Assembly: GCA_041640595.1 (NCBI GenBank)
Contig: JBEPZY010000002.1
Span: 146,984-210,983, forward strand
DNA: 64,000 bases
Origin: Gemmatales bacterium
Lineage (GTDB): Bacteria; Planctomycetota; Planctomycetia; Gemmatales; HRBIN36
Direction of reading: 5' to 3'
Below, in pieces: positions 1 to 64,000 of the stretch. The notes under the pieces were generated by a model. It worked only from the letters and a program-made list of their open reading frames with translations, had not been told where the DNA came from and did not search any database. Position numbers and translations under genes: made by a program. Numbering within the stretch: position 1 is the stretch's first letter; every line of letters starts with the position of its first letter.

Positions 1-771
1 GGCTTCGACCTGCAGGCGATTCGGCGAGCCATCGAACAACTGCGTCGCCTCAATCCCCGACCAGCAGCAGCCTTTGCCCCTCAGGCCGAACGCTACGTCG
101 TCCCTGACCTGATCGTGGAACAGGACGAGAACGGCGAATATCAGGTTCGGCTGGTGGATGACTACGTGCCCGAATTACGCATCAGCAAACGCTACCTGGA
201 AATGCGGCAGCAGGCACGCGATCCGAAAACCCGCGAATTCCTGGCCAGGAAAATCCAGGCGGCTCGCTGGCTCAAAGAAGCCATCGAACAGCGCAAACGT
301 ACCCTTGAAAAGGTGGCACGCGCCATCCTCCGCCGCCAGAAAGATTTCCTCGAAAAAGGCCCCGAACACATCGTCCCCTTGCGTATGCAGGAGATCGCCG
401 ACGAGGTGGGCGTGCACGTGACCACCGTCAGTCGCGCGGTGGATGACAAATGGATCCAGACACCGCGGGGCCTTTTCCCGTTGCGGCGATTTTTCGGCGG
501 AGGCGTTACCACCGCCCAGGGCGAAGAAGTCGCCTGGGAAACCATCAAGCAGAAACTCCTCGACCTCATTCAGCACGAAGACAAGGCCCATCCCTACAGC
601 GACGAAGAACTGGTGCAGAAACTCGCCGAACAGGGACTCCCCGTCGCTCGCCGCACGGTTACCAAATACCGCAAACTCCTCAATATCCCTTCCTCCCGAC
701 AACGCCGTGATTGGACTCTCGTGCTGCAACGTTCCAACAACCACCACAACACCGAAAACTCTTCCCCGTGA
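1..771 (+). CDS. rpoN: RNA polymerase sigma-54 factor, C-terminal part (5' end outside window)
   Basis: Frame is open from base 1 (GFDLQAIRRAIEQLRRLNPRP...YVVPDLIV). Contains HTH motif IADEVGVHVTTVSRAV and RpoN box ARRTVTKYR. Confidence 0.97.
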   Translation, partial: GFDLQAIRRAIEQLRRLNPRPAAAFAPQAERYVVPDLIVEQDENGEYQVRLVDDYVPELRISKRYLEMRQQARDPKTREFLARKIQAARWLKEAIEQRKRTLEKVARAILRRQKDFLEKGPEHIVPLRMQEIADEVGVHVTTVSRAVDDKWIQTPRGLFPLRRFFGGGVTTAQGEEVAWETIKQKLLDLIQHEDKAHPYSDEELVQKLAEQGLPVARRTVTKYRKLLNIPSSRQRRDWTLVLQRSNNHHNTENSSP

Positions 772-1030
772 ATTCCGCTACATCCGACCAGAGCATATCG
801 CACCGCCTCGCATAGGCGACACAGCCGAAAGCACTTCCGCGGAAATGCCGCATCGCCTTAGAGGGTATCACGCAATCACCCCTAAGTGACACGACCAAAA
901 ACACTCGCCCATAAACGCCGGCGAGCCCAACAAACCAGTGGTGGCATGTCGCCTTTTCCTTGCTACTGCGCACCGCCAGTTTCGCCGCCTCGAGAACCGC
1001 ACATCTGCAACCGCGTTCGCGCGCAAACAG

Positions 1031-1711
1031 GAGCGGCTGGCGTAAGCCAGCCGTGGGAAAGGTTCGCCGTTGCACGCCGGAAACGTACATTTGCAACCGC
1101 CTCCGCACATGCAACCGAGAGCGGCTGGCGTAAGCCAGCCGGAGTACGGGAAGCGAATGTGCGGAGCGAAACGTAATCCGTCCGCAAAAGCCGGTCGCCG
1201 TTGCAAGCGCGAATCCGAACCACGGCGGGCTGACGCCCGCCGCTCTTGGTTGCCGATTCGATCGTCCGCCGAACAGTGCTCGGTTGTTGTCGCACCACCG
1301 CCGGTTCACGCACCCACGGCGGGCTGATGATCGCCGCTCTCGAAAACGTGCGTTTGTGCATAGCAAAAATCGTTTTTGCTTCGGCAGACCTTCGCATCGC
1401 AAGCCAAGAGCGGGGGGCGTAAGCCCCCCGTGGGGAACATCCGCTGTTGCGAATCGGAAACGCACATCGCAGGCGATATGTCGCGCATGCAACCAAGAGC
1501 GGGGAACGTAAGCCCCCCGTGAGATGCAGTCCGTATGCGAGCGCGAAACCGGAAATCCCGCACATTGCCGTTGCAGACGCGGTTTGCACACCCACGGCGG
1601 GCTGACGCCCGCCGCTCTCGATTGCCGATTCGATGGTCCGCCAAACAGTGCTCGGTTGTTATCGCACGAGCGCCCGTTCACGCACCCACGGCGGGCTGAC
1701 GATCGCCGCTC
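1031..1711. repeat. REP-like palindrome cluster 1 (8 copies, both orientations)
   Basis: GAGCGGCKGGCGTVAGCCMGCCGTGG-type units start at 1031, 1119, 1408, 1497 (forward) and 1220, 1314, 1592, 1686 (reverse), between convergent rpoN and cysteine desulfurase genes. Confidence 0.92.
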
Positions 1712-1831
1712 TGGTTCACCGTTCGCAGATCGCTTGTGGTTTTGCTCACGGCGATCGCTGGTAGGTCTGATAGCAAAACTCCGGTAAGGGCGGCGCCCGT
1801 CGGAGTCGCAGGTGATGATTCGCGGCCGCTG

Positions 1832-3007
1832 TTAGCTGCGATGGGAAAACTCCGGTAAGGCCGAGAGGTCGTCTTCCTGGCTGAGTTCGCGCAGTTCACG
1901 AACGATAGCGGCAATGATTTCGACGGCCTGAGCGATTTCCTGGTCCGTATTGAGATGGCTCAGGCTGAAACGAACCGCAGAGTGGAGTCGTTCGGGCGGC
2001 AATCCCATGGCTTGCAGTACCGGCGAGGGTAACAGCGAGCCACTCGAACACGCCGAGCCTGCCGAACACGCTATCCCCGCCAAATCCAGTCGCATCAGCA
2101 AAACCTCGGCACGGCAACCCGGAAAGGAAACGTTGACCGTATTCGGCAGGCCACCAGCTTCGGGGCCATTCAGGAATATCGGGGCACAGCTTTGCCGCAA
2201 TCCCTCCAGAAACCTTTGCCGCAATTCCAGCACCCGCTGCCGACGGATTTCCTGCTGGCGATGGGCCAGTTCGACCGCTTTGGCCAGGCCAACGATCAGG
2301 GGCACCGGTTCGGTTCCCGGCCGCTGGCCTCGTTCCTGATGCCCTCCCCGAAACAGCGCTCGTAACGGCGTACCACGATGTACCAGCAAAGCACCGACTC
2401 CTTTCGGACCGTGCAATTTATGCCCCGATAAACTCAAACTGGTGACACCGAGCTGATGAAAATGCACTGGTATTTTTCCGACCGCCTGCACAGCATCGCA
2501 ATGCAAGGGGATATTGCGTCGGCGACAAAACTCGGCAAATTCCGCGACCGGTTGCACGGCTCCGGTTTCGTTGTTAGCCAGCATCAGGCAGGCCAGCTTG
2601 ATTTCCTCGTTCAGATTCTCGCAAGCCGACACGTCAACCACGCCATCCGGGTTTACGGGAATCTCTCGCCACCAGTAGCCGCGCTGCGTCAACGCCTGCA
2701 CCGCTTCCCACACCGAAGGATGCTCGATGCGGCTACAGCAGATGCCACCGATTCCGCGGGGCAGGCCAAACACCGCTAAATTGTTTGCTTCCGTAGCGCC
2801 GCTGGTGAAAATGACTTCGTCCGGCTCGGCACCGAGATAATGGGCGATCTGCTGCCGGGCATCTTCGATGGCCTTGCGAGCTTTGCGGCCCAGTGCGTGT
2901 GCACTGGAGGCATTCCCGAAACAGGTGTCCCAGAACGGCTCCATCGCCGCTCGCACTTCCGGCAACAACGGTGTGGTGGCGTTATTATCCAGATAAATCA
3001 TGGTCAT
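1832..3007 (-). CDS. iscS: Cysteine desulfurase (IscS/NifS family, PLP-dependent)
   Basis: IYLDNNATTP start, FTSGATEANN, HCDAVQAVGK, PLP lysine in LSGHKLHGPKGVG, catalytic Cys in SAGSACSSG. Confidence 0.93.
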   Translation of the reverse strand: MTMIYLDNNATTPLLPEVRAAMEPFWDTCFGNASSAHALGRKARKAIEDARQQIAHYLGAEPDEVIFTSGATEANNLAVFGLPRGIGGICCSRIEHPSVWEAVQALTQRGYWWREIPVNPDGVVDVSACENLNEEIKLACLMLANNETGAVQPVAEFAEFCRRRNIPLHCDAVQAVGKIPVHFHQLGVTSLSLSGHKLHGPKGVGALLVHRGTPLRALFRGGHQERGQRPGTEPVPLIVGLAKAVELAHRQQEIRRQRVLELRQRFLEGLRQSCAPIFLNGPEAGGLPNTVNVSFPGCRAEVLLMRLDLAGIACSAGSACSSGSLLPSPVLQAMGLPPERLHSAVRFSLSHLNTDQEIAQAVEIIAAIVRELRELSQEDDLSALPEFSHRS

Positions 3008-3555
3008 CTCGCTCTACTGCCGTGAGTCCGCAGCTCTGCTGGCCGGCCAGCCTCAGCCCGAATGCCAGTGCCGGGATGATCTGTTTCACCCACCGCGATA
3101 TTTTTTGCCCGCGGATTCGCCCATCACCTAATCATAGGCAGCGAATGGCCGCTGAACCTGCACCGCTCCGGCTATTCAGGAATTTGCCTGCCCAGCGTGT
3201 GCGATCTATATTTAGGTGTCTCCCGGTTGTCGAAAACGTCCCGTCCACAGGAAGTGTCCGATGCACCAGGATCGTGCTCTTAATTTAGGCTGGACGCCAG
3301 GCGATAACATTTGCGGCCAGCCGTCACTGGAGCAATCTGTGCACTCTAATAATTCTAAACATCCCCAGCCGCAAGGTGAACAAAACAAGGATGCATTGCG
3401 GCAACAAAATAAACGCACCAGACCGCTTACCCCCGAAAAACTCCGACGACGTGTCGCCTATCTGTTGTGGACGGCAGCCATGCGTTGCGATGCTTAGACC
3501 TTGACATGAGCAGGATAACAAAGCCGCATCGCCAGACCTGACTTTCCCCAGCTAA

Positions 3556-4479
3556 TCAAGGGGCACCAGGAAACGGCGGCGGCAACTTCTCACTGCGTTT
3601 CCAAGCGCTATACCACAAATCGAGCGTGAACTGTGCTGCCACGCGACACCGCGACAGGATAAACGCGCGACTGGTTTCCGTGGGCTTATCAAACTCTCCC
3701 CGGGCATCCAGTTCGTAACAGCGATCCACTTGTTTATAGGAGTCGTCAATCATGCTCAGAATGTGCCGCCACATATCCTCATGCACTTTCGCCTGCAGAT
3801 TCTTGCCGATTTCTTCGGGGTTTAGATTATAAGTTTCCGGAAAGCCATCTATCTTGGCGTGGATACCTTTCTGCGCATAGGTACCATCGGGCATGCGCCG
3901 ACCATCGTAATCACGAGTGGTATGCAGAGGCATGGCCGCATCCTGCGCATAATGGGCAAGGATACCGGCATACACTATACATTTCATCTGATGAGCAGGT
4001 TCGTCCGGCTGACGACGGTAGTCCGCGAAAGCGCAGGCAAGTCGCTCGTAATAATCCTGAATCGCCCAGGGCAATAACCCCGCTCGTTCCGGTCGGCGTT
4101 TCAAACGCTGCAAAAGTGCCACCGCTTCATAACGATTCGCAGGCAGCGGTTGGTTGTTATAGTCCTCTAAGTCTATGTAGTGTTCTGGAGATTCACTGCT
4201 GCGCAGGGGTCGCGTTTCGGGATTCTTCCAGCGATCGGGATCGCCGCTCAGGGTAGCTAATTCTCTGGTGGCCTTGCGGAAAAATACAGGCATATCCTCT
4301 GGCAGATGTCGGGCCGCTGCTTCGGTAATCAGGCCATGCCCACGTATCCACCAGCCCCAGGCGGGACCTGTCACCGACAGGCTCACGCCCACCCAGACCC
4401 CCACCAGAGCGAGCATGATGAGATGGCAAGCTCGAATACGATAAGTCATCCAACTCAGGTGCGTTCTCGATTCAGCCAT
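3556..4479 (-). CDS. Secreted S1/P1 nuclease / Zn-dependent phospholipase C-like protein
   Basis: Hydrophobic signal peptide ending AWG, mature start WWIRGH, motifs DPDRWK, HYIDLE, HYAQDAAMPLHTT and IHAKID. Start codon uncertain. Confidence 0.75.
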   Translation of the reverse strand: MAESRTHLSWMTYRIRACHLIMLALVGVWVGVSLSVTGPAWGWWIRGHGLITEAAARHLPEDMPVFFRKATRELATLSGDPDRWKNPETRPLRSSESPEHYIDLEDYNNQPLPANRYEAVALLQRLKRRPERAGLLPWAIQDYYERLACAFADYRRQPDEPAHQMKCIVYAGILAHYAQDAAMPLHTTRDYDGRRMPDGTYAQKGIHAKIDGFPETYNLNPEEIGKNLQAKVHEDMWRHILSMIDDSYKQVDRCYELDARGEFDKPTETSRAFILSRCRVAAQFTLDLWYSAWKRSEKLPPPFPGAP

Positions 4480-4631
4480 GCACAGGTTCCTTAGTGTACC
4501 GCGCTGGCAAGGGCACGGTTCCGGCTATTCCTTGTGTTTACCCCGGTCATTGCACAGAGCGACGGTTTTTATCTATACCATTTCGCCTGTCCGGAGACAA
4601 TCGAAAGGGGAGGTGCGATTTGTCCGAAGGA

Positions 4632-6056
4632 TCACGATTTAGCGGCGTGCTGGTTCGGGGTCGAGGTGATGGGAATCCAGCGCTGGGGCGGTTCGCCGAC
4701 GTCTAAGTAAATATCCTGGCCGCTTTTTTCGAGGCACATGCGATCGAGCGTAGCCTGGGCTTCTGCACCGATTCGCCCAATGCAGCCGGCTAAGCAAAAA
4801 CGTTGCCCCTCTAATTCCTGAGCCCGCTGGCCCGACTGGTGATAGAATCGCAGCACACACTCCTGAGCTCCCAGGAGGAGCCTCGCCTGGTATCGCTGAT
4901 CGGGAGAGCTCCAGCTCAGGACGCGCTGCCCCGATTCGTGCCCACTGGCTGCTGCCAGCAGGGAGTGCAGAATTGTCCTCGGATAGGCTAAGGTCGGTAT
5001 CAGCGGTACGGTTTCGAGATATAAACGTCCCGTCGGTATTTCCGCAGCCTCGGCAGTATGTTCTTCGGGTTCCCCGCACGGTATGGGTGGACGGAATAGC
5101 CCACGCAGGATGTCCATTTCCGCCGCCTCGGCCGCAACCAGTTCAGTACCTGCGGTGGCGGTAATCGCTTGCTCCAGGAGATCGGTTAACCAATCCCGGC
5201 TTTCCTGAGGAAAACTAATACCATCAGCCACAGCGAGCGCATCCAGCAAATCGCTAAACTTCCAGGTCGTGATGTCCAGGTCGGCAAAATCTTCTAAGTC
5301 TTCGCGCAGGCCTGCGGCTAATGTTACGATCCAGTCGTCGGCCAGCAGAAAGACCTCCGGATGCTCCCCTAACCAGTCAAGACATTTCCGAATGCTCGCC
5401 TGATGGGTATCTAAGTCCTGGCGTAACTTATCGAATACTATATTCGGCTGCCAGGCTTGCTCACTGGGTGACGGCGTGTGGAGAAATTCAATCGCCAGTG
5501 TTGCCAGCGCATGCACTAATTCCGCGTCATCCAGCTGCTGAAGCAAGGCGATCGCTTTATTAGTGGTATTGTGCACACTATCATCGCACCAGCTCTCTGG
5601 ATCGGCAAACTCGGAATCCGCGGCCAGCTCTTCCGCGCGATCGCACCAGCCTTCTAAATAGGAGGTTCTAAGAGCCTGAGCGGCCAGCATCACGCCGTGT
5701 TCCTGAAACACCGTAACTGCCCAGCCGATAACTGGCTCATATTGATTGTATAGATGCCTCCACTGCCGATCGTGATTGGGCTTTGTCGCGGGCCGAGTAG
5801 ATTGATAGCGTTTCGAGGGAAGCAAACTGCCTGAGTAGGTGCCGAGATGAGAGCGGTAAACAAGGCCTATGCTGGCCAGAAAACGATAACATTCCTCCGG
5901 CGGAAGGCTGACCGGTGAGGATAGTGGCTTCTGCGACCAGCTGGCACGCAAGGTGCTGAGTTGATCCAGCGCTTGCTGCACGGGATGAGTAACCCGGACG
6001 CGATACGAACCGCTTGCCGTCAACTGCTGAATCGTTGCCTGTAATTCGCACCTCAT
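4632..6056 (-). CDS. Hypothetical protein, possible anti-sigma/partner of the upstream sigma-like gene
   Basis: Long ORF; ATG at 6056 is preceded by GGAGG. Acidic helical middle, then LLAAAS and a beta-rich C-terminal domain. Function inferred from position only. Confidence 0.6.
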   Translation of the reverse strand: MRCELQATIQQLTASGSYRVRVTHPVQQALDQLSTLRASWSQKPLSSPVSLPPEECYRFLASIGLVYRSHLGTYSGSLLPSKRYQSTRPATKPNHDRQWRHLYNQYEPVIGWAVTVFQEHGVMLAAQALRTSYLEGWCDRAEELAADSEFADPESWCDDSVHNTTNKAIALLQQLDDAELVHALATLAIEFLHTPSPSEQAWQPNIVFDKLRQDLDTHQASIRKCLDWLGEHPEVFLLADDWIVTLAAGLREDLEDFADLDITTWKFSDLLDALAVADGISFPQESRDWLTDLLEQAITATAGTELVAAEAAEMDILRGLFRPPIPCGEPEEHTAEAAEIPTGRLYLETVPLIPTLAYPRTILHSLLAAASGHESGQRVLSWSSPDQRYQARLLLGAQECVLRFYHQSGQRAQELEGQRFCLAGCIGRIGAEAQATLDRMCLEKSGQDIYLDVGEPPQRWIPITSTPNQHAAKS

Positions 6057-6263
6057 AACTAATTCCTCCCATATAAGAGCTGGTATCAATAATTTTCACC
6101 GCATAAGTCTGAACCCCGATTGCCCTCAGTCTTAATCGGCCAGCTAACGTGCAGGTTCTGGCTGGAGCTGATTAGCCATCGCTCAGCAATTAGGCCCTAA
6201 GCTGGCACTAATAATTTCACACAGCAGCATAGTTCGTCGTGCGTGTTCCTCCTTGATATCATT

Positions 6264-7316
6264 TCAGGCATCTGTGTTGTCATCTTCGAGCAGTGCATTG
6301 AGAATGCGAATCTGATCCGGAGTAAGCCCTGAGTTGTTCTCTCGCAATTTATGATAAACTATGCGCATCCGTCGCACCCATTGCCGCCAGCAATTGCCGC
6401 TGGCTTTAACAGAAACAATTACCGGCACGTTTGCATTGGGATTACGCGCGGCACCATTAGCATGTGACAATTGTTGCACAATCCAAATATATCTGGGCCT
6501 GACGTTGTTGTTTCGGATAAGGTTATCCACGTGGGCCACGAGTTCACCCACGGTCGGCGTCCACGCAACTATGCGCCTCTGGCACCATCCCTGGCACGGA
6601 TGATTTCCCCAGCCCGAATGTGGTTTCGAACCGTTGCAGTCCAGGCAGATCAGGGCCTGGTATTGCTCACACTGCTCGAAGCACTCACCGACATATCGTA
6701 GCACATCCTCACCGTTCGCTACGCCGGGGTTGTTTTCATGAAGAACACGGTGAATAAGTCGGCTCAACTGCATACGGACGCAGAGCAATAACACCGCGAA
6801 ATAATCCACGCCATTCCTGCGCTGACCTAGCGGACTAAGTTTCTCGGAACGTAATAAGGTAACGAGCGCGGCTTGCAGATTGCGCTTCAGGTTTGCGAGG
6901 CGGTCACGCTCGGGTTCGTCCTGTTGTTGCTGGGGATCCGCGGGCTGATTTTCTAATTGTTCTTGATCACGCAGCCTCTCGCGCCGTTTGCGGTTTTCCG
7001 TTCGAGCTTGGTTTATCAAAACGGTTTTCACCCAGGCCAGGAAACTGCTGTCTTGCCGATCCGGATCGTAAGCGGGAGCGCGTCCGTCTCGCGGCCTCTG
7101 AACCAGTTTTTCCCAGATGCAACTAACACCATTTTCCATAACCCACTGGCGAACTTCACGAGGGAAATGGATGTCACAGTTAGCGATGAGACTCTCTAAC
7201 ACAGGGAGCACATGCTCATTGAATAACTGGTTAGCCTCTTCTATGGGAACCTTGGGGTCTTGGATACGGCGTAAAATCGCTCGGAAATCGTGGGGCAATT
7301 CCTGGGGCTGCGGCAT
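6264..7316 (-). CDS. Divergent sigma-70/ECF-like protein
   Basis: 350-aa ORF with GGAGG RBS. Region-2-like segment CIWEKL...YDPDRQDSSFLAWVKTVLINQARTENRKRRER and C-terminal WRQWVRRMR resembling the end of region 4. Confidence 0.55.
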   Translation of the reverse strand: MPQPQELPHDFRAILRRIQDPKVPIEEANQLFNEHVLPVLESLIANCDIHFPREVRQWVMENGVSCIWEKLVQRPRDGRAPAYDPDRQDSSFLAWVKTVLINQARTENRKRRERLRDQEQLENQPADPQQQQDEPERDRLANLKRNLQAALVTLLRSEKLSPLGQRRNGVDYFAVLLLCVRMQLSRLIHRVLHENNPGVANGEDVLRYVGECFEQCEQYQALICLDCNGSKPHSGWGNHPCQGWCQRRIVAWTPTVGELVAHVDNLIRNNNVRPRYIWIVQQLSHANGAARNPNANVPVIVSVKASGNCWRQWVRRMRIVYHKLRENNSGLTPDQIRILNALLEDDNTDA

Positions 7317-7579
7317 AGGGCGATCCTCCGTGGCTTAGCTCGGATTGGCCCGAAACCGTTACAGATTAACAATAGCCGGCTGACGAGAAACAGCAAGGGG
7401 CCTATTATGTTTTCTTTGCTGACGAATCGTCGTCGCGCCCTTCTATCGCCTCGTTTCAATGCTCGCGCTATTACGTTTTCTTTGTTGCCCAATTGTCGGA
7501 CGGCTGGCGCTCTCGATTGTTCGTTCGCTGGTCGCCAACAAGACCCCGCGATTATCACTCACCGACCGGATCACGCACG

Positions 7580-7787
7580 CACGGCGGTCTGACGGTCGGC
7601 GCTCCTGATTGTCCGTGGGGTGATGCCGAGCAGTGCCCGGTTCTTTGTGGCACAACCGCGGGTTTACCGGCCACGGGGAGCTTACGACCCCCGCTCTTGT
7701 GAGCGTGCGGTTGTGCAGCGTGGATGGCGTTTTGTTCGCCGGACCGGCGTCATGCAACCAGGAGCGGCTGGCGTAAGCCAGCCGCGA
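7580..7787. repeat. Degenerate REP-like cluster 2 (3 copies)
   Basis: CACGGCGGTCTGACGGTCGGCGCTC near 7580, CCACGGGGAGCTTACGACCCCCGCTC at 7671, GAGCGGCTGGCGTAAGCCAGCCGCG at 7762. Confidence 0.8.
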
Positions 7788-8159
7788 TACGGAAGCCGGA
7801 TTGTAGGCGGTAAACGTAATCACCTCGAAGGCGGTTTCCACTCGAAGACTGCCACACGCTACGAAAGGCGGATCGTGCATGGTAAAGGTAATCACTCCGC
7901 GAACACGGCGGTTGGCCAATGCCGGCACTTAATCGGTTTCGCGGTTCGCTGGAGTGAGGGAAAGCGGTTAATCCGATTGAGCGCCAATATCTACGTTGAC
8001 TGCATGGTTTTCGGAAAATTACGCCACTATTGAAAATGAACAGTTCATCCCTACACTGTTCGCCTATATTCGGGGCGCAAACTTCGCAAGATGCATCAGA
8101 GACATAGCCTTTGATGGCTTGCGGAGACGAAAGGGCTTTCGCAACACAGGAGGATGCAC

Positions 8160-8990
8160 ATGAGTGGGATCGGAATATCCTTGCTTGTCGCCCTACCCTC
8201 GTTCGTTCCGCTGGGTTTTACGGACTACGACACGGCGGTGCACCTGGCTATGGAAACTCGCCGCGACCTGGTAATATATTTCCGCGGGAACGGCGAGCTG
8301 GACGGTGTGTTGTTGCATCCGGAGATAAAGTGGTATTTGCAACAGTACGTGTTTCTTTGTGTTCCGGCAGATTTTCAGTATCACGGCCGGCGATTGCTGG
8401 ACCATGAAGCATTCCGCGAAATGCAAGGTAAGCCCGGGCTGGTGGTTGTGAATTTGCATGACCCGGATTCGCCGAATTACCAGACCGTGATCTCGGCCCA
8501 TCCGCTGGTCAAAAGCCGGTACGCCTGGGTCCCGGACTATGGGCCGGAGCAGGTGCGAATCATCCTCAACCTGCCTAACTGGCTGTCGTTGACGCAGCGA
8601 AGCATGCTGTATGCCGTCAGCGTGCACCCTGAAAAACCGCAAAGTATTACGGGAACGCCCCTTCCGGCTATGATGGCTCACTGTGCCCACCACAGTGCCC
8701 GGCAGGCGCAGATGCAATGGCAGCACCATGCCGACCTGATCGCCGCTTCGTCCAGGGTGCAGCAGGAAGCCGGAATTTATCTCGCCAGCGCTTCGGAGGT
8801 TGTGGCGGAATCGTGGGGCATGATTTTTGGCGGCGAAAATGTGCTGGAAGCAGCGTTTTCGTGCGTGGATGCCTGGAGACAGTCGCCCGGGCACTGGGGA
8901 GCAGTGTCCCGTCCAAGTCGTTATTTCGGCTACGACATTGCCCGCGGGGCTAACGGTACATGGTACGCCACCGGTTTCTTCGGATATTGA
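8160..8990 (+). CDS. Exported protein with thioredoxin-like N-terminal region and C-terminal CAP/SCP-like domain
   Basis: AGGAGG RBS at 8148 and signal-like N-terminus. C-terminal EVVAESW...CVDAWRQSPGHWGAV...FGYDIARGANGTWYATGFF matches the CAP pattern (W..SPGH). Confidence 0.65.
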   Translation: MSGIGISLLVALPSFVPLGFTDYDTAVHLAMETRRDLVIYFRGNGELDGVLLHPEIKWYLQQYVFLCVPADFQYHGRRLLDHEAFREMQGKPGLVVVNLHDPDSPNYQTVISAHPLVKSRYAWVPDYGPEQVRIILNLPNWLSLTQRSMLYAVSVHPEKPQSITGTPLPAMMAHCAHHSARQAQMQWQHHADLIAASSRVQQEAGIYLASASEVVAESWGMIFGGENVLEAAFSCVDAWRQSPGHWGAVSRPSRYFGYDIARGANGTWYATGFFGY

Positions 8991-9365
8991 CGAAGTTAGA
9001 CCGCACCTGGCCACGTGCTAACGATGGCTAACCACGCCCTCTGAGCGAAATCGTCCGCGTCTGGCCTCGGGTCGCCCCGACAGGCAAACATTCCGTCAGC
9101 TTCGGGGAACCTCGATGGCTACGCCCCGATCAACGCCGCGTCAGGACGACCGGCGGGCATCAGGCGAACGTAAGCGTGGGCATTATGCGAGAATAGCAGC
9201 GCGACGCTCGCTCCTGAAATTCGATTGTATCGTGCCGGCGTTGGTGTTATGCGATGAACCGGGGCGGGGCACTTCTCATCCATAGAAAGGTGGCTTCTGG
9301 GGACAGTTGTGTGGCTATGAAACGCTGAACGGGAGCGGGACACTTGTTGTCCGGTCTGAACTGAG

Positions 9366-10313
9366 CTAACGGGGAACAGGTCGGCCCATGGTGCGGAGCA
9401 GGAGCTTCATATCTTCCCAGACTTCGCGTTTAGCGGCGGGGTTGCGGAGCAGGTAAGCGGGATGGTAGGTGCAAATAAGAGCGGCTCCGCGATAGCGATG
9501 CACCTGACCGCGGAGTTTGCCGATACTCTGGTTGGTGTTCAGCAGGGTTTGGGCGGCGACGGCACCGAGACAACAGATATATTTGGGAGCGATAATCGCC
9601 AGTTGCTGTTCCAGGTAGCCGCGACAGTTGGCGATTTCGTGGGGCAAAGGGGTACGGTTATTGGGCGGTCGGCATTTCAGGACGTTGCAGATGTACACGT
9701 CGTGGCGACTGAAGCCGCAAGCCGCCAGGATGCGATTGAGCAATTGCCCGGCCGGGCCCACGAATGGTTCGCCCTGAGCGTCTTCTTCCTGGCCGGGTGC
9801 TTCGCCGACCAGTACCAGTTCGGCGGCGGGATTGCCCACGCCGAATACCGTTTGCGTGCGGTTGCGTACCAGTTCCGGGCATTTCGTGCACGGAATAACG
9901 TGCAGTCGGTTCAACTCGTCCAGCATCCGGGCTTTCTCATGGGGTGTGCGTGCTGGTGATTCGAGCGGCTGATCGAAAAGCGAGGCTGCGGTGCTCAATG
10001 TCGGCGGCGGTTGATTGGGCGTTTGCGGTGCGATTGGGGCGGAAACGAAGCGTGCAGGAGCGGGCTTCTGACCCGGGGATGGCTTGGTGTTTGGCGAGAC
10101 GGCTCGATTGGGCCCAGAGCTAATCGGTGGGGATGACGGCTGGCCCGGCGATTGGCCCGAAGGTTCCGACCAGGCTGCGACGCGACTCTGACCAGCCGAT
10201 TCTGCCGTCGGGGACTGGGGTACCCATTCCACGCCAGCGAATCGCCAGGCCTGGATGTGCTCGGCCAGCGTTTCGCGGAGTCGTTCCGGAAGCGGTTCTC
10301 GATCATCGGCCAT
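9366..10313 (-). CDS. udg: Uracil-DNA glycosylase, family 4 (Fe-S type)
   Basis: [42 protein letters not shown] and TYHPAYLLR, preceded by a Pro/Ser-rich linker. Confidence 0.93.
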
Positions 10314-10678
10314 CGCAACACTCCCAAATGGCGCGTCTTCTCGGCGTCTTGCTATAAAAATACGCAGGGCAGGCGGCACCGGCTGCGTAAGTGCAGGATT
10401 ACAATGCGGACAACCGAAAACGGAACTTTTTTGCGAGTCCCACCCCAGCGAAAATCAACAATACTTTGCAGGACAGCCATGGCAGCGACCGCAGGCGGCA
10501 CCGGTTTTTCGCTGCCCTATTTTGAACCGAAAAACGCACACATGCCGATGTGGTACGCCGCAGGCCTGGCACCTGTGCTCTGCAAGTCGGTCAGCGCCTA
10601 GCGGATCGGCTCTGGTGATGGCGACCCGCCGGGCAGCCGTGCCAGCTTAGCCTTTCGCACGCAGACACGGCAAGCTCG

Positions 10679-10956
10679 CCCATTCTCACTCCTGGCTGAC
10701 GAAATCGCCATTCGCTTCGTGGGGCATTTGGGGTCGTCGACCGTGACCGCGCCTATTCTCGCTCCTAGCTGACGAAATCGCCACTCGCTTCGTGGATGGC
10801 CTTTGTCCCGGAGGCCGCTCATTCTCGCTGCCGGACTTCTGGGTCGGATGCTGTGGACTCGCGCCTCGCAAAGACCAACACCGCACGACCGAACCCGCCA
10901 CGAGGGCAGGCCGACCACGTGGATGCTGTGGACTCGCGCCTTGCAAAGACCAACAC
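10679..10956. repeat. Two pairs of interspaced direct repeats (periods 73 and 75 nt)
   Basis: ATTCTCRCTCCTRGCTGACGAAATCGCCAYTCGCTTCGTGG at 10682 and 10755. GGATGCTGTGGACTCGCGCCTYGCAAAGACCAACAC at 10846 and 10921. Confidence 0.9.
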
Positions 10957-10963
10957 AGGGGGA

Positions 10964-11146
10964 TTGCCTATTCTTGGACGTGCCTTGCAGATCATCGGAC
11001 TGATCCTGGTTCCGGTGGCCGTGGCTGGAAACCTAGCCGAAATCGCGCACGCACCGGTGGCCTTGAGTCTGGGCGAATCGCTGCTGGTGTCGGTGATCGG
11101 CATCAGCTTGTTTTACCTCGGCTGGCTGCTAAACAACCGCGGCTGA
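10964..11146 (+). CDS. Small two-TM membrane protein
   Basis: (M)PILGRALQIIGLILVPVAVAGN...LLVSVIGISLFYLGWLL has two hydrophobic helices. TTG start assumed; the upstream ORF extension runs through repeats. Confidence 0.6.
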   Translation: MPILGRALQIIGLILVPVAVAGNLAEIAHAPVALSLGESLLVSVIGISLFYLGWLLNNRG

Positions 11147-11469
11147 GTCATTGAGGACCACGGCGACTGGTTTGACCGATGTAGCGACGGTGTCGGGCAC
11201 AGTGAGTGGTCAACATTCCGACGCGATTTCTGACCGCTAGTTTGGAGAGCACCACACGGGGTGATGTGGCGCCGGGCCGAGTACACCTTCAGGCTCTAAT
11301 GACGCCACGCTGGTGCGTCTCGATAACTTTTCGTTGGCACGTCTGGAATGGGGCCGACGCATGGATATTCTGTCTTCGAGACATGTAAGGTCCTGCGGCC
11401 TTAGAGGTGGCAAGCTTGCGGGAACCGAACCTTCACATCAAGTTAGACGCGAGAAAGGGAGGGCAAGAG

Positions 11470-12990
11470 ATGACCCAGGCGAGGCAGCCGACGCGGCGGG
11501 AGATGTTGCAACAGACGGCGGTGAGTGTGGCCGGACTTCTCGGTGGGCAGATCGGTTTCGCCGAGCAGCAGCGCGATCTCATTCGCCACGAAAACGAAAA
11601 ACCGGGCACCACTTCCTGGTTGCTGGAAAACACCCGCGTGGACCCGCCGACCAAGTACCGCTGTCCGTGGATTGAGGGATACGTTTCGCACACCAGCATT
11701 CGCGCCGGAGAGAAATTGAGCATCTTCGTCAGCACCAACCCGCCTTCGCCGTTTGTCATTGATATTTACCGGCTGGGTTACTATGGCGGTAAAGGTGGTC
11801 GGCATCTTTTGCAGCTGGGGCCATTCCAGGGGAAAGTGCAGCCGGATCCGGCAGTCGGTGTGGAACGGCTGCGGGAATGCCAGTGGGAACCGTGTACGAC
11901 CCTGACCATTCCCAACGACTGGCCGAGCGGCGTTTATCTCGGCAAACTCACCGCCGAACGCGAAAAATTGCAGAGTTACATCATCTTCATTGTCCGGGAC
12001 GATCGCCGCTGCGATTTCCTTTTCCAGTGCAGCGACACCACCTGGTGCGCGTACAATCGCTGGCCCAGCCAGTGGTCGCTTTACGATGACGGCAAGAAAG
12101 TCTGGTACTGGGGGCCGAACGTCCGCGTCAGCTGGGATCGCCCTTACGGCAAGTATTGCCAGATTTTCGATGCGCCGTTGTCGCAGGGTTCCGGCGAGTT
12201 TCTGCTCTGGGAATTTCCGCTGGCGTTCTGGATGGAGAAGGAGGGGTACGACGTTTCCTATATCAGCAACACCGACACTCACCGCGATCCCGCCGGCTTG
12301 CTTCGTGCCAAGGCGTTTTTATCCGTGGGCCACGATGAATACTGGTCGCTGGAAATGTTCCGCAACGTCGAAGCCGCCATCCAGAAGGGGCTGAATGTCG
12401 CCTTTTTGAGCGGCAATACCTGTTACGGGCGAATCGAATTTTACCCCAGTCAGCGAGGACAGCCTCTGCGAGCTTTCGCGCGGGTCGGCGTGTTTGGCCC
12501 CTTGACCGAAAACGATTACAAAGGTTTTCCGGAGATGCGGCGGTTCAAATATCTGGAACCGGACGCCCGCTTTTTGATGGGAGCAGCCAGCGTCTGGCCG
12601 GTCACAGGCGGAGCGGACTGGATCTGCGTGGACGAAAAACACTGGCTTTTCGAAGGCACCGGCATGAAAAACGGCGACGCCATTCCGGGTCTGGTCGGCT
12701 GGGAGTGGCACGGCAATCCCGCGCCGATTCCCGGACTGCAAATCGTGGCCCGCGGCAAACTGTTCAGCCGCAACAGTCCGGGCGAATACACCGCTACCAT
12801 TTATCCGGGGCCGAAGGACAATTTCGTCTTTAACGCCGCCACTATCTGGTGGGCAGAGGGACTCAGTTCGCCGCCGGGTCATCTTCTGCCTTCCGCTCAC
12901 GGTGCCAAACCGCGAGGCCCGGACCCGCGGGTGCAACGAATTACCCGCAACCTGTTCGAGCGATTTCGGCAATCGCCCGGCCCGGCATAG
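11470..12990 (+). CDS. Tat-exported N,N-dimethylformamidase beta-subunit-like domain protein
   Basis: Twin-arginine signal TRREMLQ. Motifs IYRLGYYGG, TWCAYNRW, VSWDRPY, FLSVGHDEYWS and AFLSGNTCY are typical of this family. Confidence 0.75.
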   Translation: MTQARQPTRREMLQQTAVSVAGLLGGQIGFAEQQRDLIRHENEKPGTTSWLLENTRVDPPTKYRCPWIEGYVSHTSIRAGEKLSIFVSTNPPSPFVIDIYRLGYYGGKGGRHLLQLGPFQGKVQPDPAVGVERLRECQWEPCTTLTIPNDWPSGVYLGKLTAEREKLQSYIIFIVRDDRRCDFLFQCSDTTWCAYNRWPSQWSLYDDGKKVWYWGPNVRVSWDRPYGKYCQIFDAPLSQGSGEFLLWEFPLAFWMEKEGYDVSYISNTDTHRDPAGLLRAKAFLSVGHDEYWSLEMFRNVEAAIQKGLNVAFLSGNTCYGRIEFYPSQRGQPLRAFARVGVFGPLTENDYKGFPEMRRFKYLEPDARFLMGAASVWPVTGGADWICVDEKHWLFEGTGMKNGDAIPGLVGWEWHGNPAPIPGLQIVARGKLFSRNSPGEYTATIYPGPKDNFVFNAATIWWAEGLSSPPGHLLPSAHGAKPRGPDPRVQRITRNLFERFRQSPGPA

Positions 12991-13069
12991 GATTTGTGCT
13001 GGCGTGGTTGGCACGACGCATGTTCGCTGCAAAAAGCGCCATCCGCGATGCAGAAACGCACATTCACAA

Positions 13070-14334
13070 GAGCGGCGGGCGTCAGCCCGCCGTGGCTCGG
13101 ATTCGCACTTGCAACGGCGACCCGCTTTTGCGCACTGATTACGTTTCGCACCGCACAGTCGCTTCCCGTGCCACGGCTGGCTCACGCCAGCCGCTCCTGC
13201 TTGCGCGACGTGTGTTCGGCGAGCAAAAGCGATATTTGCGATGCACAAACGAACGTGCATAAGAGCGGCGGGCGTCAGCCCGCCGTGGGTCGAATTCGCG
13301 CTTGCAATCGCGACCCGCTTTTGCGCACTGATTACGTTTCGCACCGCACAGTCGCTTCCCGTACCACGGCTGGCTCACGCCAGCCGCTCTTGGTGCACGA
13401 GGTGTGTTCGGTGTAAAGGGCGCGATCTCTGGTGTGGACGCGCACGCCCACAAGAGCGGCGGGCGTCAGCCCGCCGTGGGTCGGATTCGCGCTTGCGACG
13501 GCGACCCGCTTTTGCGCACTGATTACGTTTCGCCCCGCACATTCGCTTCCCGCACCACGGCTGGCTCACGCCAGCCGCTCTTGGTGCGCGACGTGTGTTC
13601 CGCGAGCAAAAGCGACATTTGCGATGGACGAACGAACGTGCACAAGAGCGGCGGGCGTCAGCCCGCCGTGGCTCGGATTCGCCCTTGCAAGGGCGACCCG
13701 CTTTTGCGCACTGATTACGTTTCGCCCCGCACATTCGTTTCCCGCGCCACGGCTGGCTCACGCCAGCCGCTCTTGGTGCACGACGTGCATTCGCTGTAAA
13801 GGGGGCGATCTCTGCTGCGGACGCGCACGCCCACAAGAGCGGCGGGCGTCAGCCCGCCGTGGCTCGGATTCGCACTTGCAACGGCGACCCGCTTTTGCGC
13901 ACTGATTACGTTTCGCACCGCACAGTCGCTTCCTGCGCCACGGCTGGCCCACGCCAGCCGCTCTCGGTGCACGACGTGTATTCGGTGTAAAGGGCGCGAT
14001 CTCTGCTGCAGACGCGCACGCCCACAAGAGCGGCGGGCGTCAGCCCGCCGTGGGTCGGTAACGCATCTGCAATGGCGCCCACCTTCTCCCGCTAAACACA
14101 TCTGCCCAGCACGATCCGCTCCCGCACCACGGTGGGCTTACGGCGACCGCTCCTGGTTGCACGTGCGCTTATTGTTGCAGAACTGCGTTTGGCCGTGAGC
14201 GAGTCGGTTCCCGCACCACGGGGGGCTTACGCCCCCCGCTCTTGGTCGCCAGCGCGGACGCCATTGCAGGTGTACGTTTCGTAGCCGCGAGAATGCTAAC
14301 CTTCGCACGGGGGGGGCTTACGCCTCCCGCTCCT
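13070..14334. repeat. REP-like cluster 3: tandem array of ~192-nt BIME/REPIN-like units (14 palindromes)
   Basis: Forward palindromes at 13070, 13263, 13454, 13646, 13837, 14028. Reverse ones 101 nt later at 13171, 13364, 13555, 13747, 13938, plus 14127, 14215 and about 14305. Confidence 0.96.
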
Positions 14335-14618
14335 GGTTGGCGATCGTGGTGGCGTGCATCATGGGCGCGAGCGAGTTCCGGTGTCCTCACGAACACGTAG
14401 CACCGAACCGGCGCTAGCGACCCCTCCGTCCGCAAACGAGATACTTCATGGCACCTGCCCCACGAGCGGGTAGCACCGAATCCACGCTGGCCAACATTCC
14501 GGCGGGTTGCTATCCCCTTGCCAGGCGTCCAGCGCTAGCCCGAAAATTCCGTCAAACAACCACCTATTCTGACCCTGGCGGGCAGTGTGTCGGTTCACCC
14601 ACTACGATACCAGTGGCA

Positions 14619-16844
14619 ATGGATAGCAACAACGATCATCCCCTGCTGCAAAGTGCCCAATATGTGCGGGGAGTCGGGCCGGCGCGGTTTGCGTTATTGA
14701 ACCGGCTCGGCATCCAGACCGTGCAGGATCTGCTTTTTTACCTGCCGCGTGACTACGAGGATTTGAGCGATCTGCGCCGGATTGCCGAACTCGAACCGGA
14801 ACGGTTGCAGACCGTGGTGGGCGAGGTGGTGGAAATTCGCAGTCGCACGACCCGGCGGGGGATGAACGTGCTCTCGGTGGTTGTTCATGACGGCAGCGGA
14901 GTTCTGGAAGCGGTCTGGTTCAATCAGCCATACCTCGTTCATAAATTCCGCTACGGTCAGCGACTGGCAGTGAGTGGCAAACCGAAACGCACCGCATCGG
15001 GATTCTGGCAAATGGCCCATCCGCGTGTGCAACCGCTGGAGACGGACGAAACGCTTTCCGCAGAAAATGCCAGAGTGCTACCGATTTATCCGCTCACCGA
15101 GGGACTGCGCCAGGAACAATTGCGGCGGATCATTCGCCATGCCGTCGAACAGTATGCCTCGCTGGTGCCGGAAATCCTGCCGGATGAACTGCGGGGGCGG
15201 CGACAATTGCCGGACATCGGGCAAACCTTGCGGCAACTGCATTGTCCGAGCTCGTTAACCGAGGCGGAGCAGGCGAGACGACGGCTGGCGTATGAGGAGT
15301 TTTTGCTGTTGCATCTGGCGCTGGCCCATCGTCGGCGCGATGTCAATGCCCAGCTGCGTGCTCCCAAGATGCTGCTGAGCCGCGCTCTCGATCAGCGTAT
15401 CCGCCGATTGTTTCCCTTTGCCCTGACGCGGGATCAAAACCGTGTCGTGGCCGAAATTGCTCGCGATCTCGCCAGCGATAAACCGATGCGGCGATTGTTG
15501 CAGGCCGACGTCGGGGCTGGCAAAACCGCAGTGGCTGTGTACGCTCTGCTCGTCTGCGTGGCCAACAAATACCAGGCCGCCCTCATGGCCCCGACGGAAG
15601 TGCTGGCGCGACAGCACTGGCACACGCTCAACACTTACCTCGCCCACAGCCGGGTCAAACGCGTTTTGCTGACCGGCTCGCTCAACGAACGAGAACGCCG
15701 CATGGCCCTCGGAGAAATCCGCATGGGTCAGGTGGACCTGGTCATCGGTACCCAGGCCCTGATTCAGAACGACGTGGAATTTGCCCGGCTGGGTCTGGTG
15801 ATTATTGACGAACAGCACCGGTTTGGCGTGCTGCAACGTGCGCAGTTTCGCAATCTCGGCGGGGATGAGCGATTCCAGCCGCATTATCTGGTCATGACCG
15901 CCACGCCGATTCCCCGCACCGTGGCGTTGACCCTGTTCGGCGACCTGGACGTAAGCATCATCCGCGAACTGCCCCCCGGTCGCCAGCCCGTCCAGACCAA
16001 ACTCGTTCCCGAAAGCAAACGCGCCGAACTGGAAAAATACCTCCGCCAGCAAGTCGAACAGGGCAGGCAACTGTACGTCGTCTGTCCCCTGGTCGAAGGA
16101 GAATCAGCCGAAGACATCGCCGGCGAACTGTACGAGACGGTCAGCCAGCCGACAGAGATCGCCGCCGAGGCTGATTCTTCCCCGGCCGATAACAGCACAC
16201 CGCCACGCGAGCCATTTTCTGCCCGGAACGCCACGCACTACAAGAGTGCCGAGGAGCATTACGAATATCTGCGCCGCGGGCCGTTTCGCGGTCTGGCCGT
16301 GGGTTTGCTCCACGGTCGGCTCGACGATCGCCGCAAGGATATGGTGATGGAGCAATTCCGCCGCGGCGAAATTCAGGTGCTGGTCTGCACGACGGTGATC
16401 GAAGTCGGCGTGGATGTGCCCAACGCGACGTTGATGGTGATTGAACATGCCGAGCGATTCGGTCTGTCGCAGCTGCACCAGTTGCGGGGGCGGGTGGCTC
16501 GCGGACCGGTTGCCGGCGAGTGTTACCTTTTCGCAGACCTGTCCAGCGAAACCAGCCGGGAACGGTTGCGGTTGTTCGTCAAGACAAATGATGGCTTTGA
16601 ACTGGCCGAAGCGGATGCTCGATTACGCGGAGTCGGTCAGTTTTTCGGCACCCGCCAGCACGGGGCAAGCGAACTGCGCTACGCTCACCTGATCGGCGAT
16701 GTGGAACTGCTCGAACTCGCCCGGCAGGATGCTCTGGAACTCACCCGCTCCGATCCCGGCCTGCGTCATCCAGCACATCAGGGTCTGCGCCAGGCGGTCT
16801 TGCGTCAGTACGGCAGCCGACTCGATCTGGCCGAGATCGGCTGA
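14619..16844 (+). CDS. recG: ATP-dependent DNA helicase RecG
   Basis: OB wedge domain, RLLQADVGAGKT, MAPTEVLARQH, DEQHRFGV, MTATPIPRT, IEHAERFGLSQLHQLRGRV and DGFELAEAD. Confidence 0.98.
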   Translation: MDSNNDHPLLQSAQYVRGVGPARFALLNRLGIQTVQDLLFYLPRDYEDLSDLRRIAELEPERLQTVVGEVVEIRSRTTRRGMNVLSVVVHDGSGVLEAVWFNQPYLVHKFRYGQRLAVSGKPKRTASGFWQMAHPRVQPLETDETLSAENARVLPIYPLTEGLRQEQLRRIIRHAVEQYASLVPEILPDELRGRRQLPDIGQTLRQLHCPSSLTEAEQARRRLAYEEFLLLHLALAHRRRDVNAQLRAPKMLLSRALDQRIRRLFPFALTRDQNRVVAEIARDLASDKPMRRLLQADVGAGKTAVAVYALLVCVANKYQAALMAPTEVLARQHWHTLNTYLAHSRVKRVLLTGSLNERERRMALGEIRMGQVDLVIGTQALIQNDVEFARLGLVIIDEQHRFGVLQRAQFRNLGGDERFQPHYLVMTATPIPRTVALTLFGDLDVSIIRELPPGRQPVQTKLVPESKRAELEKYLRQQVEQGRQLYVVCPLVEGESAEDIAGELYETVSQPTEIAAEADSSPADNSTPPREPFSARNATHYKSAEEHYEYLRRGPFRGLAVGLLHGRLDDRRKDMVMEQFRRGEIQVLVCTTVIEVGVDVPNATLMVIEHAERFGLSQLHQLRGRVARGPVAGECYLFADLSSETSRERLRLFVKTNDGFELAEADARLRGVGQFFGTRQHGASELRYAHLIGDVELLELARQDALELTRSDPGLRHPAHQGLRQAVLRQYGSRLDLAEIG

Positions 16845-16934
16845 CGACACCGACAACCTCGCGCCCGGAACAAACCCATCTGCTGGCATCCCGACGGTGC
16901 CGAGCGGATAACCTGGACCAGCCTGCTGAAAGCC

Positions 16935-17624
16935 ATGCCGATTCTGGGTCTGCGGATCGGGGTAATCATCCCGGCACTCAATGAAGCCGAGGCATTGCCC
17001 CAGGTCCTGGCCGAATTGCCCCGCGAGGTGGATGAAGTGCTCGTCGTGGACAACGGTTCCAGCGACGGCACTGCGGAAGTGGCTCGCGCGTGTGGAGCAC
17101 GAGTCGTGTGCGAACCGAGACGGGGTTACGGCTCGGCCTGCCAGCGCGGACTGGCGGAACTCGGACCGTGCCAGGTCGTCGTCTTCCTCGACGCCGACCA
17201 TAGCGATTTTCCCCAGGAATTGCCCCGCTTGATTCAGCCCATCGCGGAAGGACGTGCGGACCTGGTCATTGGCAGTCGCGTTCGCGGTCAGTGTCAACCG
17301 GGGGCCCTGACGCCGCATCAACGATTCGGCAACGCCCTCGCCTGTACCTTGCTTCGCATCCTCTGGAATCAACGGGTCAGCGATCTCGGCCCGTTTCGTG
17401 CCATCCGCCGCGAATGCCTCCACCGCTTAAACTTGCGCGACCGCAATTATGGCTGGAACATCGAAATGCACATTCAGGCGGCCCGGCTGGGTCTGCGGGT
17501 CGTCGAAGTGCCCGTTTCCTACCGACGCCGAATCGGCCAGAGCAAAATCAGCGGCACTGTTCGCGGCAGTCTGGCAGCCGGAGCGAAAATCCTCTGGACG
17601 ATCTTCCGCCACAGTCTCGCCTAA
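16935..17624 (+). CDS. Glycosyltransferase family 2 (DPM1-like)
   Basis: VIIPALNE, VVDNGSSDGT, RRGYGSAC, FLDADHSD and EVPVSYRRRIGQSKISGT. Confidence 0.92.
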   Translation: MPILGLRIGVIIPALNEAEALPQVLAELPREVDEVLVVDNGSSDGTAEVARACGARVVCEPRRGYGSACQRGLAELGPCQVVVFLDADHSDFPQELPRLIQPIAEGRADLVIGSRVRGQCQPGALTPHQRFGNALACTLLRILWNQRVSDLGPFRAIRRECLHRLNLRDRNYGWNIEMHIQAARLGLRVVEVPVSYRRRIGQSKISGTVRGSLAAGAKILWTIFRHSLA

Positions 17625-18097
17625 TCCTGTGGACTGACGGTGATGCTCTCGGCATCGCTCGATTCCGGTAATTGCCCGGCCGGTTTGAGGAGCGGGAAAC
17701 GTTTCAGCAACGCTTCAATGTTTTCCAGGCGGCGATTGGTTTCCTGCAAGCGGGCGTTGGTCTGTGCCATTTCCTGCCGCGTCAACTGCAATTCGCTCTG
17801 GATGGCGTCGAGCCGATCGGTAACCGGTGCCAGGCAGCCCATGCAAAGGGCCAATCCCGCTCCCCATCCCAGCCGCCAGCAACAACGCCATACCCCGACC
17901 AGACGTGTCCACCAATCACCTGCCGACCACCGGCCAGGTATCACGCACCGCTTGCCGCCCACCGAGGGTCGTTTCCCTCGGCCCCACCTGCCGTCCTGAA
18001 GGCAGAGGAAGGAACTCTTCCTCTGCCTGCCTCGCTCGCCCAACGTTTGACAGCTGACTGACACAACACCGTCCTGGCGACCAACCGGCTGGCTCAT
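17621..18097 (-). CDS. Small putative lipoprotein with coiled coil (true start probably downstream of 18097)
   Basis: LALCMGC lipobox-like motif followed by heptad segment LDAIQSELQLTRQEMAQTNARLQETNRRLENIE. Stop overlaps the GT2 stop. Confidence 0.5.
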   Translation of the reverse strand: MSQPVGRQDGVVSVSCQTLGERGRQRKSSFLCLQDGRWGRGKRPSVGGKRCVIPGRWSAGDWWTRLVGVWRCCWRLGWGAGLALCMGCLAPVTDRLDAIQSELQLTRQEMAQTNARLQETNRRLENIEALLKRFPLLKPAGQLPESSDAESITVSPQD

Positions 18098-18421
18098 TGC
18101 CCGTCCCTCCCGCTAAATCCAATCGGCCAGACGAGGTGCGCGACTGCAACGATTTTGCTCAAACTTCCGCCCGTACCACCCGCGAAAACGATGAGTCTTG
18201 GATGTCGCTTGGCTTGGCCCCGGTGCCATCTCGGCGCTAGCATCATCCACGAAAATCACGAGACTTTGACTTCGGTTTGCATTGCCCCGGTGCTATGTCG
18301 CACGAGCATCGCCCACTGAAATCGCGAAGTAAGGGATGTGCACGAAAATCCGGCTTGCTCAACCGCACGCCTCACGCAACCCATGAGAGCCCACACTTTA
18401 CTCAAGCGTTCCTCGACGGGA

Positions 18422-18850
18422 TCGCCGCAACGTCAGCGCTCATATTCGCCGTCGCAGGCGTGACCCTCCTTTTTATGCCCGGCCCCTGCCGCTGGGTCGC
18501 CGCAACGTCAACGCTCATATTCGCCGTCGCTGGTGCACAATGTTTTGTCGCTGCCGGTCTTTCACCCGGCCGGCCGCTGAAAACACCGCCGAGGTCAGCG
18601 CAGACACGACCACGATGGCTCGGAAGACCGCTGACAGTACGTGTGCCGACCACCGTTGCATTCGCGTGGTGTGGCACCCCGAAAACAGTCGGAAACAATG
18701 CCCCTGGAACTGCCGCATGCCAATCACCGTTGCCATCCCGTGCAGCGATACCACGGGGGGCTTACGCAGATGCACAGGTGTTCGTCCTCATGGTCGGGGG
18801 AGTTTGCATTTGCGTCCAGCGGCGCCACGGGGGGCTTACGCCCCCGCTCT
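18422..18850. repeat. Interspaced direct repeats (period 74-75 nt) and REP-like cluster 4
   Basis: TCGCCGCAACGTCARCGCTCATATTCGCCGTCGC at 18422 and 18497. CACCGTTGC at 18651 and 18725. CCACGGGGGGCTTACGC at 18751 (half REP) and 18825 (full REP). Confidence 0.85.
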
Positions 18851-19356
18851 TGTGCTGCGATGCGAATGTCTGCCGGCGAAAAAACGATTTTTGCGATGCA
18901 CAAATGCACCGCAAGAATGGTCGCAATGTTTTCTTGCCGAAGGAGGCAGAATTGAGAGGTTTACTGTGGAAAATTAGCAGCATCCTTGCAACTGCGTTCC
19001 TGTGGAAGGCTGCGCTTAACACCGGCACGTGGAGCGGTTAGAATAAGGTTTTCCGACAGGTCTCCGGATAAAACGATGGATGCAGGGTCGGAGACCCATC
19101 AAGCGATGGGAGCATTGCGAAGTTCTGCTGCTGGACATGGCAGCGAGCTCGGTGGAGCGGTACTCCGATGCAGGCGACGAGGCGAAAAAATCCTTGTGCC
19201 ACCGGGTGAAGAGCCAGGCGGCGTATCCGGCAGCGAGCGCGGCATCTCGCTGACAGCTCTATCGCTGCCCGATACGCCACAGTGGAGTACCCAGCAGCGA
19301 GCGGGGTGCTTGTTGGCCTGGCGGCTCATGGAAACGCCTACCGGGAACAATCACGT

Positions 19357-20208
19357 ATGGGTCAAGCCTATATAGTCCGCTACGGTGCCTTGCGATCGCT
19401 GGGTGTTTTTGAGGCAGGCGAAGATGTGCCACCGCTCAGGCGGGGAAATAGCGTCATCGTGGAAACGGAACGAGGCACGGAAGTCGGGGAAGTGCTGTGC
19501 CCGGCTACGGAGCAAGCCAAGAAGCTGCTCGGCGATCCACACGTGGGGAAAATCCTGCGACCGACATCTCCGGAAGATGCCAGCCGGCTGGCGAAATTGC
19601 ACGGTCAGGAAGAACACGCCTACCAGGTCTGTCAGCGGTGGATAGAACGGCTGGCGTTGCCGATGCATATTGTGGACGTGGAACAGCTGTTTGGCGGAGA
19701 GCGGGTGGTGTTTTACTTCCTGGCCGAACCTCCGGAATCCCGCGTGGATTTTCGGGAACTGGTGCGGGAAGTGGCCCGGGAATTGCGGCAGCGCATTGAA
19801 TTGCGGCAGATTGGTATCCGCGACGAAGCCCGTTTGCTGGCGGACTACGGCGACTGTGGTCGGCCAGTGTGTTGCAACTCGTTTCTGGTTACCATGCCGC
19901 CGGTCTCGATGCGAATGGCCAAGTTGCAAAAGGCCACTCTCGACCCGACCAAAATTTCCGGTCGCTGCGGACGCTTGAAATGTTGCCTGCGCTACGAATA
20001 TGAAATTTACGAGGAATATCAGCGACAGTTACCGGCGGTGGGAAGTCAGGTGCTGACGGCTCAGGGAGAGGCTACCGTGCTGGCTCAGGAAATTCTGGCT
20101 CAGAAAGTCCTGCTGCATTATACCGATGGCCGAACCTTGCTCGTCGAGGCCAGCGCTATCCTGAAGCAACTCCGTGGTCCCGATCCGGAAAGCGCTGCGG
20201 AGCAGTAA
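19357..20208 (+). CDS. ricT: PSP1-domain protein (RicT/YaaT family)
   Basis: RVDFRELV, RIELRQIGIRDEA, GDCGRPVCC and KISGRCGRLKCCLRYE. Confidence 0.9.
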   Translation: MGQAYIVRYGALRSLGVFEAGEDVPPLRRGNSVIVETERGTEVGEVLCPATEQAKKLLGDPHVGKILRPTSPEDASRLAKLHGQEEHAYQVCQRWIERLALPMHIVDVEQLFGGERVVFYFLAEPPESRVDFRELVREVARELRQRIELRQIGIRDEARLLADYGDCGRPVCCNSFLVTMPPVSMRMAKLQKATLDPTKISGRCGRLKCCLRYEYEIYEEYQRQLPAVGSQVLTAQGEATVLAQEILAQKVLLHYTDGRTLLVEASAILKQLRGPDPESAAEQ

Positions 20209-20250
20209 TGCCGCCGGTGCTCACTCCGGCCTGCTAAACGAGGCTCAACC

Positions 20251-20679
20251 ATGCCTATGCGTCATCCGGCGATTATCGAGATTTGCCGCAAAGACCCGCG
20301 CTACGAATACGAGGCCTACGAATTTGTTTTCGATGCCCTGCTGCATACCCAGGAAATGCTCGGCAAGGTTCCCAAAGAGGAAGAGGAAGGGAAATCTGCC
20401 GAGGAACAAGGCGACTACCACGTCACCGGTCAGCAACTGCTGCATGGCATCTGCGATCTGGCGTTGCGCCAGTTCGGGCGCATGGCCTGGACGGTTTTTC
20501 GCCGCTGGGGGATCACCAGCACCGATGACTTTGGCGAAATCGTCTTCAACCTCATCGAAGCCGGGCTGATGAGCAAGCGTCCCGAAGATTCCCGAGCCGA
20601 TTTTCACAACGTCTTTGACCTGGAACAAGCACTGTCGCACTATGAAATCCAGCTCGACGAACTCGGATCGGCCAGCTGA
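20251..20679 (+). CDS. Minf_1886-family protein (PVC-group conserved)
   Basis: DPRYEYEAYEFV..AL, HVTGQQLL.GI, QFGRMA..VF..WGI.ST.DFGEIVFNLI.AG and DFHNVFD. Confidence 0.82.
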   Translation: MPMRHPAIIEICRKDPRYEYEAYEFVFDALLHTQEMLGKVPKEEEEGKSAEEQGDYHVTGQQLLHGICDLALRQFGRMAWTVFRRWGITSTDDFGEIVFNLIEAGLMSKRPEDSRADFHNVFDLEQALSHYEIQLDELGSAS

Positions 20680-21187
20680 GACCGCCGACAAATCAGATGG
20701 GAACACCGGCTCCAGCACCGGGCAGGCGAGGCGGAGAGTGCGAGCGGTTGGGCTGATGCTGTGCGTTTACGCGGCCTGGCTGGTGGCGCTGATGCTTCTG
20801 GCGTGGAATTCGCCCAGAGACGTCGTATCGCGGGGACAACTGGCCTGGGCGACTGTGCTGGTGCGCGGACGGGTATTGCCCGACGGGGAAGGCGGCTGGC
20901 AGGTGCATGTGCTGGAAATTCTCCAGGGACCTGGTGATGGCACTCTGCCGATCGCACCCGGCCAGCGTATCCACGTCCCGCAACTGGAGCAGGTTGCCGG
21001 ATGGGAAGGGGTCGGCGAGTATGTTCTGCCGCTCCGAGCACAGGCTTCCGGATGGCAGATTGCCGAGGTGCCCAACTCCCTGGGACTGATTTCCCGCATG
21101 GAACCGCGGCGACGCATTTATCCGGCCAGCGCGTCGGTATTGCGGCAGATTCAGGCAAGCCAGCACGTTCGTGGTGAAACGCGGTGA
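20615..21187 (+). CDS. Hypothetical membrane-anchored protein (start uncertain, possibly GTG near 20738)
   Basis: TM segment GLMLCVYAAWLVALMLLAW followed by a beta-rich domain; co-oriented with upstream genes. Confidence 0.55.
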   Translation: MTWNKHCRTMKSSSTNSDRPAETADKSDGNTGSSTGQARRRVRAVGLMLCVYAAWLVALMLLAWNSPRDVVSRGQLAWATVLVRGRVLPDGEGGWQVHVLEILQGPGDGTLPIAPGQRIHVPQLEQVAGWEGVGEYVLPLRAQASGWQIAEVPNSLGLISRMEPRRRIYPASASVLRQIQASQHVRGETR

Positions 21188-21214
21188 TGGCGGTTGGCGT
21201 GTCGTTGATGCCCG

Positions 21215-22243
21215 TCACAGCCGGAGCAGCAGGACGACGGCACCGTTATGCAGAAAATGCAGCAGCATCGGCAACAACAGGCCACCGCTGGCCACCCGCA
21301 TATAGCCCAGCACCACGCCCACCAGAATCAGATACGGTATGGCCAGGGCTTGCCCCAGATGGGCTGCTCCGAACATCACCCCGGACAGAAACACCGACAG
21401 ATGCAGGGCCAGGTTACGACCACCGCCTCGTAAAGCATCGTACATGGCGCCCAGAGCCAGGTAACGGAAGAACAATTCCTCGAAAATAGCCGGCGGCACG
21501 GTCAGCAAAAAGCAGTATAGCGGCACCTGTGCCAGTGCCCGCTGAAGTCGCTGCATGATTTCGAGCGTTTCTTTCGAAACCAGTTGCTGCATCAGCATGG
21601 TGTAGCCGATGTTGAGCAGCAAGAGTGCTGGCAGCACCAGAACCGGGCCGAGTACCCAGACCGTGAGCCGATGGCCAGGCGATGGGTTCGGTAACCGGCG
21701 AATTTTCCCAGCAGCCACCCACGTAGCCAGCACCAGTAACGCCATCACGACCGAAGCAACAACCGTGTACTGCAATTCCAGGTCTCGGAACCTGTCCAGG
21801 TTTTGCGGATTCGGTAACCCGTTGGGCATGAAAAGACCGAGTTTCTCCGCTTTCAGGTAAACCATCACCGCACCAGCAATCAGGGAGCCGAGGATAACGG
21901 CATAGCCCACGAGCACGGCGAGCAAAGCCCGCAACGACCAGCGGCGCCGTCGCGGCAAGGCAACGGAAACCCCCTGAAACGTCGAGTCTAACGGTGCGGC
22001 ACACCACGGGCACTGCACGACCTGCTGCGCTACGGGCTTACCGCAACGCCAGCAGACACCGGTCAACCCTTCAAACACCGCTGGCTCCACCGAGGGAATC
22101 AAAACTGGTTCCACCTGCGGAATGTGCTTGTTTTCCACCGGCAACACTTCGGGAATTTCCTGCGCTGACGGCGGGTCGAACGGTGGTGGGGGCCACGGAT
22201 ACGGCGGCGGATAGCGTTGTTCGTCCGGCCAGGAACCAGTCAT
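21215..22243 (-). CDS. CPBP/Abi-family intramembrane glutamic endopeptidase with N-terminal zinc ribbon
   Basis: FEELFFR, FGAAH and HFLHN motifs, multiple TM helices, and CWRCG...CPWC. Confidence 0.9.
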   Translation of the reverse strand: MTGSWPDEQRYPPPYPWPPPPFDPPSAQEIPEVLPVENKHIPQVEPVLIPSVEPAVFEGLTGVCWRCGKPVAQQVVQCPWCAAPLDSTFQGVSVALPRRRRWSLRALLAVLVGYAVILGSLIAGAVMVYLKAEKLGLFMPNGLPNPQNLDRFRDLELQYTVVASVVMALLVLATWVAAGKIRRLPNPSPGHRLTVWVLGPVLVLPALLLLNIGYTMLMQQLVSKETLEIMQRLQRALAQVPLYCFLLTVPPAIFEELFFRYLALGAMYDALRGGGRNLALHLSVFLSGVMFGAAHLGQALAIPYLILVGVVLGYMRVASGGLLLPMLLHFLHNGAVVLLLRL

Positions 22244-22431
22244 CGCAACATCCTCGCAGCAGTTTTGTTCTCAGTTGCTTTCTGCCATTATAGCGACGAC
22301 CTGCAGGAAGCAACCACGCCCTGTTTTACCGCACCGGGTGGACACACCGCCAGCCCCGAACTTCCGCTGGCGTTGACTGATCGCACTCCGCATCGCCCGG
22401 ACATCCTCGGGCGGGCAGAAGCAGACCGGAC

Positions 22432-22590
22432 GAAACAACTGACCGCCCCGACGGATCGCGTTTTCGGCGACCGGACCGGCGTGCGTGGGGAACAAGTGAA
22501 CGGCGGAAACAACCGACCGCCCCGACGGACCGTGTTTTCGCTGACCAGACCGGCTCGCGCTGAGAACAAGCGAGCGGCGGAAACAACATC
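22432..22590. repeat. Degenerate tandem repeat, period 74 nt, about 2.2 copies
   Basis: GAAACAACYGACCGCCCCGACGGAYCGYGTTTTCG at 22432 and 22506; GAAACAAC again at 22580. Confidence 0.85.
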
Positions 22591-22947
22591 GCCTGGGCAA
22601 CTTGCATTTTCATTGAGAGAAGCGTGCGTTGGCTGAGCAGCGATGAGGGCCGGGGGAACGAAGATGTTGCGTCGCCATTTCTGCTACCTGCCCGGTCAGG
22701 CACACGGCAAGGCTGGATATGGCGTTACAAACCGCCCGGTCCGGAACGCTTTGGGGCGCGTCCCCAAAACTGGAAATTGGTCAGCGCGAGCGAGTATTCC
22801 CGTGTCCTGACGGCTGGCTATAACATTTTCTTCCACAGCATGGTTGCAAGCTAAAATGGGAAAGTGAACGGTCGCGACGGTGTCTGTCAAGCCGCACTGT
22901 CCCGCGTCGTCCAAGCGCTGACACCTGGCTAACGGAGGAATGCAACG

Positions 22948-24768
22948 GTGCGATTGGTGGTGCAAAAATTCGGTGGTACCAGTGTTGCCACGGCCGAGCG
23001 CATCATGGCGGCAGCGCGGCGAGCGATTCGCGCCCGCCAACAGGGAAATCAGGTGATTGTCGTGGTCAGTGCCCGCGGCGATACCACCGACGAACTCATT
23101 GCCCTGGCCCGCGAAATCACCGAAAATCCCCCCAGTCGGGAACTGGATATGCTGTTATCCACCGGCGAACAAATCTCCATCGCCTTGATGGCTATGGCAA
23201 TCCAGGCCCTGGGCTACCCAGCCATCAGTTTTACCGGAGCGCAGATCGGCATCGTAACCGACAGTTTTCACACCAAGGCACGCATCAAGAACATTTCCAC
23301 GCAGCGAATTTTGCAGGCACTGGCCGATGGGCAGATTGTCATCGTGGCCGGGTTCCAGGGCGTGGACGAGCATTACAACATCACCACCCTGGGTCGCGGT
23401 GGGTCGGACACGACTGCCGTGGCGCTGGCGGCAGTGATGAAACACGACCCTTCCAGTCCGTTCCAGGAGGTGGATTGCGAAATTTATACCGACGTAGATG
23501 GCGTGTACACCACCGATCCGCGCATTGTGCCGGAAGCCCAGAAACTCCCCGCCATCAGTTACGACGAAATGCTGGAGCTGGCGAGTCTCGGGGCGGGTGT
23601 GATGCATTCGCGGAGCATCGAATTTGCCAAAAAATTCAACGTTCCGGTCATGGTGCGCAGCTCGTTCAGCGATGCGATCGGCACCTGGATCGTTCCCGAG
23701 ACCGAATGGATGCGGCAGGTGCCGGTCTGTGGTGCTGCCCTGGCCAAAGAGGAAGCGCGGATCAGCTTGATTGGTGTGCCCGACCGACCGGGAGTCAGCC
23801 ATCGCATCTTTTCAGCGATTGCCGAGCACAACATCGCCGTGGACATGATCGGACAGAATCTCGGCGAGGCTGGCCGGGCCGAGATCGGTTTCACCGTTTT
23901 ACGCAACGAGCTACCGGCCACGCTGACCGCACTGAGGCAACTGGCCAGCGAACTGGGCGCAGAAGTGCGCTGCGAAGACAATGTCAGTAAAGTCTCCGTT
24001 GTCGGGGCGGGCATGCGCACCCATACCGGTGTGGCGGAACGCTTCTTCCGCGCCCTTGCCGAAGCCGACGTCCTGGTCAAATCGGTCACCACGGGCGACA
24101 TCAAGATTTCCGCACTGGTGGATAAGCCCGATGGGCCGCGGGCACTGCGAGCGTTGCATCAGGCGTTTGCCCTCGATCAGCCGCGACTCGATTATTCCGC
24201 ACCTTCGCCCGACACCAGCGCGGGGCAATTGCCCGACCTTCGGGAACTCCTGGCCAGCGATCTGCCCGTGACCGGGCGTTTGGAAGCTATGGAGGATATC
24301 GTGGTCAGCGACCTCAGCCTGGATGAGACGCAAGGGCGGGTTACGGTGCGGAATGTTCCGGCCCAGACGCGAGTTCTCTCCGATTTGTTCTCGGCGATTG
24401 CTCAGGCCGGCATCAACGTGGATTTGATCGTCCACAGCACCAAAAATGGCACCCAGCTGGCGGAATTATCGTTCAGCGTGCCGCGCGCTGACGTGCCCCG
24501 TGCCGCCGAGATAGCCCGCAGCCTGGCCAAACAGCGCTGGCCCGATGCTCAGGTACTGGCTGAGCCGAACATCGCTGTCGTCAGTGTCACCGGAGTGGGC
24601 GTGCGAACCCATACGGGCGTGGCTCGACGCATGTTCGGCGCTCTGGCTCAGCAGGGCATCAACATCGCCATGATCAGCACCAGCGAAATTCGCGTGGAAG
24701 TGGTAGTGGATGCCGAGCGTGGCCAGGAAGCTCTGGCCGCTCTCCGCCACGCCTTCCGCCCGGTGTAA
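22948..24768 (+). CDS. lysC: Aspartate kinase (long form, four ACT domains)
   Basis: VQKFGGTSV, TTLGRGGSDTTAVA and YTDVDGVYTTDPR. Duplicated ACT pairs each contain G(M/V)RTHTGVA.R.F.AL. Confidence 0.97.
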   Translation: MRLVVQKFGGTSVATAERIMAAARRAIRARQQGNQVIVVVSARGDTTDELIALAREITENPPSRELDMLLSTGEQISIALMAMAIQALGYPAISFTGAQIGIVTDSFHTKARIKNISTQRILQALADGQIVIVAGFQGVDEHYNITTLGRGGSDTTAVALAAVMKHDPSSPFQEVDCEIYTDVDGVYTTDPRIVPEAQKLPAISYDEMLELASLGAGVMHSRSIEFAKKFNVPVMVRSSFSDAIGTWIVPETEWMRQVPVCGAALAKEEARISLIGVPDRPGVSHRIFSAIAEHNIAVDMIGQNLGEAGRAEIGFTVLRNELPATLTALRQLASELGAEVRCEDNVSKVSVVGAGMRTHTGVAERFFRALAEADVLVKSVTTGDIKISALVDKPDGPRALRALHQAFALDQPRLDYSAPSPDTSAGQLPDLRELLASDLPVTGRLEAMEDIVVSDLSLDETQGRVTVRNVPAQTRVLSDLFSAIAQAGINVDLIVHSTKNGTQLAELSFSVPRADVPRAAEIARSLAKQRWPDAQVLAEPNIAVVSVTGVGVRTHTGVARRMFGALAQQGINIAMISTSEIRVEVVVDAERGQEALAALRHAFRPV

Positions 24769-25405
24769 CCGCTCAACCATACCGGCGCTCGGAACGCTGA
24801 CTACTCGGGGCTTGTCGACCATGTCGGCTGCGTAACTTCTCAAGCATACTGCCACGCCGAACCGTACCGACGGGAGCTTCCCTCACCGGCTGCACCGATT
24901 GGCAAACTCTCCATCCCGCCTTCCGCCCGGCGTAACCGCTAGCCCATACCGCCACGCGGAAGTGATCAGTTGCTGTTGCAGCCTTTATTACGATAGCCTA
25001 ACCGCCCAAGTGCACTGCCACGCGGAACCGTACTGACGGCGGCTTGCTTCACCGGCTGCACCGATTGGCAAACTCTCCATCCCGCCTTCCGCCCGGCATA
25101 ACCGCTCAACCATACCGCCACGCGGAACCGTACTGACGGGAGCTTCCTTCACCGGCTGCACCGATTGGCAAACTCTCCGCCACACCTTCCGCCCGGCGTA
25201 ACCGCTAGCCCATACTGCCACGCCGAACCGTACCGACGGGAGCTTCCCTCACCGGCTGCACCGATTGGCAAACTCTCCGCCACACCTTCCGCCCGGCGTA
25301 ACCGCTCAACCATACCGCCGCGCGGAACCGTACTGACGGCGGCTTGCTTCACCGGCTGCACCGATTGGCAAACTCTCCGCCACACCTTCCGCCCGGCGTA
25401 ACCGC
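24739..25405. repeat. 100-nt tandem repeat starting within the lysC 3' end
   Basis: CCGATTGGCAAACTCTCC at 24895, 25061, 25161, 25261, 25361. The unit includes CCTTCCGCCCGGYGTAACCGCT, matching the lysC stop region. Confidence 0.95.
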
Positions 25406-25833
25406 TGAAGCTGCCGTTACACGCATTGCATCGCTGTTCGGCCCACCACCCGTGCCAGCACATTGCACCAGCATTGCGACAGAGCCCTCAAAGGCTGAAC
25501 CTGTGTCGAACGCGGCTGACCACCCGTGCCACTACACTACCCCAACCCCGCAACGCCCGCCGGTACGCCGCAATAAGCTCCTACAGTCGTACCGGCGGTT
25601 ACGCCAACGCGGAAGAATTCTGGCTGGCAGCAGGCGCAACCGAAGCAGAACAAGAACAGGGTCCAGGCATTTCTCGCCCTCAACGCGCACCGGCGAGGAC
25701 ACGAGAGCAACGCGGTACACTTCTGCTGCCGCTTTGCCCGGTTACCTGGTTGGGCTCGAAGATGGAAACGTCCGGGACTTATCAGAACCGATACCTGACA
25801 GAGGTGCAGCGCTGGGCACGGTGAAGGGTTCGG

Positions 25834-26850
25834 CTACTTTGCAAAAAGTTTTCGCAGCTCTTCCGGGGTGAAGTTCAAGTTGCATGTCGGCCCGGTGTCG
25901 CGGAGGATTTTCTCGGCAATCAGGCGATTGGTAGGAGCGAGCACGCTGAAATGGTCTGCCCCGGGTACCGGCAGGAACCGCACATTCGGATTGGTGCACG
26001 ACCTGGCCATGTTCTGCAAGCTTTGAATGTTGGAGTTGACGGTTCCCTCGAAGACGAACGTGGGGGATTTGATCGCATGCAGCCATCGCCCGGGAGAGCG
26101 CAGTTCGATTTCCCGAGGGTTCGACAGATCGAAGGGGAGAAATTCGCGTCCATAGCCGCGAACATCGTCCGCGGGGCCGAACGAGAAAACAGCCCGGAAA
26201 CGATCCGAGCATTCCGCCACCAGCAGAGCGAGAGTGCCCCCCGTGCTGTGACCGCCGAGGTAAATGCGATTGGGGTCCACGTAGGGCTGTTGGGCGAGAA
26301 AATCCGCTGCCGCCAGAACATCGTCCACTTCGCCCAAAAAGCCTTCTTTGAATCCTGGATTAGTATTGCCTCCGCGCAGGGAAGGAAACATCATCACGAT
26401 CCCGGCCTGGCGGTAGGCGCTGGCAGTTTGATCGTTATTGGCCGGTGCTGGACTCCAAACATCGCCGATGGTGTTGCAGTCGCCCCCAGTTATCCAGATG
26501 ATAGCCGGACGTTTCCTGCCGTCTTTGGGATCGGGAGTAAGGTAGGCCGCCAGCTTGCCCACAGGTGCCGGATACCAAACAACCTGAAAAATATTCGGAG
26601 GTGGTGGCGGAACAGGTTCGTCGGCAGTCTCACGTCGCACCAGCCTGGTCCGAAAGCCCTTTCGCGCCTCCGCCAGCGAACCGGCAGCACTTCCCGGCTG
26701 AGCGACACTCGCTTTAGGGAACACCGGTTTGCTCACCGAGGGCAGCGGGTTGCTCGGGGGCCGCGGAGTTGCTGCTGGCGACCGTCTTGCCTCACGCTGG
26801 CAACCACTCACGACCACCACAGCTAACAGCAGACAAATGAGTTGCCTCAT
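25834..26850 (-). CDS. Lipoprotein alpha/beta hydrolase (prolyl oligopeptidase/S9-like)
   Basis: Lipobox VVSGC, nucleophile motif GHSTGG, and GADHFSVL. Confidence 0.88.
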   Translation of the reverse strand: MRQLICLLLAVVVVSGCQREARRSPAATPRPPSNPLPSVSKPVFPKASVAQPGSAAGSLAEARKGFRTRLVRRETADEPVPPPPPNIFQVVWYPAPVGKLAAYLTPDPKDGRKRPAIIWITGGDCNTIGDVWSPAPANNDQTASAYRQAGIVMMFPSLRGGNTNPGFKEGFLGEVDDVLAAADFLAQQPYVDPNRIYLGGHSTGGTLALLVAECSDRFRAVFSFGPADDVRGYGREFLPFDLSNPREIELRSPGRWLHAIKSPTFVFEGTVNSNIQSLQNMARSCTNPNVRFLPVPGADHFSVLAPTNRLIAEKILRDTGPTCNLNFTPEELRKLFAK

Positions 26851-27013
26851 GGAAAAGCCTCCTCTTTCAACCTTCCCAGCCGGGCAAGCACACCAACCCG
26901 CCGGCATGGCGATTTTTCAGTGTACCGCCCGCATTGATTCGGATAGGGAAAAATCGTCCTCTGTCCACTGCCCCGTTGTTACGGCAGCCTGCACCTGGGG
27001 GAAACTTGCGGCC

Positions 27014-27198
27014 ACGATTCCCGCTTCTCGTTCGCTGGTGATGATTCGTTTAAGCCGAGCCTGCTCGGAAGGTCTGAGGTACCGTGGACGATTCCCGCTT
27101 CTCGTTCGCTGGTGATGATTCGTTTAAGCCGAGCCTGCTCGGAAGGTCTGAGGTACCGTGGACGATTCCCGCTTCTCGTTCGCTGGTGATGATTCGTT
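27014..27198. repeat. Perfect 74-nt tandem repeat, 2.5 copies
   Basis: ACGATTCCCGCTTCTCGTTCGCTGGTGATGATTCGTT at 27014, 27088, 27162, with identical 37-nt intervening segments. Confidence 0.97.
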
Positions 27199-27336
27199 GC
27201 TTATCCGTGGCCGGCCGCGATTTGCCCAATGTGATTGGCCAGCTGTGATTCGCAGCCTGTCATTCGCAACTTGTCAATCGTCGCTAGCTGTTCACCTGCT
27301 GTGATTGGCCGCATGTCATTCGCTGCTCGTCCTTCA

Positions 27337-27502
27337 CCTGTCGCACACCATCCATAACACACAGCCCTATAGTCAGCCGCCGCCAAACGTTGCACAACCG
27401 GTCCCCGTCGTACACCATCCGCAACATACAGCACTTCATCGCCGACCTCATAAAGGCGGGGCCGGGCCGCCCCCGTCGTACACCATCCGCAACACACAGC
27501 AC
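27337..27502. repeat. Three interspaced direct repeats (period 67-68 nt)
   Basis: GTCGYACACCATCC..AACAYACAGC at 27340, 27407, 27475 with dissimilar spacers. Confidence 0.85.
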
Positions 27503-27509
27503 CCAGGCC

Positions 27510-28120
27510 TGCCGCCCGCCGCTCTTGTGCATGTGCGTTTCTGCATCGCGGATGGCGCTTTATGCCGCGAACACACGCCGTGCAACCAGGAGCAGCTGGC
27601 GTAACCCAGCCGTGGTTCCCGAAACGCGCTTGCAGCGGCAACACCGCAATTGTCGCACACGGGCGATCGGCCGGTGGTCTGTGCACGAACACCTTTGGAA
27701 TTCCGTTACCACACCCACGGGGGGCTGACGTCCGCCGCTCTTGGGAACGTGCGTTTCTGCATCGCGAAAATCGTTTTTTCGCCGGCAAACGTTCGCTCTG
27801 CAACAAGAGCGGGGGGCGTAAGCCCCCCGTGGTTCGGGAGCCGATTGTGCAGTGGCAAACGTAACCACTCCACGAAGATCACTCGCCGTTGCAGATGCGT
27901 TTTTCGATACCACGGCGGGCTGACGCCCGCCGCTCTTGGTTCTGTGTCGCATAGCCGCTGCACAGTGCGTGGTTTCCGCGGCACAGCGCTGGGTTCACCG
28001 TACCACGGCGGGCTGACGCCCGCCGCTCTTGATTCGGCGGTCGTCCTTCACCAGACATCGGTCGGTGTGCGCTGCAGGCGCGGCCCATCGCCGACCACGG
28101 CGGGCTGATGAAGGCCGGTC
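27510..28120. repeat. REP-like cluster 5 (about 7 copies)
   Basis: Half copy near 27514; copies near 27590, 27715, 27807, 27910, 28003, 28095. Confidence 0.9.
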
Positions 28121-28269
28121 TGGACTCGGCAGTCGTTCTTCGTCAAAGGGGAGTTGCGGTCAGAGGAACGGTTGCGTCGGTGTACGCGGGCACGGTTTGC
28201 GACGAGTTGCGAGCAAGTTACAGGTGGTTGGAAAAAGTTGTGCGTCGGTGGACGCTCACGGCTGGCGGG

Positions 28270-28675
28270 GCGGCGATGGTAATTTTCGACCAGGCATGTT
28301 GTCGTGGTTGCGCTGGTCAGGGAGGCGACCACGGGGCCTTCAACGGCGATTGTAATTTTCCACGGGGGCACGTTGTCGTCACAGTGGGATGCTGGAAGGC
28401 AATCAGCGGCCTCCCAGAAGCGGCGGTCATTTTTGGGCGGGGCATGTTGGCGTGGTACTGGTGGTTCGGGAGCGCGAACCATCTGTCAGCACGATGTCAC
28501 CAAAACCGCGCATGTTGCCGTGGTAGTGGTGGTTCGGGGGCACGCCAGAGGCTTCCCAGCGGCGATGGTCATTTTCCTCGGGAGCATGTTCTCGTCGCCG
28601 TGGGGATCCGGAAGACAATGAGCGGCCTACCAGAAGCGGCGGTCATTTTCGGCGGGGGCGTGTTGCCGGGGTGGG
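28270..28675. repeat. Degenerate six-unit array, period 71-74 nt
   Basis: Motif GCG..GGTMATTTTY.....GCRYGTT anchored at 28280, 28353, 28427, (about 28498), 28569, 28643. Units 2-3 are re-duplicated as units 5-6. Confidence 0.75.
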
Positions 28676-28708
28676 CGTAGAATTTGGCGAGCAATGGCAG
28701 GGGCGATT

Positions 28709-31700
28709 ATGGCACGGTACTGCATCGGGATTGATCTGGGAACGACGAACACAGCCCTGGCGTATGTGGACGTTCGGCGTGGCCAGGACGGGAAAATTGT
28801 GAGTTTTGCTATCCCGCAACTGGTAGCGCCGGGGGAAGTGGGTCGGCGGATGTTGCTGCCGTCGTTTCTGTACCTGGCGGGAGAACACGATCTGCCAGCG
28901 GGAGCCTCGGCGTTACCGTGGGATGCCCAGCGCCGCTATGTGGTTGGCGAACTGGCCCGTGAACAGGGAGCACGTGTTCCCGGACGGCTGGTCAGTTCGG
29001 CCAAATCGTGGCTATGTCATGCCGGGGTGGATCGGCAGGCGGCGATCTTGCCGTGGAACAGTCCGGCTGACGTGCCGAGAGTTTCTCCCGTGCAGGCGTC
29101 TGCTCGGTATCTGCAACACCTGGTGGAGGCCTGGAACTGGAGTTTTGCTCAGAGCGATGCGGAAGCGCGGCTGGAAAAGCAGACCATTGTGCTGACCATT
29201 CCTGCCTCGTTTGACGAAATGGCCCGGCAATTGACGCTGGAAGCGGCGCGACTGGCCGGACTGGAACACGTCACGCTTCTGGAAGAACCGCAAGCAGCGT
29301 TTTATGCGTGGATGGCGGCAGGGCGGTGCGAAATTGTCGGCGAAACGCAACCGGTGCCCGTTCGCTCTGCCGAGGAGGCGTTGCGGCCGGGCATGCGGTG
29401 TGTGGTGATTGACGTGGGCGGTGGAACCACCGACTTCACCCTGATCGAAGCGGTGGAACAGCAGGGGGAGTTGGCCCTGGTACGCCAGGCCGTCGGCGAG
29501 CATCTGCTGCTGGGCGGCGATAACATGGATCTGGCGCTGGCTCGCTATGTCGAACAAAAGCTGGGCGTGAGTGGCAAACTGGATGCGGTTACGTTTTTCC
29601 AGTTAGCGCAGGCCTGTCGGCGGGCAAAAGAGCAGTTGCTCGGCGACAATCCGCCCGCGAGTGTGCCGGTTACCGTGATCGGACGTGGGCGTGCTGTGGT
29701 CGGCAGCACGCTGAGCACGACGTTGACCAGCGACGAAATTGCCGAGGTGCTGCTGGAGGGATTCTTTCCGTTAGACCCGTTTGATGCGGAGCCGCAAACA
29801 GCCACGCGGTTGGGTCTGCACGAAATGGGACTGCCGTATGTCAGCGATCCGGCCATTCCGCACCATCTGGCGGCGTTTCTGCGAACCTTTGCCGGCGAGC
29901 GGCCACCGGAGGCGATTCTGTTCAACGGCGGGGTCTTTCAATCGGCGCGGTTGCGGCAACGGTTGCTGACCGTGATGCAGCGCTGGTATGCCGGACACCA
30001 CTGGCAACCGCGGGTGCTCACCAATCCTTCGCTCGACCTGGCAGTCGCCTGGGGAGCGGCTTATTATGGCTGGTTGCGTCAAACCGGAGGCAAACGGATT
30101 CGCAGCGGGTTGGCGCGGTCGTATTACCTGGGCATAGCGGCGGGTGCGGCAAACTCCGCCAGCGAATCGGCTGGTGCATCCGACGGCGAAACGCTCACCG
30201 TGCTGTGCGTGGCTCCGCGGCAGCTCGACGAAGGAGCCGAAATCCGACTCGAACAACCGGAAATGTTGCTGGCGTTGGGCGAGCCGGTGCAATTCCCGCT
30301 GTTTGCATCGGCAGTACGACCCCAGGACCAGCCCGGGCAAATTCTCCGCTTCAAATCGGGCCAGCTCCAGGCGTTGCCGGCACTTTCCACCGTGCTTAAA
30401 GGAGGCAAACGTTCCGCGAAACGCGAAATTCCGGTGACGGTGACGGCACGGTTGACGGAGATCGGCACGCTGGAACTCGGCCTGGCCTCCCGGCTGGGCG
30501 AACAACGATGGAAACTGGAATTTCCGGTGCGGCAAACCGGCCAAGCAATGACGACCCCTGCCGCTTCAGCTACCACATCCCAGCAGGAGGAAACGTCCGT
30601 TCCGGCCAACCCGATCGCGGAGACCTGGTCGGAGGAAATCGTCCAGGCCGCCGGGCAAGCCATTCGCCAGGCCTTCGCCAGTGCGGAGCCCGAAAGTGTC
30701 CGGCAACTCCCGAAACGCCTGGAAGAACTCTTGCAGATGCCCCGCGAAGATTGGCCGATTACACTGTGCCGACAACTCTGGCCGTTCCTGGCCGAGTCGG
30801 TTTCCCAGCGCTGGCGATCTCCGATGCATGTGGCTCGCTGGTATCACCTGGCCGGATTTTGTTTGCGTCCCGGATTTGGAGAAGTGCTGGATAGCCATCG
30901 CGTCGAACAGCTGTGGAAATTGCTGAGCGTGCCAGGCAAGGGAGGCGGTCCGGCCACGCTTCGCAGCAACGATGGTGGGCCGGAATACTGGATTTTGTGG
31001 CGGCGTGTGGCAGGCGGTCTGGCCGCCAATCTGCAACAGGCAATTTTCGACCGGTTGCGACCGTTTCTGTTACCGCAAAAAGGCAAGTCCCCGCCTTATC
31101 GTCCGAACTCCCACGAACTGGCGGAAATGTGGCGGGCGGTGGCAAGCCTGGAGCGGTTACCGGTGGCCAGCAAACAAGCCCTCGGCGAAACTCTGCTGCG
31201 CCAGCTTTCTCGCCGACCCTGGCCGACATACCTGTTCTGGTCGCTGACTCGTCTTGGTAGCCGACAACCCTTCTACGGCCCGTGGAATACGGTAATTCCG
31301 GCCGAGACGGTGACCGATTGGCTTCGCCGGTTACTGGAACTGCAGGCGGCGATCAGCGAGGCCAGCCCGTCTGCTCCTTCGCTGGCTAAAGAGGCTGCGG
31401 AAGTTGCCCAGTCTGCGGCAAAAAAAAGCCCCTCCGGCCTGGCCACGCACGAAGTGCGCGACTGGCTGTTTTGCCTGACCGAACTGGCCCGACGTACCGG
31501 TATCCGCAGCCTCGACATCGAGGAATCGCTGCGGCAGGAAGTGCTCCAGTTACTGGAACGGCTGGGGGCACCGGAGGACTGGCGGCAAGCGGTACGGGAA
31601 GGCGGACCGCGGGCACAAGCCGAAGCCGGACGGCTTTTTGGCGAAAGTCTGCCGCTCGGTTTACGCCTGGCCGAACCGGGCCCGGCTCCTTCTGCCGAGC

Positions 31701-31726
31701 AGGCTCAGCAAATCCCGAACGCATGA
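28709..31726 (+). CDS. Atypical Hsp70-family protein with long C-terminal DUF3731-like region
   Basis: IGIDLGTTN, LLEEPQAAFYAW, IDVGGGTTDF and LLGGDNMD. C-terminal LAGFCLRPGFG and WILWRRVAGGL. Confidence 0.88.
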   Translation: MARYCIGIDLGTTNTALAYVDVRRGQDGKIVSFAIPQLVAPGEVGRRMLLPSFLYLAGEHDLPAGASALPWDAQRRYVVGELAREQGARVPGRLVSSAKSWLCHAGVDRQAAILPWNSPADVPRVSPVQASARYLQHLVEAWNWSFAQSDAEARLEKQTIVLTIPASFDEMARQLTLEAARLAGLEHVTLLEEPQAAFYAWMAAGRCEIVGETQPVPVRSAEEALRPGMRCVVIDVGGGTTDFTLIEAVEQQGELALVRQAVGEHLLLGGDNMDLALARYVEQKLGVSGKLDAVTFFQLAQACRRAKEQLLGDNPPASVPVTVIGRGRAVVGSTLSTTLTSDEIAEVLLEGFFPLDPFDAEPQTATRLGLHEMGLPYVSDPAIPHHLAAFLRTFAGERPPEAILFNGGVFQSARLRQRLLTVMQRWYAGHHWQPRVLTNPSLDLAVAWGAAYYGWLRQTGGKRIRSGLARSYYLGIAAGAANSASESAGASDGETLTVLCVAPRQLDEGAEIRLEQPEMLLALGEPVQFPLFASAVRPQDQPGQILRFKSGQLQALPALSTVLKGGKRSAKREIPVTVTARLTEIGTLELGLASRLGEQRWKLEFPVRQTGQAMTTPAASATTSQQEETSVPANPIAETWSEEIVQAAGQAIRQAFASAEPESVRQLPKRLEELLQMPREDWPITLCRQLWPFLAESVSQRWRSPMHVARWYHLAGFCLRPGFGEVLDSHRVEQLWKLLSVPGKGGGPATLRSNDGGPEYWILWRRVAGGLAANLQQAIFDRLRPFLLPQKGKSPPYRPNSHELAEMWRAVASLERLPVASKQALGETLLRQLSRRPWPTYLFWSLTRLGSRQPFYGPWNTVIPAETVTDWLRRLLELQAAISEASPSAPSLAKEAAEVAQSAAKKSPSGLATHEVRDWLFCLTELARRTGIRSLDIEESLRQEVLQLLERLGAPEDWRQAVREGGPRAQAEAGRLFGESLPLGLRLAEPGPAPSAEQAQQIPNA

Positions 31727-32008
31727 CCCCACCGGGGCGGAACTTGCTACTCCGCAGCCGTTATACGTCCGGCCAAACTGCGTCCGCACCTGGTGAAAGA
31801 TTTTTCCACACTTGCCCTTGCCGGTCTGCCTGGTAATCTGGTAAAACATGCGGACTAGACGACGCCCACGTCGGGGCTTATACAATGGCTGCTGGCCAGG
31901 CAGAGGGTATGTCCGTACCTTCCGCGGACCGCAGCCGGTATCGTCTGTGTGTCAACCTCGGAAAACTGCCGAGCGTCCCTGCATCGGCTTTCGCAGGAGG
32001 AACGAAAC

Positions 32009-32299
32009 GTGGCTTTACCGAACCGTGAGGAAATCGAAAAGCGCGTCATTGAAATGATTGCGCAGCAACTCGGCGTCAACCGCGACGAAATCAAACGCGA
32101 AACCAATATCCTCACCGACCTGAACGCGGATTCGCTGGACGTCGTCGAGTTGCTCATGGAACTGGAAGAGGAGTTCCAGATCAAGATTCCGGATGCCGAG
32201 CAGGAAAAAATTCAGACCGTCGGTCAGGCCATAGACCTGATCGAACGCCTACTGCAGGAAAAGGCACAGCAGGAAGTGCAACAGCCGGCGGAGCGCTAA
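32009..32299 (+). CDS. acpP: Acyl carrier protein
   Basis: [20 protein letters not shown] phosphopantetheine motif; GGAGG RBS before GTG at 32009. Confidence 0.97.
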
Positions 32300-32303
32300 G
32301 ACC

Positions 32304-33587
32304 GTGGCGGGTCGGCGAGTGGTGATTACCGGGCTGGGCACGTTTACCGCCCTGGGGCCGGATTTAATCCGCGATTTCTGGCAGGGTCTGCTGGCCGGTC
32401 GCAGCGGCATCAGTTACATTGATTTGTTCGACACCAGCGCTTTTCGTGTGCGTTTCGGTGGGCAGATTCATAACTTCAATCCCGAGGCGTACATCGAACC
32501 GCGTCTGGCCCGGCGACTCGACCGCTATGCTCAGTTTGCGCTCATTGCCGCCATGAGTGCGTTGAAAGACAGCGGTCTGGAGTTCGTTCGCACGGGGGAT
32601 GACCAGCCGGGATTCTACCTGCCGCACGAAGACCCCGACCGCGTCGGCGTCGTCATCGGTACCGGCATCGGCGGACTCTCGGAATACGAGGAACAGCACA
32701 GCCGACTCCTGAAAATGGGGCCAGACCGCATCAGTCCGTTCACCATTCCCAAACTGATGGCCAATGCTGCGGCCGGACAGATTTCCATCTATTTGCGGCT
32801 CACCGGACCGAATATCGCCGTCGCCACCGCCTGCGCTTCCAGTGCCCATGCTATCGGCGAGGCGTTTCGCATGATCCAGCGAGGCGAGGCGGATGTGATA
32901 CTGGCCGGCGGTTCGGAAGCGACCATTACGCCGATGGGACTCGGCGGCTTCATTGCTGCGCGAGCACTCTCCGAACGCAACGACGCTCCGCAGCAAGCCA
33001 GCCGACCTTTCGACCGCGACCGGGATGGTTTCGTTCTGGCAGAAGGTGCCGGCGTGCTTGTGCTCGAAGAAGAAAGTCGTGCCCGGCGTCGCGGTGCCAA
33101 TATCTACGCAGAAATTCTCGGTTACGGTGCCACCGCAGATGCCTACAACATCACCGCGCCGCACCCCGACGGTGCCGGGGCTGCCAAGGCCATGCGCAAA
33201 GCTCTCCAGGACGGACGTATCAATCCCGACCAGGTGCAATACATCAACGCCCACGGTACCAGCACGCCGTTGGGCGACGCTGTCGAGACCAAGGCGATCA
33301 AAGCCGTCTTCGGCGATCACGCTTACCGCCTCGCTATCTCCAGCACCAAGAGCATGCTCGGCCACACTCTGGGAGCCAGTGGCGGGATCGAATTGATCGC
33401 CACCGCGCTTTCCATCAAACACGGCGTGGTGCATCCCACCATCAATTACGAAAATCCCGACCCCGAATGCGACCTCGATTACGTTCCCAACACCGCCCGC
33501 GAAATCCCGGTGCGTTACGCCATCTCCAACAGTTTCGGTTTCGGTGGACACAACGCCTGCATCCTTCTGGGCGCGTACACCGGGTAG
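32304..33587 (+). CDS. fabF: 3-oxoacyl-ACP synthase II
   Basis: RRVVITGLG, TACASS, SRPFDRDRDGFVLAEG, INAHGTSTP, SMLGH and SNSFGFGGHN. Confidence 0.98.
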   Translation: MAGRRVVITGLGTFTALGPDLIRDFWQGLLAGRSGISYIDLFDTSAFRVRFGGQIHNFNPEAYIEPRLARRLDRYAQFALIAAMSALKDSGLEFVRTGDDQPGFYLPHEDPDRVGVVIGTGIGGLSEYEEQHSRLLKMGPDRISPFTIPKLMANAAAGQISIYLRLTGPNIAVATACASSAHAIGEAFRMIQRGEADVILAGGSEATITPMGLGGFIAARALSERNDAPQQASRPFDRDRDGFVLAEGAGVLVLEEESRARRRGANIYAEILGYGATADAYNITAPHPDGAGAAKAMRKALQDGRINPDQVQYINAHGTSTPLGDAVETKAIKAVFGDHAYRLAISSTKSMLGHTLGASGGIELIATALSIKHGVVHPTINYENPDPECDLDYVPNTAREIPVRYAISNSFGFGGHNACILLGAYTG

Positions 33588-33680
33588 AATAGTCGGAATG
33601 AAATGCGGCGAATCGCGTAGCTGGTGATGGTGCTGCCAGGCTGCGCGCCGCCGGAGACGAACCACCATCGAGCTTCCCCT

Positions 33681-34805
33681 ATGAGTGCCTCACGCATCCC
33701 GGCTAAGCTGGCCCTGGAAGATGGACTGGTTTTTAGCGGCTTCGCTTTCGGAGCCGAGGGCGAACGTTTCGGCGAAGTCGTGTTCAATACCAGCATCACC
33801 GGTTACCAGGAAATCCTGACCGACCCGTCTTACAAGGGTCAGATTGTGGTGATGACCTATCCGCATATCGGCAATTACGGAGTCAACGCCGAGGATCGGG
33901 AGTCGTCCCGGCCGCAGGTGGAAGGTTTCGTCGTTCGGGAATTTACTCGCCAACCCAGTAACTGCCGGGCCGAGCAAGCCCTGGAAGAATACCTCCGCGC
34001 CTACGGCATCATTGGCATCGAGGGCGTGGACACGCGGGCCCTGGTTCGGCATATCCGCATTCGCGGGGCGATGATGGGCGTGCTCTCCGCCGTGGACCTC
34101 GACGATGCCTCGCTCGTCGAAAAAGCTCGCCGAGCGCCTCCCCTGGTGGGGCGGGACCTGGTGCGGGAAGTCCTTACCAGCGAAGTACGCACCTGGCAGG
34201 AGGGATTCACCAGCCGCTTTGCCGCCGACTTGTTGCCTGCCCGTCCGGCAACGCATCATGTCGTCGCTCTCGATTTCGGCATGAAATGGAACATTCTCCG
34301 GTGTCTGGTGCAGGTGGGTTGTCGTGTGACCGTGTTGCCGGGCACCGCCAGCGCAGAGGAAGTGTTACGGCACAACCCGGACGGTATCTTTCTGTCTAAC
34401 GGTCCCGGCGATCCAGCGGCTCTGGGTTACGCCATCGAAACCATCCGGCATCTCGTCGGCAAAAAACCGATCTTCGGCATCTGTCTTGGGCACCAATTGC
34501 TGGGTCTGGCGCTGGGCGGCGAAACCTTCAAGCTCAAGTTCGGGCATCGCGGGGCCAATCATCCCGTGCTGCACTACGCCACCAACCGCGTGGAAATTAC
34601 CACGCAAAATCACGGTTTTGCCGTCCGTCTGGAAACTTTACCCCGCGACCTGGAACCGACGCATATCAATCTCAATGACCGAACACTGGAAGGCATGCGG
34701 CACCGACGTTTGCCCGTCTTCAGCGTGCAGTACCATCCCGAAGCCTCCGCTGGACCCCATGACAGTTACTACCTGTTCGAGGAATTCCGTCGGCTCATGG
34801 GTTGA
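33681..34805 (+). CDS. carA: Carbamoyl-phosphate synthase small subunit
   Basis: [34 protein letters not shown] and [12 protein letters not shown]. Confidence 0.98.
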
Positions 34806-34925
34806 TGTGCCGCGGCGACGGCCTGGCTTGCCCGACCGAACCGCATAGCGGCTCAGGTCTTTGTGAGCTAGAATGACGCGGGCGAAGTCTCGGCGGACTG
34901 CTGGCTGCACTGCTGGGATGCGAAC

Positions 34926-36404
34926 ATGACAGCGACGCAGGCTTTGACCAGGCAAACTATCGCCAACCAGCTGAACGGTGTCTCAGCCGAACTGCTGGCG
35001 GCACTGCGAGCGATTGTCGGTGCGGACGGGGTGCTGACGGCTCCCAGCGATCTGGCGGTTTATGAGTGCGACGGTTACACCATTGCCAAAAATCGCCCCG
35101 ACGTGGTCGTCTTCCCGACCAGCACCGCCCAGGTCGTGGAAATTGTCCGCGTGTGTAACCGTTACAAAGTTCCCTTCCTGCCGCGCGGAGCAGGAACGAG
35201 TTTGTCCGGCGGATGTTTACCAGTTGGTGGCGGCGTGCTGATATGTTTGACACGCATGAAACGCATACTGGAAATCAATTACCGCGACGGTTACGCCGTC
35301 GTTGAGCCGGGCGTGGTCAATCTGTGGCTGACACGGGAAACCTCTCCGCGGGGCTGGCATTTCGCTCCCGATCCGTCCAGCCAGGGAGCGTGTACGATCG
35401 GGGGAAACGTAGCCACCAATTCCGGTGGGCCGCACACGCTGAAATACGGCGTCACCGTCAACCATGTGCTCGGTCTGGAAATTGTCCTGCCCGACGCCAC
35501 GGTGGTTCGCGTGGGCGGGCCGCCTGACGATTTGCCCGGTTACGACCTGACCGGTGTCCTGGTCGGTTCCGAGGGAACACTGGCGATCGTGACGAAGATA
35601 TGGGTGCGACTGACGCGCAATCCGGAAAGCTGGCGGACGCTGCTCGCCGTCTTCGATTCCGTGGACGATGCCACGCAAACTATCAGTGCGATTATCGCGG
35701 CCGGCATCATCCCCGCTGCTCTGGAGATGATGGACCAGCTGATTCTTCAGGCAGTGGAAGCGGCTTTTCACTTCGGCTTTCCTCTGGATGCGGGAGCGGT
35801 TTTGCTCATCGAAGTGGACGGTTTGCAGACCGGGCTGGATGAGGAGGCGGAGCGAATCATGGCTCTGGCTCAGGCTCATCACGCTCGCTCTGTGCGTCTG
35901 GCACGCGATGAGGCTGAGCGCCAGCTTTTGTGGAAATGCCGCAAACAGGCTTTCGGTGCCGTCGGCCGTCTCGCTCCCAGTTATTGCACCCAGGACGGAG
36001 TTGTGCCACGAACGCGTTTACCGGAAATGCTGCGACTCATTCGGCAAATCGGCGAAAAATACCAGATTCGCATCTGCAATGTCTTTCATGCCGGCGACGG
36101 CAATCTTCACCCCATCCTGCTTTTCGATGAACGCGACCCGGATCAGGTTCAGCGCGTGCTGCGAGCCAGCGAGGAGATTCTGGACGCCTGTTTGCAGATG
36201 GGCGGCAGCGTGACCGGCGAACATGGGATCGGCGTCGAAAAGCTGGATTTCATGCCCCGCATGTTCAGCCCCGCCGATCTGGCGATGATGGAGCGGCTCC
36301 GTCGGGCCTTCAATCCTGAAAATTGCCTCAGCCCGGGCAAGATGCTTCCCACAGCCGGTGCCTGTATCGAACCGACACGCCCGGGTCGTCGCGCTGCTCT
36401 CTAG
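34926..36404 (+). CDS. glcD: FAD-linked oxidase, glycolate oxidase subunit GlcD-like
   Basis: RGAGTSLSGG, APDPSSQ.ACTIGGNVATNSGG.H.LKYG, FHAGDGNLHP and TGEHGIG.EK. Confidence 0.92.
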   Translation: MTATQALTRQTIANQLNGVSAELLAALRAIVGADGVLTAPSDLAVYECDGYTIAKNRPDVVVFPTSTAQVVEIVRVCNRYKVPFLPRGAGTSLSGGCLPVGGGVLICLTRMKRILEINYRDGYAVVEPGVVNLWLTRETSPRGWHFAPDPSSQGACTIGGNVATNSGGPHTLKYGVTVNHVLGLEIVLPDATVVRVGGPPDDLPGYDLTGVLVGSEGTLAIVTKIWVRLTRNPESWRTLLAVFDSVDDATQTISAIIAAGIIPAALEMMDQLILQAVEAAFHFGFPLDAGAVLLIEVDGLQTGLDEEAERIMALAQAHHARSVRLARDEAERQLLWKCRKQAFGAVGRLAPSYCTQDGVVPRTRLPEMLRLIRQIGEKYQIRICNVFHAGDGNLHPILLFDERDPDQVQRVLRASEEILDACLQMGGSVTGEHGIGVEKLDFMPRMFSPADLAMMERLRRAFNPENCLSPGKMLPTAGACIEPTRPGRRAAL

Positions 36405-37515
36405 GCGTGCCGCCTGCTGACGGAAGGGAAAGTTGGTAGTAGTCATGGGCGTCGTCGCGCTGCTCTCTGGGCGTGCTGCTTGAACCAACCGCTACCGCCA
36501 TCCTCGCCGACACCGTCAGCGTCTGAGCCCCGGCAACCACACGGACTAGCAGCTGGGGACTCACTCCGCCGGGATTCTCGCCGACACCACCAACGTCTGA
36601 GGCCCGACAACCACACGGACTAGCAGCTGGCGACTCACTGCGCCGGGATTCTCGCCGACACCACCGGCGTCTGAGGCCCGGCAACTCCATCACCGTCGTC
36701 AGCGCTTGTGGAAACCCGCTGCATTGCCGGAAAAGCCGTGCTACCCCTCGGCTGATATCAATTCCACCCACCGGGACCGCGCCAATGGCGTGGCTGGTTC
36801 ACCCTCGTTCATAATCAACTCGGCCGATACCAATTCCACCCACCGGGATTGCGCCTGCCTGATTGCCGGAAAAGTCGTACTACCCGTCGGCCCCCTGCCA
36901 ACATCGAAAACCGTCCTAATGCACACCACGCCGCGAGAGCGACTTACGGCTTTTTCGCCGGGGCTTTCCTGCGAACATCGAAAACGGTCCTAATGCAAAC
37001 CACGCACCGCGGATTGCGGAATTCAGCTCCTCGCGGGATGGCTGCCAACATCGAAAACCGTCCGGATGCAAACCACGCACGCGTTTGTAGTGTGCCCGCG
37101 GAGTTAGCAACCGTTTCTGGCCACGAACTGACGCCCACCGCTCCTGGTTGTGTGGTCGCTAGTCGCTGAATGTCATGCGGCTTCCGAGTGCGTGCGGTTT
37201 TTCGGGGTGGGTTAGCGTTCGCAGCGTTCGCTCCAACAACAAAGTGATCTAGCGCAAGCCCCCATGCCGCGACCGCCAGACGGGTCAGATGTGGGTTAGC
37301 GTTCGCTCCATCAACAAAGCGATCTAGCTCCATTGATGATGACGGCACGATCGTCGGTCGCGTTGAGGTTGGCGTTCACTCCGTCAACAAAGTGATCTAG
37401 CTCCCGTCGGCTTCCGAGTGTGGGCGCTTATTCGGGAAGGTTAGCGGCCTAGCTTTGACTGGCACAAAGTTTGATAACGAAGCCGTGCGGGCGCTTATCC
37501 GGAAAGGTTAGCGGC
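36385..37515. repeat. Stack of six unrelated short direct-repeat families between convergent glcD and parB
   Basis: Anchors 36385/36451; 36503/36577/36651; 36747/36819; 36900/36974/37047; 37237/37312/37385; 37422/37489. A degenerate REP half lies near 37121. Confidence 0.92.
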
Positions 37516-38389
37516 GGAGGTGTTCGAGGAGGCGTTCAAAATCGTCGTTGTTCTGGAAATGGAGAATAATCTGGCCTTTTTCCCTGCCGCGGAGACGGAT
37601 TTCGACACGCGTCGCCAGGCGTTGTCGCAATTCTTCTTCGATGGCCTGAACATGCGGAGTCTTTTCTGCACTCGGGCGGGTGGTGTACCCCTGAGCGTTG
37701 GGGTCGGAAGGATGGCTCTGGACTTCTTCCCGGACAAGCTGTTCGACCGCCCGCACGGATAAGCCGCGGGCAATGATTTCCTGGCAGACTTCTTCCTGGC
37801 GTTGCGGTGAGGGCAGGCTGAGCAAGGCACGGGCATGGCCGAAACTGATTTGTCCAGTACGGATGGCGTCCTGGACACTGGGCGGCAAATCGAGCAAGCG
37901 AATGAAGTTGGTAACCGTGGTGCGATCCACGCCAATTTTGCGGGCCAGTTCTTCATGAGTAACGCCATAACGCTGGATATATTCGGCAAAGCCCTGGGCC
38001 TTTTCGATAGCGTTCAGGTCGCTGCGTTGCAGATTTTCGACGAGAGCGGCCTCGAAAACCTGCTGGTCGTTGAAATCCACAATGCGGACGGGAATCTCCT
38101 TCCAGCCCGCTTCCCGTGCGGCACGAAGGCGTCGTTCACCGACCACCACCTGGTAGCCACGCTCGGTAGGCCGAACCAGAATCGGTTGCAACAACCCGTG
38201 CGTTTGCAGGCTCTGTTTCAGAGCTTCCAGCTCTTCCGGATCGAAATCGCGGCGGGGTTGTAGCGGATTGGCTTCGATCTGATCGAGGGGGACCTGCAGA
38301 ATCGCCCCGGCTGGGTGTTCCGGGGAGTGTTTGTCCACAGCACCGAGCAGAGCTTCCAGCCCTTTTCCGAGCCGACGTTTTTCGGTCAC
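37508..38389 (-). CDS. parB: ParB/Spo0J chromosome partitioning protein
   Basis: RRLGKGLEALL, NPLQPRRDF, GLLQPILV, GERRLRAA, ENLQRSDLNAIE and HTH; GGAGG RBS before GTG at 38389. Confidence 0.96.
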   Translation of the reverse strand: MTEKRRLGKGLEALLGAVDKHSPEHPAGAILQVPLDQIEANPLQPRRDFDPEELEALKQSLQTHGLLQPILVRPTERGYQVVVGERRLRAAREAGWKEIPVRIVDFNDQQVFEAALVENLQRSDLNAIEKAQGFAEYIQRYGVTHEELARKIGVDRTTVTNFIRLLDLPPSVQDAIRTGQISFGHARALLSLPSPQRQEEVCQEIIARGLSVRAVEQLVREEVQSHPSDPNAQGYTTRPSAEKTPHVQAIEEELRQRLATRVEIRLRGREKGQIILHFQNNDDFERLLEHLRR

Positions 38390-38796
38390 GGCGTTCCTCC
38401 CGGCTTCCGACGGGTCGTGGGGAATGCTTGCGGCGATCAAAATGGCCTCGCGTCCGGCGCAGGTCGGCTTCCCGGCTGCGCACTTGCCGGCACCAACCAC
38501 TGAAAGGCTCAGCAGCAGGCCGGCCGCGACGAATGCGCTTCTTCCGCTACCGCCTTATACCACGTGCCGCCCAGCTATGGCAACGCGAATTTACCGTGTC
38601 GCCTGGCCAGACCATTACGCCAGCGGCGCACCGCGTGCGTTTCCGTGAACGCCTGTTATTGGCACGGCCGCAATGTCGTCTAATCGGTTGCCGATACAGC
38701 GTGCGGCAGGTGTTTTTGCCGGCCATCGGTTTGGGATACAATCGGAATAGACCGCGTGGTCGAGGGCAATCCTCAGCAAGCGGAGCGTGATTGGCG

Positions 38797-40134
38797 ATGC
38801 GCATGCGGATTTTTGCGGGGCTGATGGTGGCGGTGTGGTGGTGGGTCGGGCCGACACAGGCGCTGGCAGGAGTGCATTGTTCTGCGGAGACCTATGCCGC
38901 TTTGCCATGCCAGTGGTCCGGCTTCCTGAACGACTGGCGCACGCTCCGCACTATCGCGGTGCCCGACAGAACCGCTGGTTTGGCGGGTAGCCCCGTCGGT
39001 AGCAGCGAAAGACGCCGGCTCTATCAGCAGCGCGTCGAACGCCTGGAAGATCGGCGAAAGCAAGGCCAACTGAGCGCGGATGAGTGGGCCGATCTGGGAG
39101 CGTATTATCTGCGGCTGGGCGAAGTGCATCGGGCGGCCGAGGTGCTTCAGCAGGCGTATCAACGCCACCCGCATCACTTTGCCGTCGTCGCCAACCTGGG
39201 CACTGCCTGGCAACGGTTGGGCAATCTGGAGCGCTCGGCGGCATTGCTGGAGCAAGCCGTCTCGCTGGCCCCGCCTCGCTGGCGCAGGTTTGAGGAATAC
39301 CACTGGCGATTGGTGCAGCAGCGGTTGAAGAGCAACAATGCTGGCCAGCTGATGCTGGACGACCTGTTCGGTGTGCACTACGGCCAGCTCAACGGTTCGT
39401 ATGAGCCGGGCCGATTGCCTCCCGAACAACGCCAACGCCTGCCGGAGGATGCGCTGGCTATTGTGCAGCAACTGGTGTTGTGGTTACCCGAAGATGTGGC
39501 GCTGGTGTGGCAACTGGCGGAACTGGCGGCTGTGTATGGCGACCTCAAGACGGCCGGGCTGCTGTTCGACTGGCTGGTAACTGCTGCTGCCGTGGCTTCG
39601 CCGGAAGTGCGAGCACGACGCCAGATCGTTCGGCAGCGGTTGCAGGAAATGGCCAATAAGCCGGATTCGCCAGCGGGTCATGCGAATCACCCACCGATCG
39701 CGTTTCGCTCGCGGCGAGCCTTGCTCGGCAGTCAGTTCGATGCCAGTTCTCTGCCTCCGGTGCGACGCGATGACGTCAACCCGTTGCCCTGGGGATTGCT
39801 GCTCGACACGCATCTGGATCAACGGTTACGCCCGACTTTTCCCCAACGGCTGCAAGATTTGAACGGCCACCTGGTGAGCATCACCGGCTTTTTGCAGCCG
39901 CTGGGCGAAGAAATCGAAGGCCGGCTCTTTATGCTCCTGGAATATCCTGTCAGTTGCTGGTATTGCGAAATGCCGGAACCGACCGGGATTGTTCTGGTGG
40001 AAATAGCCGAGGGAAAAACTGCCGCATGGCAACCACATCTGGTCAAGGTGGTTGGTCGGCTCCGTCTCAACGCCAGCGATCCGGAAGATTTCCTGTTCCA
40101 GATCAAAAACGCCACCATTACAACGCCGGACTAA
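38797..40134 (+). CDS. Exported TPR protein with C-terminal DUF3299-like domain
   Basis: Signal peptide and TPR-like helices (DLGAYYLRLG, NLGTAWQRLG). C-terminal LNGHLVSITGFLQPL...FMLLEYPVSCWYCEMP. Confidence 0.72.
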   Translation: MRMRIFAGLMVAVWWWVGPTQALAGVHCSAETYAALPCQWSGFLNDWRTLRTIAVPDRTAGLAGSPVGSSERRRLYQQRVERLEDRRKQGQLSADEWADLGAYYLRLGEVHRAAEVLQQAYQRHPHHFAVVANLGTAWQRLGNLERSAALLEQAVSLAPPRWRRFEEYHWRLVQQRLKSNNAGQLMLDDLFGVHYGQLNGSYEPGRLPPEQRQRLPEDALAIVQQLVLWLPEDVALVWQLAELAAVYGDLKTAGLLFDWLVTAAAVASPEVRARRQIVRQRLQEMANKPDSPAGHANHPPIAFRSRRALLGSQFDASSLPPVRRDDVNPLPWGLLLDTHLDQRLRPTFPQRLQDLNGHLVSITGFLQPLGEEIEGRLFMLLEYPVSCWYCEMPEPTGIVLVEIAEGKTAAWQPHLVKVVGRLRLNASDPEDFLFQIKNATITTPD

Positions 40135-41459
40135 TGCAGTCGGCGGCGGATTTCGTTTTCCAGCTGGGCTAACTGCGAGCTATCCAGCCCTTCCGTTCGC
40201 CACAGGATGTTCCCCTGTTCGTCGAGGAGAATGAGTGTGGGAAAGCTGTGCACTGCCAGGGCGTTTTTGACCGGGCAGTGGTCACCCTGGCCGAGCAAAA
40301 CGCGGTAATTCAAACCCAAACGCTGGCGGACGAAATTGACCCGTTGCTGCTGCTCCGCAGGGGAACCGTCCTCGTAAGCAATGCCGATCACCTGCAAGCC
40401 ACGCGGACCGTAACGCCGCTGCAAATCTACCAGATGCGGCAGGCTGTTCAGGCATGGACGGCACCAGGTGCCCCAGAAATCGAGCAACGTCAGTCGCGCC
40501 GGGGCTTCTCGCCAGTGAAACGCCTGCCCGGAAAGATCGAACAGGGCGAAATCTTCCAGCCGATTGGCAACGACGCGGCACGCCGGCACCGACAATAATT
40601 GCGGCGTGGCCGACCTCTGCGGCCCAGCAGCCGCGCCAGGCCACGGAACGGAATTGACCAGCGGCCCTGCGGGTACCTCCTTCAGCATCGGTGAGCCAGC
40701 CGGCGAGCCGATATTTGGAGCCAAACCGCGACCGGGAATCTCCAGGCGAGGCGAAACCGGCGACGGATTCGGTTTCGGGCCCGGTGCACCGACAGGGATA
40801 GCGGGAGTGGCTGGGCCGTCTCCGTTGGGTTGACCTGCACCCTTGGCCGAACCCCAGTTGCCTGGGCTCCAGGGACTTCCATCCATGCGCTGAGTGTTGG
40901 CCGGACGCCAGCTCTGCGGACTGGCTGTAGGCGAACCACTTTCCTCCGGCTTACGGGCTGCGTTGTTGCCGGGGCCATGACCCGACTCGTTCTCGGACAA
41001 ATCTTCGCGGACGATGATGTTGACCACGACATTCGGCGGAGTGGCATAAGTAACGCCGGTCAAGAGCTTCTCCCCCAGCCGGACTTTGGCGACGAGCTTG
41101 TAACGCTGTCCTGGTTTCAGCCCCTGGACGACGAAGTAACCCTGAGCATCGGTTTGCACCTCGCGGGGAGCCTCACCGCCATCCGCTAGGCTGACCTGAA
41201 TGGTAGCGTAGGGCCGGCGTTGATGATACACGTCAATCACCTGCCCCGCCAGAATTCCGCTCCCCTGACTGGACGTGGTGCGACCGGGCGGTGAGGGTGG
41301 CGGCGGCGATGTCGGGCTTTCGGGAACGAGAGTGGTATTTTGTTCCGGCGGTTTATTCCCCTTCTGGCCGGAGAAAACGGGCCAGTTTTTCGGGTTCAGG
41401 GCGGCACAACTGCACAACCCGAAGCAAATCGCCAGTCCCAGAATCCCTAGCCGACGCAC
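40131..41459 (-). CDS. TlpA-like thiol-disulfide oxidoreductase, lipoprotein with carboxypeptidase-regulatory-like domain and Pro/Gly linker
   Basis: LLDFWGTWCRPC and FPTLILLD. Signal-like VRRLGILGLAICFGLCSC suggests a GTG start at 41459. Confidence 0.85.
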   Translation of the reverse strand: MRRLGILGLAICFGLCSCAALNPKNWPVFSGQKGNKPPEQNTTLVPESPTSPPPPSPPGRTTSSQGSGILAGQVIDVYHQRRPYATIQVSLADGGEAPREVQTDAQGYFVVQGLKPGQRYKLVAKVRLGEKLLTGVTYATPPNVVVNIIVREDLSENESGHGPGNNAARKPEESGSPTASPQSWRPANTQRMDGSPWSPGNWGSAKGAGQPNGDGPATPAIPVGAPGPKPNPSPVSPRLEIPGRGLAPNIGSPAGSPMLKEVPAGPLVNSVPWPGAAAGPQRSATPQLLSVPACRVVANRLEDFALFDLSGQAFHWREAPARLTLLDFWGTWCRPCLNSLPHLVDLQRRYGPRGLQVIGIAYEDGSPAEQQQRVNFVRQRLGLNYRVLLGQGDHCPVKNALAVHSFPTLILLDEQGNILWRTEGLDSSQLAQLENEIRRRLH

Positions 41460-41755
41460 CTGGTGGCCCTCACAGGAAAGTTCCTCCTGGACCGCTGCTG
41501 CTTCAATCTTTCCCTCACCTTGGCCCAGGTGCAACCTCGCCGGTGCAAAACGGGAATATTTTGGCCGGGGCTTAGCAGCTAAGTCGGCTAAGCTCCGCGC
41601 AGTTGCTCTGCCCGCCCTCTTTTCTGCCATCGGAATTTCCATACAAGAGTCATCAAAAAGCCATGGCGTCCATCGCTGCCGCGACGAATTTCCCGGTGGG
41701 AATGCGAGCGTGGCAGCGACCCGCGCGAAGCGCACAAAACGAAGGGAGAATCGCA

Positions 41756-42205
41756 ATGCAACGAGTCTATCGAATTTGCGGCGGGTGCGTGATGATTCTG
41801 GTCGTGGCGATGGTGTGGTTGAAGCAAACGGCTCCGCCCTCTGTCGGCCCTGCCGATGCAACCGCCGCGGATGCGAAGCCATCGGCACGCTTGCTGGCCC
41901 ACAACGTTTATTTCGCCCTCAAAGACAACTCTCCCCAGGCGAAACAGGCACTGGTGGACGCGTGCAAAAAGTATCTCTCCGGGCACGAAGGAACGGTCTT
42001 TTTCGCCGCCGGTGTCCTGGCCGAGGATTTAAACCGCCCCGTCAACGACCGTGATTTTGACGTAGCCCTGCACATCATTTTTAAGGACAAGGCGGCCCAT
42101 GACCGTTACCAGGACCACCCGCGACACAAACAGTTCATCGAGGAAAACCAGGCCAACTGGAAGAAAGTCCGCGTTTTCGATTCCTACGTCGAGGCAAGCC
42201 CGTAA
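41756..42205 (+). CDS. Dabb (stress-responsive A/B barrel) family protein
   Basis: LAHNVYFALKD, FDVALHIIF.D..AHDRYQDHPRH..F and VRVFDSYV. Confidence 0.88.
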   Translation: MQRVYRICGGCVMILVVAMVWLKQTAPPSVGPADATAADAKPSARLLAHNVYFALKDNSPQAKQALVDACKKYLSGHEGTVFFAAGVLAEDLNRPVNDRDFDVALHIIFKDKAAHDRYQDHPRHKQFIEENQANWKKVRVFDSYVEASP

Positions 42206-42285
42206 AACGGACAGCGGGCCAAGGGTTTGCCTGTCGAGCACGCATCTCTTGTACACCGCAGGAAAAATTTTTTTACAGAGAGCGC

Positions 42286-42313
42286 TTGCATTACCAGCCG
42301 ATGGGGATATAAT
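42286..42313 (+). promoter_or_regulatory. Sigma-70-type promoter
   Basis: TTGCAT (42286) - 16 nt - TATAAT (42308), with an upstream A/T tract (AAAAATTTTTTT) resembling an UP element. Confidence 0.7.
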
Positions 42314-42660
42314 GCAACATAGCAAGGCAGTCTGGGGGACTGCCCGGAAGAAGGGATGGGTGCCGGTGCTGTGGAACTGACCTGTCTGCCATTCGGTCTC
42401 ACGGGGCTTGACCGCGAGCGTGCTGGGCTGGTCGGAACCAGGTTTCCGGGTCAGGGAGAAACGGTTGCCGCGGTAGCGTGAATCCAACGATTCAGTCGGG
42501 GAATCGCTGCGAGTTCTGCTTGCCGTGTCAGACGTTGCCCTGAATAACCCATACTCCTTCCGCAACCGGAGCACCGGTTGTCGAGTGTCCGTAGGGGATC
42601 AGCGCGGCTGATCCTTTGGTCTGTGTGCCCATCCAGTGGGCCTTTGAGGAAGGTACGGCA

Positions 42661-42951
42661 ATGAAGAATCTGTATGTGGGCAATTTGCCCTTCAGCGCCA
42701 CTGCGGATGACCTCCGGGAAGCCTTTTCGCGGTTTGGTACCGTGACCCGTGCTCAGATCATCGTGGATCGAGAGACCGGCCGGTCGCGGGGATTCGGATT
42801 CGTGGAAATGGCTGACGGTGCCGATGAAGCTATCGCCCAGATGAACGGCGCGGTCTTCCAGGGTCGGCAATTGACGGTGAACGAAGCCCGTCCACGCGAA
42901 GAACGTCCACGTGGTCGTGAACGTCGCGGCTACGGAAGACGCGGCTACTAA
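42661..42951 (+). CDS. RRM-domain RNA-binding protein with Arg/Gly tail
   Basis: RNP2 LYVGNL, RNP1 RGFGFVEM and LTVNEARPRE; GAGGAAGG RBS. Confidence 0.96.
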   Translation: MKNLYVGNLPFSATADDLREAFSRFGTVTRAQIIVDRETGRSRGFGFVEMADGADEAIAQMNGAVFQGRQLTVNEARPREERPRGRERRGYGRRGY

Positions 42952-42991
42952 TCCATCGCAGTTGCCCAACGCTCAGGTCCAAAAATCCTGC

Positions 42992-43018
42992 TGCCCGGAT
43001 GACCCGACCGTCCGGGCA
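42992..43018. terminator. Possible hairpin terminator between convergent genes
   Basis: TGCCCGGA-11 nt-TCCGGGCA inverted repeat; no clear U tract. Confidence 0.35.
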
Positions 43019-43038
43019 CGCTGGATTGGATATTTGCC

Positions 43039-44919
43039 TCAAGCCTGACTGCTTTTGCCGAAACCCAGCTGGGCAGCATCGAGCTGGTAGCAGGTTTGGT
43101 CGCCGTTGGCGGTAAAGACAAACCTACCGTCGCTGCTGAAGCAGGCGTCGTGCACGGCCACTTCCAGGTCGGTTGCACGCATCCATCGTCCTTCGGGCGA
43201 CCAGAGCGTCAGCAGATGATCCTCGCTGGCTGTCAGTATTTCACCGGTTCGTGGATGAAACGCCAGTGCGAAAACCGGTTCGCTATGCCCGGCAAGTTCG
43301 GCCAGGATTTTCCCCGACGGTAGCTCCAGCAGCCAGGCGGTACCGGAAAGATCGGCGAAAACGGCACGGCGACCGTCCCCGCGAACGGCCAGGCGCGTTA
43401 CTCCCTGACGCAGCACGATACGCCGTTGCCAGCGGTCACAGTCCCACCAGAACAGGCCGCCTTCGTTACCGCTCTCGGCGAGCCAGTTGACCCCGCCCAC
43501 CAGCAATGCGTGATAACCGGGCACGAACGCCACCGTTTCAGCCGAAAATCCCCCGGCTGCTTCGGGCAAGAGCAAGGTCGGTTGCGGTTGTTCCCAGGTC
43601 CAGAGATAGACGTAACCGTCGCTGCCCCCGGCGGATGCCAGCACGTCGCCGTTTTCGTGCCAGCTGAGTTCGCGTATCGCTGTGTGGTGTTCCTGCCAGG
43701 CGTTGTGCCAGCCGCCGTCACTGACACGCCAGATGTGAATACTGCCCACGCCGTCAGCCGTCAGCAAGAATTCGCCGCTTTTGTGAAAAGTCGCCACGCC
43801 CGCTCCGTGAGGGTGGTCCAGAGCAAAACACTTGCGGCCCTGCTGCCAGTCAAAGACATGAACCTGGCGACCGGTAACCAGAGCCAGATATCTGGAACTT
43901 GCTGCCAGCCGAACCATCAGGGCTGCTCCTCCACCGCAACCCAAACAGGGCTGGCCCGTAGCCACGTCCCAAACGATCAGTCGCCGGTCTTCACTGGCGC
44001 TGAGCAGCTGGCGACCGGCAGGGTCGAAGGCCAGTCCGACAATTTCGCCCCATCCGGCCGACATTTCGTGCAGCAGCTGCCGCCGATCGAAATCCCACAA
44101 CCGCACCACCCCCGCATTGTCGCCCGTGGCCAGTAACTGTCCATCCGGAGCGAAGGTGAGGGCAGTTACGCATTCAGCGTGGGCATTGAACAGCGCGATC
44201 GGTTCGGGTTGTTGCAGGCTCCAAACATGGGCATGCGTGTCCCATCCTGCCGAGCAAAGTAACGGCGCCTGCGGATGCCAGGCCAGCGCGGGAATTCTTC
44301 CGCCGGGCACAAGGAATGTCTTCAGGCGTGCCCCATCGAATCGTCGCCAGATCACCAGTTGCCGCGATTCATCCGCAGCAGCCAGATATTCGCCATCGCT
44401 ACTGAAAGCCACGGCGCTGACGGCCTGGCGATCCTGCACCAGGGTGCGACAATGGGTCAGCCCCGGAACGCTCCACAGTTCAATGGTGCCGTTTTCATGA
44501 CCGGTAGCGAGCCAGCGACCGTCAGACGACCAGGCCAGCGAAGTTACCCAGCGATCGGGCTGCGTGCAGGCGAGTTCCTCTCCCGTGGCTGGTTCAAACA
44601 ATGTCAATTGCTGACCGGCGGCGGCGAGAAATTTTCCGTCCCGACTGAATGCCCACAGCGGTTCCACTTCACCCAAATACTGCCGCTGCACGACCCGACC
44701 GCTGATGAGCGACCATTGCCGCACAATCCCGTATTCTTCCACCGACCACACACCCCGTTCGTCGAGAAACACAGCGAGCAAATCCGACTCCACTGCCAGC
44801 CGGTTGTCACCGAAAACGCGCAGCACTCCCTTACCGCTGCGGCCAGGCTGCGAACCGTTTTTGCCATTGGTATGTACCATGAGCGGCTCGATTCGCCGGG
44901 GCGGGTAGCGACTGCTCAT
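43039..44919 (-). CDS. WD40-repeat protein (probably two beta-propellers)
   Basis: Many repeats such as VTSLAWSSDGRWLATG...IELW, VTALTFAPDGQLLATG...VRLWD and GHSEPVFALAFHP. AGGAG lies upstream of ATG 44919. Confidence 0.93.
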   Translation of the reverse strand: MSSRYPPRRIEPLMVHTNGKNGSQPGRSGKGVLRVFGDNRLAVESDLLAVFLDERGVWSVEEYGIVRQWSLISGRVVQRQYLGEVEPLWAFSRDGKFLAAAGQQLTLFEPATGEELACTQPDRWVTSLAWSSDGRWLATGHENGTIELWSVPGLTHCRTLVQDRQAVSAVAFSSDGEYLAAADESRQLVIWRRFDGARLKTFLVPGGRIPALAWHPQAPLLCSAGWDTHAHVWSLQQPEPIALFNAHAECVTALTFAPDGQLLATGDNAGVVRLWDFDRRQLLHEMSAGWGEIVGLAFDPAGRQLLSASEDRRLIVWDVATGQPCLGCGGGAALMVRLAASSRYLALVTGRQVHVFDWQQGRKCFALDHPHGAGVATFHKSGEFLLTADGVGSIHIWRVSDGGWHNAWQEHHTAIRELSWHENGDVLASAGGSDGYVYLWTWEQPQPTLLLPEAAGGFSAETVAFVPGYHALLVGGVNWLAESGNEGGLFWWDCDRWQRRIVLRQGVTRLAVRGDGRRAVFADLSGTAWLLELPSGKILAELAGHSEPVFALAFHPRTGEILTASEDHLLTLWSPEGRWMRATDLEVAVHDACFSSDGRFVFTANGDQTCYQLDAAQLGFGKSSQA

Positions 44920-45070
44920 CGTCGCCAGGCTCCTGCTTTCCTGTCCGGTTCCATACAACGTTTCGCATGCCAACTATAGCACACAATTGCCCGGCCCAGG
45001 TGCTGATGGAAATTGTGTTGCCATGCTTGTCCCAACTGCCACGCCCATCACGACCAGCTGACATAGGCCC

Positions 45071-45673
45071 ATGACTGCTCGAAAGCATCGGCCTCGATTG
45101 CCCCAGACCCGATCATGCCCACGCTGGCACATCGAAATCGCCGACCGGCAGAACTTCGTTCGCATACCGAAAAAATTACTCCGCCGGCTCATCGTTACCG
45201 TCCTGGCTGGCGAAAATCGGCCTGGATGCCAGCTCAGTCTCGCCCTGGTGGACGACCAGGTCATAACCGACCTGCACCAGCGATTTCTGGGTCTGGCCAC
45301 TCCGACCGATGTGCTGACCTTTCCACTGGACGATGACGTGGGGAACTCGCCGAACGATTCGATTACGTCGTCCAGGAATCGCATGCAGGCAACGACGCAA
45401 CCTGCCAGGAACTCGCTGAACCAGGGGGATACGTCGTCTCGAATAGTATGCGGGGAGATCGTCATCAGCACGCAAACCGCGCTGCGTCAGGCCCGGCAAC
45501 GCCGCCACGATCCCGCCACCGAGACCCTGCTTTACGTCATTCACGGCTTGCTGCACCTGTGCGGTTACGATGACACCACGCCCGCCGCCCGCCGCATGAT
45601 GCAACGCCGACAACTGCACTATCTCCACCAACTCGGCCTACGCCTGCGGCAACCCCCTCCCCACGGCAACTAA
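45071..45673 (+). CDS. ybeY: rRNA maturation endoribonuclease YbeY
   Basis: LHQRFLG..TPTDVLTFP, GEIVIS and YVIHGLLHLCGYDD. Confidence 0.92.
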   Translation: MTARKHRPRLPQTRSCPRWHIEIADRQNFVRIPKKLLRRLIVTVLAGENRPGCQLSLALVDDQVITDLHQRFLGLATPTDVLTFPLDDDVGNSPNDSITSSRNRMQATTQPARNSLNQGDTSSRIVCGEIVISTQTALRQARQRRHDPATETLLYVIHGLLHLCGYDDTTPAARRMMQRRQLHYLHQLGLRLRQPPPHGN

Positions 45674-45674
45674 C

Positions 45675-46031
45675 ACCGGCGACCGTAGGCCCGCCGTGCC
45701 AAGTATCGCGAACGGTGTGCAACAGCAATCCAGTCATGTTCGTGAACCATCGAACGCGCACCAAAAGCGGCGGGCGTGAGCCCGCCGTGGATTGCTAACG
45801 CCGGTGCAATCGCGGACGTTTTCCACGGTCGGCTCACGCCGACCGCTCCTGATGCACGACGTTCGTCCGCTGAACAACGCGCCACCGGCAGTGCACAAAC
45901 GCACGTGCACAAGAGCGGCGGGCGTGAGCCCGCCGTGGTGTGCGGGATACGACCGCTGAGCAGTGAATATCCGATTTTGTTCAACGAGCACCGAACCGGC
46001 AATCGAGAGCGGCGACCGTCAGCCCGCCGGG
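45675..46031. repeat. REP-like cluster 6 (about 5 copies)
   Basis: Copies near 45675, 45765, 45823 (reverse, stem variant CGGTCGGC/GCCGACCG), 45913, 46007. Confidence 0.88.
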
Positions 46032-46107
46032 GTGTGCGGGACACGATCGGTGAGCATCCGATTTTGTTCAGCGCCCAGCAGGCTGAAAATCGAGAATGGC
46101 GGGCCCT

Positions 46108-46520
46108 GTTCAACGAGCGCACGGCAACGTTCGCAGAGATTACGCCTGCCGCATTGCTACGCCGAGAAGGAGGGACACAGTTCAACGAGCGCACGGCAAT
46201 GCTCGCAGAGATTATGGGTCGAATTTGGGCGGACAGATTGCAGGTTGGGGCTCGGACCGGTTGAGCGCCCACTCTAAGGAGAATACGGGTCGAATTGGCA
46301 CGGACGGATTGCATGGCCGCTGGCCGCATTTGCGCTCGCCGTCTGCAGATTACGGGTCGGATTTGCACGGACAGATTGCAGGTTGGGGGCCTCGGACCGG
46401 CCGAGCGCCCACCCTAAGGAGATTACAGGTCGGATTGGCGCGGACGGATTCCAGGAGCACAAACGCTGTATGCGAGGTCGAGCTGGAGTTAGAGGTCGCA
46501 GGTCGAATTTCCGCGCGCCG
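46108..46520. repeat. Two chained direct-repeat families, period 67-74 nt
   Basis: GTTCAACGAGCGCACGGCAAYGYTCGCAGAGATTA at 46108 and 46180. GAWTAYRGGTCGRATT.G..CGGACRGATT at 46210, 46281, 46348, 46421. Confidence 0.88.
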
Positions 46521-46605
46521 CTAAAAAGGCCAGGTGCAGTGGCGCCAACGCTGGCCGGTTTGTTTTCGTGACACGCGATCAGCGATACCAAGCGAGGCGA
46601 CGTTC

Positions 46606-47586
46606 TCAGCGATAACAGGCGAGGCGCTGTTCGGCAGCGGGACCGACGCGCAAACTGGCCAGCGCTGCCGACTTTGCCTGCTCAAGGCGCTGGCTATCCA
46701 CCGTGGGTAACCAGCGGAAAATGCTGGCGGCGTTGTCGTTTTTGCTTGGCGGGCTGACTGCGGGAGGTTCTGCCGAGCCGGTGGTGGCTGGCGGTTGCTG
46801 CGATGCTGAGGCGGACGGCGAAGGTGGTGTTTCGGAGTCCGCCTTGGTCGCAGGACTCTGGCTAGCCTGAGCCTCCAGCACTTTCTGCCACTGTTGTCGT
46901 GTTTCCGAGGCTGCCAGTTCCCGAAACACAATCGCCAGCAGGAATCGCCCCGCCTGGCTACTGGTTTCAGATGTGTCCAGGGTGCGAAGGTAGATTTCGT
47001 AGCGGTACGTTGCGAAACAATCCTTCGGCACGGGAAGGGGTTTGCCGTGGCGATCTCGCGGTGGTTCCTGGTCACTCCGCCAGATTGACCTGCCGTAACG
47101 AACAGGCAGGTTCGCCTGCAACAGTTGGGGACTTTCCCAGGATCGGCGAAAGATGGCATCCTCGTCCTGGGCTAATGGTTCAAACGGTTTGCTGCTGCCA
47201 CTGGCGGCTTGCAGATCGGGGACCAGCTGTTCGAGAAACAGGCTGGCCGTGCCCACTTCTGCCAGAGGTACGATACCGACATGGGCTTCCAATACGGGCA
47301 AAGTGGCGGTCTCCTGCCGGGGTGGAAAATACGCCAGGCGTGAGACGACTCCCTGCTGTGCCGGCGTAGAAGTTACCTCCCGCGGCAAGCGCAGGTAAAC
47401 CGCAAAAGGCACATGCGGGAGCGAAATTGGTTCGCCGAGGAGTTGGTCGTCAGCATCATATTGCTGCAAGCGCAGGCGAGTGCGTTCGATGCGCTCCTCA
47501 TATTCACGCACCCCGCAACCGCTCACTGTCAGCACGATGACACACAACCAGCACCACTGGTGCCACGTTTTCGCACGAGGGATCAT
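46606..47586 (-). CDS. Hypothetical lipoprotein
   Basis: Lipobox LTVSGC after a hydrophobic stretch and a Pro/Ser/Ala-rich linker near the C-terminus. Upstream ORF extension to 48132 looks non-coding. Confidence 0.6.
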   Translation of the reverse strand: MIPRAKTWHQWCWLCVIVLTVSGCGVREYEERIERTRLRLQQYDADDQLLGEPISLPHVPFAVYLRLPREVTSTPAQQGVVSRLAYFPPRQETATLPVLEAHVGIVPLAEVGTASLFLEQLVPDLQAASGSSKPFEPLAQDEDAIFRRSWESPQLLQANLPVRYGRSIWRSDQEPPRDRHGKPLPVPKDCFATYRYEIYLRTLDTSETSSQAGRFLLAIVFRELAASETRQQWQKVLEAQASQSPATKADSETPPSPSASASQQPPATTGSAEPPAVSPPSKNDNAASIFRWLPTVDSQRLEQAKSAALASLRVGPAAEQRLACYR

Positions 47587-48315
47587 CGCAACGCTCACTT
47601 CTCCCGGTTGGCCTGCGTGGGCAGTTGCTTTTCTATGCGAAAGCCAGCTCTCCGGTAGATTGTAGCACTCGCGGTGAACACGGAGAGCGGGCGTTTTTGC
47701 ACGCCGCATTGGGCGCGATGGCGAGGCAGTGTATCGGATTGCCTCATGGTTCGGGCAAATCGCGGAAGTGTCGGCGGAAATGTTGTAATTCCCGGAACAC
47801 ATCGCCATCCTCGCAGAAAGTGGGCGATGTCGCCATCCTTGGCTGGCAAATCGCTGTAGTAATTCGCGGCTTGTCCGGCTGGCCAATTTTATGGGCGACT
47901 TCTCCGGGTGACTGGGTCGGTGCCGTAATTTCGGTGCAGGCATTGGTGGGGGCCAATCTCTCCGCAAGTGTTCGGGGCGGTGATTGTCGGCGAGGATTAT
48001 GGCGGTGGTGATAATGGCGGTTGGGGTGCTGGTCGGGCGAAGTGCAACCGCTAACATTGACGCTGGGTCGTGGCTTTCCCATGACATAAGGAAGTCGAAC
48101 GATGAAGTCGGCCGGCATTGCGGCAGAAACATCCGGACACGGATGCGGGAAGACCTGGCAGGTCGCCAAACGCACTCGCTGTCCGAGCTTGACGCCGTAA
48201 GTGCCGGGACAAGTCGTGAGGACCGGGGAGCAGAAACGATCTTCCCGTCCGGCCCTGCTTCGGCGACAAAGCAAACAGTGAGAATTCGGTCCGGCCGTAT
48301 GACGGAGAGCAGAAG

Positions 48316-48747
48316 ATGCGAACATGGCTAGGGGCATCCGGGATTGTGGGAGTGATAACCATTGCCGTGGCGGGACTGCTTGCCCAGGATAAGCCGGTCT
48401 TCCCGCCGGAATTGACCAAACTCATGGAAGAGGTGCAGGTGCTTTTCAAGCCCTTGCAGGAAGCCGCCCGTTTCAGCAAGGCGAAGTTTGAGAGCGACGC
48501 CAAGCATGAAGAACTGGCCCGGGCAGCCAATCGCCTGGCGGAGTTGATGAAGCAAACGGAGAAATTCTCGCCTGAGAAAGACGCCCCCGACAAACCGAAA
48601 AAGGACTGGCTCGACACCTGCCAGGCATCTGCGCAGCATGCCCGCGAACTGGCGGAAGCTGCCAAAAAGAAAGATTACTCCGCTTACCGCGGTGCGTTTA
48701 AGCGAATGGATGCCGCGTGCACTCGCTGCCACGAGATTTTCCGATAA
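48316..48747 (+). CDS. Cytochrome c'-like (class II) periplasmic cytochrome
   Basis: Signal peptide, all-helical body and C-terminal CTRCH heme motif. Confidence 0.85.
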   Translation: MRTWLGASGIVGVITIAVAGLLAQDKPVFPPELTKLMEEVQVLFKPLQEAARFSKAKFESDAKHEELARAANRLAELMKQTEKFSPEKDAPDKPKKDWLDTCQASAQHARELAEAAKKKDYSAYRGAFKRMDAACTRCHEIFR

Positions 48748-48879
48748 GCCGCCGGAGGGTTCCTGAAACGGACAGTGTAGCAGGATGCATGCCCGGAGAT
48801 GGTTGCCACTACCCGATGAGTTTGCCCACTGGTAACCGCAGTATAACAATCCCAGTGGCAGCGGATGGCCTGGGGTGAA

Positions 48880-48968
48880 GGCGAACCGGTAAAACTCCGT
48901 TACGCGGTAAGCACCGCAACAAAGACGGTCGCTACCGGCAACCACGGCGAACCGGTAAAACTCCGTAC
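48880..48968. repeat. 21-nt direct repeat, period 66 nt
   Basis: GGCGAACCGGTAAAACTCCGT at 48880 and 48946. Confidence 0.85.
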
Positions 48969-49066
48969 CGGATCGGCCAACATTGCCGGTTTGGAAAAGA
49001 GACGGCCCCAGCATCGAATCAAGCCTTCTGCGGGCCTCGCAGGGCCTCTAAAGCAAGGAGACAGGC

Positions 49067-51556
49067 ATGCTACGGAGAACGTTGAGGGTGGTTGTCTTCG
49101 GAACGGTAACGCTTGTGGTGGCAGCAGCAACTGCCGGGTTGTGGTGGGTGATTCTCCAGGAAACCGAGCCAGTTTTGGCAGATCGCTCAGCTCCCCAATC
49201 TAGCGGAGTCCAGCAATCTGACCCGGAACGAAGCAAATCCTCTGCACCATCGGAAGCTTCGCAAATATCCTATCGCACCTCAAATCCCCTGTTTCACGTG
49301 GAACCCTATCTTCAATATCCTACGCCAACTGCCATTTCTATCCTCTGGGAGACAACGGAGCCGTTGCCGGGAGAGGTCGAGTTTGGCGAGACGGAGGCCC
49401 TGGGCCAGAAAGTTATCGAATCCGACAAGCCACGAACTTTCCACGAAGTTCGGCTAACCGGCTTGAAACCGGGCACGCTTTACCATTACCGGGTTCGGAG
49501 CGGTGAGGCTGTTTCGCCTATATACACGTTCCGCACTGCACCGCCGGAAGGAACCCGGCGTTGGCGATTGGCGGTGTACGGCGACTCGCGATCCAACCCG
49601 GCTGTGCATCGCGCCATCGTCGAACAAATCGCCCGTAAACAGGTGGACCTGATCGTGCACACCGGCGACATGGTACTGAACGGAAAAAATCACGCTTTGT
49701 GGGCGCGGGAATTCTTCGGGCCACTGACGCCGCTTGCCTGTCGCGTACCGATCATCGCGGTGCCAGGCAATCACGAAGGCGATTCGCCTTATTACTTCCA
49801 GTATTTCGCCCTGCCGGGCAACGAACGTTATTACCATTTCCGCTACGCGAATGCTCGCTTTATCTGTCTGGACAGCAATATACAGTTCGCCAGCAGCTCG
49901 GGCAGCAGTTCCGGTACAGTGGCAAAAACGCCGTGGGCCAAAGAGCAGTTCGCCTGGCTGGAGAAACAACTGCAGGAACTGGACGATCAGACCTGGAATT
50001 TCGTCGTCTTCCATCAGCCGTTGTTCAGTGCCCATGCCACCAGACCGATTTCGCCCCTTCGCTGGCAATGGACTTCGCTCTTGCTCGATCCGAAACATCC
50101 GGTGGACGCGGTGTTCAACGGTCACGATCACTTTTACGCCCGCACCTGGCCGATCGCCAGCTATTCCGAGTTACCGACGCGGGGCGTGGTGTTCGTGACC
50201 ACAGCCGGAGGCGGAGCGCCGCTTTATCGCATTCGGCCACGCAGTTACATTGCGGCAGCAGTGCCTCTGCATCATTTCACGCTGCTGGAGTTTCACGACG
50301 AGGAGGTAACGGCGACGGCTTATTCAACATCAGGCCAGATTTTAGACCGATTTGTGCTCCGTAAACGGTCTGAACCAAAAGAGTATTTCTGCTGGGAAGT
50401 CGAACTGTTCCGGGAGAACCTGAGGCAGGCGTTGAGCCAGATGCCGGTTTTGACGGTCTCCGGAGAACGAAGCAGTCTGCGCGGGCATCTGGAAGTGGCG
50501 AATCCGTTTCGTCGGCGCCTGCGAGTGCTGTGCCGATGGACGATTCCGCCCGGCTGGCGGTTTCCCGCAACGGAAACGACGTGGACTCTCGAACCAGGAC
50601 AACCCCTGCGTATTCCTCTGGAAGCCGAGGTGCATGAGGAATCGGTGCATCTGCTGCCACGCCTGCTGCTGGAATTTCTGCCACCGGCAGAAAAAGCTGG
50701 CTCGCAAACCGAGCCCGCGAACCAGGCTGCTTCATCCGCCGGGGAAGCGTCATCCGCAGCGCTGCCGTTTCGCAATCGCACGGTGGCACTTTATCCGTTC
50801 AAACTCGCTGGGCCGGATTCGTACACACTGACCCGCGTGGAGCGTGTGGATGTGGATGGCAAAGCCGATGAGCCAGTCTGGAAGCAGACACGTGCAGTGC
50901 GTTTGCCCCGGCTCGGTTTTGGTTCACTTACCTCGGCCAGCAGCGCTGTGAGCGATTGGGCTCCCGGATTGGGTACCGGGCTTGGTACGGGGTCCCGGCC
51001 AGGAACGCGGCCACTCGAACCAGCAGCCAGCAGCGGCAAAGATTTCCCTGCCCTGCCGGTTGCCGAAGCTCCACCGGAAGTGCGTCTGGTGGCCAGCGAG
51101 CATCAACTGTTTGTGCTGGTGCGAGTGCCGGACAAGCAGCGTCGCATTACTGTCCAGCCGCCCGATTCCACCCGGGAGAGCAGTGCCCTGGTCCTTTACG
51201 ACAATCATGTCCGCGTGGAATTGTTTGACGGCAAGCGAATTTGCAGTTACGCGCTATCGGCAGAAAACGTGCCTTATCACGGCGTGGATGGCCGAATGCA
51301 GGAAGCGGCCTGGCTGGGAGTGTGCACGCATGACGGTCAGGCCTGGATCAGCGAACTGGCCATTCCGCTGGAGCGAAACCAGGCCCAGTCGTTGCGCTGC
51401 AACGTGGTCGTGTATTTGAAAGATGGCCCGACACAGTACGAATGGCGAGCACAACGCCCAGCGCTCGCCGACACGGAATGGTTGCCGATCTGGGATTTGC
51501 GGGGAACGAGTCGGCCCGATGGATTTGCCCGGTTACGCTGGCCGGAATCGAACTGA
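49067..51556 (+). CDS. Membrane-anchored purple-acid-phosphatase-like metallophosphoesterase with long C-terminal extension
   Basis: N-terminal TM helix, FN3-like domain (HEVRLTGLKPGTLYHYRV), and motifs YGDSR, TGDMV, PGNHE, FHQP, GHDHFY. Confidence 0.88.
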   Translation: MLRRTLRVVVFGTVTLVVAAATAGLWWVILQETEPVLADRSAPQSSGVQQSDPERSKSSAPSEASQISYRTSNPLFHVEPYLQYPTPTAISILWETTEPLPGEVEFGETEALGQKVIESDKPRTFHEVRLTGLKPGTLYHYRVRSGEAVSPIYTFRTAPPEGTRRWRLAVYGDSRSNPAVHRAIVEQIARKQVDLIVHTGDMVLNGKNHALWAREFFGPLTPLACRVPIIAVPGNHEGDSPYYFQYFALPGNERYYHFRYANARFICLDSNIQFASSSGSSSGTVAKTPWAKEQFAWLEKQLQELDDQTWNFVVFHQPLFSAHATRPISPLRWQWTSLLLDPKHPVDAVFNGHDHFYARTWPIASYSELPTRGVVFVTTAGGGAPLYRIRPRSYIAAAVPLHHFTLLEFHDEEVTATAYSTSGQILDRFVLRKRSEPKEYFCWEVELFRENLRQALSQMPVLTVSGERSSLRGHLEVANPFRRRLRVLCRWTIPPGWRFPATETTWTLEPGQPLRIPLEAEVHEESVHLLPRLLLEFLPPAEKAGSQTEPANQAASSAGEASSAALPFRNRTVALYPFKLAGPDSYTLTRVERVDVDGKADEPVWKQTRAVRLPRLGFGSLTSASSAVSDWAPGLGTGLGTGSRPGTRPLEPAASSGKDFPALPVAEAPPEVRLVASEHQLFVLVRVPDKQRRITVQPPDSTRESSALVLYDNHVRVELFDGKRICSYALSAENVPYHGVDGRMQEAAWLGVCTHDGQAWISELAIPLERNQAQSLRCNVVVYLKDGPTQYEWRAQRPALADTEWLPIWDLRGTSRPDGFARLRWPESN
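49290..49305. other. Candidate parS centromere-like site
   Basis: TGTTTCACGTGGAACC; its reverse complement GGTTCCACGTGAAACA differs by 1 nt from canonical TGTTCCACGTGAAACA. Confidence 0.7.
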
Positions 51557-51630
51557 TCACCCATTCCGGAAAATCGAGAACTGTTCGGTTGAGCCGCGGG
51601 CAGAGCTGTCGAAGGCCACCGGGAAATCGG

Positions 51631-52240
51631 TTCATCGTGCGTTGTGCGAAATTGCGAGTGCCCAGGTGCGGAACACGCGAATCCCGATTCCGCGGCGAAA
51701 CAGATTCATCGTGCGTTGTGCGAAATTGCGAGCGCCCCGGTGGGGAACACGGGAAGCCCGATTCCGAAGCGAAACGCATTGACCGCCACGGCCAAAAATG
51801 GACGGATTGCCGGTTGAAATCGTTGCGCTGCGTTTGGGCCCGAACCAGTTCCCCCGCGCTAAGGCGAGAATGGATCGATCGGCGTTCCTAGTCGTGAGCT
51901 GGCACCGTGAAACCTACGCAAATCTTTATTGCCTTGGAGGGCTATGCGGCGTTCCTAGTCGTCGTGAGCTGGCACTGTGAAACCGTGCGATCGGTCCGAG
52001 CGAAACGTCGCTAACAATGAGACATGGGGGCATGATTCGCACGTGACTGGCGATTCGGCGAGCACCTGGAGCCAGCGTTGGGATCACCGTCACCGTGCGG
52101 TTCACTCACACAGAAAGCAGTGTGCGCGGCTCGAGCACGACGAGAGCGGTTCGGTTTCGGGTAGCGGCGTTCGCTCACGCAGAAGGTAGTGTACGTGGTT
52201 TGACGTTCGAGCGGGTGCAGTCGATTCGTTGCTGCGGCGC
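51631..52240. repeat. Three direct-repeat pairs (periods 74, 67-70, 69 nt)
   Basis: TTCATCGTGCGTTGTGCGAAATTGCGAG at 51631/51705. CGGCGTTCCTAGTC(GTC)GTGAGCTGGCACYGTGAAACC at 51880/51947. GTTCRCTCACRCAGAARGYAGTGTRCG at 52100/52169. Confidence 0.85.
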
Positions 52241-52543
52241 GGTTTGCTCAGTAGCTTACGCAACAGCACCACGGCCCGTAACAATCTGCTCCCGGTTGCT
52301 CCGTTGCTGCTGAGCGGTTTGCTCATGCGGAAAGGGGAAATGTCCGGGAGGGCGAGAGTTGACGAACCCCGTAGCGATGTGATAGCTTGAAATAGTAGTG
52401 CCCAGGGAGAGCGGTGGGCACGACTGGTGTGGGAAACGAGAGGGGCCGCAGGGCTGGGCGCTGAGTTTGCGCCCGGTATAAAATGAACAGGAGCACAAGC
52501 GTCACCAATCCGGACGAGCACGTCCACGAGGAGTGGCATCCTC

Positions 52544-55210
52544 ATGCCAGAAAAACCGACCGGGGTCTGGGGTATTGATGTTGGTCAGTGCAGTTTCAAG
52601 GCGCTGCGCCTGGAGAACCGCGACGGCGAAGTCGTGGCGACCGCCTTTGACTTCATTGAATATCCGAAAATTCTCAGTCAGCCGGATGCCGATCCCGACG
52701 CACTGGTGCGGCAAGCTCTGGAACAATTCCTGGCCCGCAATAAAGTCAAAGGCGATCTGGTAGCGATCTCGGTGCCCGGCCAAACCGGCTTGGCACGCTT
52801 TGTCAAACTGCCTCCGGTGGAAGAGAAAAAGATCCCCGACATCGTCCGTTTCGAGGCCAAACAGCAGATTCCGTTTCCTCTGGATGAAGTGGTCTGGGAC
52901 TGGCAAACCATCCGTCGCGGCGAGGTGGCCGAGGGATTCGTCGAAAACGAAATCGGTTTGTTCGCCTTGAAGCGCGAGGTCGTGCTAAAGGCGTTGCAGG
53001 TGTTCCGCGATCTCAAAATCGAAGTGCACATTGTGCAAATGACGCCGCTGGCTTTGCTCAACTTCGCGGTGTTCGATCTGCTGGGGCGCAGCGGAACCGC
53101 CCAGGACGAGCCACCGGAACCGGATCGCGAAGGCAAAGTCCCGTGTCTGGTGGTGCTCGACATGGGCACCGATAGCAGCAACCTGGTGATCACGGATGGG
53201 TACCGCATTATCTGGCAGCGTCCGATTCCGGTAGGCGGCAACCATTTCACCCGTGTGCTCAGCAAGGATATGAAGTTGACGTTCGCCAAAGCAGAGCATT
53301 TGAAGCGCAACGCCACCAAGGCCGAAGACCCACGCAAGGTTTTCCAGAGCATGCGGGCGGTTTTCAGCGACCTGGCCGGCGAAGTGAGTCGGTCGCTGGG
53401 CTATTTCGCCAGTCAGCATCGCGATGCCAAAGTCGAACGCCTGGTCGGTCTGGGCAACGGTTTTCGTTTGCCCGGTATGCAGAAGTTCCTCGAACAGGCC
53501 CTGGAATTGCCTGTGGAGCGACTGAGCCAATTTCAGCGTTTGAAGGGAGAAGAAGTACTCAAGGCCCCGACTTTTTACGAAAATACGCTGACGTTTGGGG
53601 TGGCTTACGGGTTGGCCCTGCAGGGACTGGAACGGGCGAAGATTCACACCAATTTACTGCCTCCGGAGTTCCATCGCGAGCGATTCATCCGTGCGAAAAA
53701 ACCGTGGCTGGCAGCGACAGCCGCGGCGTTGCTGGTGGGTGTAACCGTTTATGCGGTTTCCGCAGCCGACAAGCTGGCGAAAGCCACCGCCCTGTTCAAC
53801 ACGCGATCGCATCTCGACGATGCCGAGGCTGAGGCACGCAAGCGGGAACAACAGGCGCGGGAGGAAATGGAGAGAACCCGCCGCGCCCTCGAAGCCGCCG
53901 AGGCGATGTTGCGTGGCAACCGCGAGCGCATCAACTGGTTGTTGCTGCACAAATTTATTGTTGATTGCCTGCCCCAGCCCAACGGCGTCAATGTGCCCAG
54001 GCAATACCTGGACAAATACTGGACCACGGCTCGCGGAGAAGCCCAGCAAGCCTATTTACGCCTGCGGCAACTGGAAGAGCGCGATCAGAAATATCGCATT
54101 GACCGCAGCCACCTCATCGAAATCAACATCCAGGCAGTTTTCGCCCGGTATGTCACCCCGCCCGTGGCCGAGGTGGCCCTCAACCGCATCTATAACGAGA
54201 GCACCTACGGAATCAACCAGTTCGCCGGCTGGCCGGACTGGGATGTGACTCCTGGTCAGCCACCGCGACTGAAAAACCCACCCCGACAGGACGGCTGGCT
54301 GATCGAAATTCAGGGGTTCACCTATCATGACAAAGGTGTGGACTTCGTGCTGGAGACCCTGGTTCACAATTTGCGCGACCCGTCCAAACGCAGTGTGCGT
54401 GTGCCACGAGATGCTCACGAACTGAGGCGGTTTTTGCAAAGCCTGGCCGAAGCTCAGCGCAATCGTGCTCTGCTGGGCCAGGCCCAGGCCGATTTGCGGA
54501 AATCGGAATCGGTGCTGCCTCCGTCCGGCGGAACCAAACCGTCGGGTGGTTCGCCAGCGGGTACGGCTGAACCGCAGCCCGGTGATGCGGATTACCGTCT
54601 GGATATTGGTTATGTGGCGTTATTCCAGCATCGCGTGGACATAGTTCGGCAAAACCAGGCCAAACCGTTTTACAAGATCGGTCGGCAAATCTGGCTGAAC
54701 GGTTTGCTGCGTGGAGGAGGCGGTCTGGATTCGGGATTTCGGCCTGGCTTTCCCGCGGGCGGTGGGGGCAGTGCGCCGGGCGGCGGTGGTATGGATGCGG
54801 GGGGACGGGGACCGGGCAGTTTTGGTGGTGCCGGGCAGGACTGGGTGGGCCTGGGGCAATCGTTTGGAGTGGGCGGGCCCATGGGCGACGCGGCTCCGGG
54901 AAGAGGTGGTGGCGGGGCAGTTGCTGCTGAGCCGACCCCGGAAAAAGACGCGGCCACGCGACCCCTGGCGCCCGGCGAACTCCGTCGCACCGAGTTTGTC
55001 ATCATCTTGTTCTGGAACGAACCGCGACCGACCGAGGCCTCGTGGGAACAATGGCAACGTGCCGTAACGCCCCCGGCAGGCGGTGCGGGTATGCCGGGCG
55101 CTGTGCCCGGAGGTGGGCCAGGACCGGGAGCCCAACCGCCACCAGCACCGGCCGCACCACCGGAACAGAAACCTGGCGGGTTCGGCCGCAAGATTGATGT
55201 GGACGTCTGA
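52544..55210 (+). CDS. pilM: Type IV pilus assembly protein PilM with fused PilN-like C-terminal half
   Basis: VWGIDVGQ..FKAL, FEAKQQIPFPLDEVVWD, LDMGTDSSN, GGNHFT and VAYGLALQG. Then PilN signature TNLLP, a TM helix, a coiled coil and a Gly/Pro tail. Confidence 0.9.
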   Translation: MPEKPTGVWGIDVGQCSFKALRLENRDGEVVATAFDFIEYPKILSQPDADPDALVRQALEQFLARNKVKGDLVAISVPGQTGLARFVKLPPVEEKKIPDIVRFEAKQQIPFPLDEVVWDWQTIRRGEVAEGFVENEIGLFALKREVVLKALQVFRDLKIEVHIVQMTPLALLNFAVFDLLGRSGTAQDEPPEPDREGKVPCLVVLDMGTDSSNLVITDGYRIIWQRPIPVGGNHFTRVLSKDMKLTFAKAEHLKRNATKAEDPRKVFQSMRAVFSDLAGEVSRSLGYFASQHRDAKVERLVGLGNGFRLPGMQKFLEQALELPVERLSQFQRLKGEEVLKAPTFYENTLTFGVAYGLALQGLERAKIHTNLLPPEFHRERFIRAKKPWLAATAAALLVGVTVYAVSAADKLAKATALFNTRSHLDDAEAEARKREQQAREEMERTRRALEAAEAMLRGNRERINWLLLHKFIVDCLPQPNGVNVPRQYLDKYWTTARGEAQQAYLRLRQLEERDQKYRIDRSHLIEINIQAVFARYVTPPVAEVALNRIYNESTYGINQFAGWPDWDVTPGQPPRLKNPPRQDGWLIEIQGFTYHDKGVDFVLETLVHNLRDPSKRSVRVPRDAHELRRFLQSLAEAQRNRALLGQAQADLRKSESVLPPSGGTKPSGGSPAGTAEPQPGDADYRLDIGYVALFQHRVDIVRQNQAKPFYKIGRQIWLNGLLRGGGGLDSGFRPGFPAGGGGSAPGGGGMDAGGRGPGSFGGAGQDWVGLGQSFGVGGPMGDAAPGRGGGGAVAAEPTPEKDAATRPLAPGELRRTEFVIILFWNEPRPTEASWEQWQRAVTPPAGGAGMPGAVPGGGPGPGAQPPPAPAAPPEQKPGGFGRKIDVDV

Positions 55211-55333
55211 AATGGCACGTGGGAGCGGGCAATCTGGCGAACTGAAACTATCGGAATATTCGCCTGGTAACCGATACGGGCCGGGCCAACCGATGGGTCA
55301 GCGCGGATGCCATCGAGCTGGCGGGGCTGAATC

Positions 55334-57976
55334 ATGAAACTGGACAAGGACACACTGGTCAAACAACGGTTCTGGTTTCTGTTGCCGCTGGGCCTGGTGC
55401 TGATTTTCATGGCCCTGGGCTCGGTCTGGAGCATTAACAGCGAAGCCGAGCAGAAGTATCGGGAAGTCGTAACCAAAGTAAATTCGGTTCTGCAGGCAGG
55501 TTATAAACCGGTTGTCAGTGACCAGCTCATTGAGATTCTCCGCAAGCAACGCGAAGATGCAGAGCGGCTGAAACAGCAGTTGTGGGAGCAGTTGTTCGGT
55601 TTGCAAAACCAGGTGGAGCTGGAAGGTGAGGTGCGGGTGATTCGGCGACCGTTCATTATCTGGCCGGAACACGAGGCTTTCCAGGAGTTTGCCGTTTTCG
55701 ATTTCGGTGAGCCACTGGATCGCAAGAAATTCCCGCATGAGCTGTTTCGTAACTTTTTCCCGCGGTTGTACGAGGACTTGCTGGGAATCCTGCCGCTTTA
55801 CGACGAAAAGACCGGACGCGGTGCGGTGCGCGCCAATCCCCACGCAGGTGCGGTCCGCGGAGGTGGCGGTCCAGGAAAACCGCGCGGCTTGTTCGGAGCG
55901 GCTCCTGGAAATATTGCGGTCGCAGAAGGAATCACCACCCGGGAGCAAATGCTGGCCGTGCTCGACCCGCCCACTTTCGGTGAGGGAACGCTTACCGCGG
56001 ATGAAATCTGGACGGCTCTGGAAGATGTCGCCATCAAACGGGAACTGTTGCTAACCCTGGCCAGCGTCCTGGACAATTTCGCCACGCTCCATCCCGAGTT
56101 CCAGCCCCTGATCGAATCGGAGAGCGAATCCGCGAAGCCGCCGGAAAAGACGCCCGCCAAGCCGGATAAAGTCCCGCCGGGAGTACCTGTAAAGGCGCCC
56201 TTTGGCGCCAAGCCGACCGAACAACCACCAGTCAGTCCTGAGGGCATCAAGCCAGCCGGTCAGGAATCTGCGGACAAACCTGCCGAGAAAGCGGAGACTA
56301 AAAAGCCCGGCCCGTCCAAACCCCAGCGGCGTGTCCTGTTCCGCGAGCGCTTTTACAACACCGTCTGGCACTATGACATTGCTCCGCCCGAATTGAAAGA
56401 CCCTCAGCAGCCCCTGCCTGTGCTTGGACGCGAGGAAGGCTGGTTGCTGGAGGTGCAGGTGAGTACCGAGTTGGCCGAGGCGGAGGCGAAGGCCACCGCT
56501 AAAAAGCCCGCTCGCGAATACTACCTGGAGATCACCAGCTTCAATTACTCGCCCCGTTTCGAAATACCAAAGATGCCGCTGCGTATCTGGCTGGAAACAA
56601 CGCAGGGGCAGCGGTTTTATGTAGATGTTCCTGATGCCGGTAGTGTGGCGAAAGCGGCAGCGGAGACCGGTAAACCTGCAACGTCGGCCAGTCCGCCGCC
56701 GGCTATGCGCACGGTAGAGCCAGTTCGATTCCAGTTGCCCCCGGCACCTGCGAAGCCGGACGGGAAACCTGCCGGCGACGACGAACCGGAGGCTATTCTG
56801 GGTATTCAGCGACCGCCTCCTGCTGGGGCGCTGGATTACCATCGGCTTGCCAATCCGCACTGGATTGTGGACGTGGAACTGCGGCGGGCCAAGGAAGGGG
56901 CGGGGTACCAGCTGATCGGCGTGCTGTACAACCGCAGTGGTCGCCGACAGATCCCACCCGCCTTCGAGTTCACACTTTCCGATGGTACAAACGAGTTGAA
57001 GCGCGAACTGCGGCCAGTCAAAGAACCGCTCGACAGCTATCACGCGAGAAAGTTTGAGGAAACGTTCTTGCTGGCCCAACAGGTACGCCAGATCGTCGGC
57101 GTCAAACAGGTGCTCGATTGGCAAACCGCACCGATTAAGCGAATTGACACGATCCGGATCGGAGAACCGGCCCTGGCTCAGGCTGACCGTATCTGGCATG
57201 TCCGGCTGCAGTTTTATCCATTCCACAAAAAGCAACGGCCGGGGCAGGAGGATGTTCTCGGTTACAGCGAGGTGCTCTTACGTTATATCGGTGGTGGCGG
57301 GGCGGGGTCTGCCGGTGCAGCACCGGGTGCAGGTCCCAAACCGGGCTTCGGTGGTGGAACCGGGCCGGGTGGTGATGCCGGTTTTGGCTTCGGCCAGCAG
57401 CAGGCCGGGGGTGAAACTTCCCGCAACGGCATTGCTCTGCGCCGCTATTTCCCGCAAGGTCCGAGCGATACCCGCGACATGCCAGACACGCTTCCCGAAG
57501 TGCGACGGTTGCCAATCGCTCTGGTCGTGATCGCCGACTACCCGGCCATGAGCGACATCCTGACGGCGATGGCCAATTCACGCTTGCGGATTCAGGTGAC
57601 GCAGGCGGTTTGGGCTCGCACGCCGCCGCTGGGCCCACCGCCACCCCCTGCGGGTACCAAACCGGCACCCGGAGGCACCAAACCGGGGGCAGCGACCGCT
57701 CCGAAGCCTGATACCAGTGGCGCCGCGGGAGCGGATGTTGTCGGTAGCGAAGCCGCCGAGGTGAACCTGATCGAGCTTCAGATTTACGGTCTGGCGACCA
57801 TTTACGAAAATCCCTACCGGCGGGAGGAATTTCAACAGTCCGGTGGCGGTGGTCCTCGCATCGGGCCACCGGGTGGCGGCGGACGACCTGGGGAGTGGCG
57901 ACCGTGGGGAGGAGATTCGCGGGGACGCAGCTCGCCATTCGGTGGCGGATCCCGCCGATTCCGCGGCCGGCGATGA
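55334..57976 (+). CDS. Large membrane-anchored hypothetical protein (PilO-position in pilM operon)
   Basis: N-terminal TM (QRFWFLLPLGLVLIFMAL), coiled coil, Pro/Gly-rich inserts, and C-terminal RRLPIALVV...LTAMANSRL...ELQIYGLATIY. Confidence 0.72.
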   Translation: MKLDKDTLVKQRFWFLLPLGLVLIFMALGSVWSINSEAEQKYREVVTKVNSVLQAGYKPVVSDQLIEILRKQREDAERLKQQLWEQLFGLQNQVELEGEVRVIRRPFIIWPEHEAFQEFAVFDFGEPLDRKKFPHELFRNFFPRLYEDLLGILPLYDEKTGRGAVRANPHAGAVRGGGGPGKPRGLFGAAPGNIAVAEGITTREQMLAVLDPPTFGEGTLTADEIWTALEDVAIKRELLLTLASVLDNFATLHPEFQPLIESESESAKPPEKTPAKPDKVPPGVPVKAPFGAKPTEQPPVSPEGIKPAGQESADKPAEKAETKKPGPSKPQRRVLFRERFYNTVWHYDIAPPELKDPQQPLPVLGREEGWLLEVQVSTELAEAEAKATAKKPAREYYLEITSFNYSPRFEIPKMPLRIWLETTQGQRFYVDVPDAGSVAKAAAETGKPATSASPPPAMRTVEPVRFQLPPAPAKPDGKPAGDDEPEAILGIQRPPPAGALDYHRLANPHWIVDVELRRAKEGAGYQLIGVLYNRSGRRQIPPAFEFTLSDGTNELKRELRPVKEPLDSYHARKFEETFLLAQQVRQIVGVKQVLDWQTAPIKRIDTIRIGEPALAQADRIWHVRLQFYPFHKKQRPGQEDVLGYSEVLLRYIGGGGAGSAGAAPGAGPKPGFGGGTGPGGDAGFGFGQQQAGGETSRNGIALRRYFPQGPSDTRDMPDTLPEVRRLPIALVVIADYPAMSDILTAMANSRLRIQVTQAVWARTPPLGPPPPPAGTKPAPGGTKPGAATAPKPDTSGAAGADVVGSEAAEVNLIELQIYGLATIYENPYRREEFQQSGGGGPRIGPPGGGGRPGEWRPWGGDSRGRSSPFGGGSRRFRGRR

Positions 57977-58077
57977 CCTTGCCGTGCCGCCCGTGCGTCG
58001 CCATAATCAAGAGTAGAGGGGGACTCGCGCACATTACTGCCCGTCTCTGACGGGTTTACGTTCCGAGGGACCTGGCC

Positions 58078-60444
58078 ATGAAGAACCTGCAGATCGGCAA
58101 GTGGTTGGCGGAATACGGCGAGCGGATTGCTCTGGGCGTGGCCCTGGTGATCATGCTGCTGTTGTCGCTATGGGGCCTTCTCAGCTCCGGTCCCGACCTG
58201 ACACCAGACAAAGCCAGGCAAGTGGCCGATGACCTCAAACGCAAGTTGCGAACCCAGCCAGCTAGCGAACAGATGCTCCGCCAGTACCTGCCGGTCAGGG
58301 TCGAGGAAATCGAGCGGAACACAGAAGGCGTCATCAACGCGATTCCTGCCGGTGCCATCAACCTGGATAAACGGATAGGCCGGCCCGGAGAACTGGGCGG
58401 ATTATTCCGGCGAAATCCGAAGGTCCTGGAGCCAGTGGCTACGAAAGGTGCCCCGGTTTTCGTCGTGCACAGTCGTTATGAGGTGGTCTGTGAACGGGAC
58501 CGGAAAACCAATCAGGTTGTGTGCTATACCTGGGTCGTGCAGCCCAAACCGGGCGTGAAAGCACCGGAATTGAAGGCCACTCCGACCAAGCCCAACGATC
58601 CCCGACAGCAGTTGCTGCAACAGCGGCTCGAAAACTGGCGGCGATTCTTCTCAGGAATGGGAGCGATGGCTGGGCCCGGAGGCGTGCCAGGACCGGGCGG
58701 ACCTATGTTACCGCCTATGGGAGCCGGTGGGGCAGAAGGAAGCGGACCGGGCGGATCCGCTGCTGTGGCCGGTGTCCAGAACGTGAATGTCGAGACCCAG
58801 TATGAACTCAAGCTGGTTCCCGTAACCGAATCGGCAAAATATCCCCTGGCCGAGTTCCTCAATTGCCGCGAAGCAGTGTTGCTGGTGGCTGCTTTCCCGT
58901 ATGCGGAGCAGATGCAGGAAATTGCCGATGCCCTGCTACTGGAACGGCATCAGGCTCCCAGCCTGTTCAAAGGAATCGAGGTGCAGAAGCGTGTTTTTGC
59001 CCTGGGCGATAACCTGCGGGGTATTCCCGACGAGTTGATTATCTGGGACCCGCAAACCAATGACCTGCGTCGGGTTGCTTACACACCGGATTTGCCCAAC
59101 CGCGAGGAACTCGGCTGGCTGCCGGTCAATGTTCAGGCCGCCGCTTTGCAGGTCGCTTCCGCGGTTGATTTTGAACAGGAAGAAGACCCGTTGTGGCAGG
59201 TTTTGCTGAGTTTTTCCCGGCGGCTGGTCATGCGCCTTCCGAAAATGCACGGTTCCGGCACCTATCCGTGGAAAGAGTTAGCGCAGAGCATCCCGCAAAT
59301 CCGCGAAACGATCAAGAAAATCGAAGAGAATCAAAAGCTCTTCCAGAAACCGCCCGAGGAAGATCCGCGTCTCAAACCGAATGTCAACGAAGCTTTCGAG
59401 GACGTAAGCCCAGTGCGGCCGGCAGTCGGTCCGATGGGCGAAGGGAGTGACGCCGGGCCTCATCCAGGCGGTTTCGGAAGCGCTCCGGGCGGGCCGGCAA
59501 AACCACCGCAACTGCTCAAACCCAACCTCGGCGGTGGCAGTGCTCCAGCCGGGCCGAAAATCCCTGCTGAATCCAACCAGCCGGCAGCCGCCCCGGCTCC
59601 CGTCATTGTGACCGAATGGCCGGACTACTGCCTCATTCGTTTCCTCGACATCTTCGATCGCCGTGCGGACATGCGTTTCTACCCCCACGCATCGGGAGGC
59701 AGACCTATCGGTGTGCAGTACCGCATCCGCGTCGTTCTCCAGAATCCCAATTTCCGCGAAACCAGGGTGCAGCGACCGGAGATGGCTTTGCCCGAAACTC
59801 TCGAAGGCCCGTGGAGTCCGCCTTCGGAAATTATGCCGCTCCATTACGCCACCTATCTGTATGCCGAACCGCGCGACACTAAGGTGACCGGCCGGCTCGA
59901 CCAAACCCCGGTGCAAATCCATCGCTGGCTGGGTATCATCTATCAGCTCGACAAGCGTGATGCCGAGCTGGCCGTCGGGGATTGGGTAGTCGGCTCCACC
60001 TGGGTGGGTCGTGGAGAATACGTCGGCCAGTATGCAGAAGTGCCCCTGGCTGTCTGGGCCCCGCATGTACCGGCCGAGCCCGCCGCAGGCGTCGGTGGGG
60101 CTGTGGGGCACCGCTTTGGCCGATTCATTTACGTCCACAACGTCAAAACCGACGCCTTCAAAACCGGTTCCATTTTGCTGGATTTCGACAACAACTACAC
60201 CTGGAACGACTATGCCCGCCAGAAACTGAACAATTCGCTCAACGTCACCACCGATCTCGTGCCGCAGGAGGTGCTCATCTTCACTGAAGATGGCCGCATC
60301 ATTGCACGCAACGCCCAGCGCGACGCCAGCGACGCCGATCGCAAGAAACGCGAGGAAACCTGGAAAAAACGCCTCGAGGAACTGCAGAAAACTTCCGCTC
60401 CTGGCGGCCCGAGCAAACCTTTCAATCCCTTCGGCGGCTCGTGA
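58078..60444 (+). CDS. Large membrane-anchored hypothetical protein (third gene of pilM operon)
   Basis: N-terminal TM, Gly/Pro-rich linkers, and LIRFLD...YRIRVVLQNPNF...WSPPS resembling an FN3-like strand pattern. Confidence 0.72.
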   Translation: MKNLQIGKWLAEYGERIALGVALVIMLLLSLWGLLSSGPDLTPDKARQVADDLKRKLRTQPASEQMLRQYLPVRVEEIERNTEGVINAIPAGAINLDKRIGRPGELGGLFRRNPKVLEPVATKGAPVFVVHSRYEVVCERDRKTNQVVCYTWVVQPKPGVKAPELKATPTKPNDPRQQLLQQRLENWRRFFSGMGAMAGPGGVPGPGGPMLPPMGAGGAEGSGPGGSAAVAGVQNVNVETQYELKLVPVTESAKYPLAEFLNCREAVLLVAAFPYAEQMQEIADALLLERHQAPSLFKGIEVQKRVFALGDNLRGIPDELIIWDPQTNDLRRVAYTPDLPNREELGWLPVNVQAAALQVASAVDFEQEEDPLWQVLLSFSRRLVMRLPKMHGSGTYPWKELAQSIPQIRETIKKIEENQKLFQKPPEEDPRLKPNVNEAFEDVSPVRPAVGPMGEGSDAGPHPGGFGSAPGGPAKPPQLLKPNLGGGSAPAGPKIPAESNQPAAAPAPVIVTEWPDYCLIRFLDIFDRRADMRFYPHASGGRPIGVQYRIRVVLQNPNFRETRVQRPEMALPETLEGPWSPPSEIMPLHYATYLYAEPRDTKVTGRLDQTPVQIHRWLGIIYQLDKRDAELAVGDWVVGSTWVGRGEYVGQYAEVPLAVWAPHVPAEPAAGVGGAVGHRFGRFIYVHNVKTDAFKTGSILLDFDNNYTWNDYARQKLNNSLNVTTDLVPQEVLIFTEDGRIIARNAQRDASDADRKKREETWKKRLEELQKTSAPGGPSKPFNPFGGS

Positions 60445-60553
60445 AGCTCGCGGCAGGACTCTTTTGCGCAGGTTAGGATAACAGCTCCCCCAGCAATTTC
60501 CTTGACTCGGTGGATTCCGCGTGATTTGCGGACATGCGACACCGAATGCGGTT

Positions 60554-61525
60554 TCAACAACAACCGGTCCATCGGGCGTGCCAGGTCGGTGGCGTGTACG
60601 CAATGAACGGAAACTGCTTCAGCCTCCGGGCAGCGTTGCGGGAGACGGGCATCGGCACGCCGCGCGGCAAACAGGTTCCGCTCACCGGATCACGCCAGGC
60701 GGGTTCGCTTCCGATATAAGTTACCGTCTCGCCGACAAACACGGCCGGCCCATCCGCTTCGCCCGCGCACTTGTGCGCCACGATTTCGACGCTTTCCAGC
60801 AACACCGGCTCCTGCAGTTGGGGAAACTCCGCCGGAGTCAGTACGCGATAGGGAAATCGTGCCCGCACTTCGATTCGGCCAAATCCCGCCTCGCCCAGCA
60901 ACTCCAGATATCGTTCCAGCGTCGTGCAGCCGGAAATGCAGCGCGCCCGCAGGCGATCGTCTTCGGTCAGGCTGGCCGGCAGGGGCACCGGCGTAATCGG
61001 GTCGCTGGTGAAAAATCGGCCCTGCGGTCGCAGGACACGAACGATCTCCGCCAGAGCCTGCCGCAGTTCGCTTTCGCGGAAAACGTTGAACAAACAGTTC
61101 TGTGCCGCCACGCTGACACTGCTGTCGGCCAGCGGCAAAGCCAACGCATTTCCCTCGCGGATATCCACGAATTCCAGCCGGAACCAGGGATTGAGCGATT
61201 CGGCCAGGCGGAGGTTTTCGAGAGCGGCCTGGCGCATCTCCGCCACCGGGTCCACGCCGATCACACCACCCGGCCGGCGTACCAGATAGGCGAATTGCAA
61301 CAGCTCCAGCCCACCTCCCACGCCCACATACAGCACCGTATCTTCGTCCCGCACCTCTCGCGGATCTACCGTGCTACCGCAACCGTAATTCATTTCCAGC
61401 ATCCGCTGCGGATAGTGTAATCCGGGCAAACGCCAGACCGCATTCGGCAAGCAACACAGCCCCGCATCCGGTTGCCGTGCCGCCTCCGCATACACCTGCT
61501 CCACAACCCGCAAGTAATCCTGCAT
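60554..61525 (-). CDS. arsM: Arsenite S-adenosylmethionine methyltransferase (cyanobacterial/arsenosugar ArsM type)
   Basis: GLCC, EMNYGCGSTV, LYVGVGGG.E.LQFAY, AAQNCLFN, RARCISG and C-terminal WH...GCC. Confidence 0.82.
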   Translation of the reverse strand: MQDYLRVVEQVYAEAARQPDAGLCCLPNAVWRLPGLHYPQRMLEMNYGCGSTVDPREVRDEDTVLYVGVGGGLELLQFAYLVRRPGGVIGVDPVAEMRQAALENLRLAESLNPWFRLEFVDIREGNALALPLADSSVSVAAQNCLFNVFRESELRQALAEIVRVLRPQGRFFTSDPITPVPLPASLTEDDRLRARCISGCTTLERYLELLGEAGFGRIEVRARFPYRVLTPAEFPQLQEPVLLESVEIVAHKCAGEADGPAVFVGETVTYIGSEPAWRDPVSGTCLPRGVPMPVSRNAARRLKQFPFIAYTPPTWHARWTGCC

Positions 61526-61594
61526 GGCCAACTCCCAGAATGTGTCCGGATAAGCCTGCCCGGTTACAGAATCATACGCAGCGTTCCGCGAGAC

Positions 61595-62887
61595 TTACCA
61601 GCCGGTGGGGAAGCGGCCGGGGTTAAAGAGATATTTCGGGTCGAAGGTCTCTTTGATGCGGCGTTGCAGAAAGGCATCGGCACTCGGTTGGCCCCAGACG
61701 AGTTCCGGCGTCTTCCATGCGCTGGGACAGCGGAGTAACACTACCCGTCCGGGCGACGGTGCGGATTCGGGCGACGCCTGGTAAAACCCCGCGGCCGTCG
61801 CACGCAATGCTTCCAGATGCCGCGCCAGCGTTGCCGGATCGGGCATTTCCGACCAGTGTCCGTACACCGTGCCGCTGGTGGCATGGGCCAGCAGGGCTGG
61901 TGGGCCCAGATGCTGAGCGGCTCGCAAGAGGGCGGCAACCTGGCTCGGCAATACCTGAGCGCGAAACGTCGCCTGAGCGGAGGGGAAAAGTAGAAAATCC
62001 GCCAGTTGCTGCCACAACGGCGATTCGGGATCGTCCCAGACGGCTAGCACGGCCACGCCAGGCAGATCGGCCAGTTCGCTTTGCCAGTGTTGCGTTTGCC
62101 AGCGAACCGTGGTGGTTTTTTCCTCAAAACCGACCAGCGCGAGATACGCCTGCGGTTCGGCCCAGGATCGCAGAAGTTCGAAATGGTCAGCGGCAGGAGC
62201 GTTGAGCACGGCCACGCCCACCGGTCGCGTGCGCGATTGCTGACATCGTTCCAGAAAACCCGCCAGCCCTTCCTGACCGACCCGGCAAAGCACCAGGGCC
62301 CGGCTTTCCGGTAAAGGGCGCACCTTGAACGTTACTTCGGTGATGATGCCCAGCGTACCGAGCGCCCCGATGTGGAGTTTGTGCAAATCGTAACCGGCAA
62401 CATTTTTTACCACCCGCCCGCCGGAACGCACCGCTTCGCCCTGGTCGTTGATCACGGTCATGCCGAGCACATAATCCCGCCAGGAACCATAACCAGCCTT
62501 TCGCCAGCCCGGCAGGTTACACGCCAGCGTTCCGCCTACGGTGGCCTGCTCCGCGAACGGTACATCGAGCGGCAACCATTGCCGATTCGCGCGCAACGTC
62601 CGTTGCAGTTCCGCCAGGGCGATTCCCGCCTGAACGGTGATGGTCATGTCAGCGGCGGGATAATCCAGCACACGGTTCAGCCCGCGCAAATCCACCGCCC
62701 GACCCGAACGAGTCGGCGGCAGGCCATACTGGAGCATCGTCCGGCCACCGACGGGAAAAACGGCTTCCCCGACCTGGGCGGCATGTTGCACCACTTCGGC
62801 CAGTTCGGTTGCCTGGCTCACGGCATGGACCGGAAATGGGCCCGCGTCATCCAGGAACAATTCCTCGTGGACCTGTGCCGACGACAT
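61595..62887 (-). CDS. glcE: FAD-binding oxidoreductase, glycolate oxidase subunit GlcE-like
   Basis: ATVGGTLA, SGGRVVKNVAGYDLHKLHIGALGTLGII and FDPKYLFNPGRF. Confidence 0.9.
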   Translation of the reverse strand: MSSAQVHEELFLDDAGPFPVHAVSQATELAEVVQHAAQVGEAVFPVGGRTMLQYGLPPTRSGRAVDLRGLNRVLDYPAADMTITVQAGIALAELQRTLRANRQWLPLDVPFAEQATVGGTLACNLPGWRKAGYGSWRDYVLGMTVINDQGEAVRSGGRVVKNVAGYDLHKLHIGALGTLGIITEVTFKVRPLPESRALVLCRVGQEGLAGFLERCQQSRTRPVGVAVLNAPAADHFELLRSWAEPQAYLALVGFEEKTTTVRWQTQHWQSELADLPGVAVLAVWDDPESPLWQQLADFLLFPSAQATFRAQVLPSQVAALLRAAQHLGPPALLAHATSGTVYGHWSEMPDPATLARHLEALRATAAGFYQASPESAPSPGRVVLLRCPSAWKTPELVWGQPSADAFLQRRIKETFDPKYLFNPGRFPTGW

Positions 62888-62986
62888 GTTCAGCTTCCTG
62901 GCTTGGTGTTAAATCGGCTGGGCGAGCGGGCGAGTATCAGGAGAGACAATGATTCCAGCCCGTTGGGTGTGCTCGGCGTGTTCGGT

Positions 62987-63874
62987 TCAGGTGGACGCTC
63001 GGGGAATCAGCCGGGCCGTGCATTGCCGAATCGCCAGCGGCAGGTAATCGGCAAAATCGCTGGCGATGAGACCGATTTCTCCTTTCGCTTCACGAGCCAG
63101 ATCGCCAGCGCGACCGTGAATAAAGACCGCCAGTTGAGCGGCGGTGAACGGTTCGAGGCGTTGCGCCAGCAGAGCCGCCAGGAGTCCCGTGAGCACATCG
63201 CCGCTTCCGCCCGTGGCCATACCGGGATTGCCGGTACTATTGCGATAAATCCGCTCGCCATCGGTCACAATCGTGCCGTGTCCTTTGAGCACGACGATTA
63301 CGCCATATTCGCGGGCAAACCGAGCCGCCAGTTCTTCCCGCTGCGTCTGCACCACGGCCGTGGAAACGCCCAGCAGACGGGCAAATTCTCCCGGATGCGG
63401 CGTCAGGATACGCACCGCCGATGTGCTTCGCAGCACCGAACTGCCGAGCTGGGCCAGATTGTTCAGCGCATCGGCATCCAGCACCAGCGGACGGGCAAGT
63501 TCGTTGAGCAGTCGCGCCAGCAGAAATTCCAGGGCTGCACTCTGACCGAGTCCCGGCCCGATAGCCACGACCGTGGCCAGGCTCGCCAGTTCGCGGATAT
63601 TGTCCAGCGCCCGCACGCTCAAGCGACCGGCATTATCCTGCGGCAGGGCTGCCGTCAGATAACACGGATTGGCCTGGGCGACGATCGGTTGCACCTCCTG
63701 CGGACTGGCCACCTGCACCAGTCCCGCACCACCACGTAACGCTCCCAGTCCGCATAATATCGCCGCTCCGCTCATCCCGCGACTGCCGGCGATCACCAGC
63801 ACCCGGCCGAATGTCCCCTTGTGGCTATCCGGCGGTCGCGGCGGCAGCAACGGCAACGTATCCACGATGGTCAT
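62987..63874 (-). CDS. nnrD: ADP-dependent NAD(P)H-hydrate dehydratase (YjeF C-terminal domain, standalone)
   Basis: DSHKGTFGRVL..AGS, IGPGLG, LDADALN, LTPHPGEFARL and MATGGSGDVLTG. Confidence 0.95.
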   Translation of the reverse strand: MTIVDTLPLLPPRPPDSHKGTFGRVLVIAGSRGMSGAAILCGLGALRGGAGLVQVASPQEVQPIVAQANPCYLTAALPQDNAGRLSVRALDNIRELASLATVVAIGPGLGQSAALEFLLARLLNELARPLVLDADALNNLAQLGSSVLRSTSAVRILTPHPGEFARLLGVSTAVVQTQREELAARFAREYGVIVVLKGHGTIVTDGERIYRNSTGNPGMATGGSGDVLTGLLAALLAQRLEPFTAAQLAVFIHGRAGDLAREAKGEIGLIASDFADYLPLAIRQCTARLIPRAST

Positions 63875-64000
63875 ATTCGCTTGCGTGCCTCTGTCTTTGC
63901 AGGCCCTCGACGAGCATGAGCCGATCCACTGGCGATGGCCCGTTGCTTGCTTCAGGCCATTGTATTTATTGGCGGGAAAACCGTTCGCCCAGGCGGAACC

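Follow-up and report, generated by a model that had tools for sequence, protein, structure and literature searches.

Intergenic repeats whose unit number varies between strains are a familiar feature of REP/RAYT systems and bacterial minisatellites. The origin of CRISPR arrays and the means by which cells restrain genome damage by Cas1-Cas2 are open questions that have been studied mostly by overexpression or with purified proteins. The closest described reaction is the off-target integration of spacers by the type I-E system of Escherichia coli, which generates neo-CRISPR loci; the available portions of the sources present these as rare events in Cas1-Cas2-overproducing cultures, with circumstantial evidence from two other species (Nivala, Shipman and Church 2018; 10.1101/148544, PMC7054753, PMC9456107, PMC6698737). 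Excerpts of related reports describe off-target integration in vitro by Cas1-Cas2 of Pyrococcus furiosus (PMC6698737) and by the type III-A Cas1-Cas2 of Thermotoga profunda without HU (PMC13769266), adaptation modules with a reverse transcriptase (RT) fused or adjacent to cas1 (PMC5513706), and ectopic spacer acquisition in Streptococcus, in which integration occurs away from the leader end (PMC7999890).

Here, we analysed a 64,000-nt stretch (the window) of the genome of a hot-spring bacterium, in which an earlier note had listed intergenic direct repeats of constant period and had stated that no described system explains them. This statement was too strong, given the off-target Cas1-Cas2 integration described from E. 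coli. We consider it very probable that the repeat units are natural scars, spread over the whole genome, which its two Cas1-Cas2 complexes left through full-site integration of spacers off target.

Geometry and extent of the repeat units

The listed repeats are real. All 28 pairs, in 21 groups, were recovered at their periods, and their best windows are identical at 24-29 of 30 or 25-37 of 37 positions (binomial p <= 1.2e-5 each). The constant period held, whereas repetition over the full period did not: in 17 of the 21 groups only the first ~30 or 37 nt are repeated and the rest of the period is unique sequence, which makes the arrangement repeat-insert-repeat rather than tandem duplication. 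Whole-unit tandem copies are confined to four groups (22432, 27014, 36503, and 51631). The typical unit is a 37-nt or 30-nt target duplication flanking a unique 35-39-nt insert, so the length-measuring process that had been supposed to duplicate and insert DNA is borne out, in two fixed geometries. Scanning of the window at periods of 50-99 nt returned matches at 66-75 nt and at the REP periods of 86-94 nt, with one elsewhere (Table 1).

The period histogram proposed as a check, computed genome-wide with canonical arrays, genes, and multicopy DNA left out, contained 238 pairs at 65-68 nt (30 class) and 280 at 72-76 nt (37 class), compared with about 0-11 pairs at each other period and 0 in each of three block-shuffles of the 1,921 gaps. 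For the former class, the two copies cease to agree well after about 30-31 nt, and for the latter after about 37-38 nt. About 400 scar loci lie in unique noncoding DNA, as delimited by a hexamer-trained gene finder (2,999 genes, 77% coding) whose coding/noncoding borders are approximate. Two copies are present in 340 of the 400, median copy identity is 81-83%, and copy divergence indicates scars of many ages, from old to young. Scar repeats differ from locus to locus and thus do not make up the conserved, Cas6-recognised repeat, many spacers, and leader of a functional CRISPR array. Head-to-tail repetition of whole units, as in a minisatellite or VNTR, occurs at 7 of 60 multicopy loci genome-wide.

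Table 1. Scars and related features of the window (identity is between copies, in matching positions)
Position	Feature	Period (nt)	Identity	Remarks
746..855	Old 37-class scar	73	25/37 + 25/37	Inserts unlike; weaker copy 70 nt on (~884-920)
1756..1863	37-class scar	71	30/37	3' end of aminotransferase class V gene
7402..7497	30-class scar	66	25/30	Unique insert
7788..7896	37-class scar	72	28/37	
10682..10791	37-class scar	73	34/37	
10846..10957	37-class scar	75	35/37	
14386..14495	37-class scar	73	27/37	Absent from the earlier list
18422..18533	37-class scar	75	35/37	
18645..18755	Old 37-class scar	74	26/37	
22432..22587	Tandem-amplified unit	74		X11 about one unit shorter
25445..25555	Old 37-class scar	74	26/37	
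27014..27198	Young 37-class locus		37/37	The three 37-nt copies are all alike, as are the two 37-nt inserts
27340..27504	30-class mini-array		24/30 and 27-29/30	Three copies, two different inserts
27435..27472	Virus-derived insert			Overlaps the protospacer targeted by a type I-B spacer in this genome's canonical array
28258..28660	Nested units of both classes	68 and 71-74		
28474..28511	Virus-derived 38-nt insert of 30-class scar			+ strand; copies at 28444, 28512
36385..36480	30-class scar	66	27/30	Duplicates last codons of FAD-linked oxidase gene
36503..36687	Tandem-amplified unit	74		L046 has one unit more
36747..36855	37-class scar	72	33/37	
36895..37083	37-class mini-array	74, 73	34/37, 33/37	Three copies, two different inserts
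37223..37407	37-class mini-array	75, 73	31/37, 31-33/37	Three copies, two different inserts
37419..37515	30-class scar	67	27/30	3' end of parB
46108..46456	37-class cluster		34/37, 30/37, 31/37	46108/46180, 46208/46279, 46347/46420
48878..48973	30-class scar	66	24/30	
51631..51775	Tandem unit	74		About two copies
51872..52329	Weak scars		19/30; 28/37	30-class 51872/51939; 37-class 52218/52293

Assembly artefacts, named earlier as a possible refutation, are contradicted by an independently assembled strain (X11, ~1.5% diverged) and by a contig 99.5-99.7% identical to the window (L046), both of which carry the units that they cover. Strains differ by whole 73-74-nt units (X11, L046), and the contigs of four DNA read runs aligned to 18000-37900 display whole-unit differences only, among those listed. 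At 22432, 12 letters separate 22500 from 22586 in the X11 contig. The 27014 locus, a simple repeat-insert-repeat in X11, where 27013 is joined to 27088 with nothing between, underwent one integration and then unit amplification. The 74-nt extra unit of L046 at the 36503 locus is the sole gap across 19.2 kb aligned to the window, and higher-order copies at 142 (= 74 + 68) and 216 nt (= 74 + 74 + 68) in the nested block at 28258 point to later block duplication.

The comparison of filled and empty sites, also suggested beforehand, succeeded within the genome but not between the strains of the window. An empty single-copy paralog exists for 16 of 443 scars, at 86-96% identity in about 10 cases and inside an intact 2.4-kb ORF in one; in these paralogs neither the insert nor a second copy is present, and the "repeat" continues the flanking gene or element singly. 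No filled site with a fully empty counterpart was seen between strains in the window, among the differences listed for X11 and in L046. The latter was the one close strain among 80 loci of a metagenome scan, and close GTDB relatives, with genes 70-78% identical, are too distant for intergenic filled/empty comparison.

Adaptation modules and sources of the inserts

A search for solo cas1 or RT genes, as advised in the earlier note, uncovered two Cas1-Cas2 modules (two cas1 and two cas2 genes), one of them RT-linked. The first is type I-B with cas4, cas3, and cas5, adjoining III-B cmr genes, and the second consists of cas2, a stand-alone group II-like RT, and cas1. Canonical arrays comprise 248 copies of a 37-nt repeat and 344 of a 30-nt repeat (C8, C10); C3 has one degenerate 30-nt repeat, and C20 has a variant array.

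The period classes have the geometries of the two canonical arrays of the genome, the I-B 30-nt repeat and the RT-linked 37-nt repeat, and the evidence thus favors the Cas1-Cas2-like ruler integrase that had been the second candidate. With the period windows fixed before the comparison, scar inserts equal canonical spacers in length (36.5+/-1.0 vs 36.4+/-0.9 and 36.7+/-1.3 vs 36.8+/-1.0). Scar and canonical repeats are typically identical at 8-13 of 30 and 10-15 of 37 positions. Site motifs derived de novo rate the cognate repeat above shuffled repeats, a score reached by 6 and 0 of 20,000 shuffles, and the 37-class motif matches the 5' end of the RT-linked array repeat in one orientation (10.2 vs 1.6). 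Any likeness of the targets to the leader-repeat junction is weak, though in register. Because sites resemble the cognate junction only faintly, each locus has its own "repeat" and yet the same period. PAM-oriented 30-class sites (n = 8 only) match the repeat at 11.0 forward and 10.5 reverse of 30 positions.

Three viral contigs (L191-L193) are matched by 50, 34, and 31 of the 333 I-B spacers, respectively, and by 0 of 244 RT-array spacers. Repeat arrays of their own are borne by these viruses. At up to 8 mismatches, 15 of 208 30-class inserts and 0 of 235 37-class inserts match this group (Fisher p 9e-6), as do 0 of 208 and 1 of 235 reversed inserts ("reversed" and "complemented" being one and the same control). 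Of the 12 30-class inserts with a traced source, 8 have a CCN PAM at the best boundary; at shifted offsets its frequency is 17.5%. The other four include the insert at 27435, which has no CCN at its best-scoring boundary, shares 30 of 31 nt with canonical spacer C8:12370-12406, and differs from L191-L193 at 2-3 positions of a 34-nt core. One insert of this class derives from rRNA and lacks the PAM. At 28474, the viral sequence has the I-B PAM, CCT, exactly at the boundary, with 4 and 6 mismatches in the 34-nt core to L192 and L193. Phage records searched with 27300-28700 of the window returned no match, and viral searches with two young 30-class inserts and with one protein of contig C15 found nothing. 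The C15 proteins had no match in PHROG, and this contig is matched by only 3 of 443 inserts, at 7-8 mismatches.

A source elsewhere in the assembly was found for 10 of 443 inserts and 0 of 443 reversed inserts; this stricter count was used instead of a looser threshold (38 of 443 vs 6 reversed). Flanks find paralogs, and a flank search is therefore no valid control for self matches. Three inserts derive from 23S rRNA. Matches to rRNA are favored by its conservation. The four traced 37-class inserts, all self matches, include two from 23S rRNA and one overlapping the 5' end of tRNA-Asp. Most inserts are untraced, with virus matches at up to 6 mismatches for 7 of 443 and genome matches for 10 of 443, one being in both. 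Since none of the 235 37-class inserts has a viral match and a viral search with two array spacers found no RT-array targets, the assignment of this class rests on geometry, motif, relatives, and four weaker self matches. The RT adjoins cas1, and three inserts from 23S rRNA and one overlapping tRNA-Asp are present; the site motif gave these inserts no clear orientation. Canonical spacers overlap mostly on one strand (61 vs 3 pairs), as RNA-derived uptake predicts.

Scar class follows Cas1 content in relatives that are 87, 93, and 78% complete, partly sampled, and not independent: those with RT-linked Cas1 alone have 23 37-class and 0 30-class scars (G001, 21 vs 0; G002, 2 vs 0), and one with both Cas1 proteins (G003) has 4 and 3.

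Competing explanations and a proposed mechanism

The first candidate agent had been a RAYT, a REP-mobilising HUH enzyme that would duplicate ~70-nt segments beside REPs. No such gene was found, a Y1_Tnp search giving 0 matches in the 95.5% complete genome and positives in 6 of 14 control genomes, and most scars lie far from REPs. Co-location with the 1,126 REP-like copies is detectable, since 27% of scars but 8% of random noncoding DNA are found no more than 500 nt from one, and gaps above 1.6 kb have 0.76 scars per kb with REPs and 0.31 without. This threefold near-REP excess is modest, however: for 73% of scars the nearest REP-like copy is more than 500 nt away, density in gaps of 400-800 nt is lower with REPs (0.35 vs 0.48), units are neither made of REP palindromes nor tied to them, and REP arrays keep periods of their own (87-94 nt). 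Foreign inserts, a CCN PAM, and two classes matching two arrays are all unpredicted by a RAYT, which is largely refuted by the virus-derived inserts bearing the I-B PAM and to which we give next to no credence. A lineage-specific copying or slippage error of fixed step, generating neutral minisatellites, would suit the 4 of 21 window groups that are whole-unit tandems and the whole 73-74-nt units by which strains differ. It is nevertheless extremely unlikely to be the origin of the units, as the unique insert of 17 of 21 groups is beyond supply by local copying, viruses, distant genes, and rRNA are among the traced insert sources, and empty paralogs lack both insert and second copy; slippage accounts solely for secondary unit gain and loss.

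An origin of the units by decay of many genuine CRISPR arrays of foreign provenance could be read into the degenerate repeat on C3, the variant array on C20, and the viral repeat arrays. The chance of this is practically nil, given that the "repeats" are local unique sequence with the low canonical identity noted above, that empty paralogs are single-copy, and that some units duplicate ordinary gene ends. A mixed origin, with Cas1-Cas2 (I-B) making the 30 class and the RT alone or another enzyme making the 37 class, e.g., by target-primed insertion, draws on the stand-alone group II-like RT, the rRNA and tRNA-Asp sources of three of the four traced inserts, and the lack of viral matches to the 37 class. 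We regard it as very unlikely, since the array next to RT and cas1 has repeats and spacers of the lengths seen in the 37-class duplications and inserts, the motif fits the 5' end of that array's repeat in one orientation, and the class occurs where RT-linked Cas1 occurs, though RT and Cas1 travel together.

For off-target integration by both Cas1-Cas2 complexes, geometry, insert sources, PAM, empty alleles, and the dependence of class on Cas1 content are read directly from the sequences, and we infer the enzyme chemistry at scar sites, the RNA origin of some inserts, and neutrality. Each complex would join a 35-39-nt prespacer to both strands of a chromosomal site at a spacing that its repeat ruler sets, 30 nt in the type I-B complex and 37 nt in the RT-linked one, and subsequent gap filling would duplicate the target on both sides of the insert. 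I-B inserts would be drawn from viruses and the host chromosome under CCN PAM selection, and the RT-linked module probably takes up RNA too. Some sites have been reused, gaining a new insert and a third copy, and recombination between copies would later add or remove whole units. Genic insertions would be mostly purged, and intergenic ones would decay neutrally.

As two unrelated integrases both misplace spacers, a cause of low fidelity outside Cas1, such as a host factor, high expression, or weak purging, is likelier. Loss of HU/IHF was considered and rejected, both DNABII genes being present and looking intact; no lost fidelity factor was found. A loop in the I-B Cas1 was likewise rejected as cause, since it is confined to that protein, yet both classes are abundant. 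This loop carries scar-like duplications in two species, one at 66 nt with 21 of 30 positions identical, against 3 of 3,000 shuffles of the codons, and one at 69 nt with 24 of 30 (0 of 3,000). Genome-wide, no excess of old in-frame genic scars was seen, with 4-5 genes at 66/69 nt versus 4-5 at 78/84 nt. It is conceivable, if rather doubtful, that CRISPR adaptation in this lineage acts as a general insertional mutator and recorder, through host-side fidelity loss and not drift alone. If so, two unrelated integrases, one RT-fed, insert both viral DNA and RNA of the cell itself in the chromosome, the detectable gain amounts to at least 35 kb, site reuse starts arrays de novo, and in-frame protein segments are built, including the ~100-residue loop of the type I-B Cas1.

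Relation to known systems

About 400 dated natural mistakes by two integrases side by side amount to an in vivo map of target requirements, in which each integrase needs little beyond its ruler length and a few bases at the junction. The scars keep old viral and cellular sequences outside arrays and display site reuse; empty paralogs offer ready-made substrates, and relatives with one or both systems a natural control. Spacer integration can thus supply intergenic DNA and in-frame protein insertions, and scars of this kind may underlie short orphan "CRISPR" calls in genomes.

No paper describing hundreds of fixed natural off-target scars in one genome was found, nor, in the portions of the literature searched, a description of off-target chromosomal writing by an RT-linked module, including rRNA pieces. 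Unlike REP/RAYT systems and minisatellites, the scars share no repeat sequence, no RAYT was found, and the inserts are unique, foreign, and of spacer length. Ectopic acquisition in Streptococcus, as described in the accessible part of the source, differs in staying within the canonical array at canonical repeats (PMC7999890). The group II-like RT next to cas1 and cas2, in a genome that encodes a type III-B effector at another place, resembles the RT-associated modules as these are outlined in the available text (PMC5513706). The consulted parts of the P. furiosus and T. profunda studies likewise describe integration at non-CRISPR sites, which there are partly repeat-like, with a fidelity that hangs on host factors (PMC6698737, PMC13769266); unlike in those plasmid assays, the scars are inherited in a genome in which HU/IHF-family genes are present. 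The nearest parallel, insofar as the cited excerpts describe it, is neo-CRISPR formation in E. coli, where Cas1-Cas2 likewise places a spacer outside the array and makes a new repeat-spacer-repeat from ordinary DNA. Here, in contrast, some 400 fixed loci of many ages, made by two integrases (I-B and RT-linked), are found in a wild genome, with repeated site use and later decay.

Repeat periods and the structure of the units

All 28 repeat pairs (21 groups) that the earlier note had listed by coordinate lie at their positions and periods, with best windows matching at 24 to 29 of 30 or 25 to 37 of 37 nt. A scan of the window at periods of 50 to 99 nt returned matches at 66 to 75 nt, REP periods of 86 to 94 nt, and one match at 56 nt. 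The window lies at C2:146984-210983 in the source genome (4.45 Mb, 42 contigs, 95.5% complete), which yielded 2,097 ungapped repeat pairs at periods of 40 to 130 nt, 719 of which were left after canonical CRISPR arrays, coding DNA (our own gene finder) and multicopy DNA were dropped. The narrow genome-wide peaks anticipated in the note are present, with 238 of the 719 pairs at 65 to 68 nt and 280 at 72 to 76 nt; three block-shuffled controls over 1,921 gaps gave no pair at these nine periods. Runs containing the window sequence are hot-spring and microbial-mat metagenomes. Units were present in the pieces covered by a strain that was assembled independently and diverges by about 1.5% (run X11) and by a metagenome contig 99.5 to 99.7% identical (L046), which excludes assembly error; run X2, nearly identical to the genome and perhaps its source sample, was left out of this independent confirmation.

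Direct repetition of the whole period, as originally described, holds for 4 of the 21 window groups; in the other 17 a repeated first part is followed by unique sequence. Across the genome, copy identity reaches background past ~30 to 31 nt for the 180 short-class pairs and past ~37 to 38 nt for the 198 long-class pairs. The unit, or scar, is thus a target copy, a 35- to 39-nt insert and a second target copy, with periods of ~65 to 69 nt (30-class) or ~71 to 77 nt (37-class). The four whole-unit tandems are secondary.

Our test set comprised 443 pairs from ~400 loci, a few counted twice (208 at 65 to 69 nt, 235 at 71 to 77 nt); excluded from it were period 70, pairs matching over the greater part of the unit, and a single degenerate canonical pair from contig C3. 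Insert lengths were 36.5 ± 1.0 nt versus 36.4 ± 0.9 nt for canonical spacers in the 30-class and 36.7 ± 1.3 versus 36.8 ± 1.0 nt in the 37-class; the period windows limit the range of the insert lengths, not the shape of their distribution. Of the 60 loci with at least three copies, 53 have two or more neighbouring inserts that differ from each other, in some cases as alternating pairs. Median copy identity is 81 to 83% with a few perfect pairs, so the events are spread over a long time. Scars have added at least 34.6 kb of sequence.

Two Cas1-Cas2 modules and the sources of the inserts

Both cas1 and cas2 occur twice in the source genome. Contig C8 carries the type I-B genes cas1b (scoring over the family cut-off), cas2, cas4, cas3 and cas5 beside type III-B cmr genes and adjoining arrays of a 30-nt repeat, with 317 copies on C8 and 27 on C10. 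The array on C1, with 248 copies of a 37-nt repeat, comes after a cas2 gene, a stand-alone group II-like reverse transcriptase (RT) and the second cas1. Since spacers measure 35 to 39 nt in both arrays, the canonical periods are 65 to 69 and 72 to 76 nt, and the Cas1-Cas2-like ruler integrase proposed earlier finds its counterpart in two modules with arrays of both geometries. Both integrases are affected by low fidelity; IHF-like and HU-like genes are present, with scores below curated cut-offs. In both I-B Cas1 insertions in the table, 30 nt are duplicated at a period of 66 or 69 nt (equalled in 3 and 0 of 3,000 codon shuffles, for one chosen region), which suggests that the enzyme wrote into its own gene.

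Features of the source genome (G000), a relative (G003) and viral contigs (L191 to L193)
Feature	Location	Observation
Whole-unit tandems	window 22432, 27014, 36503, 51631	at 27014, third copy matches over exactly 37 nt; X11 has a simple form, 74 nt shorter
Tandem at 36503	window 36590	one extra 74-nt unit in L046
REP-like arrays	window 1005-1715, 13065-14058, 25017-25406	dense palindromes, with a higher-order unit of 191 nt at 13065; also a tandem repeat of 100 nt
I-B cas2 to array leader	L003:13100-14200 (C8:21100-22200)	several 30-class scars and repeated leader-like motifs
I-B Cas1	L003:14441-15817 (C8)	97-residue low-complexity insertion in N-terminal domain
I-B Cas1, G003	L159:1879-3309	unrelated 112-residue low-complexity insertion, same N-terminal site
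RT array	L005:14750-20000; L006 (C1:359749-377935)	several spacer clusters resemble the reverse complement of ribosome-binding sites and start codons
Ser/Thr kinase-like gene	L190 (C3:377522-378670)	C-terminal tail with two in-frame scars, 72 and 75 nt
Viral degenerate arrays	L191:33-730; L193 ~4540-6480	30- to 31-nt repeat resembling the host I-B repeat, ~66 nt spacing
Small co-binned element	C15 (L188, 9,585 nt)	matched by 31/333 I-B spacers; 29/32 matches on one strand
23S rRNA gene	L186 (C5:166219-170885, 4,667 nt)	large insertions encoding two LAGLIDADG homing endonucleases
16S rRNA gene	L187 (C1:23944-26497, 2,554 nt)	large insertion encoding one LAGLIDADG homing endonuclease
Further 23S rRNA genes	small contigs C27, C36	GC 0.50 and 0.68; C27 gene ~70-77% identical to that of C5

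The inserts are spacers. The window insert at 27435-27472 has 30 of 31 nt in common with an I-B array spacer, which led to three related viral contigs. Of the 333 I-B spacers, 50, 34 and 31 match these contigs, and CCN mostly precedes the protospacer on its 5' side; the 244 RT-array spacers gave no match to them. Fifteen of the 208 30-class inserts match these contigs at ≤8 mismatches (7 at ≤6), against none of the 235 37-class inserts (p 9e-6); reversed inserts gave 0/208 and 1/235. At least one weak match falls inside the virus's own repeat array, and the degenerate viral arrays are possibly virus-borne mini-arrays or decoys. The element C15 has the CCN PAM in 26 of 32 I-B spacer matches; its six large ORFs gave no PHROG match, and the one ORF searched in the viral contigs found no relative.

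Ten of the 443 inserts, and no reversed insert, have a distant source within the assembly with unmatched flanks: genes (four, one insert matching 37/37), the 23S rRNA gene (three), an overlap with the 5' end of tRNA-Asp, a canonical spacer and one other. Most of the 443 are without a traced source, and exact scans with two other young inserts gave no match. Twelve 30-class inserts were traced, 7 to viral and 5 to chromosomal sources. CCN stands at the best-scoring boundary in 8 of them, versus 17.5% at shifted offsets (p 2e-4); it is absent from four, the 27435 insert among them. Window insert 28474-28511 has CCT at its exact boundary.

The RT-linked module may also write pieces that come from RNA. 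In its canonical array, overlaps between spacers are on one strand, with 61 pairs versus 3, and two spacers scanned against the viral contigs found no target there. rRNA accounts for 0.3% of the assembly yet gave three traced sources, a count to be read with conservation favouring rRNA matches and one of the three being 30-class. The rRNA gene insertions are probably self-splicing introns, which are unusual in bacterial 16S genes, and C27 and C36 are probably other organisms in the bin.

Target sites and the association with REPs

The duplicated "repeats" are local DNA. Predicted preinsertion alleles occur elsewhere in the genome for 16 of the 443 scars (≤4 gap letters), ~10 of them at 86 to 96% identity; one of the empty paralogs sits within an intact ORF of 2.4 kb, and a second one extends a reading frame that, by its motif, is probably transposase-like. 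As judged from sequence, targets appear to resemble the canonical repeats only faintly, but in register: mean identity to the cognate repeat peaks at shift 0 in both the 30-class (9.4 versus ~8.5 of 30) and the 37-class (11.6 versus ~10.6 of 37). With de novo matrices built from 177 sites (one degenerate canonical pair included) and 155 sites, the cognate repeat was equalled or beaten by 6 and 0 of 20,000 shuffles. At eight sites oriented by their PAM, forward and reverse matches differed little. Genes are strongly depleted of scars, with about a dozen plausible cases among coding-overlapping pairs, which points to purging.

Mobilization by a RAYT enzyme, the other earlier candidate, draws on the company that scars keep: the genome has 1,126 REP-like copies at periods of 87 to 94 nt, and 27% of scars lie within 500 nt of a REP versus 8% of random noncoding positions. 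This co-location shrinks or reverses in size-matched gaps, scars and REPs crowd the same contigs, and no RAYT gene was found in the 95.5% complete genome. Gaps rich in REPs may just be tolerant of insertions; alternatively, Cas1 may be drawn to hairpins, according to a model found in the accessible text of PMC9456107. For the scar loci, REP/RAYT products were rejected, as were functional CRISPR arrays and minisatellites.

Scar classes in relatives and off-target integration in known systems

Scar class follows Cas1 content. G001 (87% complete) and G002 (93%), of the same genus, yielded the RT-linked Cas1 only, and neither the I-B repeat nor cas3 was found in these assemblies; G003 (78%) has both systems. 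Scar load varies about tenfold within the genus.

Scars under one stricter filter applied to all genomes; samples are partial and come from incomplete, related genomes
Genome	30-class	37-class	Sequence
G000 (source)	192	212	4.29 Mb
G001	0	21	563 kb
G002	0	2	469 kb
G003	3	4	448 kb
G004	0	2	196 kb
G005	1	0	190 kb
79 more distant metagenome loci	0	0	929 kb

These loci work like off-target spacer integration by Cas1-Cas2, a reading borne out by two geometries equal to those of two arrays, foreign inserts, a PAM in the I-B class, single-copy empty alleles and a class that follows Cas1 content. Cas1-Cas2 makes two staggered joints one repeat length apart, followed by gap filling, and this chemistry yields exactly the target-insert-target product. 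Off-target integration in Escherichia coli was reportedly described by Nivala et al. in 2018. Cells overproducing Cas1-Cas2 spawn "neo-CRISPR" arrays in this way, according to the accessible portions of four sources (10.1101/148544, PMC7054753, PMC9456107, PMC6698737), the first of which considers it unclear how frequent such events are in nature and describes the evidence from two further species as circumstantial. Consulted excerpts also describe in vitro integration promiscuity relieved by HU (PMC13769266) and RT genes adjoining cas1 (PMC5513706). Our full-text literature search, mainly of open-access papers, found no account of fixed scars in the hundreds in a natural genome; natural examples may be present in the supplement to the E. 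coli paper. The reaction is thus a known one; its natural scale here is unusual, and two integrases are engaged in it at once.
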